Part shown: in pieces, positions 1 to 64,000 of the stretch
Numbering within the stretch: the first letter of the stretch is position 1
How the letters are laid out: every line of letters begins with the position of its first letter
Assembly: GCA_025558095.1 (NCBI GenBank)
Contig: JAIVFI010000012.1
Location: 620,001 to 684,000 of the forward strand
DNA from: Hyaloraphidium curvatum SAG 235-1
Taxonomy: Eukaryota > Fungi > Monoblepharomycota
Length of the DNA stretch: 64,000 nucleotides
Direction of reading: 5' to 3'
Program-made: the position numbers and the translations under genes
Notes under the pieces: generated by a model
What the model was told of the DNA's origin: nothing
The model's database searches: none
Seen by the model: the letters and a program-made list of their open reading frames with translations, nothing else

Positions 1-218
1 GGGGACGGCGGAGGCAGGAGACGAGGGCGCGGGAACGAGTGGCCGGTCGGGGAAGGAGCTTGCCACGATTTTGTCGGGTCGGGCCGTTCGGGAGTCGATC
101 CAACGCCCAACTTGTCTCCCGGGCCGGCGCACACTCGCTCGCATCACTCGCCGATATGTCCAGGAGACAGCCATATCCAGTGTCTATCAAAGCCAGAATA
201 AGGACAATGAAGTGCCCG

Positions 219-1502
219 CTACATGAATGCCGCCGCGATGGCCGCCGCCGCCAGCGCCCAGACCATGCCCCCCGCACCTGCCTCCCTCCTGGCGGACGAC
301 CCGATCTGGTCCACCAACCCCCCGGGAACCCCATCCAGCGCACCAGGGCGGCTCCTCGATGCGGTGCCCGTTGGCGCAACCTGCGTCAGCCTGTTCGGCG
401 CGGTGGTTGTCGACGTCGGCCTGCCGAGCGACAGCGTGCGCCGCGTGCTCCGCGAGGTGGTCTCCACCGCACCGGTCGGTTCCTCCTCCGCCACCGTCGG
501 CGCGGCATCCACCGAAGGGGAGGGCTCAGGAGGCCCCGAGGGCAGCTCGGTGACCGCCGGCGCCTCGCTCGTCGTCGTCGTCCCTGCACCGTCTTCGGGC
601 TGCTCCGTCTCGGGCCCGGCATCGAACCCATCCGGCCTCACGCCAAGCGGCACCACCACCCTGCCCACGAACCCCGTGCAGCCGTCCGTTATCGACCCGT
701 CGCCGTACACGGTCGCGCACCGCCCTCCGCACTGCGCCGCGGCGCTCTCGGCGATGTAGAAGAACCCGCAGGCGTCGGCGCAGGGCATGTCCAGGGGCGA
801 GGGGCCGAAGACGGCGTCGCAGAGCGTGGCGACGTCGGCGAACTCGGCGGGGATGTCGGGGGTTGCCGAGGGGACGGTGGGGTCAACCGCTGGAGAGGTG
901 GGCGTGGGGAGCAGGGTGGCGTCGGTGGTGGCCTCCGAGGTCGGTTCCTCCGGCGCCGGTTCGGGGCTGGGTTCCGGTGCGGGCTCCGAGGTGGCCTCCT
1001 CGGCGGGCAACGTCTGCGTGGCCTCGGCGGGCAGCGTCTCCGTAGCTTCGGCCGGCAGCGTCCCCGTCGCCTCCTCCCCGACCGTCGTCGTGGTCGTGTG
1101 CGTCTCGCTAGTCGTGCTCGTCGTCGCCGCCGTCGTGGTGCTCGTGGTCCGCGTCCGGGTGGGGAACCGCGTCCGGGTGCGGAACGACCTCGACGTCGTC
1201 GCGGCTGTCGAGCTCGAGGTCGACCGCGTGGCCGTCCGCGACAGCGAAGAAGACGTGCTCCGCGTCGACGAGGTCGCCGAGGTGGTCGACGGGCCGGGCG
1301 CGAGCTGCGTGGCAATCTGCCGCCGCGCGACGGCGACCTCCGCGGCGGCACCGCCCGGCCCCGCGGGGTCCGCGGCCCCGCTGGCGGCCCACGACAGCAA
1401 AGCAAGCAGCGCCGCCAGCAGCCGCGCGAGCCGCACGGTCCGCTTGCCCGCACCGCCGCGCGCCGGGCCGGCCTGCCGTCCGCGCAGCCGTCGGGTACTC
1501 AT
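219..1502 (-). CDS. Secreted or cell-surface Ser/Thr/Pro/Glu-rich (mucin-like) protein with a small 6-Cys domain, probably GPI- or TM-anchored
   Basis: ORF from ATG 1502; hydrophobic LARLLAALLALLSWAA segment, long S/T tracts, TLPAEAT repeats, Cys cluster (LCDAVFG..CADAC..CGGRC..DGC), hydrophobic C-terminus (GGMVWALAAAAIAAAFM). Confidence 0.7.
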   Translation of the reverse strand: MSTRRLRGRQAGPARGGAGKRTVRLARLLAALLALLSWAASGAADPAGPGGAAAEVAVARRQIATQLAPGPSTTSATSSTRSTSSSLSRTATRSTSSSTAATTSRSFRTRTRFPTRTRTTSTTTAATTSTTSETHTTTTTVGEEATGTLPAEATETLPAEATQTLPAEEATSEPAPEPSPEPAPEEPTSEATTDATLLPTPTSPAVDPTVPSATPDIPAEFADVATLCDAVFGPSPLDMPCADACGFFYIAESAAAQCGGRCATVYGDGSITDGCTGFVGRVVVPLGVRPDGFDAGPETEQPEDGAGTTTTSEAPAVTELPSGPPEPSPSVDAAPTVAEEEPTGAVETTSRSTRRTLSLGRPTSTTTAPNRLTQVAPTGTASRSRPGALDGVPGGLVDQIGSSARREAGAGGMVWALAAAAIAAAFM

Positions 1503-1905
1503 CGCGTCCTCCTGCCCGTCTGCCGACCCCGATATCCGATGAAGCAACCGCAGCGATTACAATGTGCTCCACGCAGTGCTCGTTAGAAGGTCAACGCGGC
1601 AGACGGAGCCGCGAGAAGCGCATGTGGGAGCAGGATCTCTCGCTGAGGCGAAGCCCGGGCTGGGGAGCGGCCAACCTTCCGCAGCTGGCTTCCCTAAACG
1701 GCGGGGCGCGACAAGGCCCGACCGGCGCGCGAGACCGAGGGGACCATGCGAGGTGCGAGTGGCATGCATGATGTAGGTGTCGTCGGCCCGGGGAAGCGAA
1801 ACGGTCGGGCACGGAGAACCGGCCCGCCTCCCCCCCCCGTGCAAGCCCCTCGCCAGAGCTGCCGACGGGGGCCTGGAAAGTCTTCTCCAATAAACACGGA
1901 CGAAG

Positions 1906-3485
1906 CTACACCTTCGCCAACCACTTCCCGCCCGACATGTGCATCCTCAGCGCCCACGCAAACCCCGCCGCCACCAGCATCACCGCTCCCGAGAACGCCA
2001 TCATCCCCAGGTACCCCGCCGCGTCCACGATCGCCCCCTGTATCTCGGGCCCCGCCAGGGACCCGTACGCCGCGAACGAGATGGCCATCGACATGGCGCC
2101 CGCCGCGGACGCCTCGTCGAAGTTGTTTGCCACGGTGTTTCCGACGAGCGCGTTGAAGGCGCCGTTGGCGAAGCCCTGCAGTGCCATGTACCCGAGGAAC
2201 AGGGCGCCGGTCCGGGCAAAGGGCCAGAACGCGACCATCAGCAGGCCCGAGAGGGCCACGTAGAAGGAGACGTTGGTGGCGGGGCCTCCGATGCGCTCCG
2301 CAAAGGCGGCCGAGGCCGCGCTCCCGAGGATCTGGCCGGCGTTTAGGACCACGACGGAGTGGGCGGCCTGGGTGGGGTCGAGGCCGATGACGTCGCGCGC
2401 GTACGAGGGGCCGAATGTGGCGGGGCCCAGCGATCCGAAGGGGAGGAAGAAGATGAAGCCGCAGGAAAGGAGGAAGGGGGTGGAGAAGACGAGGCGGCGG
2501 AGGGGGATGTGCTCGCGCGGTGCGGATGCCGGCTTCAGCTGGTCCCTGGTAAGAGTGGCATAGTGGCTCGATAATCCGGGCAGCGTCTCGATGCTGGCGG
2601 CGGGAAGGGTCGCCCTGTGCAACGTGACCGTGCTGTTTAGCGGGTCTGCGGCGACTACCTGCTCCTCCAAAGTCCCGCAGGTATCGGCTGTCGACCCCGT
2701 GTCCGGAACCGGAGGCCCGGCTTCTGCAGAAGAGAGAGGATCGCAAGGCGGACCCGCGTCTCCTTCCTCGTCCCAGCTCTCCGCCGGGACGCACAGCATC
2801 GACGCCCCCGAGAGCACCGCACCTCCCACGATCCCCGTCACCCTCAGTGCCCACGGAAGACCCCAAGCATCGATCATGGCCTGCGTCGCCGCGGCAAGCG
2901 CGAACCCGCCGAATCCCATCCCGGTGATGGCCAGCCCAAAGGCCGTCGAGCGGTAGTCGCCGGCCATGGCAAAGTAGCGGGGAATCATGCCCATGGTCGC
3001 GAAAACGACGAAGCTGGCCCCGAGCCCGGCCAGGAACCCCTGCGCAAAGACGGTGAACCCGAAGGAGGGCGACGACCCGGCGAGCAGGAACGCGAGGCCG
3101 AAGGCGGCGGCGCCCGCGAGCGCGGCCGCGCGGAACCCGATGCGCGGGTGCTCGGCGAGCCGGCCGGCGGCGAGGCCGAAGAGGGTCGAGGCGAACTCGG
3201 CGAGCGCGCCGGGGAGCTGGCACCGGCGCTGCTGCCCGTCGAACCCCGCGACGGGCGGCGGGGTGGAGCAGTATGCGGCGGCATACACGCCGTAGCTGAC
3301 TATAAACCCGACGGCGAAGAATTGAGTGAAGAACTGTGGCATGCAGGGCCGTCGCATGGGTGGATTCGGCGAGCGGATGTCAGCGAGGCCGGCGGGGCCC
3401 GCAGCGTCGCGCTCACCACGCCGAGGACGAGGATCCAGCGGAAGGTCCCCTTTCTGAGGCGCAGACGGCCGCGCAGGAAGTGCAT
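1906..3485 (-). CDS. MFS transporter, monocarboxylate-transporter (MCT/Mch)-like; 2 exons
   Basis: Exon 1 MHFLRG..WILVLGV, intron 3334-3416 (GTGAGC..CACAG), exon 2 FFTQFFAVGFIVSYGVY; about 12 hydrophobic segments, GRLAEH and AFAERIG loop motifs, RYF..YRSTAFGLAITG. Confidence 0.85.
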
Positions 3486-3855
3486 CGCGCACCGTTTCGT
3501 TTCAGCATTCCACTGGTGTTGAATGGTTCGTGACTCGACGGAGGGACGCGGATGACTCAAACCCTTGAGGATCGGGTGACGTCAGGATGCCTCCTTCGCC
3601 CCGGGAAGCGCGCAGGGGCACAAATACAAGCCGAGCAGGGGTATGATGACTCTGCTTGCTCATGTTCCTAGGTAGCGATCTTCCTGCTGTACGCACTACA
3701 AGCACGAAAAGGCGGCCAGAGTCCGACACGTCGGGCCATCCGCGAACTTCCCCTCGTGCAAAAACGCGAGGCACGGAAGCATTCTTCACGTCCCGCCCGT
3801 AAGGGTCGCGGGGGACGCGGAACGCGATGCGATGCCAATGGCACCGCCGCCGGGA

Positions 3856-4603
3856 TCATCTCCGCTTCAGCCCGTACCAATTAAGCCCAAATGTCTGCTG
3901 CAGCGCCCACTCATCCCACCGAATGCGTCGCACGTCCACGTCCAGCGTCCGCCCGGTGCGCTCCGCCGGTGCCTCGAGCCCCGCGCAGCCCAACCACGGC
4001 CGAGGTGTAGAATTCCGAATATCTTGGCGAGTCGATGGTGCCCTTCCCAAAGTCGGCCGTGATGGGAGGTCTGGGCACGTAGCGCTGGAAGTCCGCGTCT
4101 GCGCCGAGCACCATGCCCCCTGGACGATGGCGAAAGCGACGATCGCACTCTCCGCGCCCGGGCCGATGACGGGGATGCCGCTCTCGGCCAGGAAGTCGGC
4201 GAGGAGCACGTCGGTGGCCAGCGGCACCGGCTTGTTCCCGTCCACAATCTCCTCCCCCGTCCGGACCTGCCACTTTTTGCGCGCCTACTCGTGCGTGGCG
4301 AACCGGCTCGGGCTCACCACGGCGGCCGCGTTGACGCCCGACGCGGAGGCGGCCTCCGCGAAAAGCTGCACGCGTGTCTCCATCGTGTCCAGGGCCTCCC
4401 AGAGGTCCGCACTGGATGTTCCAGAAGCGCGTCAGCAAGTGGACAGCGTCCAGGAAGACCTTTGTCCGGGCACGGAGGGGGTAGGGCGCCCACCACCGCG
4501 GCGGCTCGGCTTTGTCGCGCGCACAGTGCAGGGAGCGGTAGCTCTGCCCAGAGCGGCGGAGCACGCTGCCGAGGAGGCGGGCGTTCGATTGGAGGGAGCG
4601 CAT
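3856..4603 (-). CDS. Hypothetical multi-exon protein (about 155 aa) with an Arg/Ser-rich N-terminus, possibly organellar
   Basis: Frames can be joined by four GT..AG introns to give MRSLQSNARLL..ADLWEALDTMETRVQLF..VRTGEEIVDGNKP..ADFQRYVPRPP..QTFGLNWYGLKRR*; no family recognised. Confidence 0.45.
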
Positions 4604-5150
4604 CGCGTGCCCGGTTGATGCCGCTTTGGCCGATTTCGCAGATGCGTTCTAGGCAGGGACGCGTTTCGCCTGACGCCACGGGGCCCCGCGCCGCGCTGTC
4701 GGAGTCCCCGCCTCTGCGCTCCTTCATAAGTTGCCCTTGCAGTCCGGTCGAGCCGCGACGGGGATGCAGGCTCATAATCCGACGGCAAATACTGGGATGT
4801 CGATGGTCTCATGGCCCGCCAGACCGGCCGTCTGCGCGCCGTTGTTCAGCGGGGGCGCGTACTGGGTTGCCAACAGCTTATGAACAGGTTCAAGGAAGCC
4901 TGTACCCGGCAGCTCGGCGGACATCTAACCCCTCCCCTCTTCCCCGAATTCAATGTATATGGCGTGACGTGATGTATCGGGGTTGGGGGGCGCTCAGCGC
5001 CTGTGATAGAGATCTGATCGATGGGGTGGCTGCGATGGGTCGATCGGGCGGCGGCGGCAGTAGCCAGCAAGACTCCTCGCATACCGCAGTAGGAGTCAGC
5101 GCAACCGCAACTGCCGGCGCCACACGCGGGCGCGCAGTGTGCGGGCGCCG

Positions 5151-7697
5151 ATGGGGCTGTTCGGCCCGAGCAAGAAGGAGAAAGAGGAGCAGCGCCAGCG
5201 CGAGGAGGAGGCGCGACGGGCGCGGGTGGCGGCGGAGCAGCGTCACCGCGAGGCGGAAGAGCGCACGAAGAGGGAGAATGAGGAGCGGCGCAGGCGCGAG
5301 GAGGAGCGGACGAGGGCAAAGTCCAAGGCGCTGGTGACCGCGTGCTGCGTTGAGAAGCCGGCAGCAGAAATACGCGAGCTCCTACGGTGGCCGGGCGTGG
5401 ACGTCAACTGGAAGGACGAGAACGGAAGCTTCGCGCTCTATTGGGCGTGCTACAACGGCAACGCAGAGGTCGTCCGGCTGCTGCTGGAGGACCCGAGGGT
5501 GAACGTGAACGCAAACAAGGGTGGGGCGACGGGACTCGTTGCGGCGTGCAACCAAGGGCGCATCGAGGTGGCCCGGCTGCTGCTCGCCGACCCGAGGGTG
5601 GACGTGAACGCCGGGAAAGGCGCGGGCGGCACCGGCTTCTACCACGCGTGCTGGAGGGATCACTTGGACGTTGTGCGGCTGCTCCTCAAGGACGCGAGGG
5701 TGGACGTGAACGCGATGGGGGATGGCACGAACACCGGCCTCAAGTGGGCATGCTATGGCGGGCACTCGAAAGTCGTGAAGCTCCTCGTTGCCGACCCGAG
5801 GGTTGACGTGAACGCGGCGGACGGCGATGCTCTTCGTACAGCATCTTACCGAGGGTACTTGGAAGTCGTGAAGCTCCTTCTTGCGGACCCGAGGGTTAGT
5901 GTCGATTCGGGTTTCAGAGGGGCTTGCTCGGGAGGGCAGACTGAGCTCGTGCGGCAATTTCTGGGGGACCCGAGGTTGAACGTCAACGCGGCGGACGAGA
6001 ACGGTTGGACGGGTTTCATCAGTGTTTGCTCCTCGGGCAAAGCCGATGTCGTCCGGCTACTCGTGGCGGATCAGAGAGTGGAAATCAACGCACGGACCAA
6101 GGATGGTTGTACAGGTTTTCTCTATGCTTGCTACTCCGGAAAGGCTGATGTTGTCCAGCTGCTTCTCACGGACAAGAGGGTGGACCCGAACGCCAAGGCC
6201 GAGAAGACGTGGGAGTTGCCGGAAGGCGACGCCAAAGTGGTATTACGCGGCGTTACCGCGTTCATGATGGCCTGCTGGGAGGGCAAGACGGACGTGGTTT
6301 CCCTGCTGCTTGCCGAACCAAGAGTCGACACGGACGCCGTTGACGGAGACGGCAACACCGGCTTCATTTTGGCCTGCCGGAGGAAGCACGACGACCTGCT
6401 CAAGCTTTTGCTCGGCCGTCCGGATCGCCTGGACGTTTCCAAGCGCAACATTCGAGGCCAGAGCGGCGCTGACTTGGCATCCGAAAGCGTGAAGGGCATG
6501 ATTGAGCGCGCGGTTTCAGAGAGACGGACCAAGCAAGCGGAAAAGGAGGAACGGAAGCGGCAAGAGGAGGCAGCTCGGAAGAGAGCGGAGGAAGAAGCTC
6601 GGAAGAAAGCGGAGGAGGAAGCTCCTGACGTGACAAAGTGCCCATCGGAACCCTCGGGCGGCTCCTCCCGATCGAATGCCTCCGCGCACAGCTCCAAATC
6701 CGACCACTCGGCCTTCCTCTCCAAGCTCCGCATCACGAAGGACGAGGTCAGCTACTCCACCGACCCCGCGTCTATCCTCGGCGAGGGCTCCTTCGCCACC
6801 GTGTACCGAGGCGTGCTCAGGGGCGCCACCCGGGTGGCCGTCAAGACGATCAAGGGCGAGGTGAACCCCGGGGCGGTGCAGATGTTTCTGAAGGAGATCG
6901 CGGTGTGGGACGGGCTGAATCAGCGCAACGGTAGGTCCATCGAGTCGGGCCCTCTTGGCCGCCCCGCCCGAGCTCAACGGTACGCAGTGCTCCCCCTCCT
7001 GGCCTTCTGCGAGTCTCCGCCCCTGCTCATCTCCGAGCTTACCGACGGTGATATGCGTTCGCGGCTCGACAAGCTGCGCTGGGACCAGACTGTGGGGCTC
7101 AGGTATCTTCGCGAGGTCGCCACCGGGATGGCCTACCTGCACTCGTTCAAAGTGCTTCACGGTGACCTCAAGTGCGCGAACATCATGATCGGTGCGACAT
7201 CCTAGCCTGTTAACTGTCGCGCATCTGACCTTGAGGCACCGCAGACCACGACATCCCCAAGATCGCCGACTTTGGCCTCGCCAAGGTCCGCTCCCACCTC
7301 TCCCTCACCACCACCCGCGGCGACCGCGAATCCGGCGGGTCAGTGAGCGGCACCCCGCCCTTCATGGCGCCGGAGCTCTGGCGCGGGGGCAAGCTCCGTC
7401 CCCCCGTGGACGTGTACGCGTTCGCGATGGTGTGCTACGAGGTCACCGATGAGGGCGGGTATCCTTTCGAAGGGCTTTGGATGGCGGCAGTGGGTATTCC
7501 TACGCGGCGGACTTGCATCCATCACTGAACTGCAGTGCCTGTCTTAGGTCAGCGAGGCCGTTCTCCGCGGGGACCGCCCCGAGCGCCCTGACAGCGCCGA
7601 CGACAAGATGTGGGCGCTCATGGAGCGCATGTGGGCGCAGAATGCGGCGGACCGGCCGACGTTCGTCGAGGTCTGCGCGGAAATGGAGGGGTGGTAG
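5151..7697 (+). CDS. Ankyrin-repeat + coiled-coil + TKL-type protein kinase; 4 exons
   Basis: About 11 ankyrin repeats (L..AC..G..EVVRLLL.DPRVDVNA); kinase motifs LGEGSFATV, VAVK, HGDLKCAN, DFG, GTPPFMAPE, DVYAF; introns 6931-6987, about 7192-7244 and about 7490-7547; stop TAG 7695-7697. Confidence 0.92.
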
Positions 7698-7904
7698 GCG
7701 ACGCGGCGGCGGCGGCGGTGATGGCCGGAGTGAAGATGGATGCGGAGCATCAGGAGTATTCCATACTTCTGCAGCAGTTACAGATCAGTCGCACGTCCCG
7801 AATGGTGATGGATGAGGTGTCACTACGCGCTTCTCCGCCAAAGCAAACCGCCGCCCCCTGTCGCATTACCCACGCAAACCACAGATCGAATTCGCCTTGA
7901 TAGA

Positions 7905-9059
7905 CTACGCCCTAAACCTCCTTCCCCAGTCCTCCCCCTGTACCACCAACCCTCTCACAACCGGCAACCTCCTCTCCTCATACCTCGCCAACCCCTCCCC
8001 CACACTCACCCCACCGCTTAGCGCCTCGCCCAGCGCCAATCCGTCCGCGATCGCGTGCCTCGCCCCCGCCCCCGTGATCGGGCTCGCCGTGTGCGCCGCG
8101 TCGCCCACGGCCGCGAAGGGCGGGGAGGCGAGGCGGGAGGGGAGGTGCGCGAAGATGCCGGCGGCAAAGAGGCGGCTCTCCTCGACGGTCGCCTGGACGA
8201 GCGAGGAGAAGGGCGGGGGCCATGTTTTCTGGGCGAGGGAGAGGACGTGCTGTGCGGTCGAGGGGAGGAGGGAGGCGGCGGCGACGCTCCGCGGATCGGT
8301 CCGCGAGCCGTTGGCGGTGCGGAACCACGCGTGCACGTCGTCCAGCGTGGCGGCGGTGTACCATCCCCAGTTCAGGCGGGGTTCGGCGTCGGGATCCGAG
8401 GGGTCGGGCGGGATCGGATACGCGACGAGGTGGTCCCGCGGGGTGGTGGCGAGCCGCATCGTATCCGCCGGGAAGTGGACGTCCAGATTGTGCGCGCGGA
8501 GGGAGGAGCGGGGAAGGAGGCCGCGCCAGAGGACGTAGCCCGAGAAGGAGGCGCGGGAGCCGGGGTCGACGAGGTGGCGGAAGGCCGAGTTGTACCCGTC
8601 GGCGAGGACGACCAGGTCCGCGGGGAGGTGTTCGCCGCTGTCCAGCGCGACGACAGCGCCGTTCCCTTCCCGTTGTATGGATTCAACGGTGCGCGGGACG
8701 AGGTACGTTCCCGAATAGCAGGAGCGCAGGTAGCTCGACAGTCCGAACCACGACGCGTGTTCGCCCCTCATGGCTTCCGCGTAATCTCCCTCAGCCTTTC
8801 CGTCGCGCACGAAGGTCACCGTCCTTTTCGGCGTCTTGAGCGTGGCCAGCGGCTCCACCGGCCGCCCGGCGAGCGCGCCGATTGCGCGGACGGTCGCGAC
8901 GTCGACGCCCAAACCCGCGCCGCGGTCGTCCATCGACGCCGATTTCTCGACGACGGTGACGCGCCAGCCAGCGGCAATTAGCGCGGTGCCCGCCGCGAGG
9001 CCCGCGATGGAGCCGCCGACCACGACCGCGTGGCGCGCGGGCACCGGCGCGTTGGACAT
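7905..9059 (-). CDS. FAD-dependent monooxygenase (2,6-dihydroxypyridine 3-hydroxylase/salicylate hydroxylase-like); intronless
   Basis: VVVGGSIAGL Rossmann motif, DRGAGL, ADLVVLADGYNS (DG motif), GYVLWRGL, VGDAAH..SPITGAG (GD motif). Confidence 0.88.
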   Translation of the reverse strand: MSNAPVPARHAVVVGGSIAGLAAGTALIAAGWRVTVVEKSASMDDRGAGLGVDVATVRAIGALAGRPVEPLATLKTPKRTVTFVRDGKAEGDYAEAMRGEHASWFGLSSYLRSCYSGTYLVPRTVESIQREGNGAVVALDSGEHLPADLVVLADGYNSAFRHLVDPGSRASFSGYVLWRGLLPRSSLRAHNLDVHFPADTMRLATTPRDHLVAYPIPPDPSDPDAEPRLNWGWYTAATLDDVHAWFRTANGSRTDPRSVAAASLLPSTAQHVLSLAQKTWPPPFSSLVQATVEESRLFAAGIFAHLPSRLASPPFAAVGDAAHTASPITGAGARHAIADGLALGEALSGGVSVGEGLARYEERRLPVVRGLVVQGEDWGRRFRA

Positions 9060-9920
9060 CGTCAGCGCGATGCGGTGGCCGGCCGGGGGCAGGGCGGCCA
9101 GCACAAGGCAGGCAACGGAAGCACAGGTGGGGAAACGCGTGTTTTCGAGGCAGGTGGGCGACAACGCGGTGTTTGATAAGCGGAGTTCCGGGATCCAAGG
9201 AGGGATTGCTCCGAGCCGCAGCTTCGCCGGGCGAAGGATCTTCTCGCCTTGTGCTGCATTCCATCTGTCGGACTTTCATGATTGTAGAGAAAGGGGCGAG
9301 GGAAGCCCAGCGGGTCCCGCATTGGCGGCCGTTCCCCGGTGATCGGCCATCGTTGAAGTTGAGGTGAGCGTCCCGGACGAGGACCGCTCCGCCATCGCCT
9401 AAGCGGGGGTTTCAGCTCCGCGCTCTTCAAACCTTTTGTCCATCAAGTAGGCCTTTGCCCATCGAACAGGAAGTCAAGGCACGTGATTCGATCGGCCTGT
9501 GAAGGGCGGGCCCCGGGCGGTGGATCCCAGGTGGCTGTGCGTCGCGCTCCGCGCGCATCACAACTAATCGAGGCCTGCGCATTGCGATACGAAGCGGCCG
9601 TGCACTTTGATACAGGGTGTCTTCTCTCACGCGCAGGAACTTCTGACGGCGGAGGATTTCCGTGTGTTCGGGGAGTGACGTGAGTCCAGCCAGGTTTCCG
9701 CGGAACGGTGGAACGTCCGTGGAAAATCGGAACTCGGAAACGTCCAGGGGCCCTCCCGCGGTCAAAAGCTCGACGTGAACACGTCCGTTCCACATCGCAG
9801 ACACCGCCAACTTCCAGCGAACGCCAGACTTTGTTGCGGCCCGCTCAGCCTCTCCGTGAGCCTGTTTGCGGCCCGCTTCCCGGGCCCGCACCGAACATCC
9901 TTCCTCCCAAGCAGACCACC

Positions 9921-10769
9921 ATGCACATCGAAGGCTTCGACCTCGACGCCTACCTCTCCCGCATCGGCGTCTCGGGCCCCCTCCCCCCGACCGCGGAGAC
10001 CCTACGCCGCCTGCACCACGCGCACGTGCTCCGCATCCCCTTCGAAAACATCGACGCCTTCCTCGGCCGCACCCCCGACCTCTCCCCCGCCGCACTGCAC
10101 CGCAAAATGGTCTGCTCCCCGCGCGGGGGGTGGTGCTACGAGCACGTGCACCTCTTCTCCCTCGCGCTCGAGCACGTCGGCATCAGGGCCGAGAAGGTGC
10201 TCGCGCGCCCGCGGTACCTCATGCCCCCCGGCGAGACCGGCCCCAGGGGGCATCTCACCCTCGTCGCCACGCTCCCCGACGGCGAGCGGTTCCTGTGCGA
10301 GCTGGCCTACGGCAACGCGACCCTCACCGGCCCCGTCGCGCTGCGCGAGGGCGAGGTGCAGGAGACCAGCGACGACCGGTGCCGCGTGCTCCGCGAGGAG
10401 GGGATGTGGCTGCTGCAGGTGCACCGCGGGGGCCGGTGGACGGACGTGATGCTCGTCGGGGACGGGGAGACGAGCCCGGCGGACATCGATTTCGCGCACT
10501 GGACGGTGGCAAACAGGCCCGAGAACCTGCCGACGGAGAACGTGATCATCTCCATACCGGTGCAGGGGGGCAGGATGACGCTGACCAACCGGCGGATGGC
10601 CGTGGCCAAGGGGTGGGACGCGGGGAAGGAGGAGGCGACGTCGGCGGACGCGCTGGACTCCATGAGGGAGGCGCTCAAGAGGTTCGGGATCCGGATCGAG
10701 GACCCCGACGTCGAGAAGATGCTTGCAAAGCTGGGGCAGATGAGGCCGGGGCGGCTGCCGGTCGGGTGA
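9921..10769 (+). CDS. nat: Arylamine N-acetyltransferase family protein; intronless
   Basis: DLDAYLSRIG, HVLRIPFENID, RGGWCYE (catalytic Cys), GHLTL (His), CELAYG at the usual DVGFG position. Confidence 0.92.
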   Translation: MHIEGFDLDAYLSRIGVSGPLPPTAETLRRLHHAHVLRIPFENIDAFLGRTPDLSPAALHRKMVCSPRGGWCYEHVHLFSLALEHVGIRAEKVLARPRYLMPPGETGPRGHLTLVATLPDGERFLCELAYGNATLTGPVALREGEVQETSDDRCRVLREEGMWLLQVHRGGRWTDVMLVGDGETSPADIDFAHWTVANRPENLPTENVIISIPVQGGRMTLTNRRMAVAKGWDAGKEEATSADALDSMREALKRFGIRIEDPDVEKMLAKLGQMRPGRLPVG

Positions 10770-10985
10770 TAGGTTGCTGATGCGGTGGATGCGGAGCAAT
10801 CGGGGGAGTTTCGTTGGAGCAGACAGAGCTTATGCATTCTTTCGTCGATCGTTATCCATGCAAGACACAACCATACTTGAAGTGTCGGATTTGCGGCCGA
10901 CCGCGGGCCCTGCAGCTCTCCAGTCCACTCCAACCGCTCGGAATCCACCGGTCCCGCCCGACCGGCGACTCCCACCACCCACCGC

Positions 10986-12561
10986 TCACCTCCTCGGGCA
11001 CGCAAACTCCATCGTCGCGGTTATTCCCAACCCCCTCAGCACGCTCCACATGCCCACGGCCAGCGTCACGATCGTCACCACGCTCGTCCGCACCGTGCCC
11101 TGCCCCACCTGGAACCCGAGCAGCCGCGCGCCCCCGGCCTCGGCCTGCGCGAGGCACCCCGAAAGCGCGTCGCAGTGCGCCCGCAGCCACCCGCCGGTCT
11201 GCCACCGCGGGTCGGAGGGGGTGGCTGGGGTGCATTCCGCCGCGAGGAACCGCAGGCGCTGCCGCGCGGAGAGGTACAGCCCGCGGGCGTCGAAGATCCG
11301 GCGGTTGGAGGCGGCGGCGTTGTTGAGCACGACGGCAAAGAGGAGCAGGGACATGAGGGCGGTGGAAAGGGCGGGACCTGGGACGCACGAGCCGACGATC
11401 TGATGGGGACGGTGAGAAGTCCGCTGCGATGCACACGGGACAGAGCCCGCCTACCATGTTGACGGCTGCTGCCAGCGAGCCGTAAACGATGAGCGGAAGC
11501 GCGAGGTTGGTGAACCAGTTCGTGTGCGCGGCGGCGTTCCAACCCTCGGCAAACCGCTCGTGCAGCCAAACGTAGTCCTCCTGCTTCCCGTGATCCAGTT
11601 CCGGCGGTTTTCCCTGGTTCGCCGATTCCACTGCCGATTCGGCCTTGGCCTGCAGGGCATCGAGCGCGAGGACGAGGGCGCGGCGGTGCAGCCTCCGCAG
11701 CACCTCCGCGTTCCAGTTTTGCGGCCCGAGGAAATCGTAGAGGAGGAACAGGTTCGCAAGAAAATTGTAGTAGACGTCGCACGCGAGCGCCAGCGCCATC
11801 AGCACGGCGGACCACCCGTGGCCCCAGATCCGTGGCGCCCAGGTCACGAGTAGCGTCCAGTTCGGCATGACGGTGGTGAGGAAGGAAAAGGCGGCCGTGT
11901 AGAGCGGCATCAGCACCAGCTTCGCGCGGCCGGCTGCCTTGGCGGAAGCCCCCGAGCAGCCCTTGCGCGGGCACGTGCAGAGCGGGCCGTCCTCGTCGCG
12001 GTGCGCCACCAGCGGACTCGTCCGTTGGGAGCCCAGCAGCTGGTTCCGCCTCACGAACGTGCACAATGGGTTGACGGCAGGCGAGTACGGCTGGATCGCC
12101 CCGAGGTCCTTTGCCCGCTCCGCGGCCCGCACGTCCCAGTAGACACGCGCCATGCGGACCGCCTCGGCGATGAACACCACGGCTCCGACGCCGACCGCGG
12201 CCCACAGCTGCGCCGCGCCAAAGTACCCGTCGTTCAGCAGGGCCGACGCCGCCAAGTACAGCGCCAGGATTGCCGCAAACTGCACGACCCCCAAAGCCCA
12301 GCCCAGCGAGCGCGGCAGCGGCCAGTGCGCCTGCGGCGCGCTCAGGACGCGCAGCAGCCCGTCGTCGAGCCCCGCGAGGAGCGCCCGGCCGTCCACCGGG
12401 TCCGCGGCGCGCGCCTCCGCCGCGGGGTCCGCGGAGCCGCGGTCGGACGGCGGGAACGGGAACAGCGCGAGGAGCTCGGCGGCGGTCAGGAGCGGGGCGC
12501 GGAGGGGCCGCGGTCCGGAGGGCTTTTCCGGCAGCCCGTCTTCGGCGCGTTCGGGGTCCAT
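10986..12561 (-). CDS. Multi-pass membrane protein, paralog of 22209-23720 (GRL/DUF3537-like C-terminus); 2 exons
   Basis: Intron 11400-11454 joins ..AAAVNM to IVGSCVPG..; about 7 hydrophobic segments; CTCPRKGC motif; C-terminal ARLLGFQVGQGTVRTSVVTIVTLAVGMWSVLR..ACP. Confidence 0.75.
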
Positions 12562-12771
12562 GGCTTGGATGGCGGCGTGGGGGGCGGAAGTGACAGTGAG
12601 CCTTGGGCGGCGGAGCTTTCTGCGATTCCGACACGCAAGTTCTGACCACAGGACAATCGAAGGCTTAAAGAAAGAGTTTGATGATTCGCTTGCAAAGGCG
12701 CTGGTACCCTTGGTATTGCGTGCAGGCCCACGTGGGGCTACCAGTCGATCTGCCTTCCAGTGCCCGGCCGC

Positions 12772-14415
12772 CTAGCGATTCCTCGGGCTTCCCCCCCTCG
12801 GATCCCCCTCCGTCGTCCTCTCCCACGCGACCCTCGCCGACGGGCTCATGAAATTCCTCGCCGACGCCGTCCTCGCGTCCCCCGTCACCGTCCTCTGCCC
12901 CGCGAGCGCGTCGGCGGTCATCGTCGACACCGCCGCGGACCGCCTGCCCTGCTCCCGGAGCGAGCGGAGGCACGCCCGCACGTCTTCCAGCAGGGGGTCG
13001 CGGAGCGGGCCGGGGGGGAGGGCGAGGATCGCGCGCTCGAGGTCGCGCAGGGCGGAATGCGAGGCGGCGCGGTCGGAGAAGGGGAGCGAGGCGGCGCGGA
13101 TCGCCTCGGCGGCGTCGATGCGGAGCTTCTGGAGGGCGACGGCGGGGTCCGCTGCCGCGCCGGCGGGCGCGGAGTCGTCGCGCGAGATCGAGAGGGGGAA
13201 CGAGGCGACGACGGTGGTGCCCGAGGCGTCGGGGGCCGAGTGCTCGAACTCGACGGCCAGGATGGGAAGCCGTCCGGCTGCCCCGGCAGGGAGCGAGATC
13301 TCGACGACCACGTCGCGCTGCTCGCCGCGGTACAGGTCCGGCAGGCCGACCGAAACTTCCCTCGGGGAGGCCCGCGCGGTGGGGTATCCGCTCCAGATCC
13401 TCGTGATCTCCGCATCCCGCCCTGCCTCGGCGGGGACCTTGAGGCGGAGCGTGCAGTCCACGTACATGCGGCCCCGCACCGCGCCAGCGACCCCCGCCAA
13501 GGCCCCGCGGATCATGTCGGCGCTGTGGATGAATGTGTACACGCCGCCCGAGGAAGCGAGGGAGGAGAGCAGGCCGGCGTCGTGCTCGTCGCCGACGCCA
13601 AAGGTGAACACCGGGACGAAGAGCGAGGCCGAAATGGCCTTGAGTTCCGCGACGGTTTCGCCCGAGATGCGGTCCTCGCCGTCCGAAAGCAGCACGATGG
13701 CCGACGCCGTCGCGTTCCCGGTCGGCCTGACGACTTCCAGGCCCAGCCGCAGCCCGTCCGCGATTTCCGTCCCCCGTCCGGTCCGGAGCGCGTCCATGGC
13801 CGCGTAGGCGCGCACGGTGCCGGCATCGTCCGACAGCCTGGTCAGCGGGAGCAGCACCCTCGCGGCGCGGTCGAACGCGACGATGGCCAGGCGGTCGCCG
13901 TCCTGCGAGAGCTCCTCGGAGATGGCGTAGCGCAGCGCGTCCTTGGCCCGCTCCATGCGGCGGCCCTGCATGGAGGAGCTGCGGTCCAGCACGACGACGA
14001 GGTCGATGGGCCGCGTGGGGGTATTTGCGGCGAGTGGGGCGCGCACGGTGGCGAGCACCGAGACGCGGGCGGGGGAGCTGGCGGCGACGGTGGCGAACTC
14101 GGGCACGAGGTCGATGGTCGGAGGCGCGACGGCCGGGCGGGGCGGAGCGGGGGAGGGGATGGGCGGCGGCGCGGGCGCCCGGGCGGGCGGCGCTGCGGCC
14201 GCGGGCGACAGCGCCGACGCGTCGAGGCCCAGCGGCTGCCGGCACATCGGGCACGTCGCGCGCCGGTTGCTCCTCAGCAGGTCCTGCAGGCAGTTGTAGT
14301 GCGTGCGGTGGCCGCAGCCCGCCTCGACGATGGCGCGCCCGCCGCGGCGCTGCAGCTCCGAGAGGCAGATGGGGCACAGGTCGGGGCCAGATGAGGTGGC
14401 GCTCGGGGCGGGCAT
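12772..14415 (-). CDS. RING-H2 + von Willebrand A domain protein (putative E3 ligase, WAV3-like architecture); intronless
   Basis: CPIC..GCGHRTHYNC..CPMCR RING; DLVVVLDRSSSM MIDAS, GTEIADGL, IVLLSDGED, VFTFGVGDEHD. Confidence 0.88.
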   Translation of the reverse strand: MPAPSATSSGPDLCPICLSELQRRGGRAIVEAGCGHRTHYNCLQDLLRSNRRATCPMCRQPLGLDASALSPAAAAPPARAPAPPPIPSPAPPRPAVAPPTIDLVPEFATVAASSPARVSVLATVRAPLAANTPTRPIDLVVVLDRSSSMQGRRMERAKDALRYAISEELSQDGDRLAIVAFDRAARVLLPLTRLSDDAGTVRAYAAMDALRTGRGTEIADGLRLGLEVVRPTGNATASAIVLLSDGEDRISGETVAELKAISASLFVPVFTFGVGDEHDAGLLSSLASSGGVYTFIHSADMIRGALAGVAGAVRGRMYVDCTLRLKVPAEAGRDAEITRIWSGYPTARASPREVSVGLPDLYRGEQRDVVVEISLPAGAAGRLPILAVEFEHSAPDASGTTVVASFPLSISRDDSAPAGAAADPAVALQKLRIDAAEAIRAASLPFSDRAASHSALRDLERAILALPPGPLRDPLLEDVRACLRSLREQGRRSAAVSTMTADALAGQRTVTGDARTASARNFMSPSARVAWERTTEGDPRGGSPRNR

Positions 14416-15301
14416 CGTCGCGGGGCGAGTCGGGGGAGGTTGAGAGTGGCGCTGCGATGCGTGGCTGGGACCCTGTTTACTCAGTCGCCGTGGCTCCCCC
14501 TTAGCCGCCACCAACCACCGGAACTGCGGCAGATCGCAACCCTGCACGCCGCGTCCGAAATCACGTCCAGCGCGTCCGCTGTTTTCCGGGTCCGGTGGGC
14601 GATGGGCGGGGCGGAACTTGTGGAGTGGTCGATGATGTGTAGGTATCGCGCAGTAGATTCGCTCCTTCCCATCCCACAGAAACACTGCAGTGCTCGGCCG
14701 GGAGCGGCCGGAGTGGCCCGGGGCGCCCAATGAAGCATCATGGGACCGGATTCGTCCTATGAAGTGATAAATGGACGCTGCCCTGCTTGCACGAGTGGCG
14801 GGATGGGTTGCGGGATCCGGGGCTGCGAGGGGCGGGGCCGGCGGTGGGGCGCGCGTCCAAAACCATGACGCGCGGAACCGCCCCAGCGACCGCGTCCGAC
14901 GCCCGCAGACCCCGCAGCGCCGCTTGGTCCACGTATTGAAGTGTGCCGCGTGGGCTGCGCGGGCGCCGGAGAAGCGCGGGGACGGGTGGGAGGTTGCCCG
15001 GCTGGCGGCACCCCCCTCGGCGGTAACTCACCCCGAACCCTCGCTCCTTCCGCGGCAGGGCCAAAACATCGGCGGCGGCGTAGCACGATGGAGGACGCCA
15101 AGTTGGACGGCGCGGGCGGAGTGGGCGGGCGGCTGCGCGGTGGCGGGACGGTAGCTCGGGGTTTCCGACATCGGCCATTTCTCGGCCGCAACGCACCGTA
15201 CGTGCCCGGACGACCCCGGAACGTGACCGCAGGGGGTCGATTCCACGCCAAAGATGGTGTCAGATTCCAAAAATGCCCACTTCCCGTGGAGCTGGCCGGG
15301 G

Positions 15302-15339
15302 GGCGTCCAAAACCTCCACCGGCGTCCAAAACCTCCACC
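15302..15339. repeat. Perfect 19-bp tandem duplication (GGCGTCCAAAACCTCCACC x2)
   Basis: Read directly at 15302-15320 and 15321-15339. Confidence 0.85.
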
Positions 15340-15701
15340 CGGCAGACCCCACACCGGCTCGCCGGCCGTGGCGAGGGCAAACGCCAGCCAGAGGGCGAAG
15401 TTGACCGAGTGCGAGAGCACGATGGCCGCGAAGCCGGCGGCGAGCGCGGTCGGCGTGTACAGCGGCGCCGGCGCGGCCGCGTTCCGGCCCCACGACGACG
15501 CGAGCAGCGCCCGTTTCCGCGAGCCGGTCTCGAGGTCCGTGTCCGTGCCGAGGAGCTCCCCGATGCGCGCGCGCCATGCTCGGTGCTGCGGTATAAGGTT
15601 GCACCGCTGCATTGCCACGCCTCGCATCGGGTAGTCATCGATCGCCCGAGGTCTCCGCGGCCGAGTCATGTCCGGCAGGCCCGCGAACGCCTCCGTCCGT
15701 C

Positions 15702-16688
15702 CCCGACGCCAGGACTGCCCAGCCTAGCGGCACCCGGAGGTACGGTCAGGCCGGGGTCGCCGGCGTCGGGTACCCGTCCCGTCCGCGACGGCTACGTGTC
15801 CTAACGAGTGGCGCCCGGCCGCACGTCCGTCGGCCCCCGACGCTCGTCTGCGCACAGTGCGACGGCACCAAAGAGCGCCGTCGCCGCTGCGCGGTGGGCG
15901 TCGGGTACCCCCCCTCCCTCCTCTCCCCTCGTCCGCAGGTCCGTGGTGCGCCTGCGCCTCCCCGGATTCCGTCCCCGTCCTCGGTCCGCGGCCATTCTTG
16001 CCCCCGATGCCCATTTGCATATTCGGCAACGCCGGCGGTTCGCACCGCCGGCGCTGGCGGAGAAGGGCATCGGGTGCCCCGTGCTGCTGCCGTCCGACCC
16101 GGTTGAGCTCGTCCGTGCTTGTCCAGGTCTCCGTGCGACAGGATCGATGGTCGTCCCCAGGCCGCTCCCGATGCACCGAAACTCGCCGGCTACGACGGCA
16201 CCCCTGGCGCCGTCGCACGGAGCTCCGGTGCGTCGGGTACCCCTGCTCGCTCTCCGACGCCTCAGTGTCCGATGGCTCACGAGCCGCCGGCCTGTGGGTC
16301 CGCGAGTCCCCGACGCGAGCACTTTTCCGATTAACGGCACCCGGAAGCGCCGTCAGGTCGAAGATCGCCGGCGTCGGGCACCCGTCTCGCCTCCCTCCGA
16401 CGCCTCCGACCGGACCGAACGGGTGCCCGTGCCACGAGGTCGTAGGTCCCCGACGCCTACGTACCAGGCATGACTTTGACGGCACCGAAAAGTGCCGTCG
16501 CGTCTGAGGAAAGGGCGTCGGGTACCTCCCCTCTCCTGCCCCTCCCTCCCTGCCCTTGTCTGCGACAACCCGAGGGGTGCGCCTCCAGGTCCCGTCCCCG
16601 TCCCCGTCCTACGCTCCCGACGCCAGGGCTTCCACGGCACGCGCCGGCGGCGGGTTGCTGCCGGCGGCCTGGGGCTCCGGGCGTCGGG
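15702..16688. repeat. Hairpin array A: 7 units of CCCGAYGC..[inner stem]..GCRTCGGG(TACCC), period about 134-167 bp
   Basis: Left arms start at about 15702, 15836, 16003, 16167, 16309, 16449, 16616; complementary right arms end about 70 nt later; inner stems such as CGACGGCACC/GGCGCCGTCG. Confidence 0.85.
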
Positions 16689-16940
16689 TGCGCGCCTCTC
16701 CGGGACGCGGCGCGATTCCCCGAATGCAAACGGCGGCACCTCCCGGCGCCGCCGCCGCCGGCCTGCGCGCCGCGTCCTCGGTCTCCTCGAGCGCGTCCGC
16801 TGTTGCCCAGGTCCGGCCAGCGGCGGGGCGGGGACGGGACGTGCGGATGGGTGGATGACCTGTCGGTTCGCCGGGCTTCTCCCCACCGCCGCACAACCAA
16901 TCATCCCCTCCCCATCCATTCCCGTCCCCCACCCCCACGG

Positions 16941-18311
16941 CTAAACCACCAGCCTCAACCCCCCATCCACCACGATCCGCGTCCCCGTCGCCGCCCTGAG
17001 CGCCACGGCGGCCATCACCGCGTCCGCCACCTCGTCGGGCTGCAGCACGCGCCGCAGGGGGGTGCGCGAGGCCGCGAGGTGCAGGTCGGCGGGGCTGCGG
17101 TCGGGGACGAAGGGGGTGTCGACTTGCCGGGCGGGGCGGGGCGGGTCAGCCCCGGAACGGCGGGATGCAAGCGGGGAAGCGGACCCACCGGTCCCGGGTG
17201 CGACCGAGACCACGCGCACCTCGGGCGCCAGCAGCCTCCCCAGGCCCAGCACCATGCTGTCCAACGCGCCCTTGCTCGCCGCGTACGCGACGCCGGGGCC
17301 CTTGCCCGTCTCGCCGGCGATGCTGGTCACGGGCACCACGACGGCGTCGCCGCCGGCCTGGCGGAGGAGGGGGAGCAGCGCGCGGATGCACGAGTAGGGG
17401 CCGACGACGTTGGTGTGCAGGAGGGAGAGGACGGAGGAGGGGGATTCGGGGAGGTTTTGGGAGGGGAGGGCCGGGTGGGTGGCGGCGGCGGTGAGCACGA
17501 GGACGTGCAGGCCGCGGCCGGCGCAGGCGGCGGAGATGGCCAGGGCGGCGGCGAGGATGCTGGCGTCGTCGGCCAGCTCGAGGGGGAATATCTCGTGCGG
17601 GGGCTGGCCTGCGGGCGGCGGGGGCATGGAGGCGAGCAGGGCGCGGGCGCGGTCCAGGCCGGTGCGGTACGAGAGGAGCACGGTCGCTCCGGCGGCGGCG
17701 AGGCGCAGGCACGAGGCGCGGCCGATGCCGGAGGAGCCGCCAATGACGGCGGCGAATTTGCCTGCGAGGGGCCTGAGGGTGGGCGCGGGGAAGGGCAGGA
17801 GAAACAGCGGGGGTTGGGCGGGTGCGGCGGGGGGTTGGGCGGGGGGCGGTTGCGCCTGCTCCTCTGCCCGCTCCTGTACCCGCTCCTGTTCCAGCTCCTG
17901 TTCCGGCTCGGGTTCCAGCTCCTGCACGTGCCCGTGGTTGACCTGCACGGGTTCGATGGCCGCCAGCGGGGCCCCGTGTTGCAGCTCGCCGTACGCGGCC
18001 ACCTCGTCCTCGCCGCCCGCGGGCAGCGCCTTCCTCCCCCGCGCGCGCCTCCCACCCCTCCCGCGCGGCACCGCCGCCGCTGCCGTCACGACCATCTCCG
18101 CCGACGCGCTGCCGCCCTCCATCGGCCCGTCGTCCTCCATCGGAAACGCGAACGGGTCGTCCGCGGCCGCCGCGCCGCCGCGGCCCCGCCCGCGCCCGCG
18201 CCCACCGCGGCCACCGCGCCCGGGGGACGGGGCGGCAGAGGAAGAAACGCCGCCGCGGCCGCCGCGCCCGCGGCCGCCCCGGCCCCGGCGGGAGGCGCGT
18301 TTGGGGGGCAT
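16941..18311 (-). CDS. Short-chain dehydrogenase/reductase with a long N-terminal RGG-rich, acidic and Pro-rich extension; 2 exons
   Basis: AAVIGGSSGIG, TNVVG, TSIAG, YAASK (YxxxK), VAPGT|VDTPF across intron 17123-17188, ATGTRIVVDGG; N-terminal MPPKRASRRGRGGRGRGGRGG in the same frame. Confidence 0.85.
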   Translation of the reverse strand: MPPKRASRRGRGGRGRGGRGGVSSSAAPSPGRGGRGGRGRGRGRGGAAAADDPFAFPMEDDGPMEGGSASAEMVVTAAAAVPRGRGGRRARGRKALPAGGEDEVAAYGELQHGAPLAAIEPVQVNHGHVQELEPEPEQELEQERVQERAEEQAQPPPAQPPAAPAQPPLFLLPFPAPTLRPLAGKFAAVIGGSSGIGRASCLRLAAAGATVLLSYRTGLDRARALLASMPPPPAGQPPHEIFPLELADDASILAAALAISAACAGRGLHVLVLTAAATHPALPSQNLPESPSSVLSLLHTNVVGPYSCIRALLPLLRQAGGDAVVVPVTSIAGETGKGPGVAYAASKGALDSMVLGLGRLLAPEVRVVSVAPGTGGSASPLASRRSGADPPRPARQVDTPFVPDRSPADLHLAASRTPLRRVLQPDEVADAVMAAVALRAATGTRIVVDGGLRLVV

Positions 18312-18454
18312 GGAAACGCGTTGTGTGGGGAAAGTCCCTTGGCGCATGCACCGCCGAGAAAGCCGAGGACAGGTCATCGGAGGACACCCGCGGAGGAGGG
18401 CGGATGGGGGGCAGGAAACCGCACGATGGCGATGAAAATGGATGCGTTGGTGCA

Positions 18455-21290
18455 TGGACGCGGGCTGGACGGCGGGCGGGCGGCGCCCTCGGGTGCCGCC
18501 CATGAAAGCACCTGGCCCGCGTCATGGCCGCACCCAGGAACAAGCGTACCCGGCTCGCCTGCCTCCCACGCCGACGCCCCGCGGTGTCGGTTGTGCTGAA
18601 GTCGCGGTGACGCCGCGGACGGCATCGGGCGGTTCCGCGTCGGGGACGAGCAAGGTCGGCAGGGGGAGCACGCCCCGACGCGGGGGCCGCTACCAGGCGA
18701 TACCTGCCCGGGCAGGCATCAGGCGCTTCGCATTCTTGTGGCGTATCCTGCGTCGGGGATGCTTCCGGACAAGGCATCGGACGCGGGGCTTTCGCGGACG
18801 GGGGCAGCGCCCGGATATGAGGCGTCGCCGCGGATCTCGGTTCATAGAACCCCGCGTCCGGCAAACCACATGCATGGGTACCCGGCCTCTGGCCTCATCC
18901 CGCCGACGACACCGACTGTTGGTGCAACGGGAGCGCGTGGTTCAGGAACGTCGGCGGGTAAAGGACGCCCCGACGCGGGAGGGGCCGGGAGGCGATGCCC
19001 GCCAGTGCGGGCATTTCTTCACGGCGTCTCTTCTTGCGTCGGGTTCCTGGCAGACGTGCATCGGACGCGGGGCTCATCGGACAGACGGGGGCAGCGCCTC
19101 GGGAGGCGTTGCCACAGAGTGCGAATGGAATGAGCCTCGCGTCCCGGCATCACCACATGCAGCGTACCCGGCCCCTCGCCTCCTTCTGTCGACGGCAGAA
19201 GCAGTCGGGGAACGGGATGGGAGGAAGCCGGGGACGGCATCGGACGTTTCCTCGTTTGGGACGATCGAGGTCGGGAAGGTGAAGGCCGCCCCGACGCGGA
19301 AGGCGCCACCAAGCGATGTCTGCCCCGGCAGGCATTGTTCGTGGTCGGTCCAGCGTCGGAATGGCTCGTGGACAAGGCGTCGGACGCGTGGCTCTGGAGA
19401 ACGGGGGCGGCGCCTCGGGAGGCGCCTCCTTTTCGGGTTGTGTTTTGGATCCCCGCGTCCGGCTGCAAAGCACCCAGCGTACCCGGCGGCTCACCTGGCT
19501 CCGGCGATGACACCATCTGTTTGCATCACGGCGTCGTTTTCAGCCGCCGGGGACGGCATCCAACGGCATCGGGGTTGCAGCGAGCAAGGTCGGGAAGCGA
19601 CGCCCCACCGACGCGGGCGGCTCCACCGGGCGATGTCTGCCCCGGTAGGCATTTCCGCGGAACAGGCGGTCCGCTTCGGGAATAACCTGTGGATGTGGCG
19701 TGGGACGCGGGGTTCCGCCGGGAGTGCAGCGCCTCTGGAGGCGTCGTCCTGCGCATCCAAACGGCCGAAGAACCCGCGTCCGGCTTCGCCAAGATCGCCG
19801 GGGAGTACCCGGCCCCGCCGCTCCCGGGGACGGCATCAGACGGTCGACGGACGGAGTCGATTTAGGTCGGGAATGGCGCCCCACCGACGCGGGAGGCGCT
19901 GCCGGATGGATGCTCGCCCAGGCGAGCAATTTCTTCCCGGGCTGGCTGCTTCTTGCGTCGATTAGAGCGCTGCGGACGTGCGACGGATGCGGGGCTTCGT
20001 GGGACAAGGCCACGCCTTGGGAGGCGTCGCCAACATTCGACAAGGATCGCCCGGCATCACCACGGCACAGCGTCCCCGGCCTTTGGCATCCCTGCACCGA
20101 TGGCTCGGGCTGTCGGTGCAGGGGGCCCAACGACCGGTGACGGAATCGGATAACGCGACGTTTCGGGGCCGGAACGAACGGTTCGGGATCGGAGGCCCGA
20201 TGCGGAGGCATTCCCTGTGTGATGCCCGTTGGCGAGGTGACGCAGGGGACGGCACCGAGCGTATCCGCGGCGGGACGATCGAGGTCGGCAGGGTAGGAAT
20301 ACCGACGCGGGCGGCGCTACCAGGTGATGCCCGCCGGTACTGGTATTGCTTGAACGCTGTTGTTCGCGTCGGGGTGGGTTCGAAGGCGTGGCATCGGACG
20401 CGGGGCTCGGGGACGAGGACAGCGCCTCGGGAGGCGTCGCCGTCGCACCTGCGGGAAATCCCCGCGTCCGGCATCACCACATGCAGGGTACCCGGCCTCT
20501 TTTGTTCCTACGCTGACGGCCGGGCTGCCGTCAGCGGGATGAGGATAACGAGCGATAGGCCGGGGACGGGCATCGGCTGTTCCGGGACGTCGGCATGCAA
20601 GCTCGGGACCGGACGCCCCGACGCGGGAGGTGCTCCCGGACTATGCTTGTCTTTGCGGGCATTGGCTTCTGGCGCTTCACGCGCGTTGTCGAAGATCCGT
20701 CCGCGGACATGGCATCGGACGCGAGGCCTGCCCTGCACGGGGGCGCCCGGGAGTCCGAGGCGCCGTGGAGTGCTCATGCCTAGGCCCCGCGTCCGGCCGG
20801 GAGCGTACTCGCTCCAAAGCTTACCTTCGCCGACAGCCGGCGCTGTTGGTGAAGATGAAGCTGACGTGCGGTGTCGCTGTTGGGCGTTTTCGTGGCGGAG
20901 AAGGGCGAGGATGGAATCGGACGCCGCCCCGCCGGCGCGATGTGGCATCGATGCTCCTTTCAAGTTACGGCCCGTTCATCCTCTCGCGCTGATGGAGTGT
21001 TTCATCGGACGTGCGACAGACGCGGGGTTTCGTGGAGGAGGGCAGCTGCGCCTGAAGAGGCGCCGCTGTCCTCGCCGTAGAGTCCCGCGTCAATGAGCGT
21101 CACCACCGCGCAGCTGTCGGCAGCGTGACGAGCCACTTGCGTCACTCCACCAACGGCTGATGTCGTCGGTGCTGTGTAGGCGGATGGGCCGGGGACGACA
21201 TCGGGCTGTTTCCAGACCGGGTAAGCGAGGTCTGGAACGGATGCCCCGACGCAAGGTGCGATCCCGGGCCTGCCTGGCGGACATCGTCTT
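18455..21290. repeat. Hairpin array B: about 9-10 degenerate units of roughly 300 bp, each with three two-tier hairpins
   Basis: Recurrent CCGACGC..GATGYYYGC/GCRRGCAT..GCGTCGG; CGGACGCGGGG..GCGCCTC/GAGGCG..CCCCGCGTCCG; GTACCCGGC..GCCGGGGAC; unit starts about 18673, 18968, 19291, 19608, 19884, 20302, 20616, 20920, 21244, plus a partial unit at 18455. Confidence 0.88.
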
Positions 21291-21728
21291 CTCGAAGGCC
21301 CTTGCGCTCGGGACCATTCACACCAGGACGGGGGCCGGCGCGCCGGACGCGGGATCCGACACGGTGCGGCGGCGCGCGCCACAGCGGCGCCTCCCCCGGA
21401 CGATCTCGCGTCCCGCACCGCCGAATCTCGCGCTCGGCTTCGGACGACCTATCGCCGACAGCATCCAACCATCGGGGAAGCGGGGCGACGTGAAGCCCGG
21501 GACAGAACTCCGACGGCCACGGACCGGGGAACCTTCGGCAACATCGGAATCGGGATCGGGGAGCCCGGACATGACGCGGGCTCGCTACGCGATTGGTGCC
21601 GGCCGGGGCAGGCACTAGGTTGCGTTTCCGGTTCTCGCGTCGGGATAGCCCGCGGACGTGAACCCTGGGATCTGCGGCCAAGCCGACCGTCCGCTCCCCG
21701 CTCCGTTTTCCTCATCTCAATACGCAGC

Positions 21729-22115
21729 TCAACAATCCGGCAAATTGTACCTCGTCATCCCCGCATCCAACTCGGGCTCCCCGCTTTCGACCTCCTCCGC
21801 CGTCGCCTGCACCCTGACCCTGAACAGCGTCGCGCACGGCCTCCTCTCGCCCGGCAGGTACGCCGCCGGCCTCGCCCCCGGCGCGTACGGATTGTCCCTC
21901 TCCGGGCGATAATCCCACACGGCGCCCAGCGCGGCCTCGGTGGCGGGGCGGAGGTCGGCGGGGGCGAGCGCGCGCACGCGGGGGCCGCCGTCCTCGCCGT
22001 TCCAGACGACGAGGACGTCCAGCTCCGGGGGCCGGGCGCGGAGGGCGGCGAGTTGGGAGCGGAGGAGGGCGATTTCGGCGCGGAGGGTGGAGAGCTCGTC
22101 CGGGGACGCGGCCAT
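21729..22115 (-). CDS. Small hypothetical protein (128 aa) with an N-terminal coiled coil
   Basis: ATG 22115; ELSTLRAEIALLRSQLAALR heptads; protein-like composition and GC3-rich codons. Confidence 0.55.
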   Translation of the reverse strand: MAASPDELSTLRAEIALLRSQLAALRARPPELDVLVVWNGEDGGPRVRALAPADLRPATEAALGAVWDYRPERDNPYAPGARPAAYLPGERRPCATLFRVRVQATAEEVESGEPELDAGMTRYNLPDC

Positions 22116-22208
22116 CGACGCGCGGTTGGGAGGACGACGCGACCGAGTGACCCGGGGGACGCGATCGGGGACGCGATCGGGAAGACCCCCTGCCACCCTC
22201 CACCCGCA

Positions 22209-23720
22209 ATGCCGCCCCTCGCGCTGACTCCCGAGGAGTTCCTCGTGCTCTTCCCGTCGTCCTCGCCGGCGGCCGCGTCGGCGTTCGCCGTGTCGCGGCC
22301 GGCGCCCGACCCCGCCGCCGCGCTCCGCGCCTCGGAGGTCCTGCCGCTGGACCGGCTGTCTTCGGTGCTCTCCGGCGCCGGCATGGCCCCTTTCGCGTGG
22401 CTGACGCGGCTGACGGCGCACCGTCTCCGCCTGTTCGCGCTGCCGAGCCTCATCGCGACGTTCTTCGCCGCCGCGCTGCTCTTCGCGCCCCCGTTCGCGG
22501 CGGTGGCGCTGTTTGCCCCGCCGTCGAGGTTCCCCGCGGGCAGGGTCGCCGCGGGCACCGTAGCCGCGTCGCTGTACCTGCTCGCGTGGCCGCTGGCTTT
22601 CCTCGCCATGCTGTTCGCCAGGCAGCCGTCGGCCAAGGGCGACCTCCCGCGCACGGAGCCCGCCGAGGAGCCCTATCGGGATCTGTACGCCGTCAGAATC
22701 GCCAATGGGCCCCCCCGATGGGTCATGCTAGCCGACGGGGGCCGGAAGGCAGGCACGGATGATCCCGAGGATCAGGATCACGGCGACCGGGACGGCCTCA
22801 CCCTGCTGTTCCACGATCCGGCCAGCGTCTCGTGCCCGTGCCCGCGCCCCACGTGCACAGGGGGCCGCTTGCCGCGCGGCATGGTGGCCGCCGGGATCGG
22901 GGACGCCCTCGTGACCCTGTGCACCGTCGTGCTCCCGCAGCTGGCCATGCTCTCCACCCCCATGGTGTCGTTCGCGGGGCCCTTTTGGACGACGCCCTGG
23001 AGCGCGGCGCTGGGCGCGCTGGCGCTCCTCGGGCTGGCGGCCGTCGCCGCGATCGGGGTGCCGAGCCGCTCGGGGACCACGGTGACGATGCCGATGATCC
23101 GCTTCCAGGGGATGCTGCAGCGCCGTGCGGTGGCCGCCGGACTGTGCGAGCTAATGCTGCGGATGGAAGCCGACGGATCCAAGCCTTCCCAGAGCGAGGG
23201 CGAAGAGCCGTACAAGTACCAGATCATCCACGACCACCTGTCCCGGAAGTGGTTCAACCTCTACAACCTCACCGACCGAACGCAGCTCGTCGTCGCATTC
23301 CTCCTCTCCGCCCTCCTCGTCTCGGTCGTCCTCTCGGTCGCCGTCGGCTCCTGCATCACCCTCTGGCAGCTCCTCGCCGCCCTCACGCAGGCCGCCTACC
23401 TCGTCCTCGAGCTCGTCTACGTCGCCGAATCCAACCTCCAGATCACCGCCGTCACGGACCTATACCGCGCCGCGCGGACCTCCCTGCGCCTTCTCGCCTC
23501 GGCAACCCCTTACCCGTCCCCCGCGCTGGCCGCGCACGAAGCCGTGCTGTCGTCGTTCCTCGAGGTCGACGGGTACCGCCTGCGCGCGTTCGGGACGGCG
23601 GTCAGCTACGGCTCGCTGAGGGGGCTCGTGGCCACCGCGGCCACGGTGATGCTGGGCCTGTGGAGCGTGGGGAGGGCTGCGGGGATCGGGTTCACGGTGG
23701 AGAGCGTGTGTCCGGCGTGA
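22209..23720 (+). CDS. Multi-pass membrane protein, paralog of 10986-12561 (GRL/DUF3537-like C-terminus); intronless
   Basis: LTPEEFLVLFP N-terminus (cf. LTAAELLALFP), CPCPRPTC, YQIIHDHLSRKW, VGSC, ESNLQI..LY, C-terminal RLRAFGTAVSYGSLRGLVATAATVMLGLWSVGR..VCP. Confidence 0.8.
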   Translation: MPPLALTPEEFLVLFPSSSPAAASAFAVSRPAPDPAAALRASEVLPLDRLSSVLSGAGMAPFAWLTRLTAHRLRLFALPSLIATFFAAALLFAPPFAAVALFAPPSRFPAGRVAAGTVAASLYLLAWPLAFLAMLFARQPSAKGDLPRTEPAEEPYRDLYAVRIANGPPRWVMLADGGRKAGTDDPEDQDHGDRDGLTLLFHDPASVSCPCPRPTCTGGRLPRGMVAAGIGDALVTLCTVVLPQLAMLSTPMVSFAGPFWTTPWSAALGALALLGLAAVAAIGVPSRSGTTVTMPMIRFQGMLQRRAVAAGLCELMLRMEADGSKPSQSEGEEPYKYQIIHDHLSRKWFNLYNLTDRTQLVVAFLLSALLVSVVLSVAVGSCITLWQLLAALTQAAYLVLELVYVAESNLQITAVTDLYRAARTSLRLLASATPYPSPALAAHEAVLSSFLEVDGYRLRAFGTAVSYGSLRGLVATAATVMLGLWSVGRAAGIGFTVESVCPA

Positions 23721-23913
23721 GCGTGGGCAGAGGGGGAACAAGGCGTGTTTCAATCGGCAGAGACTCGTTCGCCACGTCCGGGACGCGTCGCCTCGTCCTC
23801 CCCGGAGCCGCTCTCGACCACGTCAAACGCGTCCACCTCGGCCGAAGCCCGTTCCTACTCCTTGTCCGATCACTCTGGCCAGTGATAGAGCCCGTCCATA
23901 CTGCGTGTACCGC

Positions 23914-24168
23914 TCACGCCTTTGCCTTTGCCGCCGCGCACCCCTCCGGCTTGTGCACCCTCTTGGTAGACGCCGGGAACCTCTCCAGTTTCTCCGCCGG
24001 CCGCACCGGTCTCTTGACCAGCTCCCCGCCGCAGTTGGGGCACCTCCCGGCCATTTTGTCCGTGCACGCGGCGCAGAAGGTGCACTCGAAGGAACAGATG
24101 CGCGCGTCGGGGGATGCGGGTGGGAGGGAAGTGTCGCAACACTCGCAGGTGGGGCGGAGCTCGAGCAT
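23914..24168 (-). CDS. DUF1272 family Cys-rich protein (bacterial type)
   Basis: MLELRPTCECCD..LPP.S.DARICSFECTFC..C....CPNCGGELV.RP.RP matches the DUF1272 pattern as I know it; intronless. Confidence 0.88.
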   Translation of the reverse strand: MLELRPTCECCDTSLPPASPDARICSFECTFCAACTDKMAGRCPNCGGELVKRPVRPAEKLERFPASTKRVHKPEGCAAAKAKA

Positions 24169-24955
24169 CGCGTGCGGGGAGGGCGGGGCGCTCGCTTTTC
24201 GCGGGTAGAGACAAGGCACTGTGCAATTTGGTGCTCGACGCGTTGAAAAGCGGCGAAGGAGAGGGAGCGGGTGCAGAGGATCTTCCGCCTGGCCCGGCCG
24301 CTTGCAGGAGAGGCCGCGATCCATCTGCCAACCGATTTCTCGCGTAACTATGCCGACGACCTGGCCATCGCCCGGGCTGCCGCCGTCCAGATTCTCCCCG
24401 CGCGGGGAGATGACCTCCCTCCGCTCAGCGTTCTGCCGCGGGGCGAAATCCAACGAACCCGACTGCCCCGCTGCTCGCACGTCCCGAGCTGCTCGTGTGG
24501 GCTTCGGATGGCGCGATACCCACGTGCACAATCCTCAATCAATCATTCAATACCAGCGCTAGTGTTTTTCACGTTTGTCGGCTCCCGAGGTGGTGCGGTC
24601 GCTCCTGCCTGCGTGCGCTGAAACAGTGCACCCCAAGGGCAGACAGGGCCGGCTCAAAGGCCCAACGACGGCGGGAATCCAAGAGCGGGGCGGGACGTAC
24701 CGGTGCGCCGAGGTGTGGTTGGACTAGAGGACGAGGTGGCAGTGTTGCAGATTCTGCTGGTCCCGGAGGAGGACCTTCCTGGCAACAGATGTCGGGGGAT
24801 CACGTCTCCGACGGCGCCAGAAAGCGTAGAACCGGGAACAAGGAAGGGAGGGAATACGCGTGACGCACTGAATGAATATCTTTTACCCCCGTACACTGCT
24901 AAAAAAACAAAGAAGTCACGGCACAGGGAGAACTGGCGGGACGCAGGGGGTGCGG

Positions 24956-25678
24956 TCAGGTCTCGGCCTGCGAACCGGCGCAGGCCAGGCGGTTAGCTGC
25001 TTCGCACTCCACTGCGAGATCATCGGCAGGACCCACCTGACATGTCGGACCCGTCCAGCCGGAGGTGCAGACACAGACGCCGTTGTTTCCGGGCCCCTGG
25101 ATCACGCAGGTGCCTCCGTTGTTGCATGGGGCGGTGGCGCCGCAGTCGATTTTCTGCGCGCGCGCGCGCGGGGGGGCGGGGGGGGTGTGTGGGGGAAGGT
25201 CAGCTCACGTTTTGCCTGGCCGGATGTCGAAGGCCGCGGGCCCATTCACCTGGCAAGTGGGGCCGGCGAAGGGCGTGATGCAAAGGCAGGTGCCGGAGTT
25301 GCACGTGCCGCCGTTCAGGCACGGGTTCGAGCCGTCGCACCCGGCAACGTAGCGGCGGTACAGCCCGCGGCTGTCTGCGGGGTAGCTGACGCACGCGACG
25401 GTGGCGTCGGGCGCGTCGGGGTAGGCGTAGTCGCTGGCGGCGGCGGGGTCAGCTTCGTGGGGCGGCGAGCGGCGGCCGTGCGCCCTGCTGCGCACCAATA
25501 GTCTCCTTCGGAGCACTCGGAGCACGAGCGCTTGAACACGGCGTGCCTGCAGCGGCACGGAGTGAGTCCCTCGCGATGACTCGCCGCGCGCAAGGAGCAC
25601 GCACGGCGCGGCGGGCGACGCCGCGGCAACCGTGGCCGCGAGCAGCACGAGAGCGAGCACCAGGACAGCGCGCGTCAT
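24956..25678 (-). CDS. Small secreted protein with two EGF-like domains; about 5 exons
   Basis: Signal peptide MTRAVLVLALVLLAATVAA; KR site; EGF1 CDGSNPCLNGGTCNSGTCLCITPFAGPTCQ; EGF2 CGATAPCNNGGTCVIQGPGNNGVCVCTSGWTGPTCQ; GT-AG introns between exons. Confidence 0.75.
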
Positions 25679-26297
25679 TGGCGGGGTTCGGACGTCGGTG
25701 TCTCGAACAGCAAGTTGGAACAGTGGATCCGGGTGCCTCTTCCTCTGACTCGACCCGTCCCTCACACCAGCCACTCCTACGTCATCCCCCCCAACCGCCC
25801 AACAAAAGGCGCTCTGTTATTCAAGCTCCAAAGTATCAATCATTGAAACCGTGGCTCATGCGCAGCTCAAGCTGCGCGGGCGCCTTCTCCCCGACGACCC
25901 GCTCACCTCGGACAAGCCGCCTAAGGGATGGAGCCGGTTGGAGAGGATCGAGGTCGATGCCAGGCGGGGGCGTCGGTCGCTCGCCACCGCTGTGACTCTA
26001 AACCAGTGCGCAAACGGACACTGACTCTAACTGCGCGACGGATGGCTGACTTGCGCTCCCGCCGCTGTCTGCCATGTTGCGTGGGCGCAGAGCGGCCCCA
26101 CGAGGCCCGCGTCTGCGGGCACGTTGCCCGTTGCAGGCCCGTTTCCCCGCCGTTTTTCACTTGCTAGCTTCACGCGGAGCGCACCCCGAGCGTCAGCGAG
26201 GCCTCGGCAAGCGTTAGCGCTACCGCGGGGATCGGGCATGGCGGCAGGGGAGGTGGTTGGGGCAGAGGGACTTTTGGCGGGGTTCAGGGCCGTCGGG

Positions 26298-26961
26298 ATG
26301 GCGGAGACGGAGTTTGAGAGCACCACGGGGATGGTTAGGGAGCTTTAGACGAAGAGTTGCTGCCGGATCGTGATCACTACCGACCGGAGCGCCGTCGATG
26401 CCCGGAACTCCGTGCATCCCAGCAATCATCACCGCGATCTGTTCAACTCTCGCGCCGGCGCACATTCTGGATGTCCCGGACAGCGCGGCGGTGCGCTCGT
26501 TGCCCAAGACCCTGCGGATGCTCGAGCTGTACGAGTGGGGCGACAACATCGAGGGCGACGAGCTCGACGCCTGGAGGATCTACGAGCCGCCGTGGCTTCA
26601 CATCGCCCGCGGGATGCACACGCTGGAGCTGGTCCGCCTGGAGAGCTTCCCGGCAATCATGTTCTCCGAGGGCATGCCGAGCAAGCTCCAGATGCTGCAG
26701 CTGAAAAACCCGATCCTCCCGCCCGCTGCAGAGCGGCACCTAGTCCGCGAGGCGTTCAAGAGATTCGGTCCCCGGAGGACCCACGTGGCCCTCACGAACA
26801 GATCCAGGGCCAAGCGAGCAAAGGATGCCGCGTTCTGGAGGTCGATCGAGAGGACGATCGTAACGGTGGTCTGCGACCAGGACTTCGTACTAGCCGCATT
26901 CCCGTGCTGGTGGGGCTCTTTCCGCTACGGCCCGCCTTGCGATTGCCCAAGGTGTTCGTAG
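26298..26961 (+). CDS. Hypothetical protein or fragment resembling the LRR-like C-terminal part of F-box proteins; 5' end uncertain
   Basis: SLPKTLRMLEL, MHTLELVRL, MPSKLQMLQL repeats similar in style to 28302-29360; no F-box seen. Confidence 0.4.
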
Positions 26962-27240
26962 GTATTCGATGCTCGTAGATGAGCGTTCTCTTTCTGTCAT
27001 GGAAGGCCGTCCGCTGAGTGGACCAACTCCACGGTCGCTGGAGCGGGGTAAATCGGTGAAGCATGTAGTCGGTGAATGCCTTCATGGATGTACAAGATCG
27101 AAGAACCTTTGGGTGTGAAGTCCGCACTATAGGCCCACTACGGAACCGCGTTACATCCCTTGCCCGGCTGTCTCCCAGCATACGTCGTGCGCCTTCCACG
27201 CGAATCCCCCATCCGAAGGTCCCTTGACCACATCGTAAAC

Positions 27241-28235
27241 ATGACGCGCCTCCGCCAGATTGCGCTCATCGCCCGCGACCTCGAGCCGGCCCTCGCTGCG
27301 CTGCACCACGCGCTCGGGTTCGAGCTCGCGTTCCGCGACCCCTCCATCGACGGCTTCGGCCTAGTCAACGGCGTCATGACCGCCGGACCCGACTTCGTCG
27401 AGGTTGTGGCGCCTATGCCGGGCAAGAACGACACCACCGGCGCCCGCTGGCTGGCCCGGAACGGCGGCGAGGCCACGGGCTACATGCTGCTTTTCCATTG
27501 CAAGGACGCCAAGGCCGACCTGGCACACATGCAGGCCAACGGGGTCAAGCTGGCGTGGACCGGCGCCGTCGAGCGGCAGTACGCGGGCTACCACCTCCAC
27601 CCATCGAGCATCCCCGGCGGGGTGCTGCCCTCGATCGACTGGATGGCCGGGGTTTCGGAGCCGGACAAGGAGCCGCTGGCGGGCTGGGCGTACGCGCACT
27701 TGCCCCCGTTCCCGCCCAAGGAGGAGCCGGGGTGGGTGGGGTTGGCCAAGAAGACGGGCGAGAACGTCAAGATCGTCGGTGCGGGGCCTCATCTGCTTTC
27801 ACGGGTTCCGAGCTCATCGCTTCCGATCGCAGGCGTCACCTTGGGCCTCACCAAGCACGAACCCTTCGAGGCCGCGAAGCGGTGGTCCCTCCTTTTCCGC
27901 GTGCCGCTCGAGACGAACCAGGGCGCGCCCGCCGTGCGCTTCTCCAACGCCGTCGTGCGGTTCGCACCCTCCAAAGACGGCCGCGACGGGATCCAGACGT
28001 GAGACACTCCCTCCATTCCGATACCGAGCTCACCTGACCCCGGCATTCCAGGATCGACCTCCTCGTGCCCTCGGTGGAGCAGGCGCTCGACCGCGCCTCG
28101 GCCGTCGGCGCGCCCCTGGTCCGCGGCGGTGCGCAGGTCGCGGGAGTGATCTGGAAGTTCGTGGAGGAGAAAGACGTGGACGTGTCGCGGGAGGGCGGGT
28201 GGATCGGCAAGGGAGGGCTTGCGGCCAAGCTTTGA
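27241..28235 (+). CDS. VOC/glyoxalase-like protein (Glyoxalase_3 type) with PTS1 (AKL); 3 exons
   Basis: RLRQIALIARDLE..FRDP....FGLVN....G.DFVEVVAP....TTGARWLAR.GG..GYM; HLHP; introns 27779-27832 and about 27999-28051; ends GCC AAG CTT TGA. Confidence 0.8.
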
Positions 28236-28301
28236 ACGGGCGAGTAGAACACCCAGGGGAGCCAATTCGTGGAAAGTGCCATTGGATCGTAACAGGCGGC
28301 G

Positions 28302-29360
28302 TTACTCCGGCTCGGGATCGAAGATCACCCGCGCTCCGGCCCGCCGCAAAATGGCCACCCTCTCCATCCGCTCTGCGTAGTCCACAAACATGTTCTGGCG
28401 GCACCGGACCGTGACCCTCTTCGCCGCGCCCAGCATGGCCAGAAACCCGGGGTTGTGCTGCTTGAAGAACAGCCTGCGGCTCGGGTACGCGATCTCGAGC
28501 TCCTCCAGGGGCTGCGGGAGGTTGGAGGGTTCCGCCGGCTCGTCGAGGACGATTCGGACAAGCGACCGCGCGGCATGTGCAGGTGCGGCGTCGGCGTGGT
28601 CGATGGAGCCCTTGCGGATGCGGATCTCCTTGGGAGAAAAGGCCGGGCCGAGGTCCCAGAGGCAGTTCCAGAAGCCGTGGGCTTGCGCCGAAACGAGCTT
28701 GCCGACGAGGCTTGGGAACTTCCGCACAAACGCCCCAGCGTCCATGACCCAGTCGAACTCGGCGGTCCACGACTTCAGGCCTTTGGCTCTGGCCAGCATG
28801 GCGAAGACCGAGCCGGGGAAGGTGATGGCATCGTCATTGGGAGGCCCGGCGACGGAAACGACGACATCCTCAACCGTGGGAGGCAGATCGACGTCCGACC
28901 AACTGCCCTTGAGCCAGAAGAAGTGAAGCTCGACAAAATGGAGCGCACTAGATCGCATGAGCTGCCCGGGGAGGTCCGGATAAATCGGATTTCCGGCCAC
29001 GAGGAACCACCACCGGAGGCGCGTAGCATGCCGGAGGCATTGCGCGACGCACTCGCGTGCCACTTCGCCTTCCTGTCCTCGTTGGGCATGGGTGCCGTCT
29101 TCGTCAGAGATCTCTAAGCAGTGCACGTGCCGTGCGCCGCCTGCTGCCAGCGCGACGAGCAGCCGCACCGCGAGCCGCTTTCCGGCCGCGACCTTGACGC
29201 GGCGGAAGAGCATGGGGTACGCCAGGGCGTGCCATTCGCGGCAGGCACGTGAGCAGGTCGCCAACGCCGAGTGCGGCAGGAAAGAGAGCACGTAGGAGAC
29301 CAGCTCTAGGGGGAGGGAGGGGACCGCGTCGGCGGCACCGGAATCGGGATCCGACGCCAT
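28302..29360 (-). CDS. F-box protein
   Basis: SLPLELVSYVLSFL...ALATCSRACREWHALAYPMLFR F-box, followed by LRR-like segments. Confidence 0.82.
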   Translation of the reverse strand: MASDPDSGAADAVPSLPLELVSYVLSFLPHSALATCSRACREWHALAYPMLFRRVKVAAGKRLAVRLLVALAAGGARHVHCLEISDEDGTHAQRGQEGEVARECVAQCLRHATRLRWWFLVAGNPIYPDLPGQLMRSSALHFVELHFFWLKGSWSDVDLPPTVEDVVVSVAGPPNDDAITFPGSVFAMLARAKGLKSWTAEFDWVMDAGAFVRKFPSLVGKLVSAQAHGFWNCLWDLGPAFSPKEIRIRKGSIDHADAAPAHAARSLVRIVLDEPAEPSNLPQPLEELEIAYPSRRLFFKQHNPGFLAMLGAAKRVTVRCRQNMFVDYAERMERVAILRRAGARVIFDPEPE

Positions 29361-29982
29361 GGTCCGCAATAACCGCACTAGATCCTCCAGGAACGCGTGA
29401 TTTCAGACCCTCCGGCGTCGAGTGCGCCGCGCAGTTGCGGTCTCCGGATTGGACGTTCCGGTATCGCGTGCGTCGCGGGGCAGACCGGCTTTCGCGTTCT
29501 CCGACTACCTGAAGCAAATCGACCGCGGCCTCCAGAAGAACCATAAACTTGGAGAGGATCTCGTAGTGGGAGCCCGCGTAAAGATGGGGCCTTGACTTTG
29601 TGGCAGCGCGACGGAATGGTACCCGTGCTGGGTGTTCGACCTCGATCTAGGATAACGAACATCAGATACTATATCCATCTCGGAGCCAAGGTAGGCAACG
29701 TCAGATGCTGGATGGCACGCGTGTCCTCTCTAGAGGCGGAAGGGGTGGGGCCAACGTGGGTCCAACGGTCCAGGCATCCGTCCCCCAAAGGTCTCCCTCC
29801 CTCGCGTTCCCCCCGCGCCCCACGGGCCTCCGCGCCCAACGCCGGCGGCGCGCAAACCACCGCATTGTTCGGCACCGGCATTGTGCTCCTGCGCGGGGCT
29901 GCGCCTCGGGCGGCGTAGGCGTGAAGTGCAGCGAACAAGCCGCAAGCCACCACCGGCCGTCTCCCCACGCAGCATTCCAGAT

Positions 29983-31049
29983 ATGCCGGCCAACATCTGG
30001 AGTCAGCTCGCCTCCTTCTTCTTTCTCATGTCCGCCGTGTTCACCGACCTCCTGCTCCTCCGCTTCTGCCTCGTGCTCGCAAACATGTTCCTTGTCGTGT
30101 CGGCGTCGGTCGGGTTTCCTCTCTGGCCTGCTATCTACGGCGACGGCGGCCCCGCCGTGGACTCGCTCGTCTGGGCCTCGCTCGCACTCGTGCTGCACCT
30201 GTGGGCGCTCATTCGGCTGCTCCTCGACGAGAGGCCAATGAAGCCGTTCGAGGCCCCCGACGACGAAGCTCTGTACCGCTTCTTTGCCCTCCGCACGGGC
30301 ATCCGGCGCGTCGACTTCCTCGACATCCTCGAGCACGGGGAGTGGGTCCACGTGCCCGAATCCGGGCGGCTGCTCCCCACCGAGTCGATGCTTTACCTGG
30401 TGGTCGAGGGTGCTGTGGCCTGCAAGGTGACCAACTGGAGGCGCCGGCCCACGGACGACTTCCGCGACGAGGCGAGCCGGTTCGTGCTCGGGTCGGGCGA
30501 TTTCTTCGACCTCAAACTGGGAAACACGTTCGGCATACCTATCGGGTTCCATTCGGTCGGGTTCGAGGCCAGGACGGCTTCGAGCCAGGCTCTGCTCTTT
30601 GCCTGGCCCGCCGAGTCACTCAACTACTTTGCAACCAAGGCGCCCGGCGTGGTTGGCGCCGCCTGGTGGGCTCGCTTCACTCGATTGTCGCGCGGCAGCC
30701 AACTGATCACCACTCCAGGCGCAACATGGTCTCATTCGCCGTCGCCGACGTCGCCCACTCGTACATGAACCCCTCGCAGCACCCCAAGTACCTCCCCGCC
30801 AAGGACGACTCTCAGTACCCCCAGCAGGAAGAGGTCGCGGAGCTTGCGCACCGCCACCCGGACTTTTCCACCCTCCCTGATACCGTCAGCATGCGGCGCA
30901 AGAAGATGGGCTGCTGGGACCGCACCGAAGGGTTTCTGGGCTGGGTGTTTGGGAGCATGGATCCCAGGCCGCCGAAGGGCGTGAGGCACTACGCCGTGCC
31001 GCCGCAGTTTGTCGTCAACGCGGACATGACCATCACCAAGGCGGTCTGA
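29983..31049 (+). CDS. Popeye-domain-like (POPDC/BVES) membrane protein with a cyclic-nucleotide-binding-like fold; 2 exons
   Basis: 3 N-terminal TMs with DLLLLR and DSLVW; ERPMKPF....EALYRFF....I.RVDF; LYLVVEG; intron 30666-30718. Confidence 0.7.
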
Positions 31050-31159
31050 CGTCGCCTTGGCCTTCAAGGACTATTTGGCGGCGCAGAGCGTCGTCGCATA
31101 AGATTGGGAAGGACCCGGATTGTTTGCCGTAAAGTGTATTTCGGGCGGCGTGCGAGAAA

Positions 31160-31510
31160 TCACAGCTTCGACTTCGGGCCCTTCTTGGCCTGCTCTGCCT
31201 CCCACAACTGCTCCACCTCCTTCTTGTAGATTCCCTTCTGCACCTTGCCGTTCGGGTTGCGCGGAATCTCGTCCGTCGACGCGAGCATGTGGTAGAAGAC
31301 CGGGATCTTGAAGGGCGCCAGCCTCGTCCGGAGGAACTCGGTTAGCTCCGCGGGCTTCAGGTCCGGGTGCGAGGGCTTGGGGACAACGACGGCCGCGGGC
31401 TCTTCACCAAGCACGCTGCAAGTGGGCTTTCAGGAGCGGCGCGGCGCCGCGGCGCGCGGGAGGCTCACCGGTGGGGCACGGCCACGATCGTGCAGTCCAG
31501 CACCCCTGGG
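31160..31510 (-). pseudogene. Detached 3' part of the acyl-CoA synthetase gene (AMP-binding C-terminal domain, PTS1 SKL)
   Basis: PGVLDCTIVAVPHR|VLGEEPAAVVVPK..LAPFKIP..IPRNPNGKVQK..SKL*, with one intron. Confidence 0.75.
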
Positions 31511-31584
31511 ACGACAATTTTAGGTTCGCTCGATGATTTCTGATTCTGATCCCAATCGAACAATCTGCGTGTCCAACCTCTGCC

Positions 31585-33055
31585 TCACTCCGCGTCCGAG
31601 ACCCAGTCCGCCTCCCATTCCGACTCCGCCTCGTCCGACTCCGCCTCGTCCGACTCCGAGTCGGACACCACCGCAAAACGACCGCGCTTGCGCTTCAGCG
31701 TGACGCCCTGCTGGCGAACAGGATGCGCCTCCTCGGCCTGCGCGACGGGCACCTTCTGCCGAGCAGCTTGCACGTCAGCGGGCTGATTTGCAAAAGTCAG
31801 TCGGGCCCTCCAACGTCTCGCAGCAGAACACACGCACCGTCAGCGCGGGTGCCGTGTGCCCGTCGCGGCGGTGCCGTTTGAGGCCTTTCTCCCCGTCGTA
31901 CGAATGGATACAGCCCCCAAGAAGGCACTTGTACTTCCGGTCCTGCGACAATCGAGCAGATCAGGGGGCAAGAAGACCACGCGCAGTTGCCCCCACACCC
32001 ACGTGCTTCTCCACGTGGAAAGGGTTCCAGTGGCGCGTGAGGAAGTTCGGGTATGTGCTGAAGGCGGGACTGTACTTCCCAGCGGCGACACAGTCCAAGC
32101 ATCGCTTCGACTCGGTGTCGAACTTGGTTGTCGGCCGATCCTTTTCCGGGTGCGCTTTGGTGACGTGGATCTCCTTGCCCTTCTTGTCCTTGAAGTGACG
32201 ATGTTTGCAGTAATCGCAATGGTAGGGAAAGTTGCGCGACTCAATCCATGCCTTCTTGGCAGCCGACAGCTCATCGTCGTATAGCTTCACATGCTCCTGC
32301 AGGGGTGCGTCAACGGCTCCGGCATTCGGAGCGAGACAGCTCAACCAACGAGAATGGGCAAAGCTTCCTTCAGATACGCCTTGATCACCGGATTGTCCTC
32401 CCCGCCGTCCACGTAATCGAATGAGAGCATCTGCCCCTTCTTGTTCTTGAGCACGTCGCCCGCAACCCGAGGCTTGCTGGTCTCCAGCACCATGTCCCTG
32501 ATTAGCCAGCCCGCTTCGTGCTGCGGTTCCAGATCCAGGGCCAGCGCGGCCTCTTTGTTGAACCGAATCATCGGCGTCAACACCCCCGAGGCTGAGTTCT
32601 GAAGGATGAAAACCGGAACAAAACCCCATTGCTCCTCGTTGACAAAGACATGGAGCCAGTCAATGGCATTGTGCGGGTTGGTGAAGAAGACGACCCGGTG
32701 CCTCTTGGCTATATCCTGCGCTGCATCGAACTTGGACCTCCAAGGAACTGGTGGGAAGGCGTGATCAGCAACTGTTGCCGGAGGCGGGAGACAGCAGGTG
32801 GCGCAACCGACCTGCGGCGACCTCGTCGTCCAGCTCCTCCTCGGTTCCCTTCGGCCAGAAAGACTTGGCCGTCTTGGCCGTGTTCCCGGGAAGGTCGACC
32901 AGCATGTCCCGCACCGTGGCGTCGGGACCGCCCATCCACTTGGCGACAGCGACGTCCCACGGCGACGCCTCGTGCTTCGCAATGTCCAGCTTGGCTCTCT
33001 GCGAGTCCGACAGCGCCGACGTCACCAGCGCGGCCGGCCCCTGCTGCTGCGCCAT
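31585..33055 (-). CDS. C2H2 zinc-finger protein (about 3 fingers, KRKR NLS, acidic tail); about 5 exons; lies inside the ACS locus
   Basis: YHCDYCKHRHFKDKKGKEIHVTKAH, CLDC..FLTRHWNPFH, YKCLLGGCIHSYDGEKGLKRHRRDGH; exons joined by GT-AG introns; SDEAESDEAE tail. Confidence 0.7.
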
Positions 33056-33332
33056 GGCTTCGTTCGGTCGAGGCTGGCGGAACTGGCGATGTGGCGACTT
33101 CGGGGTTGGGGCGGCTGCGGTTGCAAATTAGCCGGATGACTAGGCCACCCCCACAGGCTTCCGCTCGGAACCGGATTCCGCTCCCCGATCACCACGCGGA
33201 AAAGCGGTTTCCGCCGCGAGTTCCAAACCCATCACCCACGGCGTTTGCATTGCTGGACGGCCCTCTCCGCGGCACCGGCGTCCTCCGAGACACTTGCCGC
33301 CGCGTCGCCGCTCCAGTCTCCTTCCCAACACC

Positions 33333-34403
33333 ATGGCGGCGTCTACCAACGCTCGCCCGGCCCCGAACCTCTCGGGCGGAGGGCGTCCGGGCGACCATCC
33401 GGAAGTCAATCTCTGGCTGCGTCACAAGAGCTCCATTCGGAACGGCATTGTGGGGCTCCCCCCGAGTATCGCCGTCTCGGAGACGGACAGCAAAGCGTTC
33501 AAGAAATACTCGCTGTTCATCATCGAAAATATGAAGGTCGATGGGAAGCTCGTGTACTCACACAAGCTGCACGAAGTCGCCCGGTCGGAGACTCCCGTGG
33601 GTACTCGCCGGGTTCACCTTCCCCTGAGAAACTGATCTTTCGGGTACGCGTCGCCAGACCAAAGATTCCCTCGTCGCGTGTCTTTGGACCTCAGCCTCCG
33701 TCATGTACAAGGCCGCCGTCAGGAGCGCCGGAAGTCCCTGTACCGCATTGATCCAGACCGGTCACGAGAGAGAGAAGGGCCCGTGCCCGAACGAGCCGAA
33801 GTCGACATTCAACCTTTTGGCGGCCGAGCGGCTGTCGAGACCCGGGGGAGAGGGCTTCGAGCTCATTATTCGGGTGCTCGACGACCACGTGCTCAAGTTC
33901 ATCAAGAACAAGTAGGTGCTTTCCATCGACGAGTCTCCCAGTTCTTCTAACGCGAATACTGCAGCTTCGGCAATCTCAAATTCGGCCACAAGAACCTCAC
34001 CGAAGTCGTCGTGCCCATTTTTGCGGCCTACGCCTCGGGCACTGCCGGACCAAACAGCTTGCCGGAGCAGATCGAACTGCAGCTCCGTCAGGACCTCCCG
34101 TGGATCAACCTGAAGCTACTGACCCCGCGGTGGTGAGCCATTCGTTCACAGCGGTGACGAACGGACTTGATTCTGGTTGCCTCCAGGTGCGACGCCGTCA
34201 AGAGCATCGTCATTGGCATTTTCCCGAGGGTCGGAATCCCCGGCGTGGATGTCGACGACGAAGACGTGCTCTTGGCTCGGGAGGGAGAGTTCTGGGGGCA
34301 TTGGGTGTGTCATCCGGATCACCTGCGTCCCCAGCCGTGCGTGTATGCGAAGGGTGCGAAGCTGCTCCGTTCGAGGTGGCGCGCGAGGTGGAAACCGTAC
34401 TGA
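33333..34403 (+). CDS. Hypothetical protein, 4 exons, divergent from the C2H2 gene; lies inside the ACS locus
   Basis: MAASTNARP..RSETP|TKDSLVACLW..FIKN|NFGNLKFGHK..LTPR|WCDAVKSIVIG..RWKPY*; three clean GT-AG introns keep the frame. Confidence 0.6.
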
Positions 34404-34478
34404 GCAACGGTGGATTCCGCAATTGTAGACATCTAATGCAGCAGCCGCTGGCGGATACAGCTCCATATGGTGCAGTCC

Positions 34479-36209
34479 GATGTAGCCGTCTCCGGTCCGG
34501 TAGAAACCGTTCTCCAGGAACGCCGACCTCGTCGCCTCGGGATTCCTATAGTACCCCTTGATGATGTTGACCCCACGGATCCAGAACTCGCCGATTTCGC
34601 CCTTTGGGAGCTCCCGCATGGTGTCGGGATCGCAGACGATGACCTCGTTCAGGGGGTGCGCGATGCCGGCCGAATCGGGGTAATTGACGTAGTCTGGGAT
34701 GATTGCTTGTCAACAGGCGACTATTCAAAGGGCAGGAAAGCTCACCCATGCCGGAGATGCTCGTCGCGACGGGCGACGCCTCGGTCATCCCCCATGCAGT
34801 GCCGGGCGAGCCCTTGAACACCTTGGCGAAGTTGACGGCGAGCTCCGGGTGCGCGGGCGCGCCGCCGTAGCCGGCCGCAATGAAGCTGCTCAGGTCGCGC
34901 TTGCCGTTGGTGGCGTCGGGGTGCTCGACCAGCATCATGATCTGCGGCAGCCATTGTGAGCTCCAGCCGTCCTTCGCGATCCGGAGATGAACCCACGATG
35001 GCGGGCACGGCGCTCATCCCCGTCACCCTCTCCTTCTCGATGACCCTGAGCGCGTCCCCGGCCTCGAACTTGTACGCGATCACGAGCTTGCCCCCGTTGA
35101 GCGTGGCGCCGCCCAGGATCGAGATGGCCGTGACGTGGAACAGCGGCACGACGAGCAGGGTGACGCCCTGCGGGTCCGAGGGGCCGAGGGGCAGGCTGGG
35201 TAGGGGCATGGCGGCGCGCACTGAGGGGAGGAGGCCGGTTTGGATCGTCCGCGAGTGGCGGAAGAGGGAACCCACTGGCGCCGCGCAGCTGGCCGAGCAT
35301 GCCCACCCATTGGTTCGCGATGAAGTTCCTGTGACTCCCCAGAGCCGCTTTGGGACGCCCGGTAGTCCCAGAAGTGAACAGGACTGGCAAGCAGAAGGCG
35401 GGGTCAGCTAGGTCCGCCCAAACCCATGCCGGCAACCCACTCGTCGCGTCATCGTCGGGGTGGATGTCGACGGGAGCCAGCGACGCCCGCCCCGCCTCGT
35501 GCTTCTTCATGACCGCCTCCCAGAGCACCGTCCCCTCGTACGCGGCTTTGGCCCCGCCGGGCTGGCTTCCGGATCGCGCGAGGATAAACTCGGCCACTCC
35601 CCCGCGCTTGAGCTCGGGGATCCTGGGCAGCAGCCTCTCGTGCCGCTCGGGGTCGATGATGGCGACCTTGGCGTCCGCCAGGGTGATGCAGTACGCGAGC
35701 TCGTCCGTCACCAACCAGGCGTTGACCATGGCGGGGATCGCGCCGAGGCAGATGGTGGCCCAGAAGGCGACAATCCATTCCCTGGTGGAAACGGCGGACT
35801 CAATTGACGCCGGCGGACGCGGAAAGCGGCCAGGGACCCACGGGTAGTTGCGCATCGCAATCACGACGCGGTCGCCCTTGCCGACGCCGTAATCCCTGCT
35901 CATCGCGTTGGCCAGGGCGTTGACACGCGCCGCCGTCTCCCCGTAGGTCAGCCGGTCCTCGACCTTGGTGAACGGGCACTCGTAGATGAGGTACTCGCGG
36001 GGCGCATGCTTCGCGACGACATCCTCCCAATACTGCCGCAAATTGGCGTAGCAGTTCTTGAAGGTTCGGAGCCAGCGTTTCTTCCCAGTGTGCCAAGGCA
36101 CCTGTTCGTATTGTGTCTCGCAGATGCCCCCCTCCGTTTCCATGATTATCCTCTCGCATTCCGCCAGGGTCGGGACCGCAGGGGCGGCGGGGGCGGCAAC
36201 GGCGGCCAT
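34479..36209 (-). pseudogene. Acyl-CoA synthetase (ANL/AMP-binding, FadD-like), main 5' part; apparently disrupted after the RTGD motif
   Basis: GVGKGDRVVIAMRN, LFTSGTTGRPKA, VPLFHVT, GYGGAP, AWGMTE, GEFWIRGVNIIKGYY, FYRTGD; several introns; the next ~40 conserved residues were not found. Confidence 0.8.
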
Positions 36210-36564
36210 AGTTCCGGACACGGGCCCGCCGGAGGGGTCGGACGGGCCGGAAGGGGTGCGCGGGAAGGAGTGGGGGACGGTGGGGAGGGAGCTTCGGCAA
36301 AACTTGCGGCAGACCGATGACTCCAGCGTTCGACAACCACCCATTACGCCCGAACCTGGTTCCAATCGACCACCGGGAGCCCAATTTTCATCAATAAAAT
36401 TGAGGACCCATGCCGATTGCGCGGGACGATCTCGCCGACTGCGCCCCTGAAAAGTTGGACTCGCGCAAGAGCGGATGCCGATCGCACGATCCTACCGAGA
36501 CGGCGCAGCGCGCGGGCAATCGGCTTCGGAATTTGGCTTCCAAGGCAAAACTCTATAGTCGCCT

Positions 36565-38016
36565 TCACGCGCTCTCCTTCTCCGCTGCCGGCGGCGCACC
36601 CTGCTCCGGATCGGCCGCGCCAGCCTCCGCCTTCTGCTCCTTGGCGTGCTCCCTCGCCGCCCTCCTCGCCTCCATCCTCCCCATCAGCGCCTGCGGCCCC
36701 CCGATCCCCACGCACGCCAGGTGCGACGCAAACACCGCCACCGTGATGGGGAACAGCACCTCGACGTTCCAGAAGAAGGACAGGAACGAGAGCAGGATCC
36801 AGCTCGCCGGCGCGCGCACGAACGAGGCAACGACGGCCGGCATGCCGGCGTTCAGCGCCACGGCGCGGTCCAGGCCCGTCCAGGTTGCCGCGGCGGAGCC
36901 CATCATGGTCCCCATGGAGAGGGTAGGGAACACGGGGCCGCCGACGAGCCCGCACGCTTCGCAGGTCCAGAAGCTGACGGACTTGGCGGCGATCGAGGCG
37001 GCGAGCAGCCAGCCCGGCAGGAGGGGGCCGAGGGCGACGACGGAGGCGAGGGTGGGCTCGCCGGTGCCGAAGGTCAGGGGGAGGCCGTAGGTGATCAGGC
37101 CGCAGATGGCGCCGGCGAGGGTCGTCAGCAGGGGGATCCGCGCGCGCGCGCCGAGGCGGGCGTCCAGGGGCTTCTTGAGTGCGGTAACGAGGGCGCGGAC
37201 GATGCCGCCGATGAGGAGGTGGATGAAGCCGATGGCGGCGCCGGCGAGGCCGACGACCAGGGCGGCGGCAAAGTCCCAGACGCGCGCGTTTCGTTCGCCC
37301 TCGTAACGCAGGGCGAGGGCGCTCGCGTCGAGGTATGTGGGCACCTGCAGCGCCGTGTAGACGGCGAAGGAGGCGGTGGCCCCGGCGGCGGCCAGCGCGG
37401 TTGCCGCGGGCCCCTGCGGCCCGCCGATCTCGGACGAGATTAGCAGCGAGAGCAGGGGCGACGGGAACAGCGGGGCGAGCGCGGCCGCGGCGCCGGCGCC
37501 CACGAGGTCGGGCATGGCGGCCTGCGGCAGCAGCTTGGCGCGGATCAGCAGCCACGCCGTTACGTGCCCCGCCAGGCACCCCGCGGCGCCGAGCCCGGCT
37601 TCCGGGCCCATCGAAATGCCGCCGCACACGCCGACGACGCACAAGAGACACACGCGCAGCGCGATCCACGGCTCCACGGCCTTCTCGGCGAGATCCTGCG
37701 CGAACGACGGGTAGGCATCCAATCCCGTCAGTGCTTTGCCGAGGCCGACGATGAGCCCCGCCGCCGCCGTCACGCCGATCCACCACGGCGCGCCGGCGCC
37801 CGGGAACAGCGACGCCGGCAGCTGCGGGAAGCCGGCGTCGCCCGCGGCCGACCACGCGGCGGGCGCCTTGCGGATCGCCAGGACGTAGCCGGTCGCAAAC
37901 AGCCCGAGCACGCCGCCGCACACGACCGCGCCCGCGAAGGACACCCAGAACGTCCGCGTGTTGGCATATGGAGGGCCGAGCGGGGATGCCGGCGCCGCCG
38001 GAGTCTGGGAGGCCAT
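36565..38016 (-). CDS. CLC-family channel/transporter, bacterial YfeO-like; intronless
   Basis: GGISMGPEAG (GxE motif), LTFGTGE, GLVGGPVFP; many TM segments; no CBS domains. Confidence 0.78.
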   Translation of the reverse strand: MASQTPAAPASPLGPPYANTRTFWVSFAGAVVCGGVLGLFATGYVLAIRKAPAAWSAAGDAGFPQLPASLFPGAGAPWWIGVTAAAGLIVGLGKALTGLDAYPSFAQDLAEKAVEPWIALRVCLLCVVGVCGGISMGPEAGLGAAGCLAGHVTAWLLIRAKLLPQAAMPDLVGAGAAAALAPLFPSPLLSLLISSEIGGPQGPAATALAAAGATASFAVYTALQVPTYLDASALALRYEGERNARVWDFAAALVVGLAGAAIGFIHLLIGGIVRALVTALKKPLDARLGARARIPLLTTLAGAICGLITYGLPLTFGTGEPTLASVVALGPLLPGWLLAASIAAKSVSFWTCEACGLVGGPVFPTLSMGTMMGSAAATWTGLDRAVALNAGMPAVVASFVRAPASWILLSFLSFFWNVEVLFPITVAVFASHLACVGIGGPQALMGRMEARRAAREHAKEQKAEAGAADPEQGAPPAAEKESA

Positions 38017-38174
38017 CGCGAGATCCGCGACGTTGTTTGCGACGCGTCGGCGGGCTGGTGGGCACAAGCCCCGATGCATCATTTCACCTCGCGTGACATC
38101 CGGCCAACCGAGGACGGACTTGGTCCATCGCAGTCTCTGAGGCCGGTCGATTGGTAGAAGTGCCCTCCTGCCCA

Positions 38175-39839
38175 CTACGCACGCTCGTGGACCACCCTGC
38201 CCTCGAACACGGTCATCACCGCCTCCGTCCCGCCAATCTCCGCCTCCTCCACCGCGTACACGTCCCTGTCCAGCACCGCGACGTTGCACCACCTCCCCAC
38301 CTCGAGCGTCCCCGCCTCCCCTTCGAGCCCGAGCGCCCTCGCGTTGCGCGCCGTGAACACCTCCAGCGCCCTCCCGACGGGGATCGCCTGCCCGGGGTTG
38401 TGCCTGTTCCCGGCGGCGTCGGCGCGCGTGACCATCCCCGCGATGCCGATCCACGGGTTCATGCTCACGGCGGCGGCGGGCCAGTCCGAGCCCGCGAGGA
38501 CGGGGGTCTCCGAGGAGAGGAAGTCCTTGATGGGGAAGTAGCCGTCGGTGCGGTGATCCCCGACGCAGCGGCGGATGTCAGCCATGATGGGGGAGGGTTT
38601 GAAGAGGTACGGCGAGAGATCGGCGACGGCGTTGAGCTGCTTGAAGCGGGGCAGGTCCTCCGGGTGCACGAAACCCGCGTGGGCGAGCTCGTGTCCGAGG
38701 CGGTCGGTGCCGTTGGCCTTGCGCGCCGCCTCGATGGCGTCGAGCGCGGCACGGATGGCACCGTCGCCGGCCGCGTGGAGCTTGACGGTGAACCCGCGGG
38801 CGTCGAGCTGCGTGACGTCGTTGGCGAGGGTGGCGCCCGAGATGTGCAGCGAGCCGTGGTGCCCCGGCGGGAAGCCCGGGTCGGGGAGGTACGGGTCGAT
38901 CATGCAGGCCGAGCGCGACTCGCAGAGAGGCACGCCGTCGAGGTACAGCTTGACGTGGCGGGTGTCGATGCGCTCCGTCTTGTAGGCGTCGCGGAGCCGC
39001 TCCAGCTCGGCGTAGTCGAGCGGCGTCTCCCTGTGTCCGAACGGCGTGGCCAGGCACGCGGCGATCCGCAGCGTGAGCGCCCCGGCCCTGTCGGCGTCGC
39101 TGTACGCCTTGAGGAGCGGCTCGGCGACGTTGGCGTCCTTGAGCCCGCACAGGCCGTAGGCGGCGGCGCGCTTGCAGAGTTCGGCGAGGGCGGCGCGGTA
39201 CTGCTCCTGCGACCAGTCGGGCCAGCGCGTGCGCGCGTTCATGTCCACCTCTTCGACCAGCAGGCCGGTCGGCTTGCCCGCGGCGTCGCGGACGACCTTG
39301 CCCCCCTTGGGATCCACGAAATTGTCGTCGATGCCGAGGTGCTCCAGCGCCCGGGAATTCGCCCATCCGTTGTGCCCCGATTCCTCGCGGATGTACACCG
39401 CGCGCCCCCGCGACCGCGCGTCGAGCCACTCGCGCGGCGTGGGCACCAGCTCCCCCGCGTACCGCGACAGAAAGTCCGAGCCGATGCGGCCGCCCATGAC
39501 GTACTCGACGTGCGGGTTCGCGTCGAAGAACTTCCCGAGCGCGGCCTCGATCTCCGCGGGGGTCGACGAGGTCGGGAACGCGGCCGAGAAGAGCGACACG
39601 GCGGTGCCCGTAAGCGGGTGCACGTGCGCGTCGATCAGTGCGGGGATCGCACGGCGGCCGGCGAGGTCGACGACCTTTGTTTCGGGCCCGCGCAGGCGGA
39701 GCACGTCGGCCGCGGGGCCGACGGCGACGACGCGCCCGCCGCGCGCGGCGAGCGCCTCGGCTTCATCGCCCGATGCGGCGGAGATGGTGATGCGGCCGTT
39801 GGTGAGGATCAGATCCGCGTGAGCATCCGGCGAGGCCAT
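38175..39839 (-). CDS. Amidohydrolase 3 family (YtcJ-like) metallohydrolase; intronless
   Basis: VVDLAGRRAIPALIDAHVH, SGHNGWANS, GKPTGLLVE, VKLYLDG, LHAAGD, HELAH, GSDWP, GTLEVG, TVFEGRVV. Confidence 0.92.
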   Translation of the reverse strand: MASPDAHADLILTNGRITISAASGDEAEALAARGGRVVAVGPAADVLRLRGPETKVVDLAGRRAIPALIDAHVHPLTGTAVSLFSAAFPTSSTPAEIEAALGKFFDANPHVEYVMGGRIGSDFLSRYAGELVPTPREWLDARSRGRAVYIREESGHNGWANSRALEHLGIDDNFVDPKGGKVVRDAAGKPTGLLVEEVDMNARTRWPDWSQEQYRAALAELCKRAAAYGLCGLKDANVAEPLLKAYSDADRAGALTLRIAACLATPFGHRETPLDYAELERLRDAYKTERIDTRHVKLYLDGVPLCESRSACMIDPYLPDPGFPPGHHGSLHISGATLANDVTQLDARGFTVKLHAAGDGAIRAALDAIEAARKANGTDRLGHELAHAGFVHPEDLPRFKQLNAVADLSPYLFKPSPIMADIRRCVGDHRTDGYFPIKDFLSSETPVLAGSDWPAAAVSMNPWIGIAGMVTRADAAGNRHNPGQAIPVGRALEVFTARNARALGLEGEAGTLEVGRWCNVAVLDRDVYAVEEAEIGGTEAVMTVFEGRVVHERA

Positions 39840-40340
39840 TGCTGTTTGGTTCTTGGGAGACGATCGACGCGATCGACGTGCGGCACGTGGAGAGCCGTCG
39901 CGTCCAGACGGCAAGATTCCACAGGAGCCCACCGGAAAGGGGGCGCGAAAGCAGCGTACGGCAATGTAGAAAGCGATTAGGGAGTTTGGGTCGTTGACCC
40001 GTCCGATCGGCTTGCCTGTGGTGGTTGGCAGCCGGAGTCACGGAGTGAGGCGCGATCGGCCGCCAAAAATACTCGAGTGGCGAGGACTGCCTCCCGCTCA
40101 AAAGATAACGCGACGTGTCGACTTGTTGCAGGCAGGACGCTCGAGCCCTGTAGTCGACCTCGAGATAACGCATTTGTCGCCGGCAGGGCGGCCAGAGCGC
40201 GCCATCGAACTCGGAAAACCCCGGCAGCGAGAGCCCGAGTTCCTCCACCTGCTAACCCGAGCCCGACGAGGGTTCGCTCGGTCCACTCGCGCCGGTATAG
40301 ACGCGGATCGCGAGTTGCATTCCTCCTCCGTTCGCCCACG

Positions 40341-41453
40341 ATGCCCATCGTGCACATGAACTATTTGCCGCATGGCAACATCATCCTCGACCCTCAGAAC
40401 AAGTACCCCGTCATGAAGGAGGACACGCAGGTGGGATTTCCCGTCGTACGACCCCACCGGTCTCGCTCACTGCCGCGCGCGCAGGCCAGCCACGATTCGA
40501 TGCTCCAGGCCGCCAAGCTCGTCGCATCGCACAAACCCGACCTGGTCATCCTCACGTTCCCGCATGGCACGGCGTCCAACCAGGATTTCACCGTCTACAC
40601 CAAGGCGCCCTTCTCCTCGGGCACCGCCGAGTGGCTCGGGGAATGGACGGACTTCCGCGTGCGGGTGCCCGTGGACGTCAAGGCGACGGACGTGCTGTGC
40701 GACGAGGCCGAGGCCAAGGGGTTCGGGATCGCGAGGCTGGTCACGGCGGGTGGGGCGCCGGGAGCCGAGCATTTCATGCGGTGGAGCGAGGTCGTGCCGA
40801 TCTGGTTCCTGGAGGAGGAGCTCGGAGGCAAGGTGCCCTACATCCTAATCCAGAAGCCGCTCGTGGCGACCATGTGGGTACGCACCGCGGTACTTGCCCG
40901 GTGCCGTGCCGAGCATCTGTTTCCAGGACCGACCCCGTGTCGAAGAAGGACACGCTCCTCGAGTTCGGTAACTTCCTGTACGACCTCTGCACCACCGGCG
41001 CCCTCGCATCGCGGCGCATCGTGCTCGCCGTCTCGGGTGACCAGGCCCATACCCTCAAGCCCAAGTACTCGGGTCTTGAGCTGGGCCTACCGGGCGCTAG
41101 CGACTCGGTGGGGCTCGAGGGGGTCGACGATTCGCAGGCGACCCCGTTCGGGGTGCACCCCCACGGCGCCATGTTCGACGCGGCAATGCGGAAGTGGTTC
41201 GGAACTCTGGATCCGAAGGATTTCGAGGATTCGTACCAGTACATGAAGAGCGCGATCGTGGGTGGACGCGCCGCCGATCGGGGTGCCGCTGACGGTGTCG
41301 GCGCAGGCGTGCGGTGCCGCGGGGCTCATGTCGCTCCAGCGGATCGTGGAGAGGTTCAAGGCTGACGGGAAGAAGGTGAACTGCGAGGTGCTGGCGGACA
41401 TTGCGCCGACATACTACGGCATGGTGACGGCGGTGTTCAACGTCGGGCCTTGA
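40341..41453 (+). CDS. LigB/Memo-like (class III extradiol dioxygenase subunit B fold) protein; multi-exon
   Basis: LPHG, KPDLVILTFPHG, WSEVVPIWFL, IVLAVSGDQAH, FDAAM..W, ACG, APTYYGM; introns at about 40431-40484, 40875-40926 and 41260-41306. Confidence 0.72.
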
Positions 41454-41772
41454 AAGGATGCTGCATCGAAAATAGACGAGCCGACCCTGTGTAGCCGATG
41501 GAACGGGTCACGAAGCGGCAGTGGCCCAAATCATTGGTTTTTCCTTGCTCTTGTGCTCCTCTGTCCTTTCGTTTCTATCGCATTCGCGAGGGACGCGCCG
41601 CTTTATTGCCGCTTTGCGGACCCCGAGACCCTCCGCAACGCCGCCGCAATTTTGCGGGAGCCGTGCCGTCAATCGGGGAAACGGACCCCACCGGTCCCCT
41701 GTGCGACGGTAACAAAAGGCCGGCGTCCGCGGGCAGCGATGCCGCGCCCTCTGCCCCCCGCCGCACCGCGAT

Positions 41773-42579
41773 ATGCGCATCCCGCTGTTGCTCCCCGCCG
41801 CCATGGCGCTCTGCGCAGTTGCGGGCGCAACGGCCGTGCTCCCGCCTCAGGCGGCCAACGCTCTCGGTGCTGCCCTGGAGGGCGCGAAGGGGTTGAGTGA
41901 GCCTGTTGCGGTGCCCGCCGGGAGGAGAGAGAGGCGGTGCGTCGCGCCTCGGTAGCCACCACGGACCAGAGTGACCCCCGGCCGTGCCCCGCAGCCAAGC
42001 CAAAGGACCTGCCAAGCAGCCTGCGAAAAAGGCGACAAAGAAGGCGGCCAAGAAGCAAACGGCCAAGAAGAAGGCCGTCCCCTCGCCGGCACCGAAGAAG
42101 GCCGCCGCGCCCAAGAAGGCTCCGGCCCCACCCCCGCCCCCGCCTCCTCCGCCCCCGCCCCCCCAGCCTCCTGCAGCTCCGTGGGTGGCCCCCTACCAGC
42201 CCATATGGTCGACCATGCCGACGTCGTGGTGCTCCGAGATCCTGCGCGTCATGAAGGTACGATGCCTCCTCATTCCCGCAGTGCTGACGCCCAATCCTGA
42301 CATCCGTCTGCCCCGCTCGACGTGCAGGACGACTGGGGCAACATCTATTGCGAAGCCAACGCCAACGGCGACGGATGCAACTGGCGCTACGCCGACCCCC
42401 AGACCCGGGCCAACCCGCCCGCCTGGCCGACCTGGTTCCGGATCCCGAACGATTGGATCCGGGGAAACGACTGGGCGATGCTGGTCTACTACGACCTGCA
42501 TCAGGACGGCTGTGGGCCGTACTGCCCGCTGCCGCCGAAGGGGCGGCTGCTGTGGAACGGGCCGGGCGAGGGTTGCTAG
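41773..42579 (+). CDS. Secreted protein with Lys/Ala-rich and poly-Pro linker and a Cys/Trp-rich C-terminal domain; 3 exons
   Basis: Signal MRIPLLLPAAMALCAVAGA; KKATKKAAKK, PPPPPP; DDWGNIYCE..CNW..WPTWF..CGPYCP..GC*. Confidence 0.65.
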
Positions 42580-42829
42580 GCCTCCCCGATCACTTGGGGG
42601 TGGATGGGCGGTGTGGAGATATCAACACCGTGCTGCACTGCTTCCGTCGTGAATCCAAAACATATGTGATATCCGACCTGATCAATAGCACGTTCGCCTG
42701 GTCTCTTGGCCGGCTCCTGGCAGGTTGCCGTCCCCTCGCACTCGCAGCCATCGAGACATCGGCACGAGGCACGTGCCTCTCCGCCTCTTCAGGCCGTCCT
42801 CATGCTGCCATGAGGTCCACGTCACCGCG

Positions 42830-44500
42830 CACGATCGATCACCTGTCCGACCAGCCCGATCGCCGTCCGTCCGTGTCGCCTCGTTCCTGAGGGAATCCGG
42901 CACCCGAGGACTCCTTCGACGCCATGCAACCAACGGTGCCGACGGGGAGAACGCGAAGTGCAAGGCATCCGCACCGTGCGCGGGTGCCAGAACTCGTGGT
43001 CCCCGTCGGCTCGATCGTGCCTCCTAACGGCTCGCGCGCCATCGGACCTCATGCACCGCCTATTGTAAGGATCGACTGCCGGGGAACACGACACCAAGCA
43101 AAGGACCGTCGGTCTCCTTGCGGCGCTTTCCCAGGTGGCGCATGCCCCGGCTGCCTTTTCCGAGCACCGCTTCTCTTCCTGCACGCTTCTGGTTCCCAGA
43201 CACGGCGGTCCACCACTGCAGGCATGCCGACGGCGCCTCCACCGTTCAAGAAACACCGGCCTTCCGCCTGTGTTCGTCCCGGGTCGGAGCCGTCGGCGCG
43301 TGCTGCCTCCTGATTCCGTGCCCGTCCTGTCGTGCTCAACATCCGCAGGCGACCGACCGCCGGCCGAACGAGCGACCAAGAAGCATCGGCAGCGACCGAT
43401 GATCGGCGGCGGCCGTCCCGCCGGCTGCCGTCCCTCGATGCACACCGGGCAGTCCCCGAAGCCCCGCGTCCGAGTCAGTGTCCGCGAGTCCATGGCGGAG
43501 CAGACAGAGCACACCGACTATGCGCAAGGAGGCGCGTCAGCATCAGCGTGGCCGGTGCCGTGCAGCCGCCGTGCCAGTCGGCTTGCTTGAGCTGGCTGGA
43601 GTCGGCGAGGCGCCCGGCGTCGGGGCGCGGCCTGCTCGCGCGGTTCCGTGGTGCGGCCGCCGGCGCGAGACACACTTTGGAGAACGTGACATAAGCAAAA
43701 CGCTGATGTCGCATCCGGAACGAAGCACGCGCCGGCCGCCGTGTGCGATCGAACACCTGTCCGCGGTGAGGTGCCCCGATCGTCCGTCCGCGTGGCCTTG
43801 TTCTGCGTGGATCCCTGACATCCATACGATTGTTCGACACCGAGCGCTACCCTGCCGACGGGGCGGATGGCAGCGATGCATGAGGCACGAGCGACGCCCG
43901 GGCCCGACCCCGCCGTCCCCGTCGGCTTGGATCGCGCGCCGTGTGCCGTCGGAACCCGATGGCTGCCACCACCGAATGGACGGCGTATGTATCGACTGCC
44001 GGCGAATGTGAACCTGAGAAAGGATCGCCGCTGTGCGGTGCTTTCCCGGTGCCGCACATGCCGGCTGCCGATCTTGCGTCGAGGGGTCCATCAGGCGGCT
44101 AATCCTCGGATCGAGCCGCGGCGACAGGAAATGCGAAATGTCGACGGGCCACTACCTTGGCGTTGACGAGCACCGGCTTCGCGCCGGCGCTCCTACCGGC
44201 CGCGGTCCCGTCGGCGGTGCCGCATCCGAGGTGGCGTGTCCGTCCGCCGCGCACGGGGTCCGTCGTTGACTTGCCGCCGGCCAGGAGCTGCCGGTGAGGT
44301 GGCATCGGCATCGGGATCTGCCAATACTCATCCGCGCGGATTCCTGCCCGGCTGCCCGTCCCCCGATGCGCGTCCCCCGTCGAGAAGCCCCAGGTCCGGC
44401 TGGCTGCCCCGCCCGTCCGGCGAACCCGCGGGGGCACGCCGACGACAACAACGACGAGGCCGGTGAGGCATCAGAGTACCGGATTTGGTGTCGGCTGCGG
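42830..44500. repeat. Hairpin array C: about 11 alternating two-tier hairpins (GCCGACGG/CCGTCGGC and GCCGG/CCGGCTGCC), period about 145/290 bp, with a ~915-bp higher-order duplication
   Basis: Type 1 at about 42938-43010, 43226-43297, 43514-43581, 43854-43926, 44140-44215, 44438-44495; type 2 at about 43078-43151, 43359-43425, 43659-43736, 43998-44065, 44276-44352. Confidence 0.8.
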
Positions 44501-44925
44501 GGCAGGGCGTCCCCACTGCCCCGGGGCGCGGGCCGGGATGGTGCGGGTGATGGGTGAGCTGGCGCGCGGTGGACGGAAGCCCGATCGGAAGTTTGCTGGC
44601 GGAAGAGGCCCAAGAAAACTCGGGACAGCGGTTTCCGAATCGATCCACGCCGTTGGAACCCCGTCTGTTTGGTGCGGCGTGGCGCTGGATGGGGTGCCTG
44701 GCCGAGGGCGGTGCCGGCGGCGGGGCGGCAGACAGGGGCCGACCCGTCCGGCAAACAACCTCAGGTCAATCAGATCGACTTCAACAGCAGTGTCCGAGCT
44801 CCTGCGATGATCGATGCTCCACCTTGCCGCGGCATGGGGCTGTTGGATGACGGGGACGTCACAATGACCAAGGGAGCACCTGCTGCGGCACCAGCCCAAC
44901 ACCCTCATCCCCCTCCAACCTCCCC

Positions 44926-47900
44926 ATGTCTGGCTACGGCGCGCCCTCCGCCGGCGGGGGCTACAGCGGCTACGGCGTTGTGGCGGGCGGGTCGGGCGGG
45001 CTGTCGGCGGCGGGCGCGTCGGGGTCGCTTGCGATGCCGGTTGTCGAGATGCCCGACGTGCCGCCCGAGGCGCTCGCCGCCGCGCGGGCGTCTCAGCAGG
45101 CGGCGCTGGGCGGCGGCTACGCGGCCGCGGAGAACGGCCTGCCGCGCGGGGCGTCGGGCGCGCTGGACGCCGGCGCCACGCAGCCGATGCCGACGCTCGC
45201 CGCCGCCGACGCGCCCGCCTCGGGCCGCGCCTCGCCGCCGAAGCCCACCGCGACCGCCGCAACGCAGACGCCGCACCCGAAGAAGCTGCCGCTGAACCCC
45301 GTGGCGCAGAAGCTGCTGGCCGACGGCTCGGGCGTCGACAGGCTGCGCGAGAAGCTGGTGCAGGCGCTGAGGGAGGAGAACGGCACGGATGTCGAGTTCC
45401 TCGTCGGCCAGCAGCAGGACAAGGTGCGCTGCAGTGGTGCTGCACGGATTTTGGGGGCCTGCTGGGGCCGCTTGGGGCCCGATCGGCCGGGGAACGGGCC
45501 TCGAAAGTGGTCTCCCCGCCATCTCGCCGCCCTTTCCGCCTCCATGCCTTCGGTCCTCTAACTCCTCCCCTCCCCCGCCAGGTCAAAGCGCACTCGCTCA
45601 TCCTGCGCCTCCTGTCGCCCACCATCTCGGCCATGCTCCCCCCCAAGCCCACTGTCTCGGCCACCGTCCCCCTCCCCGCGCTCTCGGCCCCCTCGGTCCG
45701 CTCCTACCTCTCCCACCTCTACTCCTCCGACCCCGCCGATCTCCTCGACGACCTCGACGGCGGCTGGGAGCCCGTCGCGGACCGCCTGGCGGCCATCACC
45801 GAGCTCGGCGGCGCCTCGGCGGAAGGCGTGCGCGCGCTCAAGGCCGAGCTCGAGACCCGCCTCCGCGACGTGCTCGAAGCCACCATCGGCCACCCCGACG
45901 ACCCCACCGGCCTGCCTACGATCGAAGAGGCCGACGACGAGGACGACGACGACGCCGCGGCCCCCCCCTCGGCCGGCGCCGCGCCCCCCTCCGAGTTCTC
46001 CCGCGCCCTGGCCAAGCTCCGCGCCCAGGGCATGGACGAGGAAGCCCGCACCATCGCGCTCCCGATCCTCGCCTCCGCATTGGCCGGCCGCCCGCCGCTG
46101 ACCGCCCCGCAGCTCGCCCGCGCGGCGGCGGGGCTGGACTTTGCCACGGCCCGGGACTGCGCCGCGCAGACCGAGTGGCCGGGGGGCGAGGTGCAGAAGT
46201 TCCTGTGGGTCAAGGGGTGGGTCGAGGCCAACGGCGTGGCCAAGAAGGGGGCAGAGTGCAGGGAGATGGGGGGCGGGATCAGGCTCGAGAGGATATCGCT
46301 GGACGACCTCGAGACCGTCGTCGAGGTGGGTTGCCGCAAACGGCCGCACCGCGTAGTTGTTGCTGACCCGGCGCGCGGCGGCAGCCCTCGGGGATCATCC
46401 CGCTCCGCCAGATCGTCAGGCAGTACACGGTCATGGCCCGCCGCCTGCGCACCTCGTCGGCCGTGCCGGTGCCCAAGTCGGCCCAGATCGCGCAGCAGCA
46501 GGCCCAGGCCGCCGCGGCGCAGCAGGCCCAGGCCGCCCAGATCGCGCAGCAGCAGGCCGCCGCCGCGCAGGCGCAGGCCGAGGCCGCCCGCCGCGAGGCG
46601 GAGCGCGCGCTCAGGGAAAAGGAGGAGGAGCAGGCAAGGGCGCAGAGGCAGCTCGCGGAGCTGCAGGCGCAGAAGGAGGCGCTGGAGAGGAGGGAGAGGG
46701 AGCTCGAGGCGGGGAGGCAGGCGTCGGCGAGCGCGGCGAGCCTGCCGACCGTGAGCCAGATCGGCACGCCCGCGCCCGCGCAGCAGGGGTACGCGGCGGC
46801 GGCGACGGCGGCCGCCCAGGCGCCGGCGCCTGTGCCTGTGACGGCGCCCCTGCCGACCGTGAGGCCGCAGCTCCCCCCGGCGCCGATGCCCCCGCCGCCG
46901 ATGCCCCTGTCGGCGCCGCCCCCGGCACAGGAAGCGCAGATGCTGGCTCCCCCGAGGCAGCTCGCCCCCGCGGTCGTCGCGGGCGCCGCGGTGGCCGCCG
47001 CCGCCGCGCAGCCTCCGCCCCAGCAGGCCTACGCGGCGCCGGCCCCGGTTCCGCAGCAGCAGGCCTACGCCGCGCCCGCGGCCGCGCCTGTTCCCGCGCC
47101 TGTGCCCCAGCAGCAGATCCAAGCCACCCCCCGCGCCGCGCCCCCGGCCCAGAACGTCGGCCTCGGCATCACCCCCGCCCCCGCCCCCGCCGCCCCCGCG
47201 GTCAACGGCCCGACCGTCGGCGCCGCCTCCGCCCCGCCCTCCCCGGGCACCGCGGCGGGCCAGCAGGGCGCCGGGTTCGACAGCTGGGTCGCGATCCCCG
47301 ACGACATCAGCGTGCAGCAGGACGTGATCCTGTTCCGCAACCCCGAGACGCCGAGCACGTGCAGGATGAAGAACCCGCTGACGAGCGGAAAGTGGAGATG
47401 GGTGCTGCTGGTGGAGAAGATCGCGTACGTTCCGGCGCCCCGCGCCGCCCCGGGACGGAAGCTCACCCACGCGATCGCGCAGCTCCATCGCGCCGAACCA
47501 GTCCACCCCGCCCATGTCCCGGCAGCCCCCCAACGTCCCCTCGACCCTCTTCTTCCCCGACATCGGCCTCGTCATCGGCGACGCGGACCGGTTCGACCCC
47601 TCGCAGCCGCTGCGCACGCAGCTCTCGACCGTGTCGTGGGACGGCCGCGAGGTGGTCAACGTCAACGCCAAGCCGATCCCGTACAACAGGGCAAAGGGCG
47701 GGAACTTCAGGGAGGGGGACATCGTGGTGCTGGACCTCAACCTGGACGGGCCGCAGACGAGCCTGGGGTTCAGGAAGAACGGCGTGGACTGCGGGTGGGT
47801 TCCCGGCGAGCGCCTGCTTGGAGGACGACGGGCGGCTGATCTTTCTTGCTCAGGACGGCGGTCCGCGGGTTCCCGGCAAAGGTATACCTCGCCATGTGCG

Positions 47901-47947
47901 CCAAGGCGCCGGTGCAGATCAGGTGGCTGGCGCTCGCGCAGATGTGA
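44926..47947 (+). CDS. BTB/POZ protein with BACK-like region, coiled coil, Pro/Ala/Gln-rich linker and SPRY-like C-terminus; multi-exon
   Basis: TDVEFLVG..|[19 protein letters not shown] (BTB); [18 protein letters not shown]; [26 protein letters not shown]...LGFRKNG (SPRY-like); stop TGA 47945-47947. Confidence 0.7.
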
Positions 47948-48141
47948 GGACCGCGGGGTGGTGAAGGGAAGGGAAGGGCGTTTCAAGTTTTCTTTGACTT
48001 TGGCGACTAGCGCGCAGTTTTTGAAAGGCTTTATAGGGGGCCAAACGGCCGTAATCATTGCCAAACTAGATACATTATCGCACGTCATCCGGTTCCTCGA
48101 TTCAAGACAGAGATGTCGATTCCAGTTTCGGTTGCTGCGGC

Positions 48142-49633
48142 TCAGAAGCACTTGCGGTGCACGATCCGTGGCCCGTTCTCGTCGTACTCCTCCCTCGAGA
48201 TCGCCATCTGCGAGAAGGACGGCAGCTCCGCCAGCACCGAACCCCCGATCCACACCGAGTACTTGCGCTCCGGCGGGGCGGACACCTTGACGGCCGTCCG
48301 GATGGCGGGGGGGACGAGCGCGGTGAGCTCGCGGAGGAGGCGGTCGGCGACGCCGGGGAACACTGGGAGGGGATGAAGGTAAGCTCGGAAGAGGGCGCCG
48401 GCAGATGAGGTTGGGCCCACTGGTGGTGCCGCCCGAGAGGACGACGTTGCCGTACAGGCTCCGCCGGATGTCGAGGTCGCAGCGGTTGATCGAGTCAAAG
48501 GCAAAGTGGTGGATGCCGGCCTGTTCCATGCCGATCAAGGACGGCTTGAAAAGGACCTTTTGGAGGGAGTTGTCAGGGGGGCGGATCACCTTGTGGCTAA
48601 CCAAGCTCACCTCTGGACACCGGAACCGCTCGCTGCCAATCGTGATCACCTGTCCGTCGGGCAGGGTATAGGAGTGCTCGACCTCCGATGTCGACGTCGC
48701 CTTTTCCGTCTCTGCCTCGAAATCTGCCGCCCAACAAGTCGATCAGCCGACTTGAACGCGCCCAAGCACTGTCGCCAATGATCCTCACCGACGGCGACGT
48801 AAGCCAGGTGCTCCTTGATGTCCCTGACGATCTCCCGCTCCGCCGACGTCCCGAAGGCGTACCCGCGCTCGGTCAGGATCTTGGCCAGGTAATCCGTCAG
48901 GTCCCGGCCCGCGAGGTTGAGCCTCATGACCGCGTGCGGTATCGCGTAGCCCTCGTAGATGGGAACGGCGTGCGTGACGCCGTCGCCACTGTCCAGGACT
49001 AGGCCGGTCGTGCGGCCCGAGGCATAGAGGGAAAGGACGGCCTGGATGGCCACGTACATCGCTGGAACCCCGAAACATCAGCAAAAGTTGTGAAAACGTG
49101 ACTCGAAGAGCTGCACCTGGCACTTGGAACCTGTCAAACATGATCTCGGTCATCCGCTCCCGGTTGGCCTTCGGGTTCATCGGCGCCTCGGTTATCAACA
49201 CAGGGTGCTCCTCGGGGTGAATTCGCAGCTCGTTGTAGAAGGTGTGGTGCCTTCGAACGCAGGTCGAGGGGATCAGGGAGGGCCTGACCCGCGCACGCCG
49301 TCCGAGCCCACCAAAGCTTCTCCATGTCGTCCCAGTCGGTTACGATGCCGTGCTCCAGCGGATATTTGAGGGTCAGCACCCCGCGTTTGGCCTGCGCCTC
49401 GTCCCCGACGTAGGCGTCCTTCTCCCCAGCGCCGACCTTCCCTAGCGTCAGTTACGCGCCGCATCGCGGCCCACAAAGTGGCCCACCATCATTGCTTTGT
49501 GCTTCGGCCGCCCGACGACGGCGGCAAAGACGGCCCGCGGGGCGTCATCCCCGGCAAAACCGGCCTTGACGTTACCAGAGCCGTTGTCGATTACCACCGC
49601 CCCGCCGCCCCCGTCCGACCCCGCGAGCGCCAT
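48142..49633 (-). CDS. act: Actin (divergent isoform); about 7 exons
   Basis: [95 protein letters not shown]. Confidence 0.93.
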
Positions 49634-49925
49634 CTTCGGAGACAGGAGCCTCGGATCAGCGCGATTCCGAGTCGGCAAGGCCGGCGAGGAGTGGGGAGTG
49701 GGAAGTGGGCCAAAGAAGGAGCGAAAGTGGAAGGGACGCGGGCAGGGGACTCCTCAGAAGGCGCCGAAGACCCTTCCAACTCCCCGGACCAATCGCGAGC
49801 GAATCTCCAAGTGCAAAAGTTCTAATCCACTCGTCAGGCCTTCCTACATCTAATTTAGACCCAAAGCTGTTTGTTACCAGAGACTCAGGTTCAGTTCCAA
49901 TCGCCGCCGCGGGGCGTCCGCGCGT

Positions 49926-51648
49926 TCAGTGCAGGGTCTGGTGGAGGGGGTTCTTGGAGGGGTCGACCATGCCCTCGGGGATGGTCTCGTTGAGGGCCGA
50001 GGTCTTGAGGACTTCCTTGGCCTTGGAGGCCGGGTCGGGGTCGAAGTAGCCGTGCTCCCTGGAGAGAAAGGCAACGTCAGCAACGAAGACAAGGAGCGCG
50101 CGGCGGTGAACCCACATGTCGCCCATCTGGGCGTGGTCCGAGCCGGTGACCTCGGCGTCCGACTCGAGGCGGACCTTGCAGCCGGGGATCTTGTCGATGA
50201 CGAAGAGGATGAGGTACGAGACGATGAAGGACCAGGGGCCGATGGTGACGACGCCGACGAGCTGCTTGAAGGGCTGCACCCAGTTGCCGTCCATCCAGCC
50301 GCCGTCGATGGTGTAGCCGCCGAGCTCGGTGACCGACTTGGTGGCGAAGATGCCGGTGAGGAAGGCGCCGACCACACCGCCGATGCCGTGGAGGCCGAAC
50401 GTGTCGAGGGCGTCGTCGATGAAGATGCGGGGGCGGGCGAAGTGGGTCCAGCAGTAGCAGGCGATGGCGGTCAGGGCGCCGATGGCCATGGCGGGGGCGG
50501 GCCAGACGAAGCCGCATGCGGGGGTGATGCCGACGAGACCGCCTGCATGGCAAGGTGAGCGAAGAAGGTAGAATGAAAGGAGGAGGACGCACCGATGACG
50601 CCGTTGACGATGAACTCGCCGGTGACCTTCTTGTGGTGGATGTAGCCGATCAGGCAGTAAGTGATGCAGCCGGCGCAGGCGGCGAAGTGGGTGACGACGG
50701 CGGCGTTGAGGGCCTGGAAGTTGAAGGCGAGGGTGGAGCCGCCGTTGAAGAAGAACCAGCCGAACCAGATGAGGCCGGTGCCGAAGAGCACGTCCTTCAT
50801 CGAGGCGGGGTAGACGTTCTTGTTCTGGCGCGGGCCGAGGAAGAGGCCGAGGGCGAGACCAGCGGCTCCGGAGGCGACGTGCACGGCAGTGCCACTGAGG
50901 TGGAGGGGAGGAGGTCAGGTCATGGGCAAGCACCGGCGCCTCGAAGGCAACTCACCCAGCGAAGTCGAGTTCTCCGAACTTCTTGAGCCAGCCGTTGTAG
51001 CCCCACATCCAGGCGATGAAGAAGTCGTAGCAGAAGGTGGACCAGAGCAGGCAGAAGAGGGTGAGGGGCCAGATCTTGATGCGCTCGGCACCGCCGCCGA
51101 TGATGATGATGGGCGTGATGGCGGCAAACATGCACTGGAAGAGCGCAAAGATGCTCGAGGGGATAGCGGGGGCGACGTTCATCGGTACGACGCCGACGTT
51201 GAGGAAGACGGCGTTCTCTGGAGGGGGATCACGGGTCAGATGGGCGAGCAGCGAAACGGCAGCGGCAGAAAGCACCAAAGTTGCCGATGAAGGCGCTGCC
51301 GGTGTTGGAGTAGGTGAGCGAGAAGCCGAACAGGAAGTACTGGATCGAGACGACGGCGGTGACGGTGTAGCAGATGGCCATCATGGTGAGGACGGAGCGG
51401 CGACCACCCCAGCCGCCGTAGAGCATGCCGAGACCTCTGCGGGAGGGGGGGAGGATCAGCGCCGTTGCCCGAGGCCTCCCAGCGCAAACCACATACCCGG
51501 GGATCAGGAGCAGGCACACGGCCGTGCCGACGAATATGAACAGCGAATCGACCATCGGCATGCACATCGGGTTGTCCTCCGGCGCAGCACCGGGCGGGGT
51601 GTAGGAGAGGGTGCCGATGGGGCACGAGAACGGCAGCGGCTCGGCCAT
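49926..51648 (-). CDS. amt: Ammonium transporter (Amt/Mep); multi-exon
   Basis: FQCMFAAITP..GGGAER, DFAG, VHVASG, WFGWFFFNGGS, GLVGITPACG, IDDALDTFGLHGIGG (twin His). Confidence 0.93.
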
Positions 51649-52983
51649 GGCGGGTGGCGGGCGGCGGGCGGCGGGGTGCGGTGAGTGATGAGAGGAGTGT
51701 GGGCGGCCCGGAGTTGCGATTCCCGGTCTTTATGAAGCGGCCGCGGCGTTGCGTCGTTCGGGTTCCCGCGGGCGCCCTTGCGGTTCCTTGCGCCCGACGT
51801 CGCGATCGGCTTGATCCCGCGCGTCTCCGTGGACATTGAGCCACGCCATTGCAGATGCCGCTGGTTTTCCAGTTGGAAAGCGCGTGCGCGTGGGCGTTGG
51901 CCCGCCCCCTCGCGGGCCGCCGGCCGACGGACATCCCCGCGGCGGCACCAGCCCTCTCGCCGCGCCACCGACACCCGCCACAAAGATAACGGCTGCCGTG
52001 TGCCGTTGCGGTCGGGGCAGCTGCGGGCCGATCTGAGAGCGCGTGACGCGCACCGGGCAGTCGCGTGCGCGCCGCGGTGGGGTCGCGTCCTGCGCGTCGC
52101 CGAGCCGAGGCTGCCTCCGCGCGCCCTCTGCAAACATAGGACCCTATGTCTCCCGCGGATTCCATAGATTTGTCGACGCATATCCACCGCCACTGATTCC
52201 TCGGCGTTCCACCATCGCTCCGTCGGCTAGCTCCAACGCTGGCTTCAAGCAGTCTGATCCAGTTTAGCCGCCAACCCCTCTTGCCCCTCCTTCAGCTATC
52301 CCTGCCCCTGCGCACGCCAACATCCTCCCCGTCCGAATCACGTGCGGCCGCCTTCGACCTTCTGATCACGTGCATGGCGACGTCTACCGGGATTCGCGAG
52401 CTTTCCGATCCTTCCGCGGCGATTTCCAAGCCTCTGAAGGTTCAGTGCACGCGGCCGGCAACGGGGGCCGGACGCCTTCCTCCTTGATCAGGGATCATGG
52501 GACGCGACTCATCCGGACATAAAGACTGTGGAACCTGATCCTGGACGGCATGGAGCTGCTCACGATGATACGGAAAGCATAGGAATGGTATCCCCGCGAC
52601 AAGGCATCGGATCACCCCCCAAGTGTCGGCGGAGCACAGATGGGGGCAATGATCTGGGTCTTTTCCGCTCAGAATGGCCGTCGCCTTACCGTTTCATTGA
52701 TTCTTGGTACATTTGGCCGAAGTCTGGAGGTTCCAGGAGCGCTGTTTTTCGCGACCAACACGCACTGATCTTCATTTCTTCCAAAGATCTCTCCGCTTAC
52801 CCGCCTCGAAGTTCGTTGCTCGCTTAGCTCGCACTCCAATCTGCTTGCTAGACCCGCTCACCGACGTCCGGATCGCCTTCCGCGGGCTGAAGCGGGACAG
52901 CCGAGGTCGTGCCAGACGGTGGAGGGAAACTGTTCAAGACCATCTACCCATCAGCAACGTACAAGAACATGAGATGCAGACCA

Positions 52984-54550
52984 CTAGACGGCAGCGGGAA
53001 GGTCCTGGACGTCGATCCCCGTACCGTTCTGCCTGAGCGCCTCGACCAGCACCCCGCCGAAGGCTGTTGCCGGGGTCAGCAGGCCACCCCGCCTGCCGTT
53101 GAAGTCCTCTGGCCGCGCGAAGAGGGGCAGCCGCGATCGCCGCGCTGGAAGGGCGAGAGAGAGGGCGGCTTCCGCGACGTACTTGTTTGTCTCCCCTGTC
53201 GTCACCGCGCGATCAGTTCCGTCTTCAGCACCGCTCATGGCAGCTTACCGGAGTAGAAGGGGTCCGATGGACCATCGAAGTCAACGCGGCACTTCTTCAC
53301 CGTCCCGTCGGGCAAGGGCTCGGAGACGCCGAGGGCAGTGATGTGGAAGCGAGACTTTGCGCGCTCCTCTTCCGATGGACCCTGGCCGGCTGGCGTGAAG
53401 ACGCTGGATGACAGCATTGACATCAGCGAGAGAGCTTGGCTTCCGGCGCGAAAGCACCCACTACTTGCGGAGGAGATTGCGGATGAAGCTGGTGCCGATC
53501 ATGATGCCCGTGATGGCCAGACCGATCGTGGTCCGCACGACGCCAAAGATGCTCGTGACACCGGCTGCTTCTTCGTAGAGGAAGTCCCCAAATGCCTTGG
53601 TAAGGTAGACCGAACGGCGGACCGGCGGCGAGTTGCCTCCGGCCGTGAGGGAAGGCGCCTTGTAAAAGCCGAGTTCCGCGATCCATCCGAAAGGTGCGGG
53701 GACGGCATGGCGGACAAAAGACTTGTCCACCGCGCCCCCAGCCGAAACGTTGAGCGCGTACGGGTCCTGGATAGTCTTGAGCACCTCCGGCGGCTGGTCG
53801 AGCAGCTCGCAGGCCGAAAGCAGCGTCCCGCCGGAAGGCGTGGCGATGAGCTCGGTGAACAGGGCCGTAACCTTGGCGGTCTTGGCGTTGTGCTTGGTTC
53901 GGAAGTGGTCCGCGACGGCAAAGGCAGTCAGGTCCGAAGGGACGCAGTCGAAGCCGCACATCGGCACGATGATGACGCCGTTCTGGTCCGCGAGCGAGTC
54001 GTACTTCTCGATCAGCGAGCGGACCCAGTTTGTCTCTCCCGTTATATCGCAATAGTCCTTTTAGACGAGGAGAGATCGAAGGGTCGTGAAACACAGAGGT
54101 CAGAGGGTCGGCGAGGTGTTCTGTCGTTCGGAGAAGCAACTCACGGTTCCGAGCCGAACACACGCGTCTACGACGGGAGTTCCAAGACGCTAGGCAGTGA
54201 GAGGCGGACATGAGAGACGCACGCGATGGCAAAGACGGGCGACGTACAGTGAATGGGCCGGCACAGCTGGCGACCACCTTCGCCCTGCCGACGGCGGCAT
54301 CGACGCTCTCCTGGCTCGACGAGTCGGCAACGACCGCCTCAACGACGAGATCGTATCCGTGCTTCTCCTTGGCGTCCTTCTCGAGCCGCTTCTTGAGCTC
54401 GCTCAGCTTGTCGGCCGAGCGACCCGCGATGCCCCATTTGAAGCCTTCCGGCTGCTTCCTGGCCGCGAGGTAGTCGCAAACGAAGCCTCCGGTGAATCCC
54501 GTCGCGCCCCAGACGAGCACGTCGATGTTCTTCTCGGGCTTGGCGGCCAT
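52984..54550 (-). CDS. Saccharopine dehydrogenase-like oxidoreductase (SCCPDH type); about 5 exons
   Basis: VLVWGATGFTG, WGIAGRS, CAGPF, DYCDITGE, MCGFDCVPSDL, SGGT, GQGPSEEER, GGLLTPATAFG. Confidence 0.88.
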
Positions 54551-55055
54551 CGTTCGCTCGTGGTGCGCGAGGATTCGCAGTTTGGTCGGGATGAATGGTT
54601 GAGCCGCCGGTCCCGGGGATCGCCGTGTCTTCAACCCGCTGGCACCCCTAAAGCTCGGCCCTCATTAAGGCAGAAACCTGACGAGCCATCTCTCCACACT
54701 TGTAGCTATGCTGAACCGAGTGGATACCTAGATTGTTCAGAGTCATCGAGTCCAAATGAAGGAGACCGAATCTGACCGTGGAAGACCGAGATCGGTTCAC
54801 ATTGGATGAAAGGAGGGCCCGATGAGTGACATTATAACAGTGATTTTCGGCGTTTCGGCGTGAGAAAGGGATACAGCGCCGTCCCGCCGCCGACGACTCG
54901 TTCAGTCACGCCGCGGGTTGCATGACGGAGCGAGTCCAAGTCGACACTTGATCCCCCTTTCACCGACCGCGAGCTGGGACCTGGCCATCGTCCGGCCGCG
55001 ACACGCTTTTGTTCCCGTGCCGTTTCCCGACGGCGCTTGGGCGCGGGGAGCCGCG

Positions 55056-57072
55056 ATGAAGGGTCTCTTGAAGAACCTCAGTCTCCGGACACGCAACGAG
55101 ACACCTCCGAAAGAGAACGGCGCCGACAGGACTTCGGAGCAGTACTGGAGCGCCCGTGGCGGTGCTGCCGTAGCACAACAGGGGAAGCTCGTCGCGGCGT
55201 CCGAATCACTGGGGGACGGGGCGGCACGCGCCCTCGCGTCCGCGTTGGCGAGGAACGTGGCCTTTTCCGACCTGGACCTGAGCCGAAACAGCATCGGCCC
55301 AGATGGTGCCGCAGCAATCGGCAACGCTCTAGGTCGGAACAGGCTTCTGAGGTCTCTTTCGCTGTCGCGGAATCCGCTAAGGGACGAGGGCGTGTCGGCT
55401 CTCGCAAAGGGCCTGAAGCTGAACACAACCTTGGAGACCCTTGTTCTGTCGGCTTGCGAGATGGAGTGCGATGGAGCCAAAGCCTTGGCGGACCTGCTCC
55501 TCGTGAACACTGGGATCCGTTTCCTCGACGTGTCGATGAATCCAATATCAGTCGAGGGGGCTCAGGCATTGGCCGACATCCTGGCGGTCAATAAGACGAT
55601 CGGGAAGATTGAGGTCAACGCCAACTACAGCTCGATTATTTTAGCGGCCTTCAGCAATCGCCCACCGAGGAGCGTGAAGGGACAAAAGCTGGGGAAGCGG
55701 GAACTCGTTGACAACGCACCCGTCCCGCCTGGCTCCCCTGCCTCACCTGCTTCTCCTGAACCCGTCAGACCTGTTTACCGTGTGCCCGCAAAGCAACCTT
55801 CTGCTGGGAGCGGCAGGGATAACTTGGCGCCGCGAAAGGACTATCGCCCCGCGTATGCCGGCGTCTTGAAGATCGATCACGTGGACCATGATCTTCCAGC
55901 AAACGACATGTTGCCAGACTCTCCACTATCGGGGCCGGACGACTCGATGTGGTTCACCTCGCCTTTTGCTCCGCAGAGCCCACCTGCGCCTGTAAAGGCT
56001 CCTCCGGAAAAGATCAATGGTGCCGGCATCGAGGAGATGCGTGCTCTCCGGGAGGAGACGGATCTGGAAAGGCGAAAGCGGCAGGAGGAGATCGAACTCC
56101 TCAAGCAGGAGCTCCAAAGGCTGCGTCTGGAGAAGGAAAAGGCGAAAGATCCGTACGTTCCGCAGGGCCGGGCTGTTCCTGAAAGGCCAGACGCTGTCAG
56201 GCAGCAGTCCAGCAAGATTCGCATCTTTGCCAAAGACGTGCAGGTGGATAAGGGCAGAAAGCTCGGGGAGGGTGGCTTCGGCATTGTCTATGCTGGCACC
56301 ATTTACGAGACGACGCGAGTGGCCATCAAGGTCATCAAGGCTCACGACGATTTTAAGGTCCGCCGGGCCTTTGAGCGGGAGCTTAGCACCTGGGAGGGGT
56401 TGATTCATCCGAACGGTGAGCGACACACGCAGGTCGCGACGCTTCACGTTTCCTCACACCCGCAGCAAAGTTCTTCCCCTTATGGCGTACTGCGCAGAGC
56501 CGCCCATGATGATCTCGGAAATCGTTTCAGACGGCAACATCCGGGTCTTTCTCGAGAAGCACAGCTGGAAGGCCGAGCTCGGCCTGGATCTGCTTCGCCA
56601 GGTTGCGACGGGGATGTCCTTCCTCCACGCCAAAAACGTTTTGCATGGCGATCTCACGCCGCGGAACATTCTCGTGGAGAACGGCGTGGCCCGCATCATG
56701 GACTTTGGGCTGTCGAAGGTACGCGGAGAAGTGTCCAAGTCGACCGCCGGCTCTGTGCTCGGACCTTCGGGCACTTCCGGGTACATGTCTCCTGAGCTCT
56801 ACGACGACCAACCGCTCCGCAAACCGGCGGACGTCTTTGCGTTTTCTATAATTTCTTGCGAAGTCGTCGGGCAGGGAGATCCGCCGTGGGGACACTCCCC
56901 GAGACCGCTCCTTGTGGGGCAATGGATCAAGAACGGACGTCGGCCCGAGCGACCGTACGAAGCCTCGGACGAGGTGTGGTCGCTCATCACGCGGTGTTGG
57001 CACCCCGAGCCGTGGGAGCGGCCGACGTTCGTTGAGATCGTGAAAGAGATGAATCAGATCATTGTAAAGTGA
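55056..57072 (+). CDS. RNI-like LRR + coiled coil + TKL protein kinase; 2 exons
   Basis: LRRs (LDLSRNSIGPDGAAAIGNAL, LSLSRNPLRDEGVSALAKGL); LGEGGFGIVY, VAIK, HGDLTPRN, DFG, GTSGYMSPE; intron 56416-56470. Confidence 0.9.
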
Positions 57073-57074
57073 TC

Positions 57075-58235
57075 CTACAGTTTGGCCGGTAGACTGGAAG
57101 TGCCGATGAGCCTGGTGAAAGGGGCCTCCGCCACTCCTTTGTCGAGCTCAGCTGCGACGATGGTTGCGAGCTCCCGCCCAAGAACGCAGCCAACAATGTT
57201 CCCTGTGCCGCAATAGCCGCCAACGGCCCACACGCCAGAGCGTACTTTCCCGACGAATGGGAGGCCGGTAGAAGTGTAGCCGACTGACGCGGCCCACCTG
57301 TGTTCGATCTGCACGTCGACGCCGATTGTGTCTTTTGCGAACCTCTGGATGCGCTCCTGGATATACGAGCTAGGAATGGCATCGGTTGTATACTCAGCAT
57401 CTCCACCTGCGTCCCGAAATCCGCCGACGGCTATCCGACCATCCGCCAGCTGCTGGAAATACTCAAAGCCATGCCGGAGGTAGACCGGCAAAGGAAACCG
57501 GGGCTCGACCGGCGCAGTCGAAAGCATCTGCAGTCTGACGGTGCGAACCACTGATTCCATCTCCGGGAAAACGCGAGCGAGGGGATCCACGGCGACGACA
57601 ACACGTCGTGCCGAGACTGTCCCAGAAGACGTCGCCACACGGCCGTCTTCGATCCTTATGGCCGGCGTCCGTCCATAGAGGTTCGCTCCGCGAGCCAAGC
57701 ACTCGGCAGCCATCGTTCGGCACCTCTCCAGGGGATTCATCGTCCCGTCGGTCGGAACGAAGATGCCGCGTCCCTCGGAGCCGTCGTACCATCGAGCTGG
57801 CAATCCGTTCTGCTGCATAGCCGCCAGCTGCCGGCGGCAATCATCCTCTTCCTCCGAATCGTGAGCGATCCTCAAGGACCCGGTGCGCTTCGTGGATCCG
57901 GGGTAACGCGCAAAGATTCGGTCCAGCTCGAGAAGCGTCAACCGGTATAGTGCGGCGGCACGTTCTCTGCCAAGCTTCTGAGCCGCATCATGGTGGAATG
58001 CGGCCAGGCCGGCAAGCAGAAACCCTCCATTCCGACCGGCCGCGCCGGCGCCGACATCCTGGGCATCGATTCCAACCACGTGCTCGACGCCACGTTCAAG
58101 GAGAGATAAGACTGCCTGGAGTCCAGACGCGCCCAGACCGACCACGCAGACATCGCATTCAACATCACGGTCCAGAGGAGGTAGCGGGCTCCACGACGAG
58201 CCTTCGCTGTCCCACACAGGCTTCGAAAGTGCCAT
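57075..58235 (-). CDS. FAD-dependent oxidoreductase (DAO/PuuB-like) with PTS1 (AKL); intronless
   Basis: DVCVVGLGASGL, GAAGRNGG, TGSL, GLPFVG, GGYCGTGN, ends PAKL*. Confidence 0.88.
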   Translation of the reverse strand: MALSKPVWDSEGSSWSPLPPLDRDVECDVCVVGLGASGLQAVLSLLERGVEHVVGIDAQDVGAGAAGRNGGFLLAGLAAFHHDAAQKLGRERAAALYRLTLLELDRIFARYPGSTKRTGSLRIAHDSEEEDDCRRQLAAMQQNGLPARWYDGSEGRGIFVPTDGTMNPLERCRTMAAECLARGANLYGRTPAIRIEDGRVATSSGTVSARRVVVAVDPLARVFPEMESVVRTVRLQMLSTAPVEPRFPLPVYLRHGFEYFQQLADGRIAVGGFRDAGGDAEYTTDAIPSSYIQERIQRFAKDTIGVDVQIEHRWAASVGYTSTGLPFVGKVRSGVWAVGGYCGTGNIVGCVLGRELATIVAAELDKGVAEAPFTRLIGTSSLPAKL

Positions 58236-58621
58236 TCTGATGAGCTCTGTTTACTTGTTTGTTCGAAGTCGGTCAATGATGCATCGTTGAAACCGCCAGC
58301 TTCGATCTCCCGCTTCCGATACAATAGAATCACTGTGGATGAAGCACATGCGAGTGGAAAACGTTGATCAAGCCCGTCGAGGGAGAGGAGGTGAGCTGGG
58401 AGCTGCTCGGGCCGTGGCGGTTTGCGGGATCGAACACGTCCGAAAGAACTGTCACCCACCCCATTCTTGAAGCAGCGGAAGCGTTTCCACGCCGCAACAG
58501 TGAGCCATGGAAGCGCTTCCACTCCCACTCCGATCCTGATCTCGAACGTACCGCCCTGCTCCTTTCCTGTCTGGGCTACATCATCGGCACCGCAACCGGC
58601 ATTCTGTGTCTCTCCCGCAAG

Positions 58622-59839
58622 ATGTCTGCCATTGATGTCTCTCACATACCCGAGACGTCTGCGGACGTGACCTACAACACGCGCGACGCGCTCATCTACG
58701 CTGTGGGCATCGGTTGCGACGACGTAGGTGACATGCCGGACATCGCCGCAGCTCGCGTCTCACCTCGTTCTCCCGCGTTCCAGCTGAAATACGTCTATGA
58801 GCTCGACCCAGCGTTCCAAGTCTTCCCCACCTTCCCTGTCGTGCTTACCTTCAAGGCCGGCGACCCTCCGGAGCTCATGCACGACGTGAACGACTTTGTC
58901 GGGCGCGCGACCAAGGGCAACCGTGCGGCGGTCCAGATCCCGGGCAAGAAGATGGATCCCACCAAGGGTCGGTTTCTCGTAATGGCGGCAGTTCAAGCGG
59001 TGCTGATCCTGGTTTTCAGGTCTTCACGGCGAGCAGTCCATCGAGCTCCTCGTGCCTTCGTTCCCGAGGTCGGGCAACGTCAAGGTCACCAGCAAGACCG
59101 TGGGCGTGTGGGACGGAGGGAAGGGTGCCGTCATCGCCAGGTGGGCCTTGTATCTGTTGCTTCCGCGCTTCAACGCTCATATTGTCAACCTCGTCAGCGA
59201 GAACATGATCGTCGACGCCGCCACCGGCAAGCCCCTCGCCCGCCTCGAGTCGTCGGGCTTCATGCTCGGCGCCGGCGGCTTCGGCGGGCCGAAGCGCCCG
59301 AAGCCGGCCCTGGACGTCGAGATCCCCAAGGACCGCAAGGCGGACTTTTCGGGCGAGCTCAAGACCTCGCCCGCCCAGGCCGTGCTCTACCGTCTCGCCG
59401 GCGACACCAACCCTCTGCACAGTCAGTTCATTATCGTTCCCCGCTGCTGAAAGGCCCTGATCGACGAGTGTCGCTCCTCAGTTGACCCCAAGATCGCTCA
59501 GAACGCGGGCTTCAAGGCTCCCATTCTCCACGGCCTTTGCACCGTGGGTTCGCGCTGGTCATATTTCCTGCTCTCTGTCCTAACATTCTGGGTGCCCAGT
59601 ACGGCCATGCGGCCCGCTCCCTCATCTCGTTCTTCCCCGGCCTGCACCTCCGCCTCTTCCGCGTGCGCTTCTCGTCCCCCGTCTACCCGGGCGAGACCCT
59701 CGTGACCGAGGCCTGGAAGATGATCGAGGACGCCAACCAGGTCGTGGTGGCCTTCCGCACCAGCGTCAAGGAGAGGCCCGGGACGGTGGTGCTGAACCAG
59801 TGCGTCGCGAGGTTCGTCAAGGACGGCTCCAAGCTCTGA
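58622..59839 (+). CDS. Peroxisomal MaoC-type (R)-specific enoyl-CoA hydratase 2 (MFE-2 hydratase domain) with PTS1 (SKL); multi-exon
   Basis: YNTRDALIYAVGIG, FPTF, LHGEQ, YRLAGDTNPLH, PILHGLCT, RFSSPVYPGETL, GSKL*. Confidence 0.9.
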
Positions 59840-59977
59840 AGGATCGTCAATGGAATGTTGGCTCATGATTGAAGATCGTCGCCAATAGGACCCCGTTCAT
59901 CGATTGCTACTACCATCCGTCCCGTCCATGTGCTTTATCTTAACAATAATGATCCGCCGTGCGCGTTCATTGTCCAA

Positions 59978-60310
59978 TCAGGCCAAGAGCCCGAGCTCCG
60001 CCGCGGACACGATGCCCGACTTGACCGCCAGCACCGCCTTGATCTGGTTCTCCGCCGACGCGCACGTGATCCCGACCGTGTCCGGCTTCGCGCACGCCAG
60101 CTCCAGCGACGGCGTGCCGGTCGTCTTCCACGTGGTGAAGTCGGCTATGTCGTCGTAGTACACCAAGGGCGAGCGGGATTCGACCGCGAAAAGAACGGGC
60201 GAGGTGGCGGTGAGTCCGCTCCGCGGGGCGGCCCAACAATCCTCATCCTTCCACTCGCATTCGATTGGCTTCTCCGACCCAGTATCGGTGTCAGGGCCGC
60301 ACTGCACCGC
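59978..60310 (-). CDS. Possible terminal exon of a small hypothetical protein; 5' end unresolved
   Basis: Protein-like stretch LVYYDDIADFTTWKTTGTPSLELACAKPDTVGITCASAENQIKAVLAVKSG with GC3-rich codons. Confidence 0.3.
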   Translation of the reverse strand, partial: AVQCGPDTDTGSEKPIECEWKDEDCWAAPRSGLTATSPVLFAVESRSPLVYYDDIADFTTWKTTGTPSLELACAKPDTVGITCASAENQIKAVLAVKSGIVSAAELGLLA

Positions 60311-60553
60311 CTGCGCGTCACCGACGCGTTCCCGGTGTGTCGACTGCGGGTTTCCGATCCGCTTCTCGGTCGAGTTCGGCTTACATCGAGCAAGAAGACG
60401 TTTTGACGTCGGTGCCGCGGGGGATTCGCGCAGTGACTCCGCGCGGATGAGTCGACCTCGCCAGGCACCGCCCTCTGCACACCCCCGGACGCGCCCAGAG
60501 TCGCCGCAACCACGCTCCGCAACGCCGCCTCCCGCCTTCTGAGAGCCGCGCGC

Positions 60554-62137
60554 ATGTCCGCCCCGGCGGAGCAGCTCGACCTGCTCCGCGCGCACGTCGC
60601 CCCGCTCCTCGGCGGGGCCGCGGACTTCGACCCCCTGCTCGACCTCGTGCGGGGCCGCGATGCCGACTTTGTCCTGCTGGGCGAGGCGACGCACGGCACG
60701 CACGAGTTCTACAGGATCCGGGCCGAGGTATCCAAGCGGCTGATCAGGGAGTGCGGCTTCACGGCAATCTGCGTCGAGGCGGACTGGCCGGACGCGTTCA
60801 GGGTCAACCGGTACATCAGGGGCAATGGGAACGACAAGGATGCGACCGAGGCCCTGTCGGGCTTCAGGCGTTTTCCCCAGTGGATGTGGCGCAACAGCGA
60901 CGTCCTCGACCTCGTGGGCTGGCTCAGGTCTGCCGCACTCCCCAGGTTCCCCGCCCCCCGCAATTCACTTCTCCGACCAGATCGCACAACGAAGCCATGC
61001 GCCGCGCCAACGCGCCCGAGACCGGGTTCTACGGCATGGATCTCTACTCCCTGCACGCCTCGCTCCGCGCTGTCCTGGCCCACCTCAAGCGCACCGACCC
61101 CGCCGCCGCCAAGCTCGCAGCCTCGCGCTACTCGTGCTTCGACCGCTTCGGGGAGGACACCCAGCGGTACGGGTACCTCGCTGGGCTGGGGATCGCGGAG
61201 AGCTGCGAGAGGGAGGCGGTGCTCGCCGCGCGGCAGGTGCTCGCGGGGAGGGCCAAGGCGGTTGAGGGGAAGAGGGAGAGGGACGAGCAGTTCGATGCGG
61301 AGATGAACGCCAAGGTGGTCAGGGACGCGGAGAGGTACTACAGGGAGATGTTTCGAGAGGACGTTTCGAGCTGGAACCTGCGCGGTGCGTTCAAGCGCCA
61401 GGAAGGATTGGAGGTTGGTCTGACCGACGATTGGAAGCAGACTCGCACATGGTCGACACACTCTTCGAGCTGCAGAGGCACTTGTCGGGAGCGGACGGCC
61501 ATCCGCGCGCCAAGATCATCGTGTGGGCGCACAACAGGCTGGTTGAACAGTCTGAGGCGCCTGCCAGCACGTTGGCTGACCCTCGGATCGTTGGTAAACC
61601 AACAGCCACCTCGGGGACGCGCGCGCGACCTCCATGGGAGCCCGTGGGGAGCACAACGTGGGCCAGCTGGTCCGGGAGCGCGCGGGGGACCGCGCGGTGC
61701 TCGTGGGATTCACGACCTACAACGGATCCGTCACCGCCGGTGCGTCTCCTCCTCATCATGTTCCCAGCCCGTCGCTGATGGCTCCTACGACCCCACCAGC
61801 ATCGGAATGGGACGCCCCCGCCGAGCGCAAGCGCGTCCGCGACGCCATGCCCGGCTCGTGGGAACACCTGTTCCACCAGCTCGGCGTGCCCAACTTCTTC
61901 CTCCCCCTGCGCGACCCCCCCCTCCGCCCCGCGCTGGCCAAGCCCCTCCTCGAGCGCGCGATCGGCGTGATCTACCGCCCCCAGACCGAGCGGCAGAGCC
62001 ACATGTTCCGCGCCGACATCGCGGGGCAGTTCGATGCGGTGATGCACTACGATGCGACGAGGGCGGTGGAGCCGCTGGAAACCACGGGGGAGTGGAGAGA
62101 GGGGGAGGTGGAGGAGACGTACCCGTCGGGGCTGTGA
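60554..62137 (+). CDS. Erythromycin esterase (Ere) family protein; multi-exon
   Basis: VLLGEATHGTHEFY, VEADWPDA, FPQWMWRN, FYGMDLYSL, SWNLRD.HM, IVWAHNSHLGDARAT, ERAIGVIY, QFDAV. Confidence 0.92.
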
Positions 62138-62434
62138 GGTGGCAGTAGGGTGAAGTAGTTCTATTTGATCTGGCTTCTTGGTCTACTTCTTTGGCGAGGA
62201 ATAGGAGAGCGTTCGGCGGGTCCTCATGCGAAGCGTGCATCAGAAACCAGCCTTCATCATGCGGCCAACTATCGATCCACTTGGTAGAACGAATTCCACC
62301 AATTGCACGTGATGCTGGTGCATAATCCCTGACTTTCGAATGTCGGGGGTCGGAGGGACCCTGGGACCGAATCGGAGGCGGAGCCAAGGGTCCTGCCGAC
62401 GTCCGACCCTGGTTGCGCCCCCGAACGAAGAGAG

Positions 62435-63735
62435 ATGTCCGCCGCCGCCGCCGCTCCCGCTCCCGAGACTGAGGCCGCCGCCGCCCCCGCGGTGGCGCCC
62501 GTCGCACCCGTCGGCGCTGAAGAGACCTCCGCCGCCGCCGGTGCTGCCGGTGCGACGCAGACGGCTGCCGCTCCCGTCGGCGATGCTGCCGCTGCCCCCG
62601 TCGGAGACGCCGCTGCGGCCCCCGTCGGAGCTCCGGCAGTCGGTCCGGATGGCGCGCCTCTCGCACCGGTCGAGATCCCGCCGGTCCTCGGGCCCGACGG
62701 TACGCCTTGTTGCGCGACTAGCCGACCGGATCTCTCATGATGGCTCCATTGCAGGCAAGCCCCTTCCCGAGCAGGAACAGAGCGAGCTCATGAAGGAGGT
62801 GACTGCCAACATCACACACATGTGAGTCAGGAGCGAGAAGGCACCCTGATGGGAAGGGCTGACGGCTCTGCAGGAACCCGCTGCCCCAAGACATGGACAA
62901 GGAGGCCGAGAAGGCCGCCGAGACGATCAACAACATGATCAACCCCGGCAAGGGCATCGACATCATCGTCCCCAAGTCCATCATCGACAAGGCCAAGGCC
63001 ATCGCGGTCCTCCACATCGTCAAGGTTGCCTGGGGCTTCTCCGGACGCGCGGGCTCGGGCGTGATTGTCGCCAAGCTGCCCGACGGGACGTGGTCCGCGC
63101 CCTGCGCCATCGGCATGGTTCGTTTACCGACTTGTGGGCCATCATTCGGAGCTGATCCGTTTTGAACAGGCCGGTGCCGGGTGGGGCGCCCAGGTCGGAG
63201 TCGCTGTGACCGACTTCATGTTCATCGCGACGACGGACGCCGGCGTCAAGGCCTTCTCGCGCGGGTTCAACGTGCAGTTCGGCGTCAACGTCGCCGTTGC
63301 TCTCGGCCCCATTGGGCGCGAGGGTGAGGTGGACATCATGCTGTCGGACTTTGCCCCCGTGTACACCTACTCGAGTGAGTGCCGTCCGAGGGGAGGAGAA
63401 GGAACGGATCACTGATCGTACCCGTCGCTTGCAGAGACCAAGGGCCTCTTCGCCGGCGTTTCGCTCGAGGGCAGCGTCCTGCTCCAGCGCTCGAGGGCCA
63501 ACGAGGCCAAGTACGGCAAGGACGTCACCGGCGAGATGATTCTGACCGGGAAGGTTCCCCATCCCAAGGGGAGCGAGGTAGGCCGGCAGAGATGGCGATT
63601 TCTTCCCATCCAACGCAACGACGCCCTCCCCAGAGCCTGTACAAGGCCCTCGAGGAGATGGACAAGAGGGCTGCGGAGCGGGCAAAGGCGGCCGCGGAGA
63701 AGATGAAGCCGACCTCGGAGGCTCCCGACTTCTAG
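62435..63735 (+). CDS. SYLF/Ysc84 lipid- and actin-binding domain protein with an Ala/Pro-rich N-terminus; multi-exon
   Basis: IVPKSIIDKAKAIAVL..KVAWGFSGRAGSGVIVAKLPDGTWSAP, GWGAQVG..TDF, GPIGR, GLFAGVSLEGS, AN..YG. Confidence 0.88.
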
Positions 63736-63814
63736 ATTTGCTGGCTGTGCGGGAGACACCAACCACACCGTCTTTCCAGTCGCGAATCGCGCCGTCTCCG
63801 CGGCAGAGCACGCG

Positions 63815-64000
63815 ATGTCGTCCGCCAAAGCGCTAATGGACTTCTCCAACAAGGTCGTGGTCGTCACAGGCGGCGCGTCCGGGTTCGGTTTCGACCTCTG
63901 CACGCTCCTCGCCGCCCGTCGGCCGCGGAAGCTCATCATCGTGGACGTGAGCGCCAAGGGGCCCGAGGCCGCGAAGAGCCTGGCGAGCACGGGGGCAAGC
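63815..64000 (+). CDS. Short-chain dehydrogenase/reductase, 5' end (runs off the window)
   Basis: MSSAKALMDFSNKVVVVTGGASGFG..LIIVD. Confidence 0.8.
   Translation, partial: MSSAKALMDFSNKVVVVTGGASGFGFDLCTLLAARRPRKLIIVDVSAKGPEAAKSLASTGAS

Follow-up and report, generated by a model that had tools for sequence, protein, structure and literature searches.

The described systems closest to the arrays reported here are tandem microRNA clusters, the repeat units of two animal RNAs, intergenic palindrome arrays of prokaryotes and box H/ACA guide RNAs. Like tandem microRNA clusters (miR-430, mir-17~92) and fungal microRNA-like RNAs, the arrays consist of local duplicates of hairpins of about 70-85 nt that all point the same way, conservation is stronger in one of the two arms, copies have a 5' core in common, and genes for Dicer and Argonaute are present in the genome. 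They differ from these clusters in that the stems are often open mid-way, the apical loops are conserved and the conserved base extends over only about 10 bp. In the NORAD repeat units and the Xist A-repeat, diverged unit copies likewise keep short hairpins and linear motifs, as do the nine units of the array termed B below; NORAD and Xist, however, are animal RNAs with known protein partners. Bacterial REP/BIME elements and integron attC arrays are also imperfect palindromes in intergenic arrays, but they belong to prokaryotes, work as DNA or as the ends of mRNAs, and share one consensus over many loci; the arrays of Hyaloraphidium curvatum are found in the nuclear genome of a fungus, each with a sequence of its own. 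Box H/ACA guide RNAs share the succession of lower stem, two middle strands and upper stem-loop; the arrays differ in that H and ACA boxes are missing, the spacing between pocket and box position is wrong for the family, complementarity to rRNA is no higher than in shuffles and the middle strands are often paired with each other. A literature search found no description of such hairpin arrays in fungi.

Organization of the arrays

The window is the whole stretch of DNA that was analysed (64 kb). Three tandem arrays of GC-rich hairpins of 70-85 nt were found in it at the places given by the original prediction (A, 15.70-16.78 kb; B, 18.46-21.43 kb; C, 42.83-44.56 kb). All three are gene-free intergenic stretches, and codon-position GC periodicity was absent from them, as in non-coding DNA. 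Each is a single locus with a sequence of its own, in which the units follow one another head-to-tail, in one orientation and at regular spacing. The features of the arrays and of the adjacent genes are as follows.

12775-15669, - strand: gene with RING and VWA domains, probable start about 30 nt from hairpin A1
15700-16780, no strand assigned: array A, seven hairpins and a variant
15702-15770, 15836-15905, 16003-16074, 16167-16237, 16309-16378, 16449-16522, 16616-16688: hairpins of array A
16702-16778, no strand assigned: eighth (variant) hairpin of array A, fold of -51.4 kcal/mol
16944-18503, - strand: short-chain dehydrogenase gene, between arrays A and B
18457-18523, + strand: first h3-like hairpin of array B, preceding the first GTACCC box
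18546-21430, + strand: array B, nine units of about 300 nt
18546, 18878, 19164, 19479, 19805, 20072, 20488, 20805, 21131: starts of the array B units
18968-19044, + strand: example of B-h2 (unit 2), an almost continuous stem of about 34 bp with a 4-nt loop
18672-18759, 19290-19359, 19607-19681, 19884-19961, 20301-20373, 20616-20692, 21244-21314, + strand: other B-h2 copies
19062-19146, + strand: example of B-h3 (unit 2)
18777-18861, 19380-19462, 19702-19782, 19984-20053, + strand: other B-h3 copies, first four
20394-20471, 20715-20796, 21018-21092, 21344-21414, + strand: other B-h3 copies, last four
21225-23717, + strand: coding ORF lacking any Pfam domain, same strand as array B and immediately downstream of it
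42826-44560, no strand assigned: array C, two copies of a unit of about 800-900 nt
42826-43740 and 43741-44560: the two unit copies of array C, with several hairpins each
42938-43010 / 43854-43926 and 43226-43297 / 44141-44215 (copy 1 / copy 2), also 43552-43623: hairpins of array C

The seven hairpins of array A (69-74 nt) are spaced 134-167 nt, in agreement with the repeat length of 100-170 nt originally proposed for all arrays; this did not extend to B, with its nine multi-hairpin units of about 300 nt, or to C, with two units of about 800-900 nt. The basal stem of A is CCCGAYGC / GCRTCGGG, and every hairpin is followed on the + strand by GTRCCC. The variant eighth hairpin resembles B-h3 at its base (GGACGCGG...) and the A type at its apex (GGCGGCACC...), which links families A and B.

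Units of array B are about 290-330 nt long, with one copy of 416 nt, and contain three or four hairpins. Each contains a GTACCCGGCC box, the short hairpin h1, a conserved stretch termed hX (GGGGACGGCATCGG...AGGTCGGGA) and the long hairpins h2 and h3. The basal stems are CCGACGCGGG / GCGTCGG in B-h2 and GGACGCGGGG / CCCCGCGTCC in B-h3, the linker between h2 and h3 is GGACAAGGCAT, and the apical loop of B-h3 is mostly TCGGGA. In array C the basal stems, GCCGACGG(GG) / (CC)CCGTCGGC, are kept between the two copies and the interiors are replaced.

Stability and conservation of the hairpins

Strong single hairpins (56-100 nt, dG ≤ -36) numbered 25 in the bins at 15-22 kb that hold A and B, bin 17 being left out, and the remainder of the 64-kb window held another 25. 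They were about 12 times denser in the arrays than elsewhere in the window. Array hairpins were also far more stable than dinucleotide shuffles (mean z -3.4 to -4.4), and chance does not account for them.

Identity between copies was 86-94 % in the basal stems, 66-73 % in the apical stem-loops and 48-66 % in the middle strands, and mean column identity between units was 48-52 % in A and B. In base and apex the sequence itself is conserved, beyond pairing alone, and in array B conservation includes the apical loops and linear linker motifs outside the palindromes. The 5' middle strand in B has a fixed length of 13 nt (59-66 % identity), whereas the length of the 3' middle strand varies over 12-25 nt (48-53 % identity); a similar asymmetry of the arms appears in array A when it is read on the - strand. 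Some copies look degenerate (B5-h3, B8-h2).

The middle strands had been predicted to be unique internal-loop strands. They are indeed variable, but they do not form clean pockets: in many copies they are paired with each other, giving a near-continuous duplex of about 30-34 bp in A2, A7, B2-h2, B5-h2 and B8-h3, and in others they form open loops of 10-20 nt, with large internal loops in A4, A6, B1-h3 and B3-h3.

Covariation and strand bias

Covariation was compared with 500 shuffles and with slid controls. With structures taken from the very alignments that were then tested, array A had 14 pairs changed on both sides, a value equalled by none of the 500 shuffles and exceeding all slid controls, and B-h2 scored 0.311 versus 0.225 (0 of 500 shuffles), again exceeding all slid controls; the signal was weaker in B-h3 (1 of 500 shuffles for the score, 73 of 500 for pairs). 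Covariation is clear in A, moderate in B-h2 and weak in B-h3. Compensatory series of the form C-G / U-G / U-A were seen among the covarying pairs, and the apical stems change through compensatory substitution. When the 5' and 3' halves of different copies were exchanged, cognate halves folded better than inter-copy chimeras in A (p~0.0002) and B-h2 (p~0.03), and the effect was weak in B-h3. The RNAalifold covariation term was slightly positive, which counts against selection on RNA. The earlier view that pairing is kept while sequence drifts holds in so far as covariation exceeds the controls, but base and apex are conserved in sequence as well.

The hairpins of B-h2 contain 43 G·U pairs when read on the + strand and 7 on the - strand, and their stability z is -4.0 on + versus -2.3 on -. 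The G·U excess indicates selection on a + strand RNA and not on a DNA cruciform, and so argues, at least in B, against the cruciform alternative raised in the original prediction. A fourth array just outside the window (L011:2880-4085) has 29 versus 11 G·U pairs between its strands. Array C has no strand preference, and A has no clear one, the - strand being slightly favoured.

Possible origin and function of the arrays

The best explanation offered here is that the arrays are old local tandem duplications of a non-coding unit that would have been kept as modular RNA hairpins, transcribed and processed by a double-strand-specific RNase; the chances that this account is right are put at about even. 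Transcription, processing and any product or target of the arrays are inferred from the DNA. The module would comprise a near-invariant GC-rich basal helix of 9-11 bp, a loosely pairing, free middle and a conserved apical stem-loop of 22-26 nt, with selection acting on RNA pairing. Transcription would most likely yield long RNAs with many hairpins, read from the + strand in B and probably from the - strand in A. Dicer or a class-1 RNase III, both of which the genome encodes, may recognize and cut these RNAs at the invariant basal helices and at the conserved motifs of the linkers; stem-loops or small RNAs would be released, the 5' arms sharing a GACGC(GGG) core, with an outcome rather like that of microRNAs clustered in tandem. 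The Dicer gene, at C6:221-222 kb, encodes a Dicer_dimer domain and two RNase III domains; other RNase III genes are present too, as are Piwi-domain loci (Argonautes), at least three in number (one on C5, two places on C17), so that small-RNA processing would be possible. Several features count against this account. The open internal loops of A4, A6, B1-h3 and B3-h3 would make a poor Dicer substrate, and the near-continuous duplex of about 20 bp or more that is expected of a Dicer-dependent precursor is present in some copies and absent from others. The best-conserved part is a base of 10 bp, shorter than a small-RNA duplex, and it is unusual for precursors of the microRNA type to conserve their apical loops. 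The weak covariation and half-exchange signals of B-h3, the lack of a clear strand preference in A and C and the lack of near-complementary targets in 300 kb around the window also weigh against it.

If transcribed, the arrays would count among the first families of structured non-coding RNA known from a monoblepharid fungus and would be an unusual case of whole intergenic regions composed of selected hairpin modules; they bear on the use of clustered hairpin precursors by early-diverging fungi. If they are not transcribed, a DNA-level process that preserves palindromes would be needed, which is itself of interest.

A close second to processing is that the RNA would stay uncut and act as a multivalent platform or decoy, a long non-coding RNA with repeated protein-binding hairpins and linear motifs. 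This would account for a middle free to change next to sequence conservation in base and apex, in the apical loops and in the single-stranded linkers, for the nine units of about 300 nt in array B and for the G·U strand bias, but the modest pairing signal of the middle strands would be superfluous in an uncut RNA, and taken by itself the proposal is considered rather unlikely. It is unlikely, too, that the arrays have no function at the RNA level and are decaying tandem palindromic duplications of DNA whose stems are kept by a mutational process (repair templated by the hairpin, conversion of one arm by the other, or GC-biased conversion). In favour of this, the basal stems keep the sequence of both arms instead of covarying freely, A and C have no clear strand preference and some copies (B5-h3, B8-h2) look degenerate; a DNA-level process, however, needs Watson-Crick pairs, the one-strand G·U excess of B-h2 and of the fourth array is unexpected under it, and linker motifs outside the palindromes are conserved in units otherwise diverged to about 50 % identity. 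Somewhat less credence is given to cruciforms or arrays of inverted protein-binding sites acting in DNA, whether as regulators, as insulators or as origins. The arrays take up entire intergenic regions, that of B being a divergent promoter region, only about 30 nt separate the end of A from a probable start codon, and the basal motifs are invariant, all of which would suit such a role; the G·U bias in B and the compensatory substitutions in apical stems speak against it, as does the ordinary frequency of the basal 8-mers outside the arrays, on which a general promoter motif was also rejected. Quite improbable, finally, is a new modular RNA class in which the invariant base and apex would serve as a protein scaffold, and the middle strands, different in each copy and with a fixed 13 nt on the 5' side, would give programmable recognition of non-rRNA targets; this would be a eukaryotic guide-like array unrelated to H/ACA, C/D and microRNAs.

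Two narrower readings put forward in the original prediction fared worse. Guides of the H/ACA type, the leading idea of that prediction, in which the two middle strands would pair with a target around a uridine, are suggested by the layout of lower stem, pocket and upper stem and by middle strands unique to each copy. No consistent H (ANANNA) or ACA box follows the stems: what follows is GTACCC or GTGCCC in array A, a linker that varies between copies in B-h2 and the tail CATCACCACATGCAG in B-h3, with ACA 10 nt away in some copies only. In H/ACA RNAs the top of the pocket lies 14-16 nt upstream of the box, and in the arrays the distance from pocket top to stem end exceeds 20 nt (3' middle strand of 12-25 nt plus basal stem of 9-11). 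When H/ACA geometry was searched against the SSU, 5.8S and LSU rRNAs of the organism itself, array A on the + strand gave 51 matches versus 37±6 in shuffles, with a top score no higher, and the other five array-strand combinations were at the shuffle mean; plain antisense runs to rRNA were at most 11-14 nt long, equal to shuffles. The middle strands pair mutually in many copies. No Rfam 15 family, H/ACA models included, matched at gathering score, and a cut-off of E ≤ 5 brought up nothing relevant. For rRNA targets the guide reading is largely refuted, and overall it is very improbable. The lack of a known family, together with covariation above controls and the strand-specific G·U pairing of B and of the fourth array, upholds the more general idea of an undescribed structured-RNA array. 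The variable interiors framed by inverted repeats would also fit clustered MITEs, foldback transposons or a known satellite, with the hairpins simply terminal inverted repeats. A BLAST search of the whole 31.9-Mb genome with A, B and C found for each array only itself, however, exact stem patterns and a covariance model of A matched these loci only, and the units run head-to-tail in a single orientation at regular spacing; within the limits of these searches this reading is refuted, and hardly any credence is left to it. Satellite DNA was rejected in addition on the grounds that units are only 48-52 % identical (A, B) and each array is a single, non-homogeneous locus.

Other candidates and further searches

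A mirtron or spliced host gene was rejected. Judged by the signals of the actin gene of this genome (5' GTGRGC, branch CTGAY, 3' YAG/AAG), hairpins and spacers have no consistent donor, branch and acceptor signals, and the CAG-N-GTACCC junction between B units would imply 1-nt exons. Cargo of a transposon was also rejected; the dehydrogenase gene that separates A from B has a single copy and one paralogue at 52 %. For synteny in related species, the only gene retrieved by a protein search was the one in this genome, and exact-protein look-ups gave no match.

No tRNAs were found, and Tandem Repeats Finder did not report the arrays. A search for periodic GGGTRCCC yielded nothing beyond the arrays except chance matches and matches in coding sequence, the 64 matches of a pattern scan of metagenomes were all isolated and unrelated, none forming an array, and no near-complementary targets of the conserved arms were present in 300 kb around the window. 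An automatic census of arrays in 300 kb re-found A and B and missed C and the L011 array; the same detector flagged two other clusters, one of them plainly coding and the other probably coding.

Anatomy and genomic setting of the arrays

The three hairpin arrays of the original prediction are all real, and another array of the same two-tier design and of different sequence lies 8.7 kb past the window, in a stretch of the same contig designated L011.

Hairpin arrays and the actin gene (window positions unless stated)
15.70–16.78 kb: array A
18.46–21.43 kb: array B
42.83–44.56 kb: array C
48.1–49.7 kb (48100–49720), − strand: actin gene with six introns of 50–70 nt
L011:2700–4100 (G000:C12:692700–694100), + strand favoured by folding: fourth array, units of ~155 nt

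Array A contains seven hairpins of 69–74 nt, spaced at 134–167 nt, each built on the basal stem CCCGAYGC / GCRTCGGG, with GTRCCC coming next on the + strand. In array B the repeat is of higher order: nine units of ~290–330 nt (one of 416 nt), each opening with GTACCCGGCC. Then come h1, a short hairpin, the conserved segment hX and the long hairpins B-h2 and B-h3, with conserved linkers joining them; one extra h3-like hairpin precedes the first unit. An eighth hairpin of array A (16702–16778) combines a base like that of B-h3 with an apex like that of A, which suggests that arrays A and B, lying either side of a dehydrogenase gene, may share an ancestor. Array C comprises two copies of a unit of ~800–900 nt, whose paired hairpins have kept their basal stems and had their interiors replaced. 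The fourth array has the basal stem GGCGCCGCGCA / TGCGCGGCGCC and the conserved motif GATGCTGCC. The sequence GGGTACCC occurs rarely: of the seven copies in 300 kb, five fall within A and B.

The assembly consists of 31.9 Mb in 55 contigs, and the GC content of the window is ~68 %. Array A is flanked by the stop of the dehydrogenase gene on one side and the probable start of a RING-VWA gene on the other, the two genes being on the − strand; array B takes up the whole 3 kb that separates the start of the dehydrogenase gene from an ORF on the + strand, and array C has two other coding stretches as neighbours. Codon-position GC periodicity was present in the genes flanking the arrays and was not found in arrays A, B and C. 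The dehydrogenase gene is single-copy in the genome, and a protein search with it yielded a single match, its own H. curvatum entry at NCBI, annotated as a hypothetical protein. This NCBI model has 377 aa compared with 520–526 aa for the open frame, and the GC-rich N-terminal part of the ORF carries short tandem repeats of 9–24 nt (17854–17924 and 18161–18289).

Stability, conservation and covariation

Strong single hairpins (56–100 nt, dG ≤ −36) numbered 25 in the 15–22 kb bins holding A and B (bin 17 left out), compared with 25 in the remaining window. The hairpins were far more stable than dinucleotide shuffles (mean z −3.4 to −4.4). Identity between copies was 86–94 % in the basal stems (better-conserved arm), 66–73 % in the apical stem-loops and 48–66 % in the middle strands.

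Covariation, a test of the original prediction that pairing is kept while sequence drifts, was clear in A, moderate in B-h2 and weak in B-h3. With structures derived by RNAalifold, whose covariation term is slightly positive, from the same alignments on which they were tested, pairing in array A held for 83 % of cells, both sides had changed in 14 pairs, and the covariation score was 0.328 versus 0.173; in B-h2, 87.6 % of cells were paired and the score was 0.311 versus 0.225. None of 500 shuffles reached the values of array A or the score of B-h2, whilst B-h3 was equalled by one of 500 shuffles for score and by 73 for pairs. One base pair of array A runs through C-G, U-G and U-A. Sliding the partners by 1–3 columns reduced pairing to 30–53 % in A, B-h2 and B-h3. 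A test that does not depend on the middle-strand alignment agreed: chimeras made from halves of different copies (5′ from one, 3′ from another) folded worse than native copies in array A (−38.6 versus −45.5 kcal/mol, p about 0.0002) and B-h2 (p about 0.03). B-h3 showed no significant difference.

The middle strands had been described as unique internal loops. Variable they are, but they do not form a uniform pocket. When base and apex were swapped for constant helices, cognate middle strands paired slightly better than non-cognate or shuffled ones (array A, −8.4 versus −5.8, p 0.03; B-h3, p 0.065; no significant gain in B-h2). Individual folds ranged from almost continuous stems of 30–34 bp (A2, A7, B2-h2, B5-h2 and B8-h3) to open loops of 10–20 nt (A4, A6 and B1-h3). 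It follows that the middle is a spacer under loose constraint.

Strand preference

In B-h2 the + strand formed 43 G·U pairs and the − strand seven, with fold z of −4.0 and −2.3, respectively. In most of these wobble pairs the G comes from the 5′ arm, which is conserved, and the U from the 3′ arm, which varies, as expected if C-to-U changes were tolerated only where the RNA pair is kept; under a cruciform reading the strand bias is not expected. The fourth array also folded better on the + strand, with 29 G·U pairs versus 11 (L011:2880–4085). Strand preference was not clear in arrays A and C, and it is mainly for these two that DNA-level and neutral explanations are possible. In array B the length of the 5′ middle strand is fixed (13 nt in h2) and that of the 3′ middle strand ranges between 12 and 25 nt; array A repeats this asymmetry when read on the − strand, an orientation in which GGGTACCC falls on the 5′ side of the unit for A and B alike.

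Interpretation and alternatives

The best-supported reading of these sequence patterns, to which we give roughly an even chance, is that the arrays are locally duplicated, selected RNA hairpin modules that would be transcribed as long multi-hairpin RNAs. The invariant basal helices could then act as cutting sites, releasing stem-loops or small RNAs with a common 5′ core, GACGC(GGG). This specific mechanism is doubtful, being perhaps half as probable as the broader reading, and its closest rival is an uncut, multivalent protein-binding RNA. The genome encodes a Dicer (Dicer_dimer domain and two RNase III domains; G000:C6:221030–222045), additional genes for RNase III and at least three loci with a Piwi domain (C5:597912–598970; C17:197–211 kb); the Dicer gene and Piwi-domain loci indicate that RNA-interference machinery is present.

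The proposed likeness to H/ACA guide RNAs is rejected: no consistent boxes were found, the pocket top lay >20 nt from the stem end, and a scan for H/ACA geometry against the organism's own SSU, 5.8S and LSU rRNA gave counts and top scores like those with shuffled rRNA. Plain antisense runs to rRNA (11–14 nt) also resembled shuffles. Clustered mobile hairpins, likewise proposed, and a satellite are rejected on the strength of BLAST and stem-pattern searches, in which the sole genomic match of each array was to itself, and of an array A covariance model, which found no locus beyond the array. Tandem Repeats Finder did not report A, B or C. The splice signals of the genome, as read from the actin introns (5′ GTGRGC, branch CTGAY, 3′ YAG/AAG), are at odds with mirtrons and with a host gene carrying a single hairpin in each intron. 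Searching Rfam yielded no match at the gathering score and none of relevance at E ≤ 5, a metagenome scan for relatives returned chance matches only, and the literature found on H. curvatum concerned the mitochondrial genome, with no nuclear hairpin arrays. The sensitivity and specificity of a simple hairpin-array detector were too low for a genome census.

Other features

Further genes in the window
5139–7205, + strand: ankyrin-repeat protein kinase, kinase domain cut at the ORF end, presumably by an intron
54918–56795, + strand: leucine-rich-repeat protein kinase, kinase domain cut likewise, presumably by an intron
57075–58235, − strand: FAD-dependent oxidoreductase; nearest protein-atlas clusters all bacterial (Gemmatimonadota commonest), which by the atlas's own warning is no evidence of gene transfer

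One contig carries five SSU rRNA genes (C1:34318–36115, 81263–83060, 112954–114751, 180912–182709 and 260152–261949), set at intervals of 30–80 kb instead of forming a tight tandem array; the one rRNA unit examined (C1:24.5–37.6 kb) also contains 5.8S and LSU.

Follow-up and report, generated by a model that had tools for sequence, protein, structure and literature searches.

Within a 64,000-nucleotide window of the genome of Hyaloraphidium curvatum, a chytrid fungus, lies a 3.2-kb non-coding stretch, array B, made up of ten tandem units and one partial unit (Table 1). The units measure 250–416 bp, around a module of ~300 bases, and they are strongly diverged, with a mean pairwise identity of 55% (range 39–68%) and no gradient of identity between neighbours; a TRF run on the region did not detect the repeat. 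A preliminary description had recognised a ~300-bp unit of three hairpins, and the unit alignment bears this out, with H3, H1, and H2 kept in the diverged units. It was right about the repeat and wrong about its end: the span of 18455–21290 becomes 18447 to ~21660 because two further modules, an H2 and an H1 (21339–21419 and 21564–21650), lie beyond 21290.

A second array, array A, lies on the other side of a short-chain dehydrogenase (SDR) gene and is much shorter (1.2 kb vs. 3.2 kb). On the minus strand, the hairpins of array A are homologues of array B H3 and share its GUAC/GGAC base and A·G opposition, and model R3 matches array B on the + strand only. Therefore, two mirror-oriented arrays, only distantly alike, flank the SDR gene, which also has an H2-like hairpin on each side (16700–16784 on the minus strand, 18447–18528 on the + strand). 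The gene product matches the Pfam family adh_short (E = 7.7e-25) and is 94% identical to an annotated H. curvatum protein, and the gene is covered by a spliced contig; beyond this annotated copy, the closest relatives of the protein are bacterial, at 40–45% identity. No RNA contig falls in the ~135 bp that separate the SDR start codon from the first hairpin of array B, which makes this gap a candidate bidirectional promoter.

Table 1 Features of the two hairpin arrays and the enclosed gene (window coordinates).
Feature	Position	Strand	Description or basis
Array A	15553..16784	-	nine ~75–85-nt hairpins; alignment A8, model R3
SDR gene between the arrays	16941..18311	-	short-chain dehydrogenase, Gly/Arg-rich N-terminal part, 66-nt intron 17123–17188
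Gap, SDR start codon to first hairpin	18312..18446	.	~135 bp; zero depth in bin 18279–18475 (run X1)
Array B	18447..21660	+	direct-repeat families, unit alignment A1, pairwise identity, covariance-model matches
Array B partial unit	18447–18545	+	H2 only
Array B unit starts	18546, 18878, 19164, 19479, 19805, 20072, 20488, 20805, 21100, 21420	+	
H3, example of unit 3	19164..19235	+	alignment A7, pair counts, fold-back drawings
Further H3	18546–18620, 18878–~18960 (3′ arm lost), 19479–19554, 19805–19831 (short), 20072–20140, 20488–20567, 20805–20916 (both base arms changed), 21430–21503	+	
Linker AGGTCGGGAAGG	19265..19278	+	near-invariant, single-stranded, before H1, in every unit; A1 columns
H1, example of unit 2	18963..19049	+	model R2, 55–82 bits
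Further H1	18668–18763, 19284–19366, 19601–19687, 19877–19968, 20295–20379, 20611–20697, 21239–21319, 21564–21650	+	model R2
H2, example of unit 1	18773..18865	+	model R1; covariation
Further H2	18450–18530, 19057–19150, 19376–19466, 19697–19787, 19979–20065 (truncated), 20390–20475, 20711–20800, 21012–21098, 21339–21419	+	model R1
Linker GCATCACCACATGC after H2	19147..19160	+	again at 20471; variants at 18861, 20046

Pairing and covariation in the hairpins

The hairpins of array B are 70–85 nt each, with almost invariant basal stems and variable inner stems, and their folding is far above chance expectation: all 25 modules fold, with summed fold-back scores ~18 sd above shuffles, and the strand-symmetric fold-back score of the array is 1267 vs. 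about 870–930 in 12 shuffles. Every stem named in the preliminary description was found in place and its pairing drawn. The H1 stem has ~30–33 bp and few bulges, and its apical variants, present as reported (18699–18720, 18994–19015, 19315–19336 and 19911–19928), show C-G/U-A exchanges and a conserved G·U pair. H2 has the base CGGACGCGGGG/CCCCGCGTCCG with unit-specific extensions (CTCAT/ATGAG in unit 2, CCT/AGG in unit 7), and its copies score 48–80 bits with model R1 (E 1e-7 to 6e-14; truncated copy 29.8 bits). The base of H3, GTACCCGGC/GCCGGGGAC, likewise retains its A·G opposition and is extended differently from unit to unit. The inner stems of H3 had been called paired and unrelated in sequence; paired they are, but the alignment gives them a common CCGACGGC...GCTGTCGG core. 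After the H3 at 20072–20140, a partial duplication of ~110 bp extends to 20250. The linker reported after H2 does recur, twice as GCATCACCACATGC (from 19147 and 20471) and twice in variant form. Between H3 and H1, to judge from the sequence, there is probably also a small fourth hairpin, its loop of the UUCC type.

Compensatory changes, which had been described as clear for the unit as a whole, are upheld in H2 and H3 and not in H1. The covariation score is 0.288 for H2 and 0.285 for H3, compared to 0.140 and 0.148 in shuffles (0 of 500 as high in either case), whereas that of H1 is not significant (0.194 vs. 0.167, 36 of 500 shuffles). Despite the mean unit identity of 55%, 86–88% of the stem cells are paired in H2 and H3, and slid-partner controls, in which relatedness is kept, reach 31–53% pairing as opposed to 86–88%. 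Double-changed pairs number eight in H2 and six in H3, above most slid versions, with one slid H3 version also giving six; in array A there are 10 such pairs vs. 4.8 in shuffles (0 of 500 as high). All of these tests compare paralogous units of one genome, and the shuffle tests are inflated by that relatedness; moreover, hairpin-templated repair at the DNA level can mimic compensatory change. Pairs are kept through two-sided changes in H2, H3, and array A, as is generally asked of a structured non-coding RNA. Independent substitution of the two arms in a region free of RNA, which the preliminary description had named as the contrary outcome, is not found for H2 and H3, and the region is transcribed, the weak point being H1.

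Transcription and strand

We found unspliced RNA-derived contigs of one public run (X1) over 18551–20606, 20791–21326, and 21414–21969, at depths of 24.9, 20.5, and 10.7, next to a spliced contig of the SDR gene at a depth of 14.8. The run is RNA-derived because this last contig splices the GT..AG intron of the gene, and since depth is zero at 18279–18475 and 22022–22800, the signal is not even DNA carry-over. The array B region is transcribed, at a depth like that of the neighbouring gene. The contig over 21414–21969 also reaches into the 3′ part of a gene on the minus strand, whose 3′ UTR may therefore account for some of the signal there. Two gaps interrupt coverage of the array, at 20607–20790 (H1 and H2 of unit 7) and 21327–21413 (H2 of unit 9); contigs break at hairpin borders, and adapters are present at the ends 20606 and 20791. 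As the gaps coincide with the most G+C-rich hairpins (0.78–0.81), they may be of technical origin.

The contigs are strandless and show neither transcript ends nor level; computed lines of evidence favour the + strand for the array B RNA, in agreement with an earlier proposal based on pairs that work only as G-U on the + strand. Oppositions on the + strand of array B comprise 92 G·T and 28 A·C, for a composition expectation of about 84:49, and the 25 modules hold 94 G·U pairs on the + strand vs. 34 on the opposite strand, the apex of H1 keeping one of its own. In 23 of 25 hairpins the + strand folds more stably (Wilcoxon p = 0.004 once shuffles are subtracted), and conservation and constancy of length are both higher in 5′ arms than in 3′ arms (H1 conservation 0.69 vs. 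0.60). Both adapter-tagged contig ends have read 1 on the minus strand, which corresponds to + strand RNA if the library is dUTP-stranded. Furthermore, GC skew changes from -0.15 in 16001–17000 (a 1-kb window with most of array A) to +0.08 to +0.11 over array B. Transcription-linked C-to-T bias could be an alternative source of the G·T excess, in place of selection for G·U pairs.

Known families and related systems

Searches of the whole window against Rfam gave no match at gathering score; in E-value mode over 15500–21900 the best match was MIR1846, at 26.9 bits vs. a cut-off of 77.5 bits, and ribozyme families gave none in that interval even at E up to 10. Self-cleaving-ribozyme satellites and retrozymes (hammerhead, twister, and others) were rejected on the lack of any ribozyme match and a single CUGANGA core in 3.2 kb, as were C/D snoRNAs (RTGATGA nowhere in 18455–21660), H/ACA snoRNAs (ANANNA absent in seven of eight H1-H2 hinges, ACA in only four of eight tails), and Pol III units (T-runs only five times, not once per unit). 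The genome-wide copy count suggested in the preliminary description, run with models R1, R2, and R3 and a DNA search, finds only this locus, the models giving no copy outside it in the 32-Mb genome among the best 150 candidates per search, so that very weak copies may have escaped. As no further copies stood among these candidates, a dispersed mobile element (MITE, foldback, or Helitron-borne) was rejected, and so was another contig raised by pattern search, which has isolated hairpins only and no array. Searches with the SDR protein and with patterns found no orthologous locus in other species among the matches listed, and a search for contigs encoding the array B ORF gave none. A metagenome pattern scan, from which one contig labelled human-gut metagenome was left out, returned chance palindromes, with no locus above 34 bits with R1 among the matches listed. 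In the literature, we found nothing on nuclear hairpin arrays of H. curvatum.

Several known systems resemble the arrays in part. Mammalian NORAD is a modular repeat lncRNA of about 12 diverged ~300-nt units, and Xist and FIRRE are repeat lncRNAs as well. Array B shares with them a long non-coding transcript from a tandemly duplicated unit of a few hundred nucleotides, strongly diverged units that keep short motifs and hairpins, and a multivalent-binding logic, which for array B is proposed. It differs from them in its fungal host, in the mirror sister array beside a neighbouring gene, and in a unit that is almost wholly three long hairpins with invariant stem feet, and has no sequence relation to them. 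Large tandem microRNA clusters, such as primate C19MC and zebrafish miR-430, likewise have tandem units with 70–85 nt hairpins on a long precursor transcript, compensatory changes that keep the hairpin shape, and one arm more conserved than the other. In contrast to these clusters, array B has three distinct hairpin types per unit and no ~21-nt conserved core, its conservation peaks in the 10–13-bp basal stems on both arms, and Rfam miRNA models stay far below threshold.

Foldback (FB-type) transposons have inverted arms of tandem sub-repeats on either side of a centre that may include a gene, a layout found again in arrays A and B, although these form a single locus with unequal, distantly alike arms and no transposase. 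The double-hairpin elements of chytrid and other mitochondrial genomes are short, dispersed, and mobile; compared by description only, they are like array B in being G+C-rich, hairpin-forming, repeated, non-coding, and of the same fungal lineage, whereas array B is nuclear (contig >684 kb, 67% G+C) with ~300-bp units. H/ACA snoRNAs have similar two-tier hairpins (lower stem, internal loop, upper stem), and in some units of array B an ACA stands 3 nt before the next element, but the lower stem and 3′ loop strand put any box far beyond the canonical 14–16 nt.

Interpretation of the arrays

We consider array B to be the template of a long, unspliced, structured non-coding RNA of the + strand, whose hairpin modules would form a multivalent platform, and give this reading a probability of roughly 55%. 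Ancient tandem duplication of a ~300-nt module would have given the RNA its roughly ten copies, each predicted to fold into the long hairpins H3, H1, and H2 and probably one small hairpin. Selection would keep the pairing, the near-invariant basal stems, and single-stranded motifs at the hairpin feet (AGGUCGGGAA, GGCAUC), while the inner stems would have drifted and then been repaired through compensatory changes. Most likely, the platform would act by presenting its three related stem-foot motifs, in ~30 copies, to a single hairpin-recognising protein or a few of them, which may only bind the hairpins or may cut them out. Since arrays A and B form a mirror pair across the SDR gene, we propose that the SDR promoter region gives rise to array B transcripts in the divergent direction and that array A, on the strand of the SDR transcript, is situated downstream.

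Possible, though unlikely in our estimate, is a polycistronic small-RNA precursor, which has the RNA itself in common with the platform and differs only in its mode of action: an enzyme of the RNase III or Dicer type would cut the + transcript at the conserved feet of its hairpins, and small RNAs would arise, above all from H1. H. curvatum has genes for Piwi-domain proteins and for several RNase III domains, two of them in tandem, and large miRNA clusters are usually built of tandem hairpin units. The few bulges and ~30–33 bp of the H1 stem are geometrically compatible with a microRNA-type hairpin, yet the best-conserved parts of the hairpins are the 10–13-bp basal stems on both arms and no ~21-nt segment, and the miRNA-family matches of Rfam are only far below threshold. 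The 5′ arm surpasses the 3′ arm in conservation and length constancy, as guide strands do passenger strands. Contigs that break at hairpin borders, with adapter-tagged ends at 20606 and 20791 and gaps at 20607–20790 and 21327–21413, would suit cleavage, but the gaps fall at the most G+C-rich hairpins (0.78–0.81), where a technical cause is possible, and the unprocessed 2-kb contig is as deep as the neighbouring mRNA.

We regard as rather improbable that the hairpins act at the DNA level, as single-stranded DNA or cruciforms, with transcription incidental. Examples would be lagging-strand template hairpins flanking a replication origin, or the decayed arms of a foldback element carrying the SDR gene. 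Mirror arrays fit lagging-strand geometry, the tandem-sub-repeat arms of foldback elements, and the hairpin-flanked genes of HUH-type elements, and H2-like hairpins bracket the SDR gene (16700–16784 and 18447–18528); but the enclosed gene encodes a dehydrogenase and no transposase, the arms differ greatly in length (1.2 vs. 3.2 kb) and are only distantly alike, and the hairpin families are confined to a single locus in 32 Mb (best 150 candidates per search). Among mismatches, G·T is the one best tolerated in DNA hairpins as well, but nothing at the DNA level accounts for the unequal conservation of 5′ and 3′ arms. Moreover, a passive relic at 55% unit identity should have lost its pairing, and the array B region is clearly transcribed.

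There is a slim chance that array B is a neutral local satellite, a functionless palindrome-rich tandem repeat whose covariation comes from shared ancestry and G+C-rich composition. The evidence is drawn wholly from paralogues in one genome, so that relatedness inflates the shuffle tests, and H1 covariation is not significant; yet slid-partner controls pair at 31–53% vs. 86–88%, and units that are 39–68% identical, with no neighbour gradient, still fold in 25 of 25 modules (~18 sd above shuffles). In addition, the basal stems are nearly invariant and the RNA contigs match those of the neighbouring mRNA in depth. Finally, we give next to no credence to a protein-coding tandem repeat, in which the 509- and 376-codon open frames of 18436–21096 (+) would encode a repetitive protein, and rejected it: one + frame has two internal stops in 887 codons, compared to 16 and 18 in the other two, but an open frame this long occurs in 1.4–4.5% of Markov-simulated random sequences of the same composition, codon periodicity is lacking (GC by position 0.68/0.69/0.70; GC3 0.69 vs. 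>0.9 in flanking genes), the frame in which the conserved motifs fall varies between units, with all three represented, and the open frame matches no Pfam family and, among 1.84 billion representatives, only itself. The coding repeat that the preliminary description had put forward as its own possible undoing is thus not borne out.

If array B does act as a structured RNA, it would be a rare computationally well-supported structured lncRNA in a chytrid; to our knowledge, almost no non-coding RNA biology has been described in early-diverging fungi. Across units that have diverged to 55% identity, some 30 hairpins (~40 if array A is counted) retain their shape; the locus is transcribed and has no match in Rfam. 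The mirror layout around one gene may point to a general mechanism, at the RNA or DNA level, that is so far undescribed. Tentatively, and with considerable doubt, we suggest that H. curvatum may have an undescribed class of loci, locus-specific and structure-conserved hairpin arrays that are transcribed as long RNAs, present here as a mirror pair and using their feet as recognition sites. One array would then lie on the SDR gene's own transcript strand and the other diverge from its promoter, with the hairpin feet recognised by dedicated hairpin-binding or hairpin-cutting machinery. Such a class, if real, would mean a new route of small-RNA or RNP biogenesis, or an RNA domain acting in cis to control the enclosed gene.

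Extent and unit structure of array B

Since the neighbouring dehydrogenase is 94% identical to an annotated Hyaloraphidium curvatum protein, the locus is assigned to a nuclear chromosome of this early-diverging fungus, a monoblepharid chytrid (window G000:C12:620001-684000; genome 31.9 Mb, 55 contigs, ~67% G+C). We read array B, with a probability of about 0.55, as a functional structured long non-coding RNA from the + strand, composed of repeated three-hairpin modules (H3, H1 and H2, in that order). The array, which is absent from Tandem Repeats Finder output and was recovered by direct-repeat search and MAFFT alignment, consists of one partial unit and 10 units of 250-416 bp, which are on average 55% identical in pairwise comparison (39-68%), adjacent pairs being no more alike than distant ones. 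The preliminary description had ended it at 21290, which proved too early, as covariance models add a further H2 and H1. Every stem quoted there was located at its position; the inner stems of H3, described as unrelated in sequence, are in fact related to one another. The additional sequence in unit 6 is a partial internal duplication.

Array B, its surroundings and the anatomy of one unit (window positions)
Feature	Position	Strand	Description
Array B	18447-~21660	+	tandem hairpin units
Unit 6, extra ~110 bp	20141-20250		copy of H3 3' end and subsequent GGCAUCGG region
Added H2	21339-21419
Added H1	21564-21650
Example unit	19164-19478
H3 basal stem			GUACCCGGC/GCCGGGGAC; A.G opposition retained, extensions differ per unit
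H3 inner hairpin			core CCGACGGC...GCUGUCGG
Stretch after H3			begins GGCAUCGG; probable small hairpin with UUCC-type loop before H1
Linker before H1			AGGUCGGGAAGG, near-invariant
H1 basal stem			CCCCGACGC/GCGUCGGGG
H1 apex			GAUGCC.../...GGCAUU; closing pair a conserved G.U
Hinge after H1			GGAC(A/G)(A/U)GGC(A/G)U
H2 basal stem			CGGACGCGGGG/CCCCGCGUCCG
H2 apex			GCGCC-loop-GGCGC
Unit tail after H2			GGCAUCACCACAUGC or variant
Array A	15553-16784	-	hairpin array
Array-A member added by R3	15553-15641
Array-A member added by R3; H2-like	16700-16784	-	~160 bp from dehydrogenase stop codon
Dehydrogenase (SDR) gene	16941-18311	-	short-chain dehydrogenase, between arrays A and B
ACGCGT site	18314-18322		MluI cell-cycle-box-like; between dehydrogenase start codon and first hairpin
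H2-like hairpin	18447-18528	+	~135 bp from dehydrogenase start codon
Open frame	18436-21096	+	509 then 376 codons; single stops at 19963 and 21094
X1 contig	18551-20606		unspliced, 2078 nt, depth 24.9, one mismatch
X1 contig	20791-21326		unspliced, depth 20.5
X1 contig	21414-21969		unspliced, depth 10.7
Array B without X1 contig	18447-18550; 20607-20790; 21327-21413
Small gene-like open frame	21729-22115	-	GC3 0.95; abuts array-B right end
Third hairpin run	42900-44300		intergenic, long hairpins; conserved base GCCGACGG/CCGTCGGC

Pairing, covariation and strand

Fold-back alignment of 25 modules (one hairpin each), strand-symmetric in that G.T and A.C were scored alike, gave a total of 1267 vs 866-933 in 12 shuffles. 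The compensatory changes that the preliminary description had called clear hold for H2 and H3 and not for H1. With the caution that the sequences compared are paralogues of one genome, which inflates the shuffle tests and not the slid-partner controls, covariation was 0.288 in H2 (9 copies, 21 pairs; 0.140 shuffled) and 0.285 in H3 (6 copies, 22 pairs; 0.148 shuffled), values reached by 0/500 shuffles in each case, and a non-significant 0.194 in H1 (9 copies, 21 pairs; 0.167 shuffled; 36/500), while pairs changed on both sides numbered 8 in H2 (4.4 shuffled, 7/500; 1-5 with slid partners), 6 in H3 (2.7 shuffled, 13/500; 1-6 slid) and 4 in H1 (3.2 shuffled; 0-5 slid). Apical exchanges in H1 are few (C-G/U-A at one pair, 3+3 units).

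The + strand, proposed earlier from G-U pairs, is favoured here too. The symmetric alignments contain 92 G.T vs 28 A.C oppositions, compared with ~84 vs 49 in same-composition shuffles, a G.T excess of ~3 sd. RNAfold found the + strand more stable in 23/25 modules (sum -1065 vs -930 kcal/mol), a difference still significant once each strand's shuffled mean is subtracted (Wilcoxon p=0.004); G.U pairs in the minimum-energy structures number 94 on + and 34 on -. The G.T excess might also stem from a C-to-T bias tied to transcription and acting on the sense strand, in which case + would still be the sense strand. In each of the three hairpins conservation is higher in the 5' arm than in the 3' arm (0.73/0.63, 0.69/0.60 and 0.62/0.57), and the H1 5' arm measures 35-37 nt in 8/9 units against 36-50 nt for its 3' arm; such asymmetry is not expected of a double-stranded DNA palindrome. 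At both adapter-tagged contig ends of the public run X1, read 1 lies on the minus strand, which would point to + strand RNA in the case of a dUTP-stranded library, the contigs themselves being strandless.

Transcription

Array-B sequence is present in two runs. X1 is RNA-derived, since one of its contigs omits 17123-17188, where CT..AC on + reads GT..AG on the strand of the dehydrogenase gene (-) and marks an intron of that gene, and the run's patchy coverage with empty stretches (no contig on 18279-18475 or 22022-22800) is RNA-like and unlike DNA carry-over. The RNA-seq coverage on which a transcribed array B had been made to depend was found, with X1 contigs on most of 18551-21660; depth on the dehydrogenase gene is 14.8. 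The three H2 hairpins richest in G+C (0.78-0.81) fall one in each uncovered stretch of the array. The contigs break at hairpin-module borders, and Illumina adapters are attached at the ends 20606 and 20791. These gaps may reflect either technical loss of very stable, G+C-rich hairpins or cleavage at the borders. The rightmost contig spans the last unit and enters the 3' part of the small minus-strand frame, in which Pfam finds no family.

The main variant of the RNA reading, which we hold to be of low probability, is a polycistronic small-RNA precursor. Proteins with Piwi and RNase III domains are encoded in the genome, which makes processing into small RNAs possible.

Mirror array, distribution and coding potential

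The dehydrogenase is extended N-terminally by a Gly/Arg-rich segment, and its gene has a 66-nt intron that preserves the frame and contains no stop codon. Its nearest relatives, besides its own annotated copy, are bacterial SDRs (40-45% identity), and the gene may therefore be of bacterial origin; no close eukaryotic relative was present in the protein collection searched, and no orthologous locus was found. Array B has a mirror partner, a new finding, in array A, which on the minus strand shares the H3 hairpin type. On + its base is CCCCGACGC/GCGTCGGG, in common with H1; on the minus strand its hairpins start GGGUACCCGACGCC and finish GGCGUCGGGGAC, termini that form a GUAC/GGAC base with A.G opposition as in H3, and the inner hairpin GACGGC...GCCGUC resembles that of H3. 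R3, a covariance model of seven array-A hairpins (minus strand), matches array B nine times at E <1, always on + and never on minus. Array A covaries strongly on the minus strand (0.313 observed vs 0.187 shuffled, reached by 0/500; both-sides-changed pairs 10 vs 4.8 shuffled), with many G.U pairs that are A.C on +, and the sign of the GC skew differs between array B and the 1-kb stretch 16001-17000, which holds most of array A. The locus thus has the order array A (-), dehydrogenase gene (-), array B (+): array A is downstream of, and on the same strand as, the gene, and array B heads away from the gene's 5' end, beyond ~135 bp without RNA contig. H2-like hairpins in opposite orientation bracket the gene. 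The ~135-bp gap contains the ACGCGT site, and dozens of ACGCG/CGCGT cores occur within the hairpin feet.

The genome-wide copy count called for earlier has been run: models of both arrays match the single locus C12:635.5-641.7 kb, beyond which neither R1 (H2), R2 (H1) and R3, among the best 150 candidates per search, nor a DNA search of the whole genome found a copy. The mirror geometry makes a DNA-level role conceivable, either through hairpins in single-stranded DNA on both sides of an origin or as the decayed remains of a foldback-type element. Because the hairpins are confined to one locus, the arms are asymmetric and transcription is clear, we consider such a role unlikely; a neutral satellite is less likely again.

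Outside the locus, the exact CCCGACGC/GCGTCGGG pattern has 10 matches vs 3 for a reversed-pattern control. Isolated hairpins based on it occur at G000:C8:11390-11467, G000:C8:25857-25936 and G000:C12:698073-698132, those on C8 without an array around them. The third hairpin run shares the general design of arrays A and B, on a distinct base. Rfam gave nothing at gathering score and sub-threshold noise only in E-value mode; H/ACA, C/D, hammerhead and Pol III identities were rejected, their signatures being absent from array B. A metagenome pattern scan yielded chance palindromes only, among the matches listed, and we found no literature on such hairpin arrays in Hyaloraphidium curvatum.

One + frame over array B has 2 internal stops in 887 codons, vs 16 and 18 in the other two. 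Open frames reaching 509 codons or more arise in 1.4-4.5% of first- and second-order Markov simulations (stop-poor composition), and the one observed is probably due to chance (p about 0.01-0.05), or else a feature of minor weight that is left unexplained. A coding repeat is rejected as highly improbable, and the non-coding view upheld: codon-position G+C is flat (0.68/0.69/0.70; flanking genes GC3 >0.9), conserved motifs shift frame from unit to unit, Pfam has no match, and HMMER, run exhaustively against 1.84 billion representatives, returned only the array-B ORF itself.

For the structured + strand RNA, we favour a multivalent binding platform as its mode of action, in which the functional sites would be the unvarying feet of the stems and the motifs beside them.
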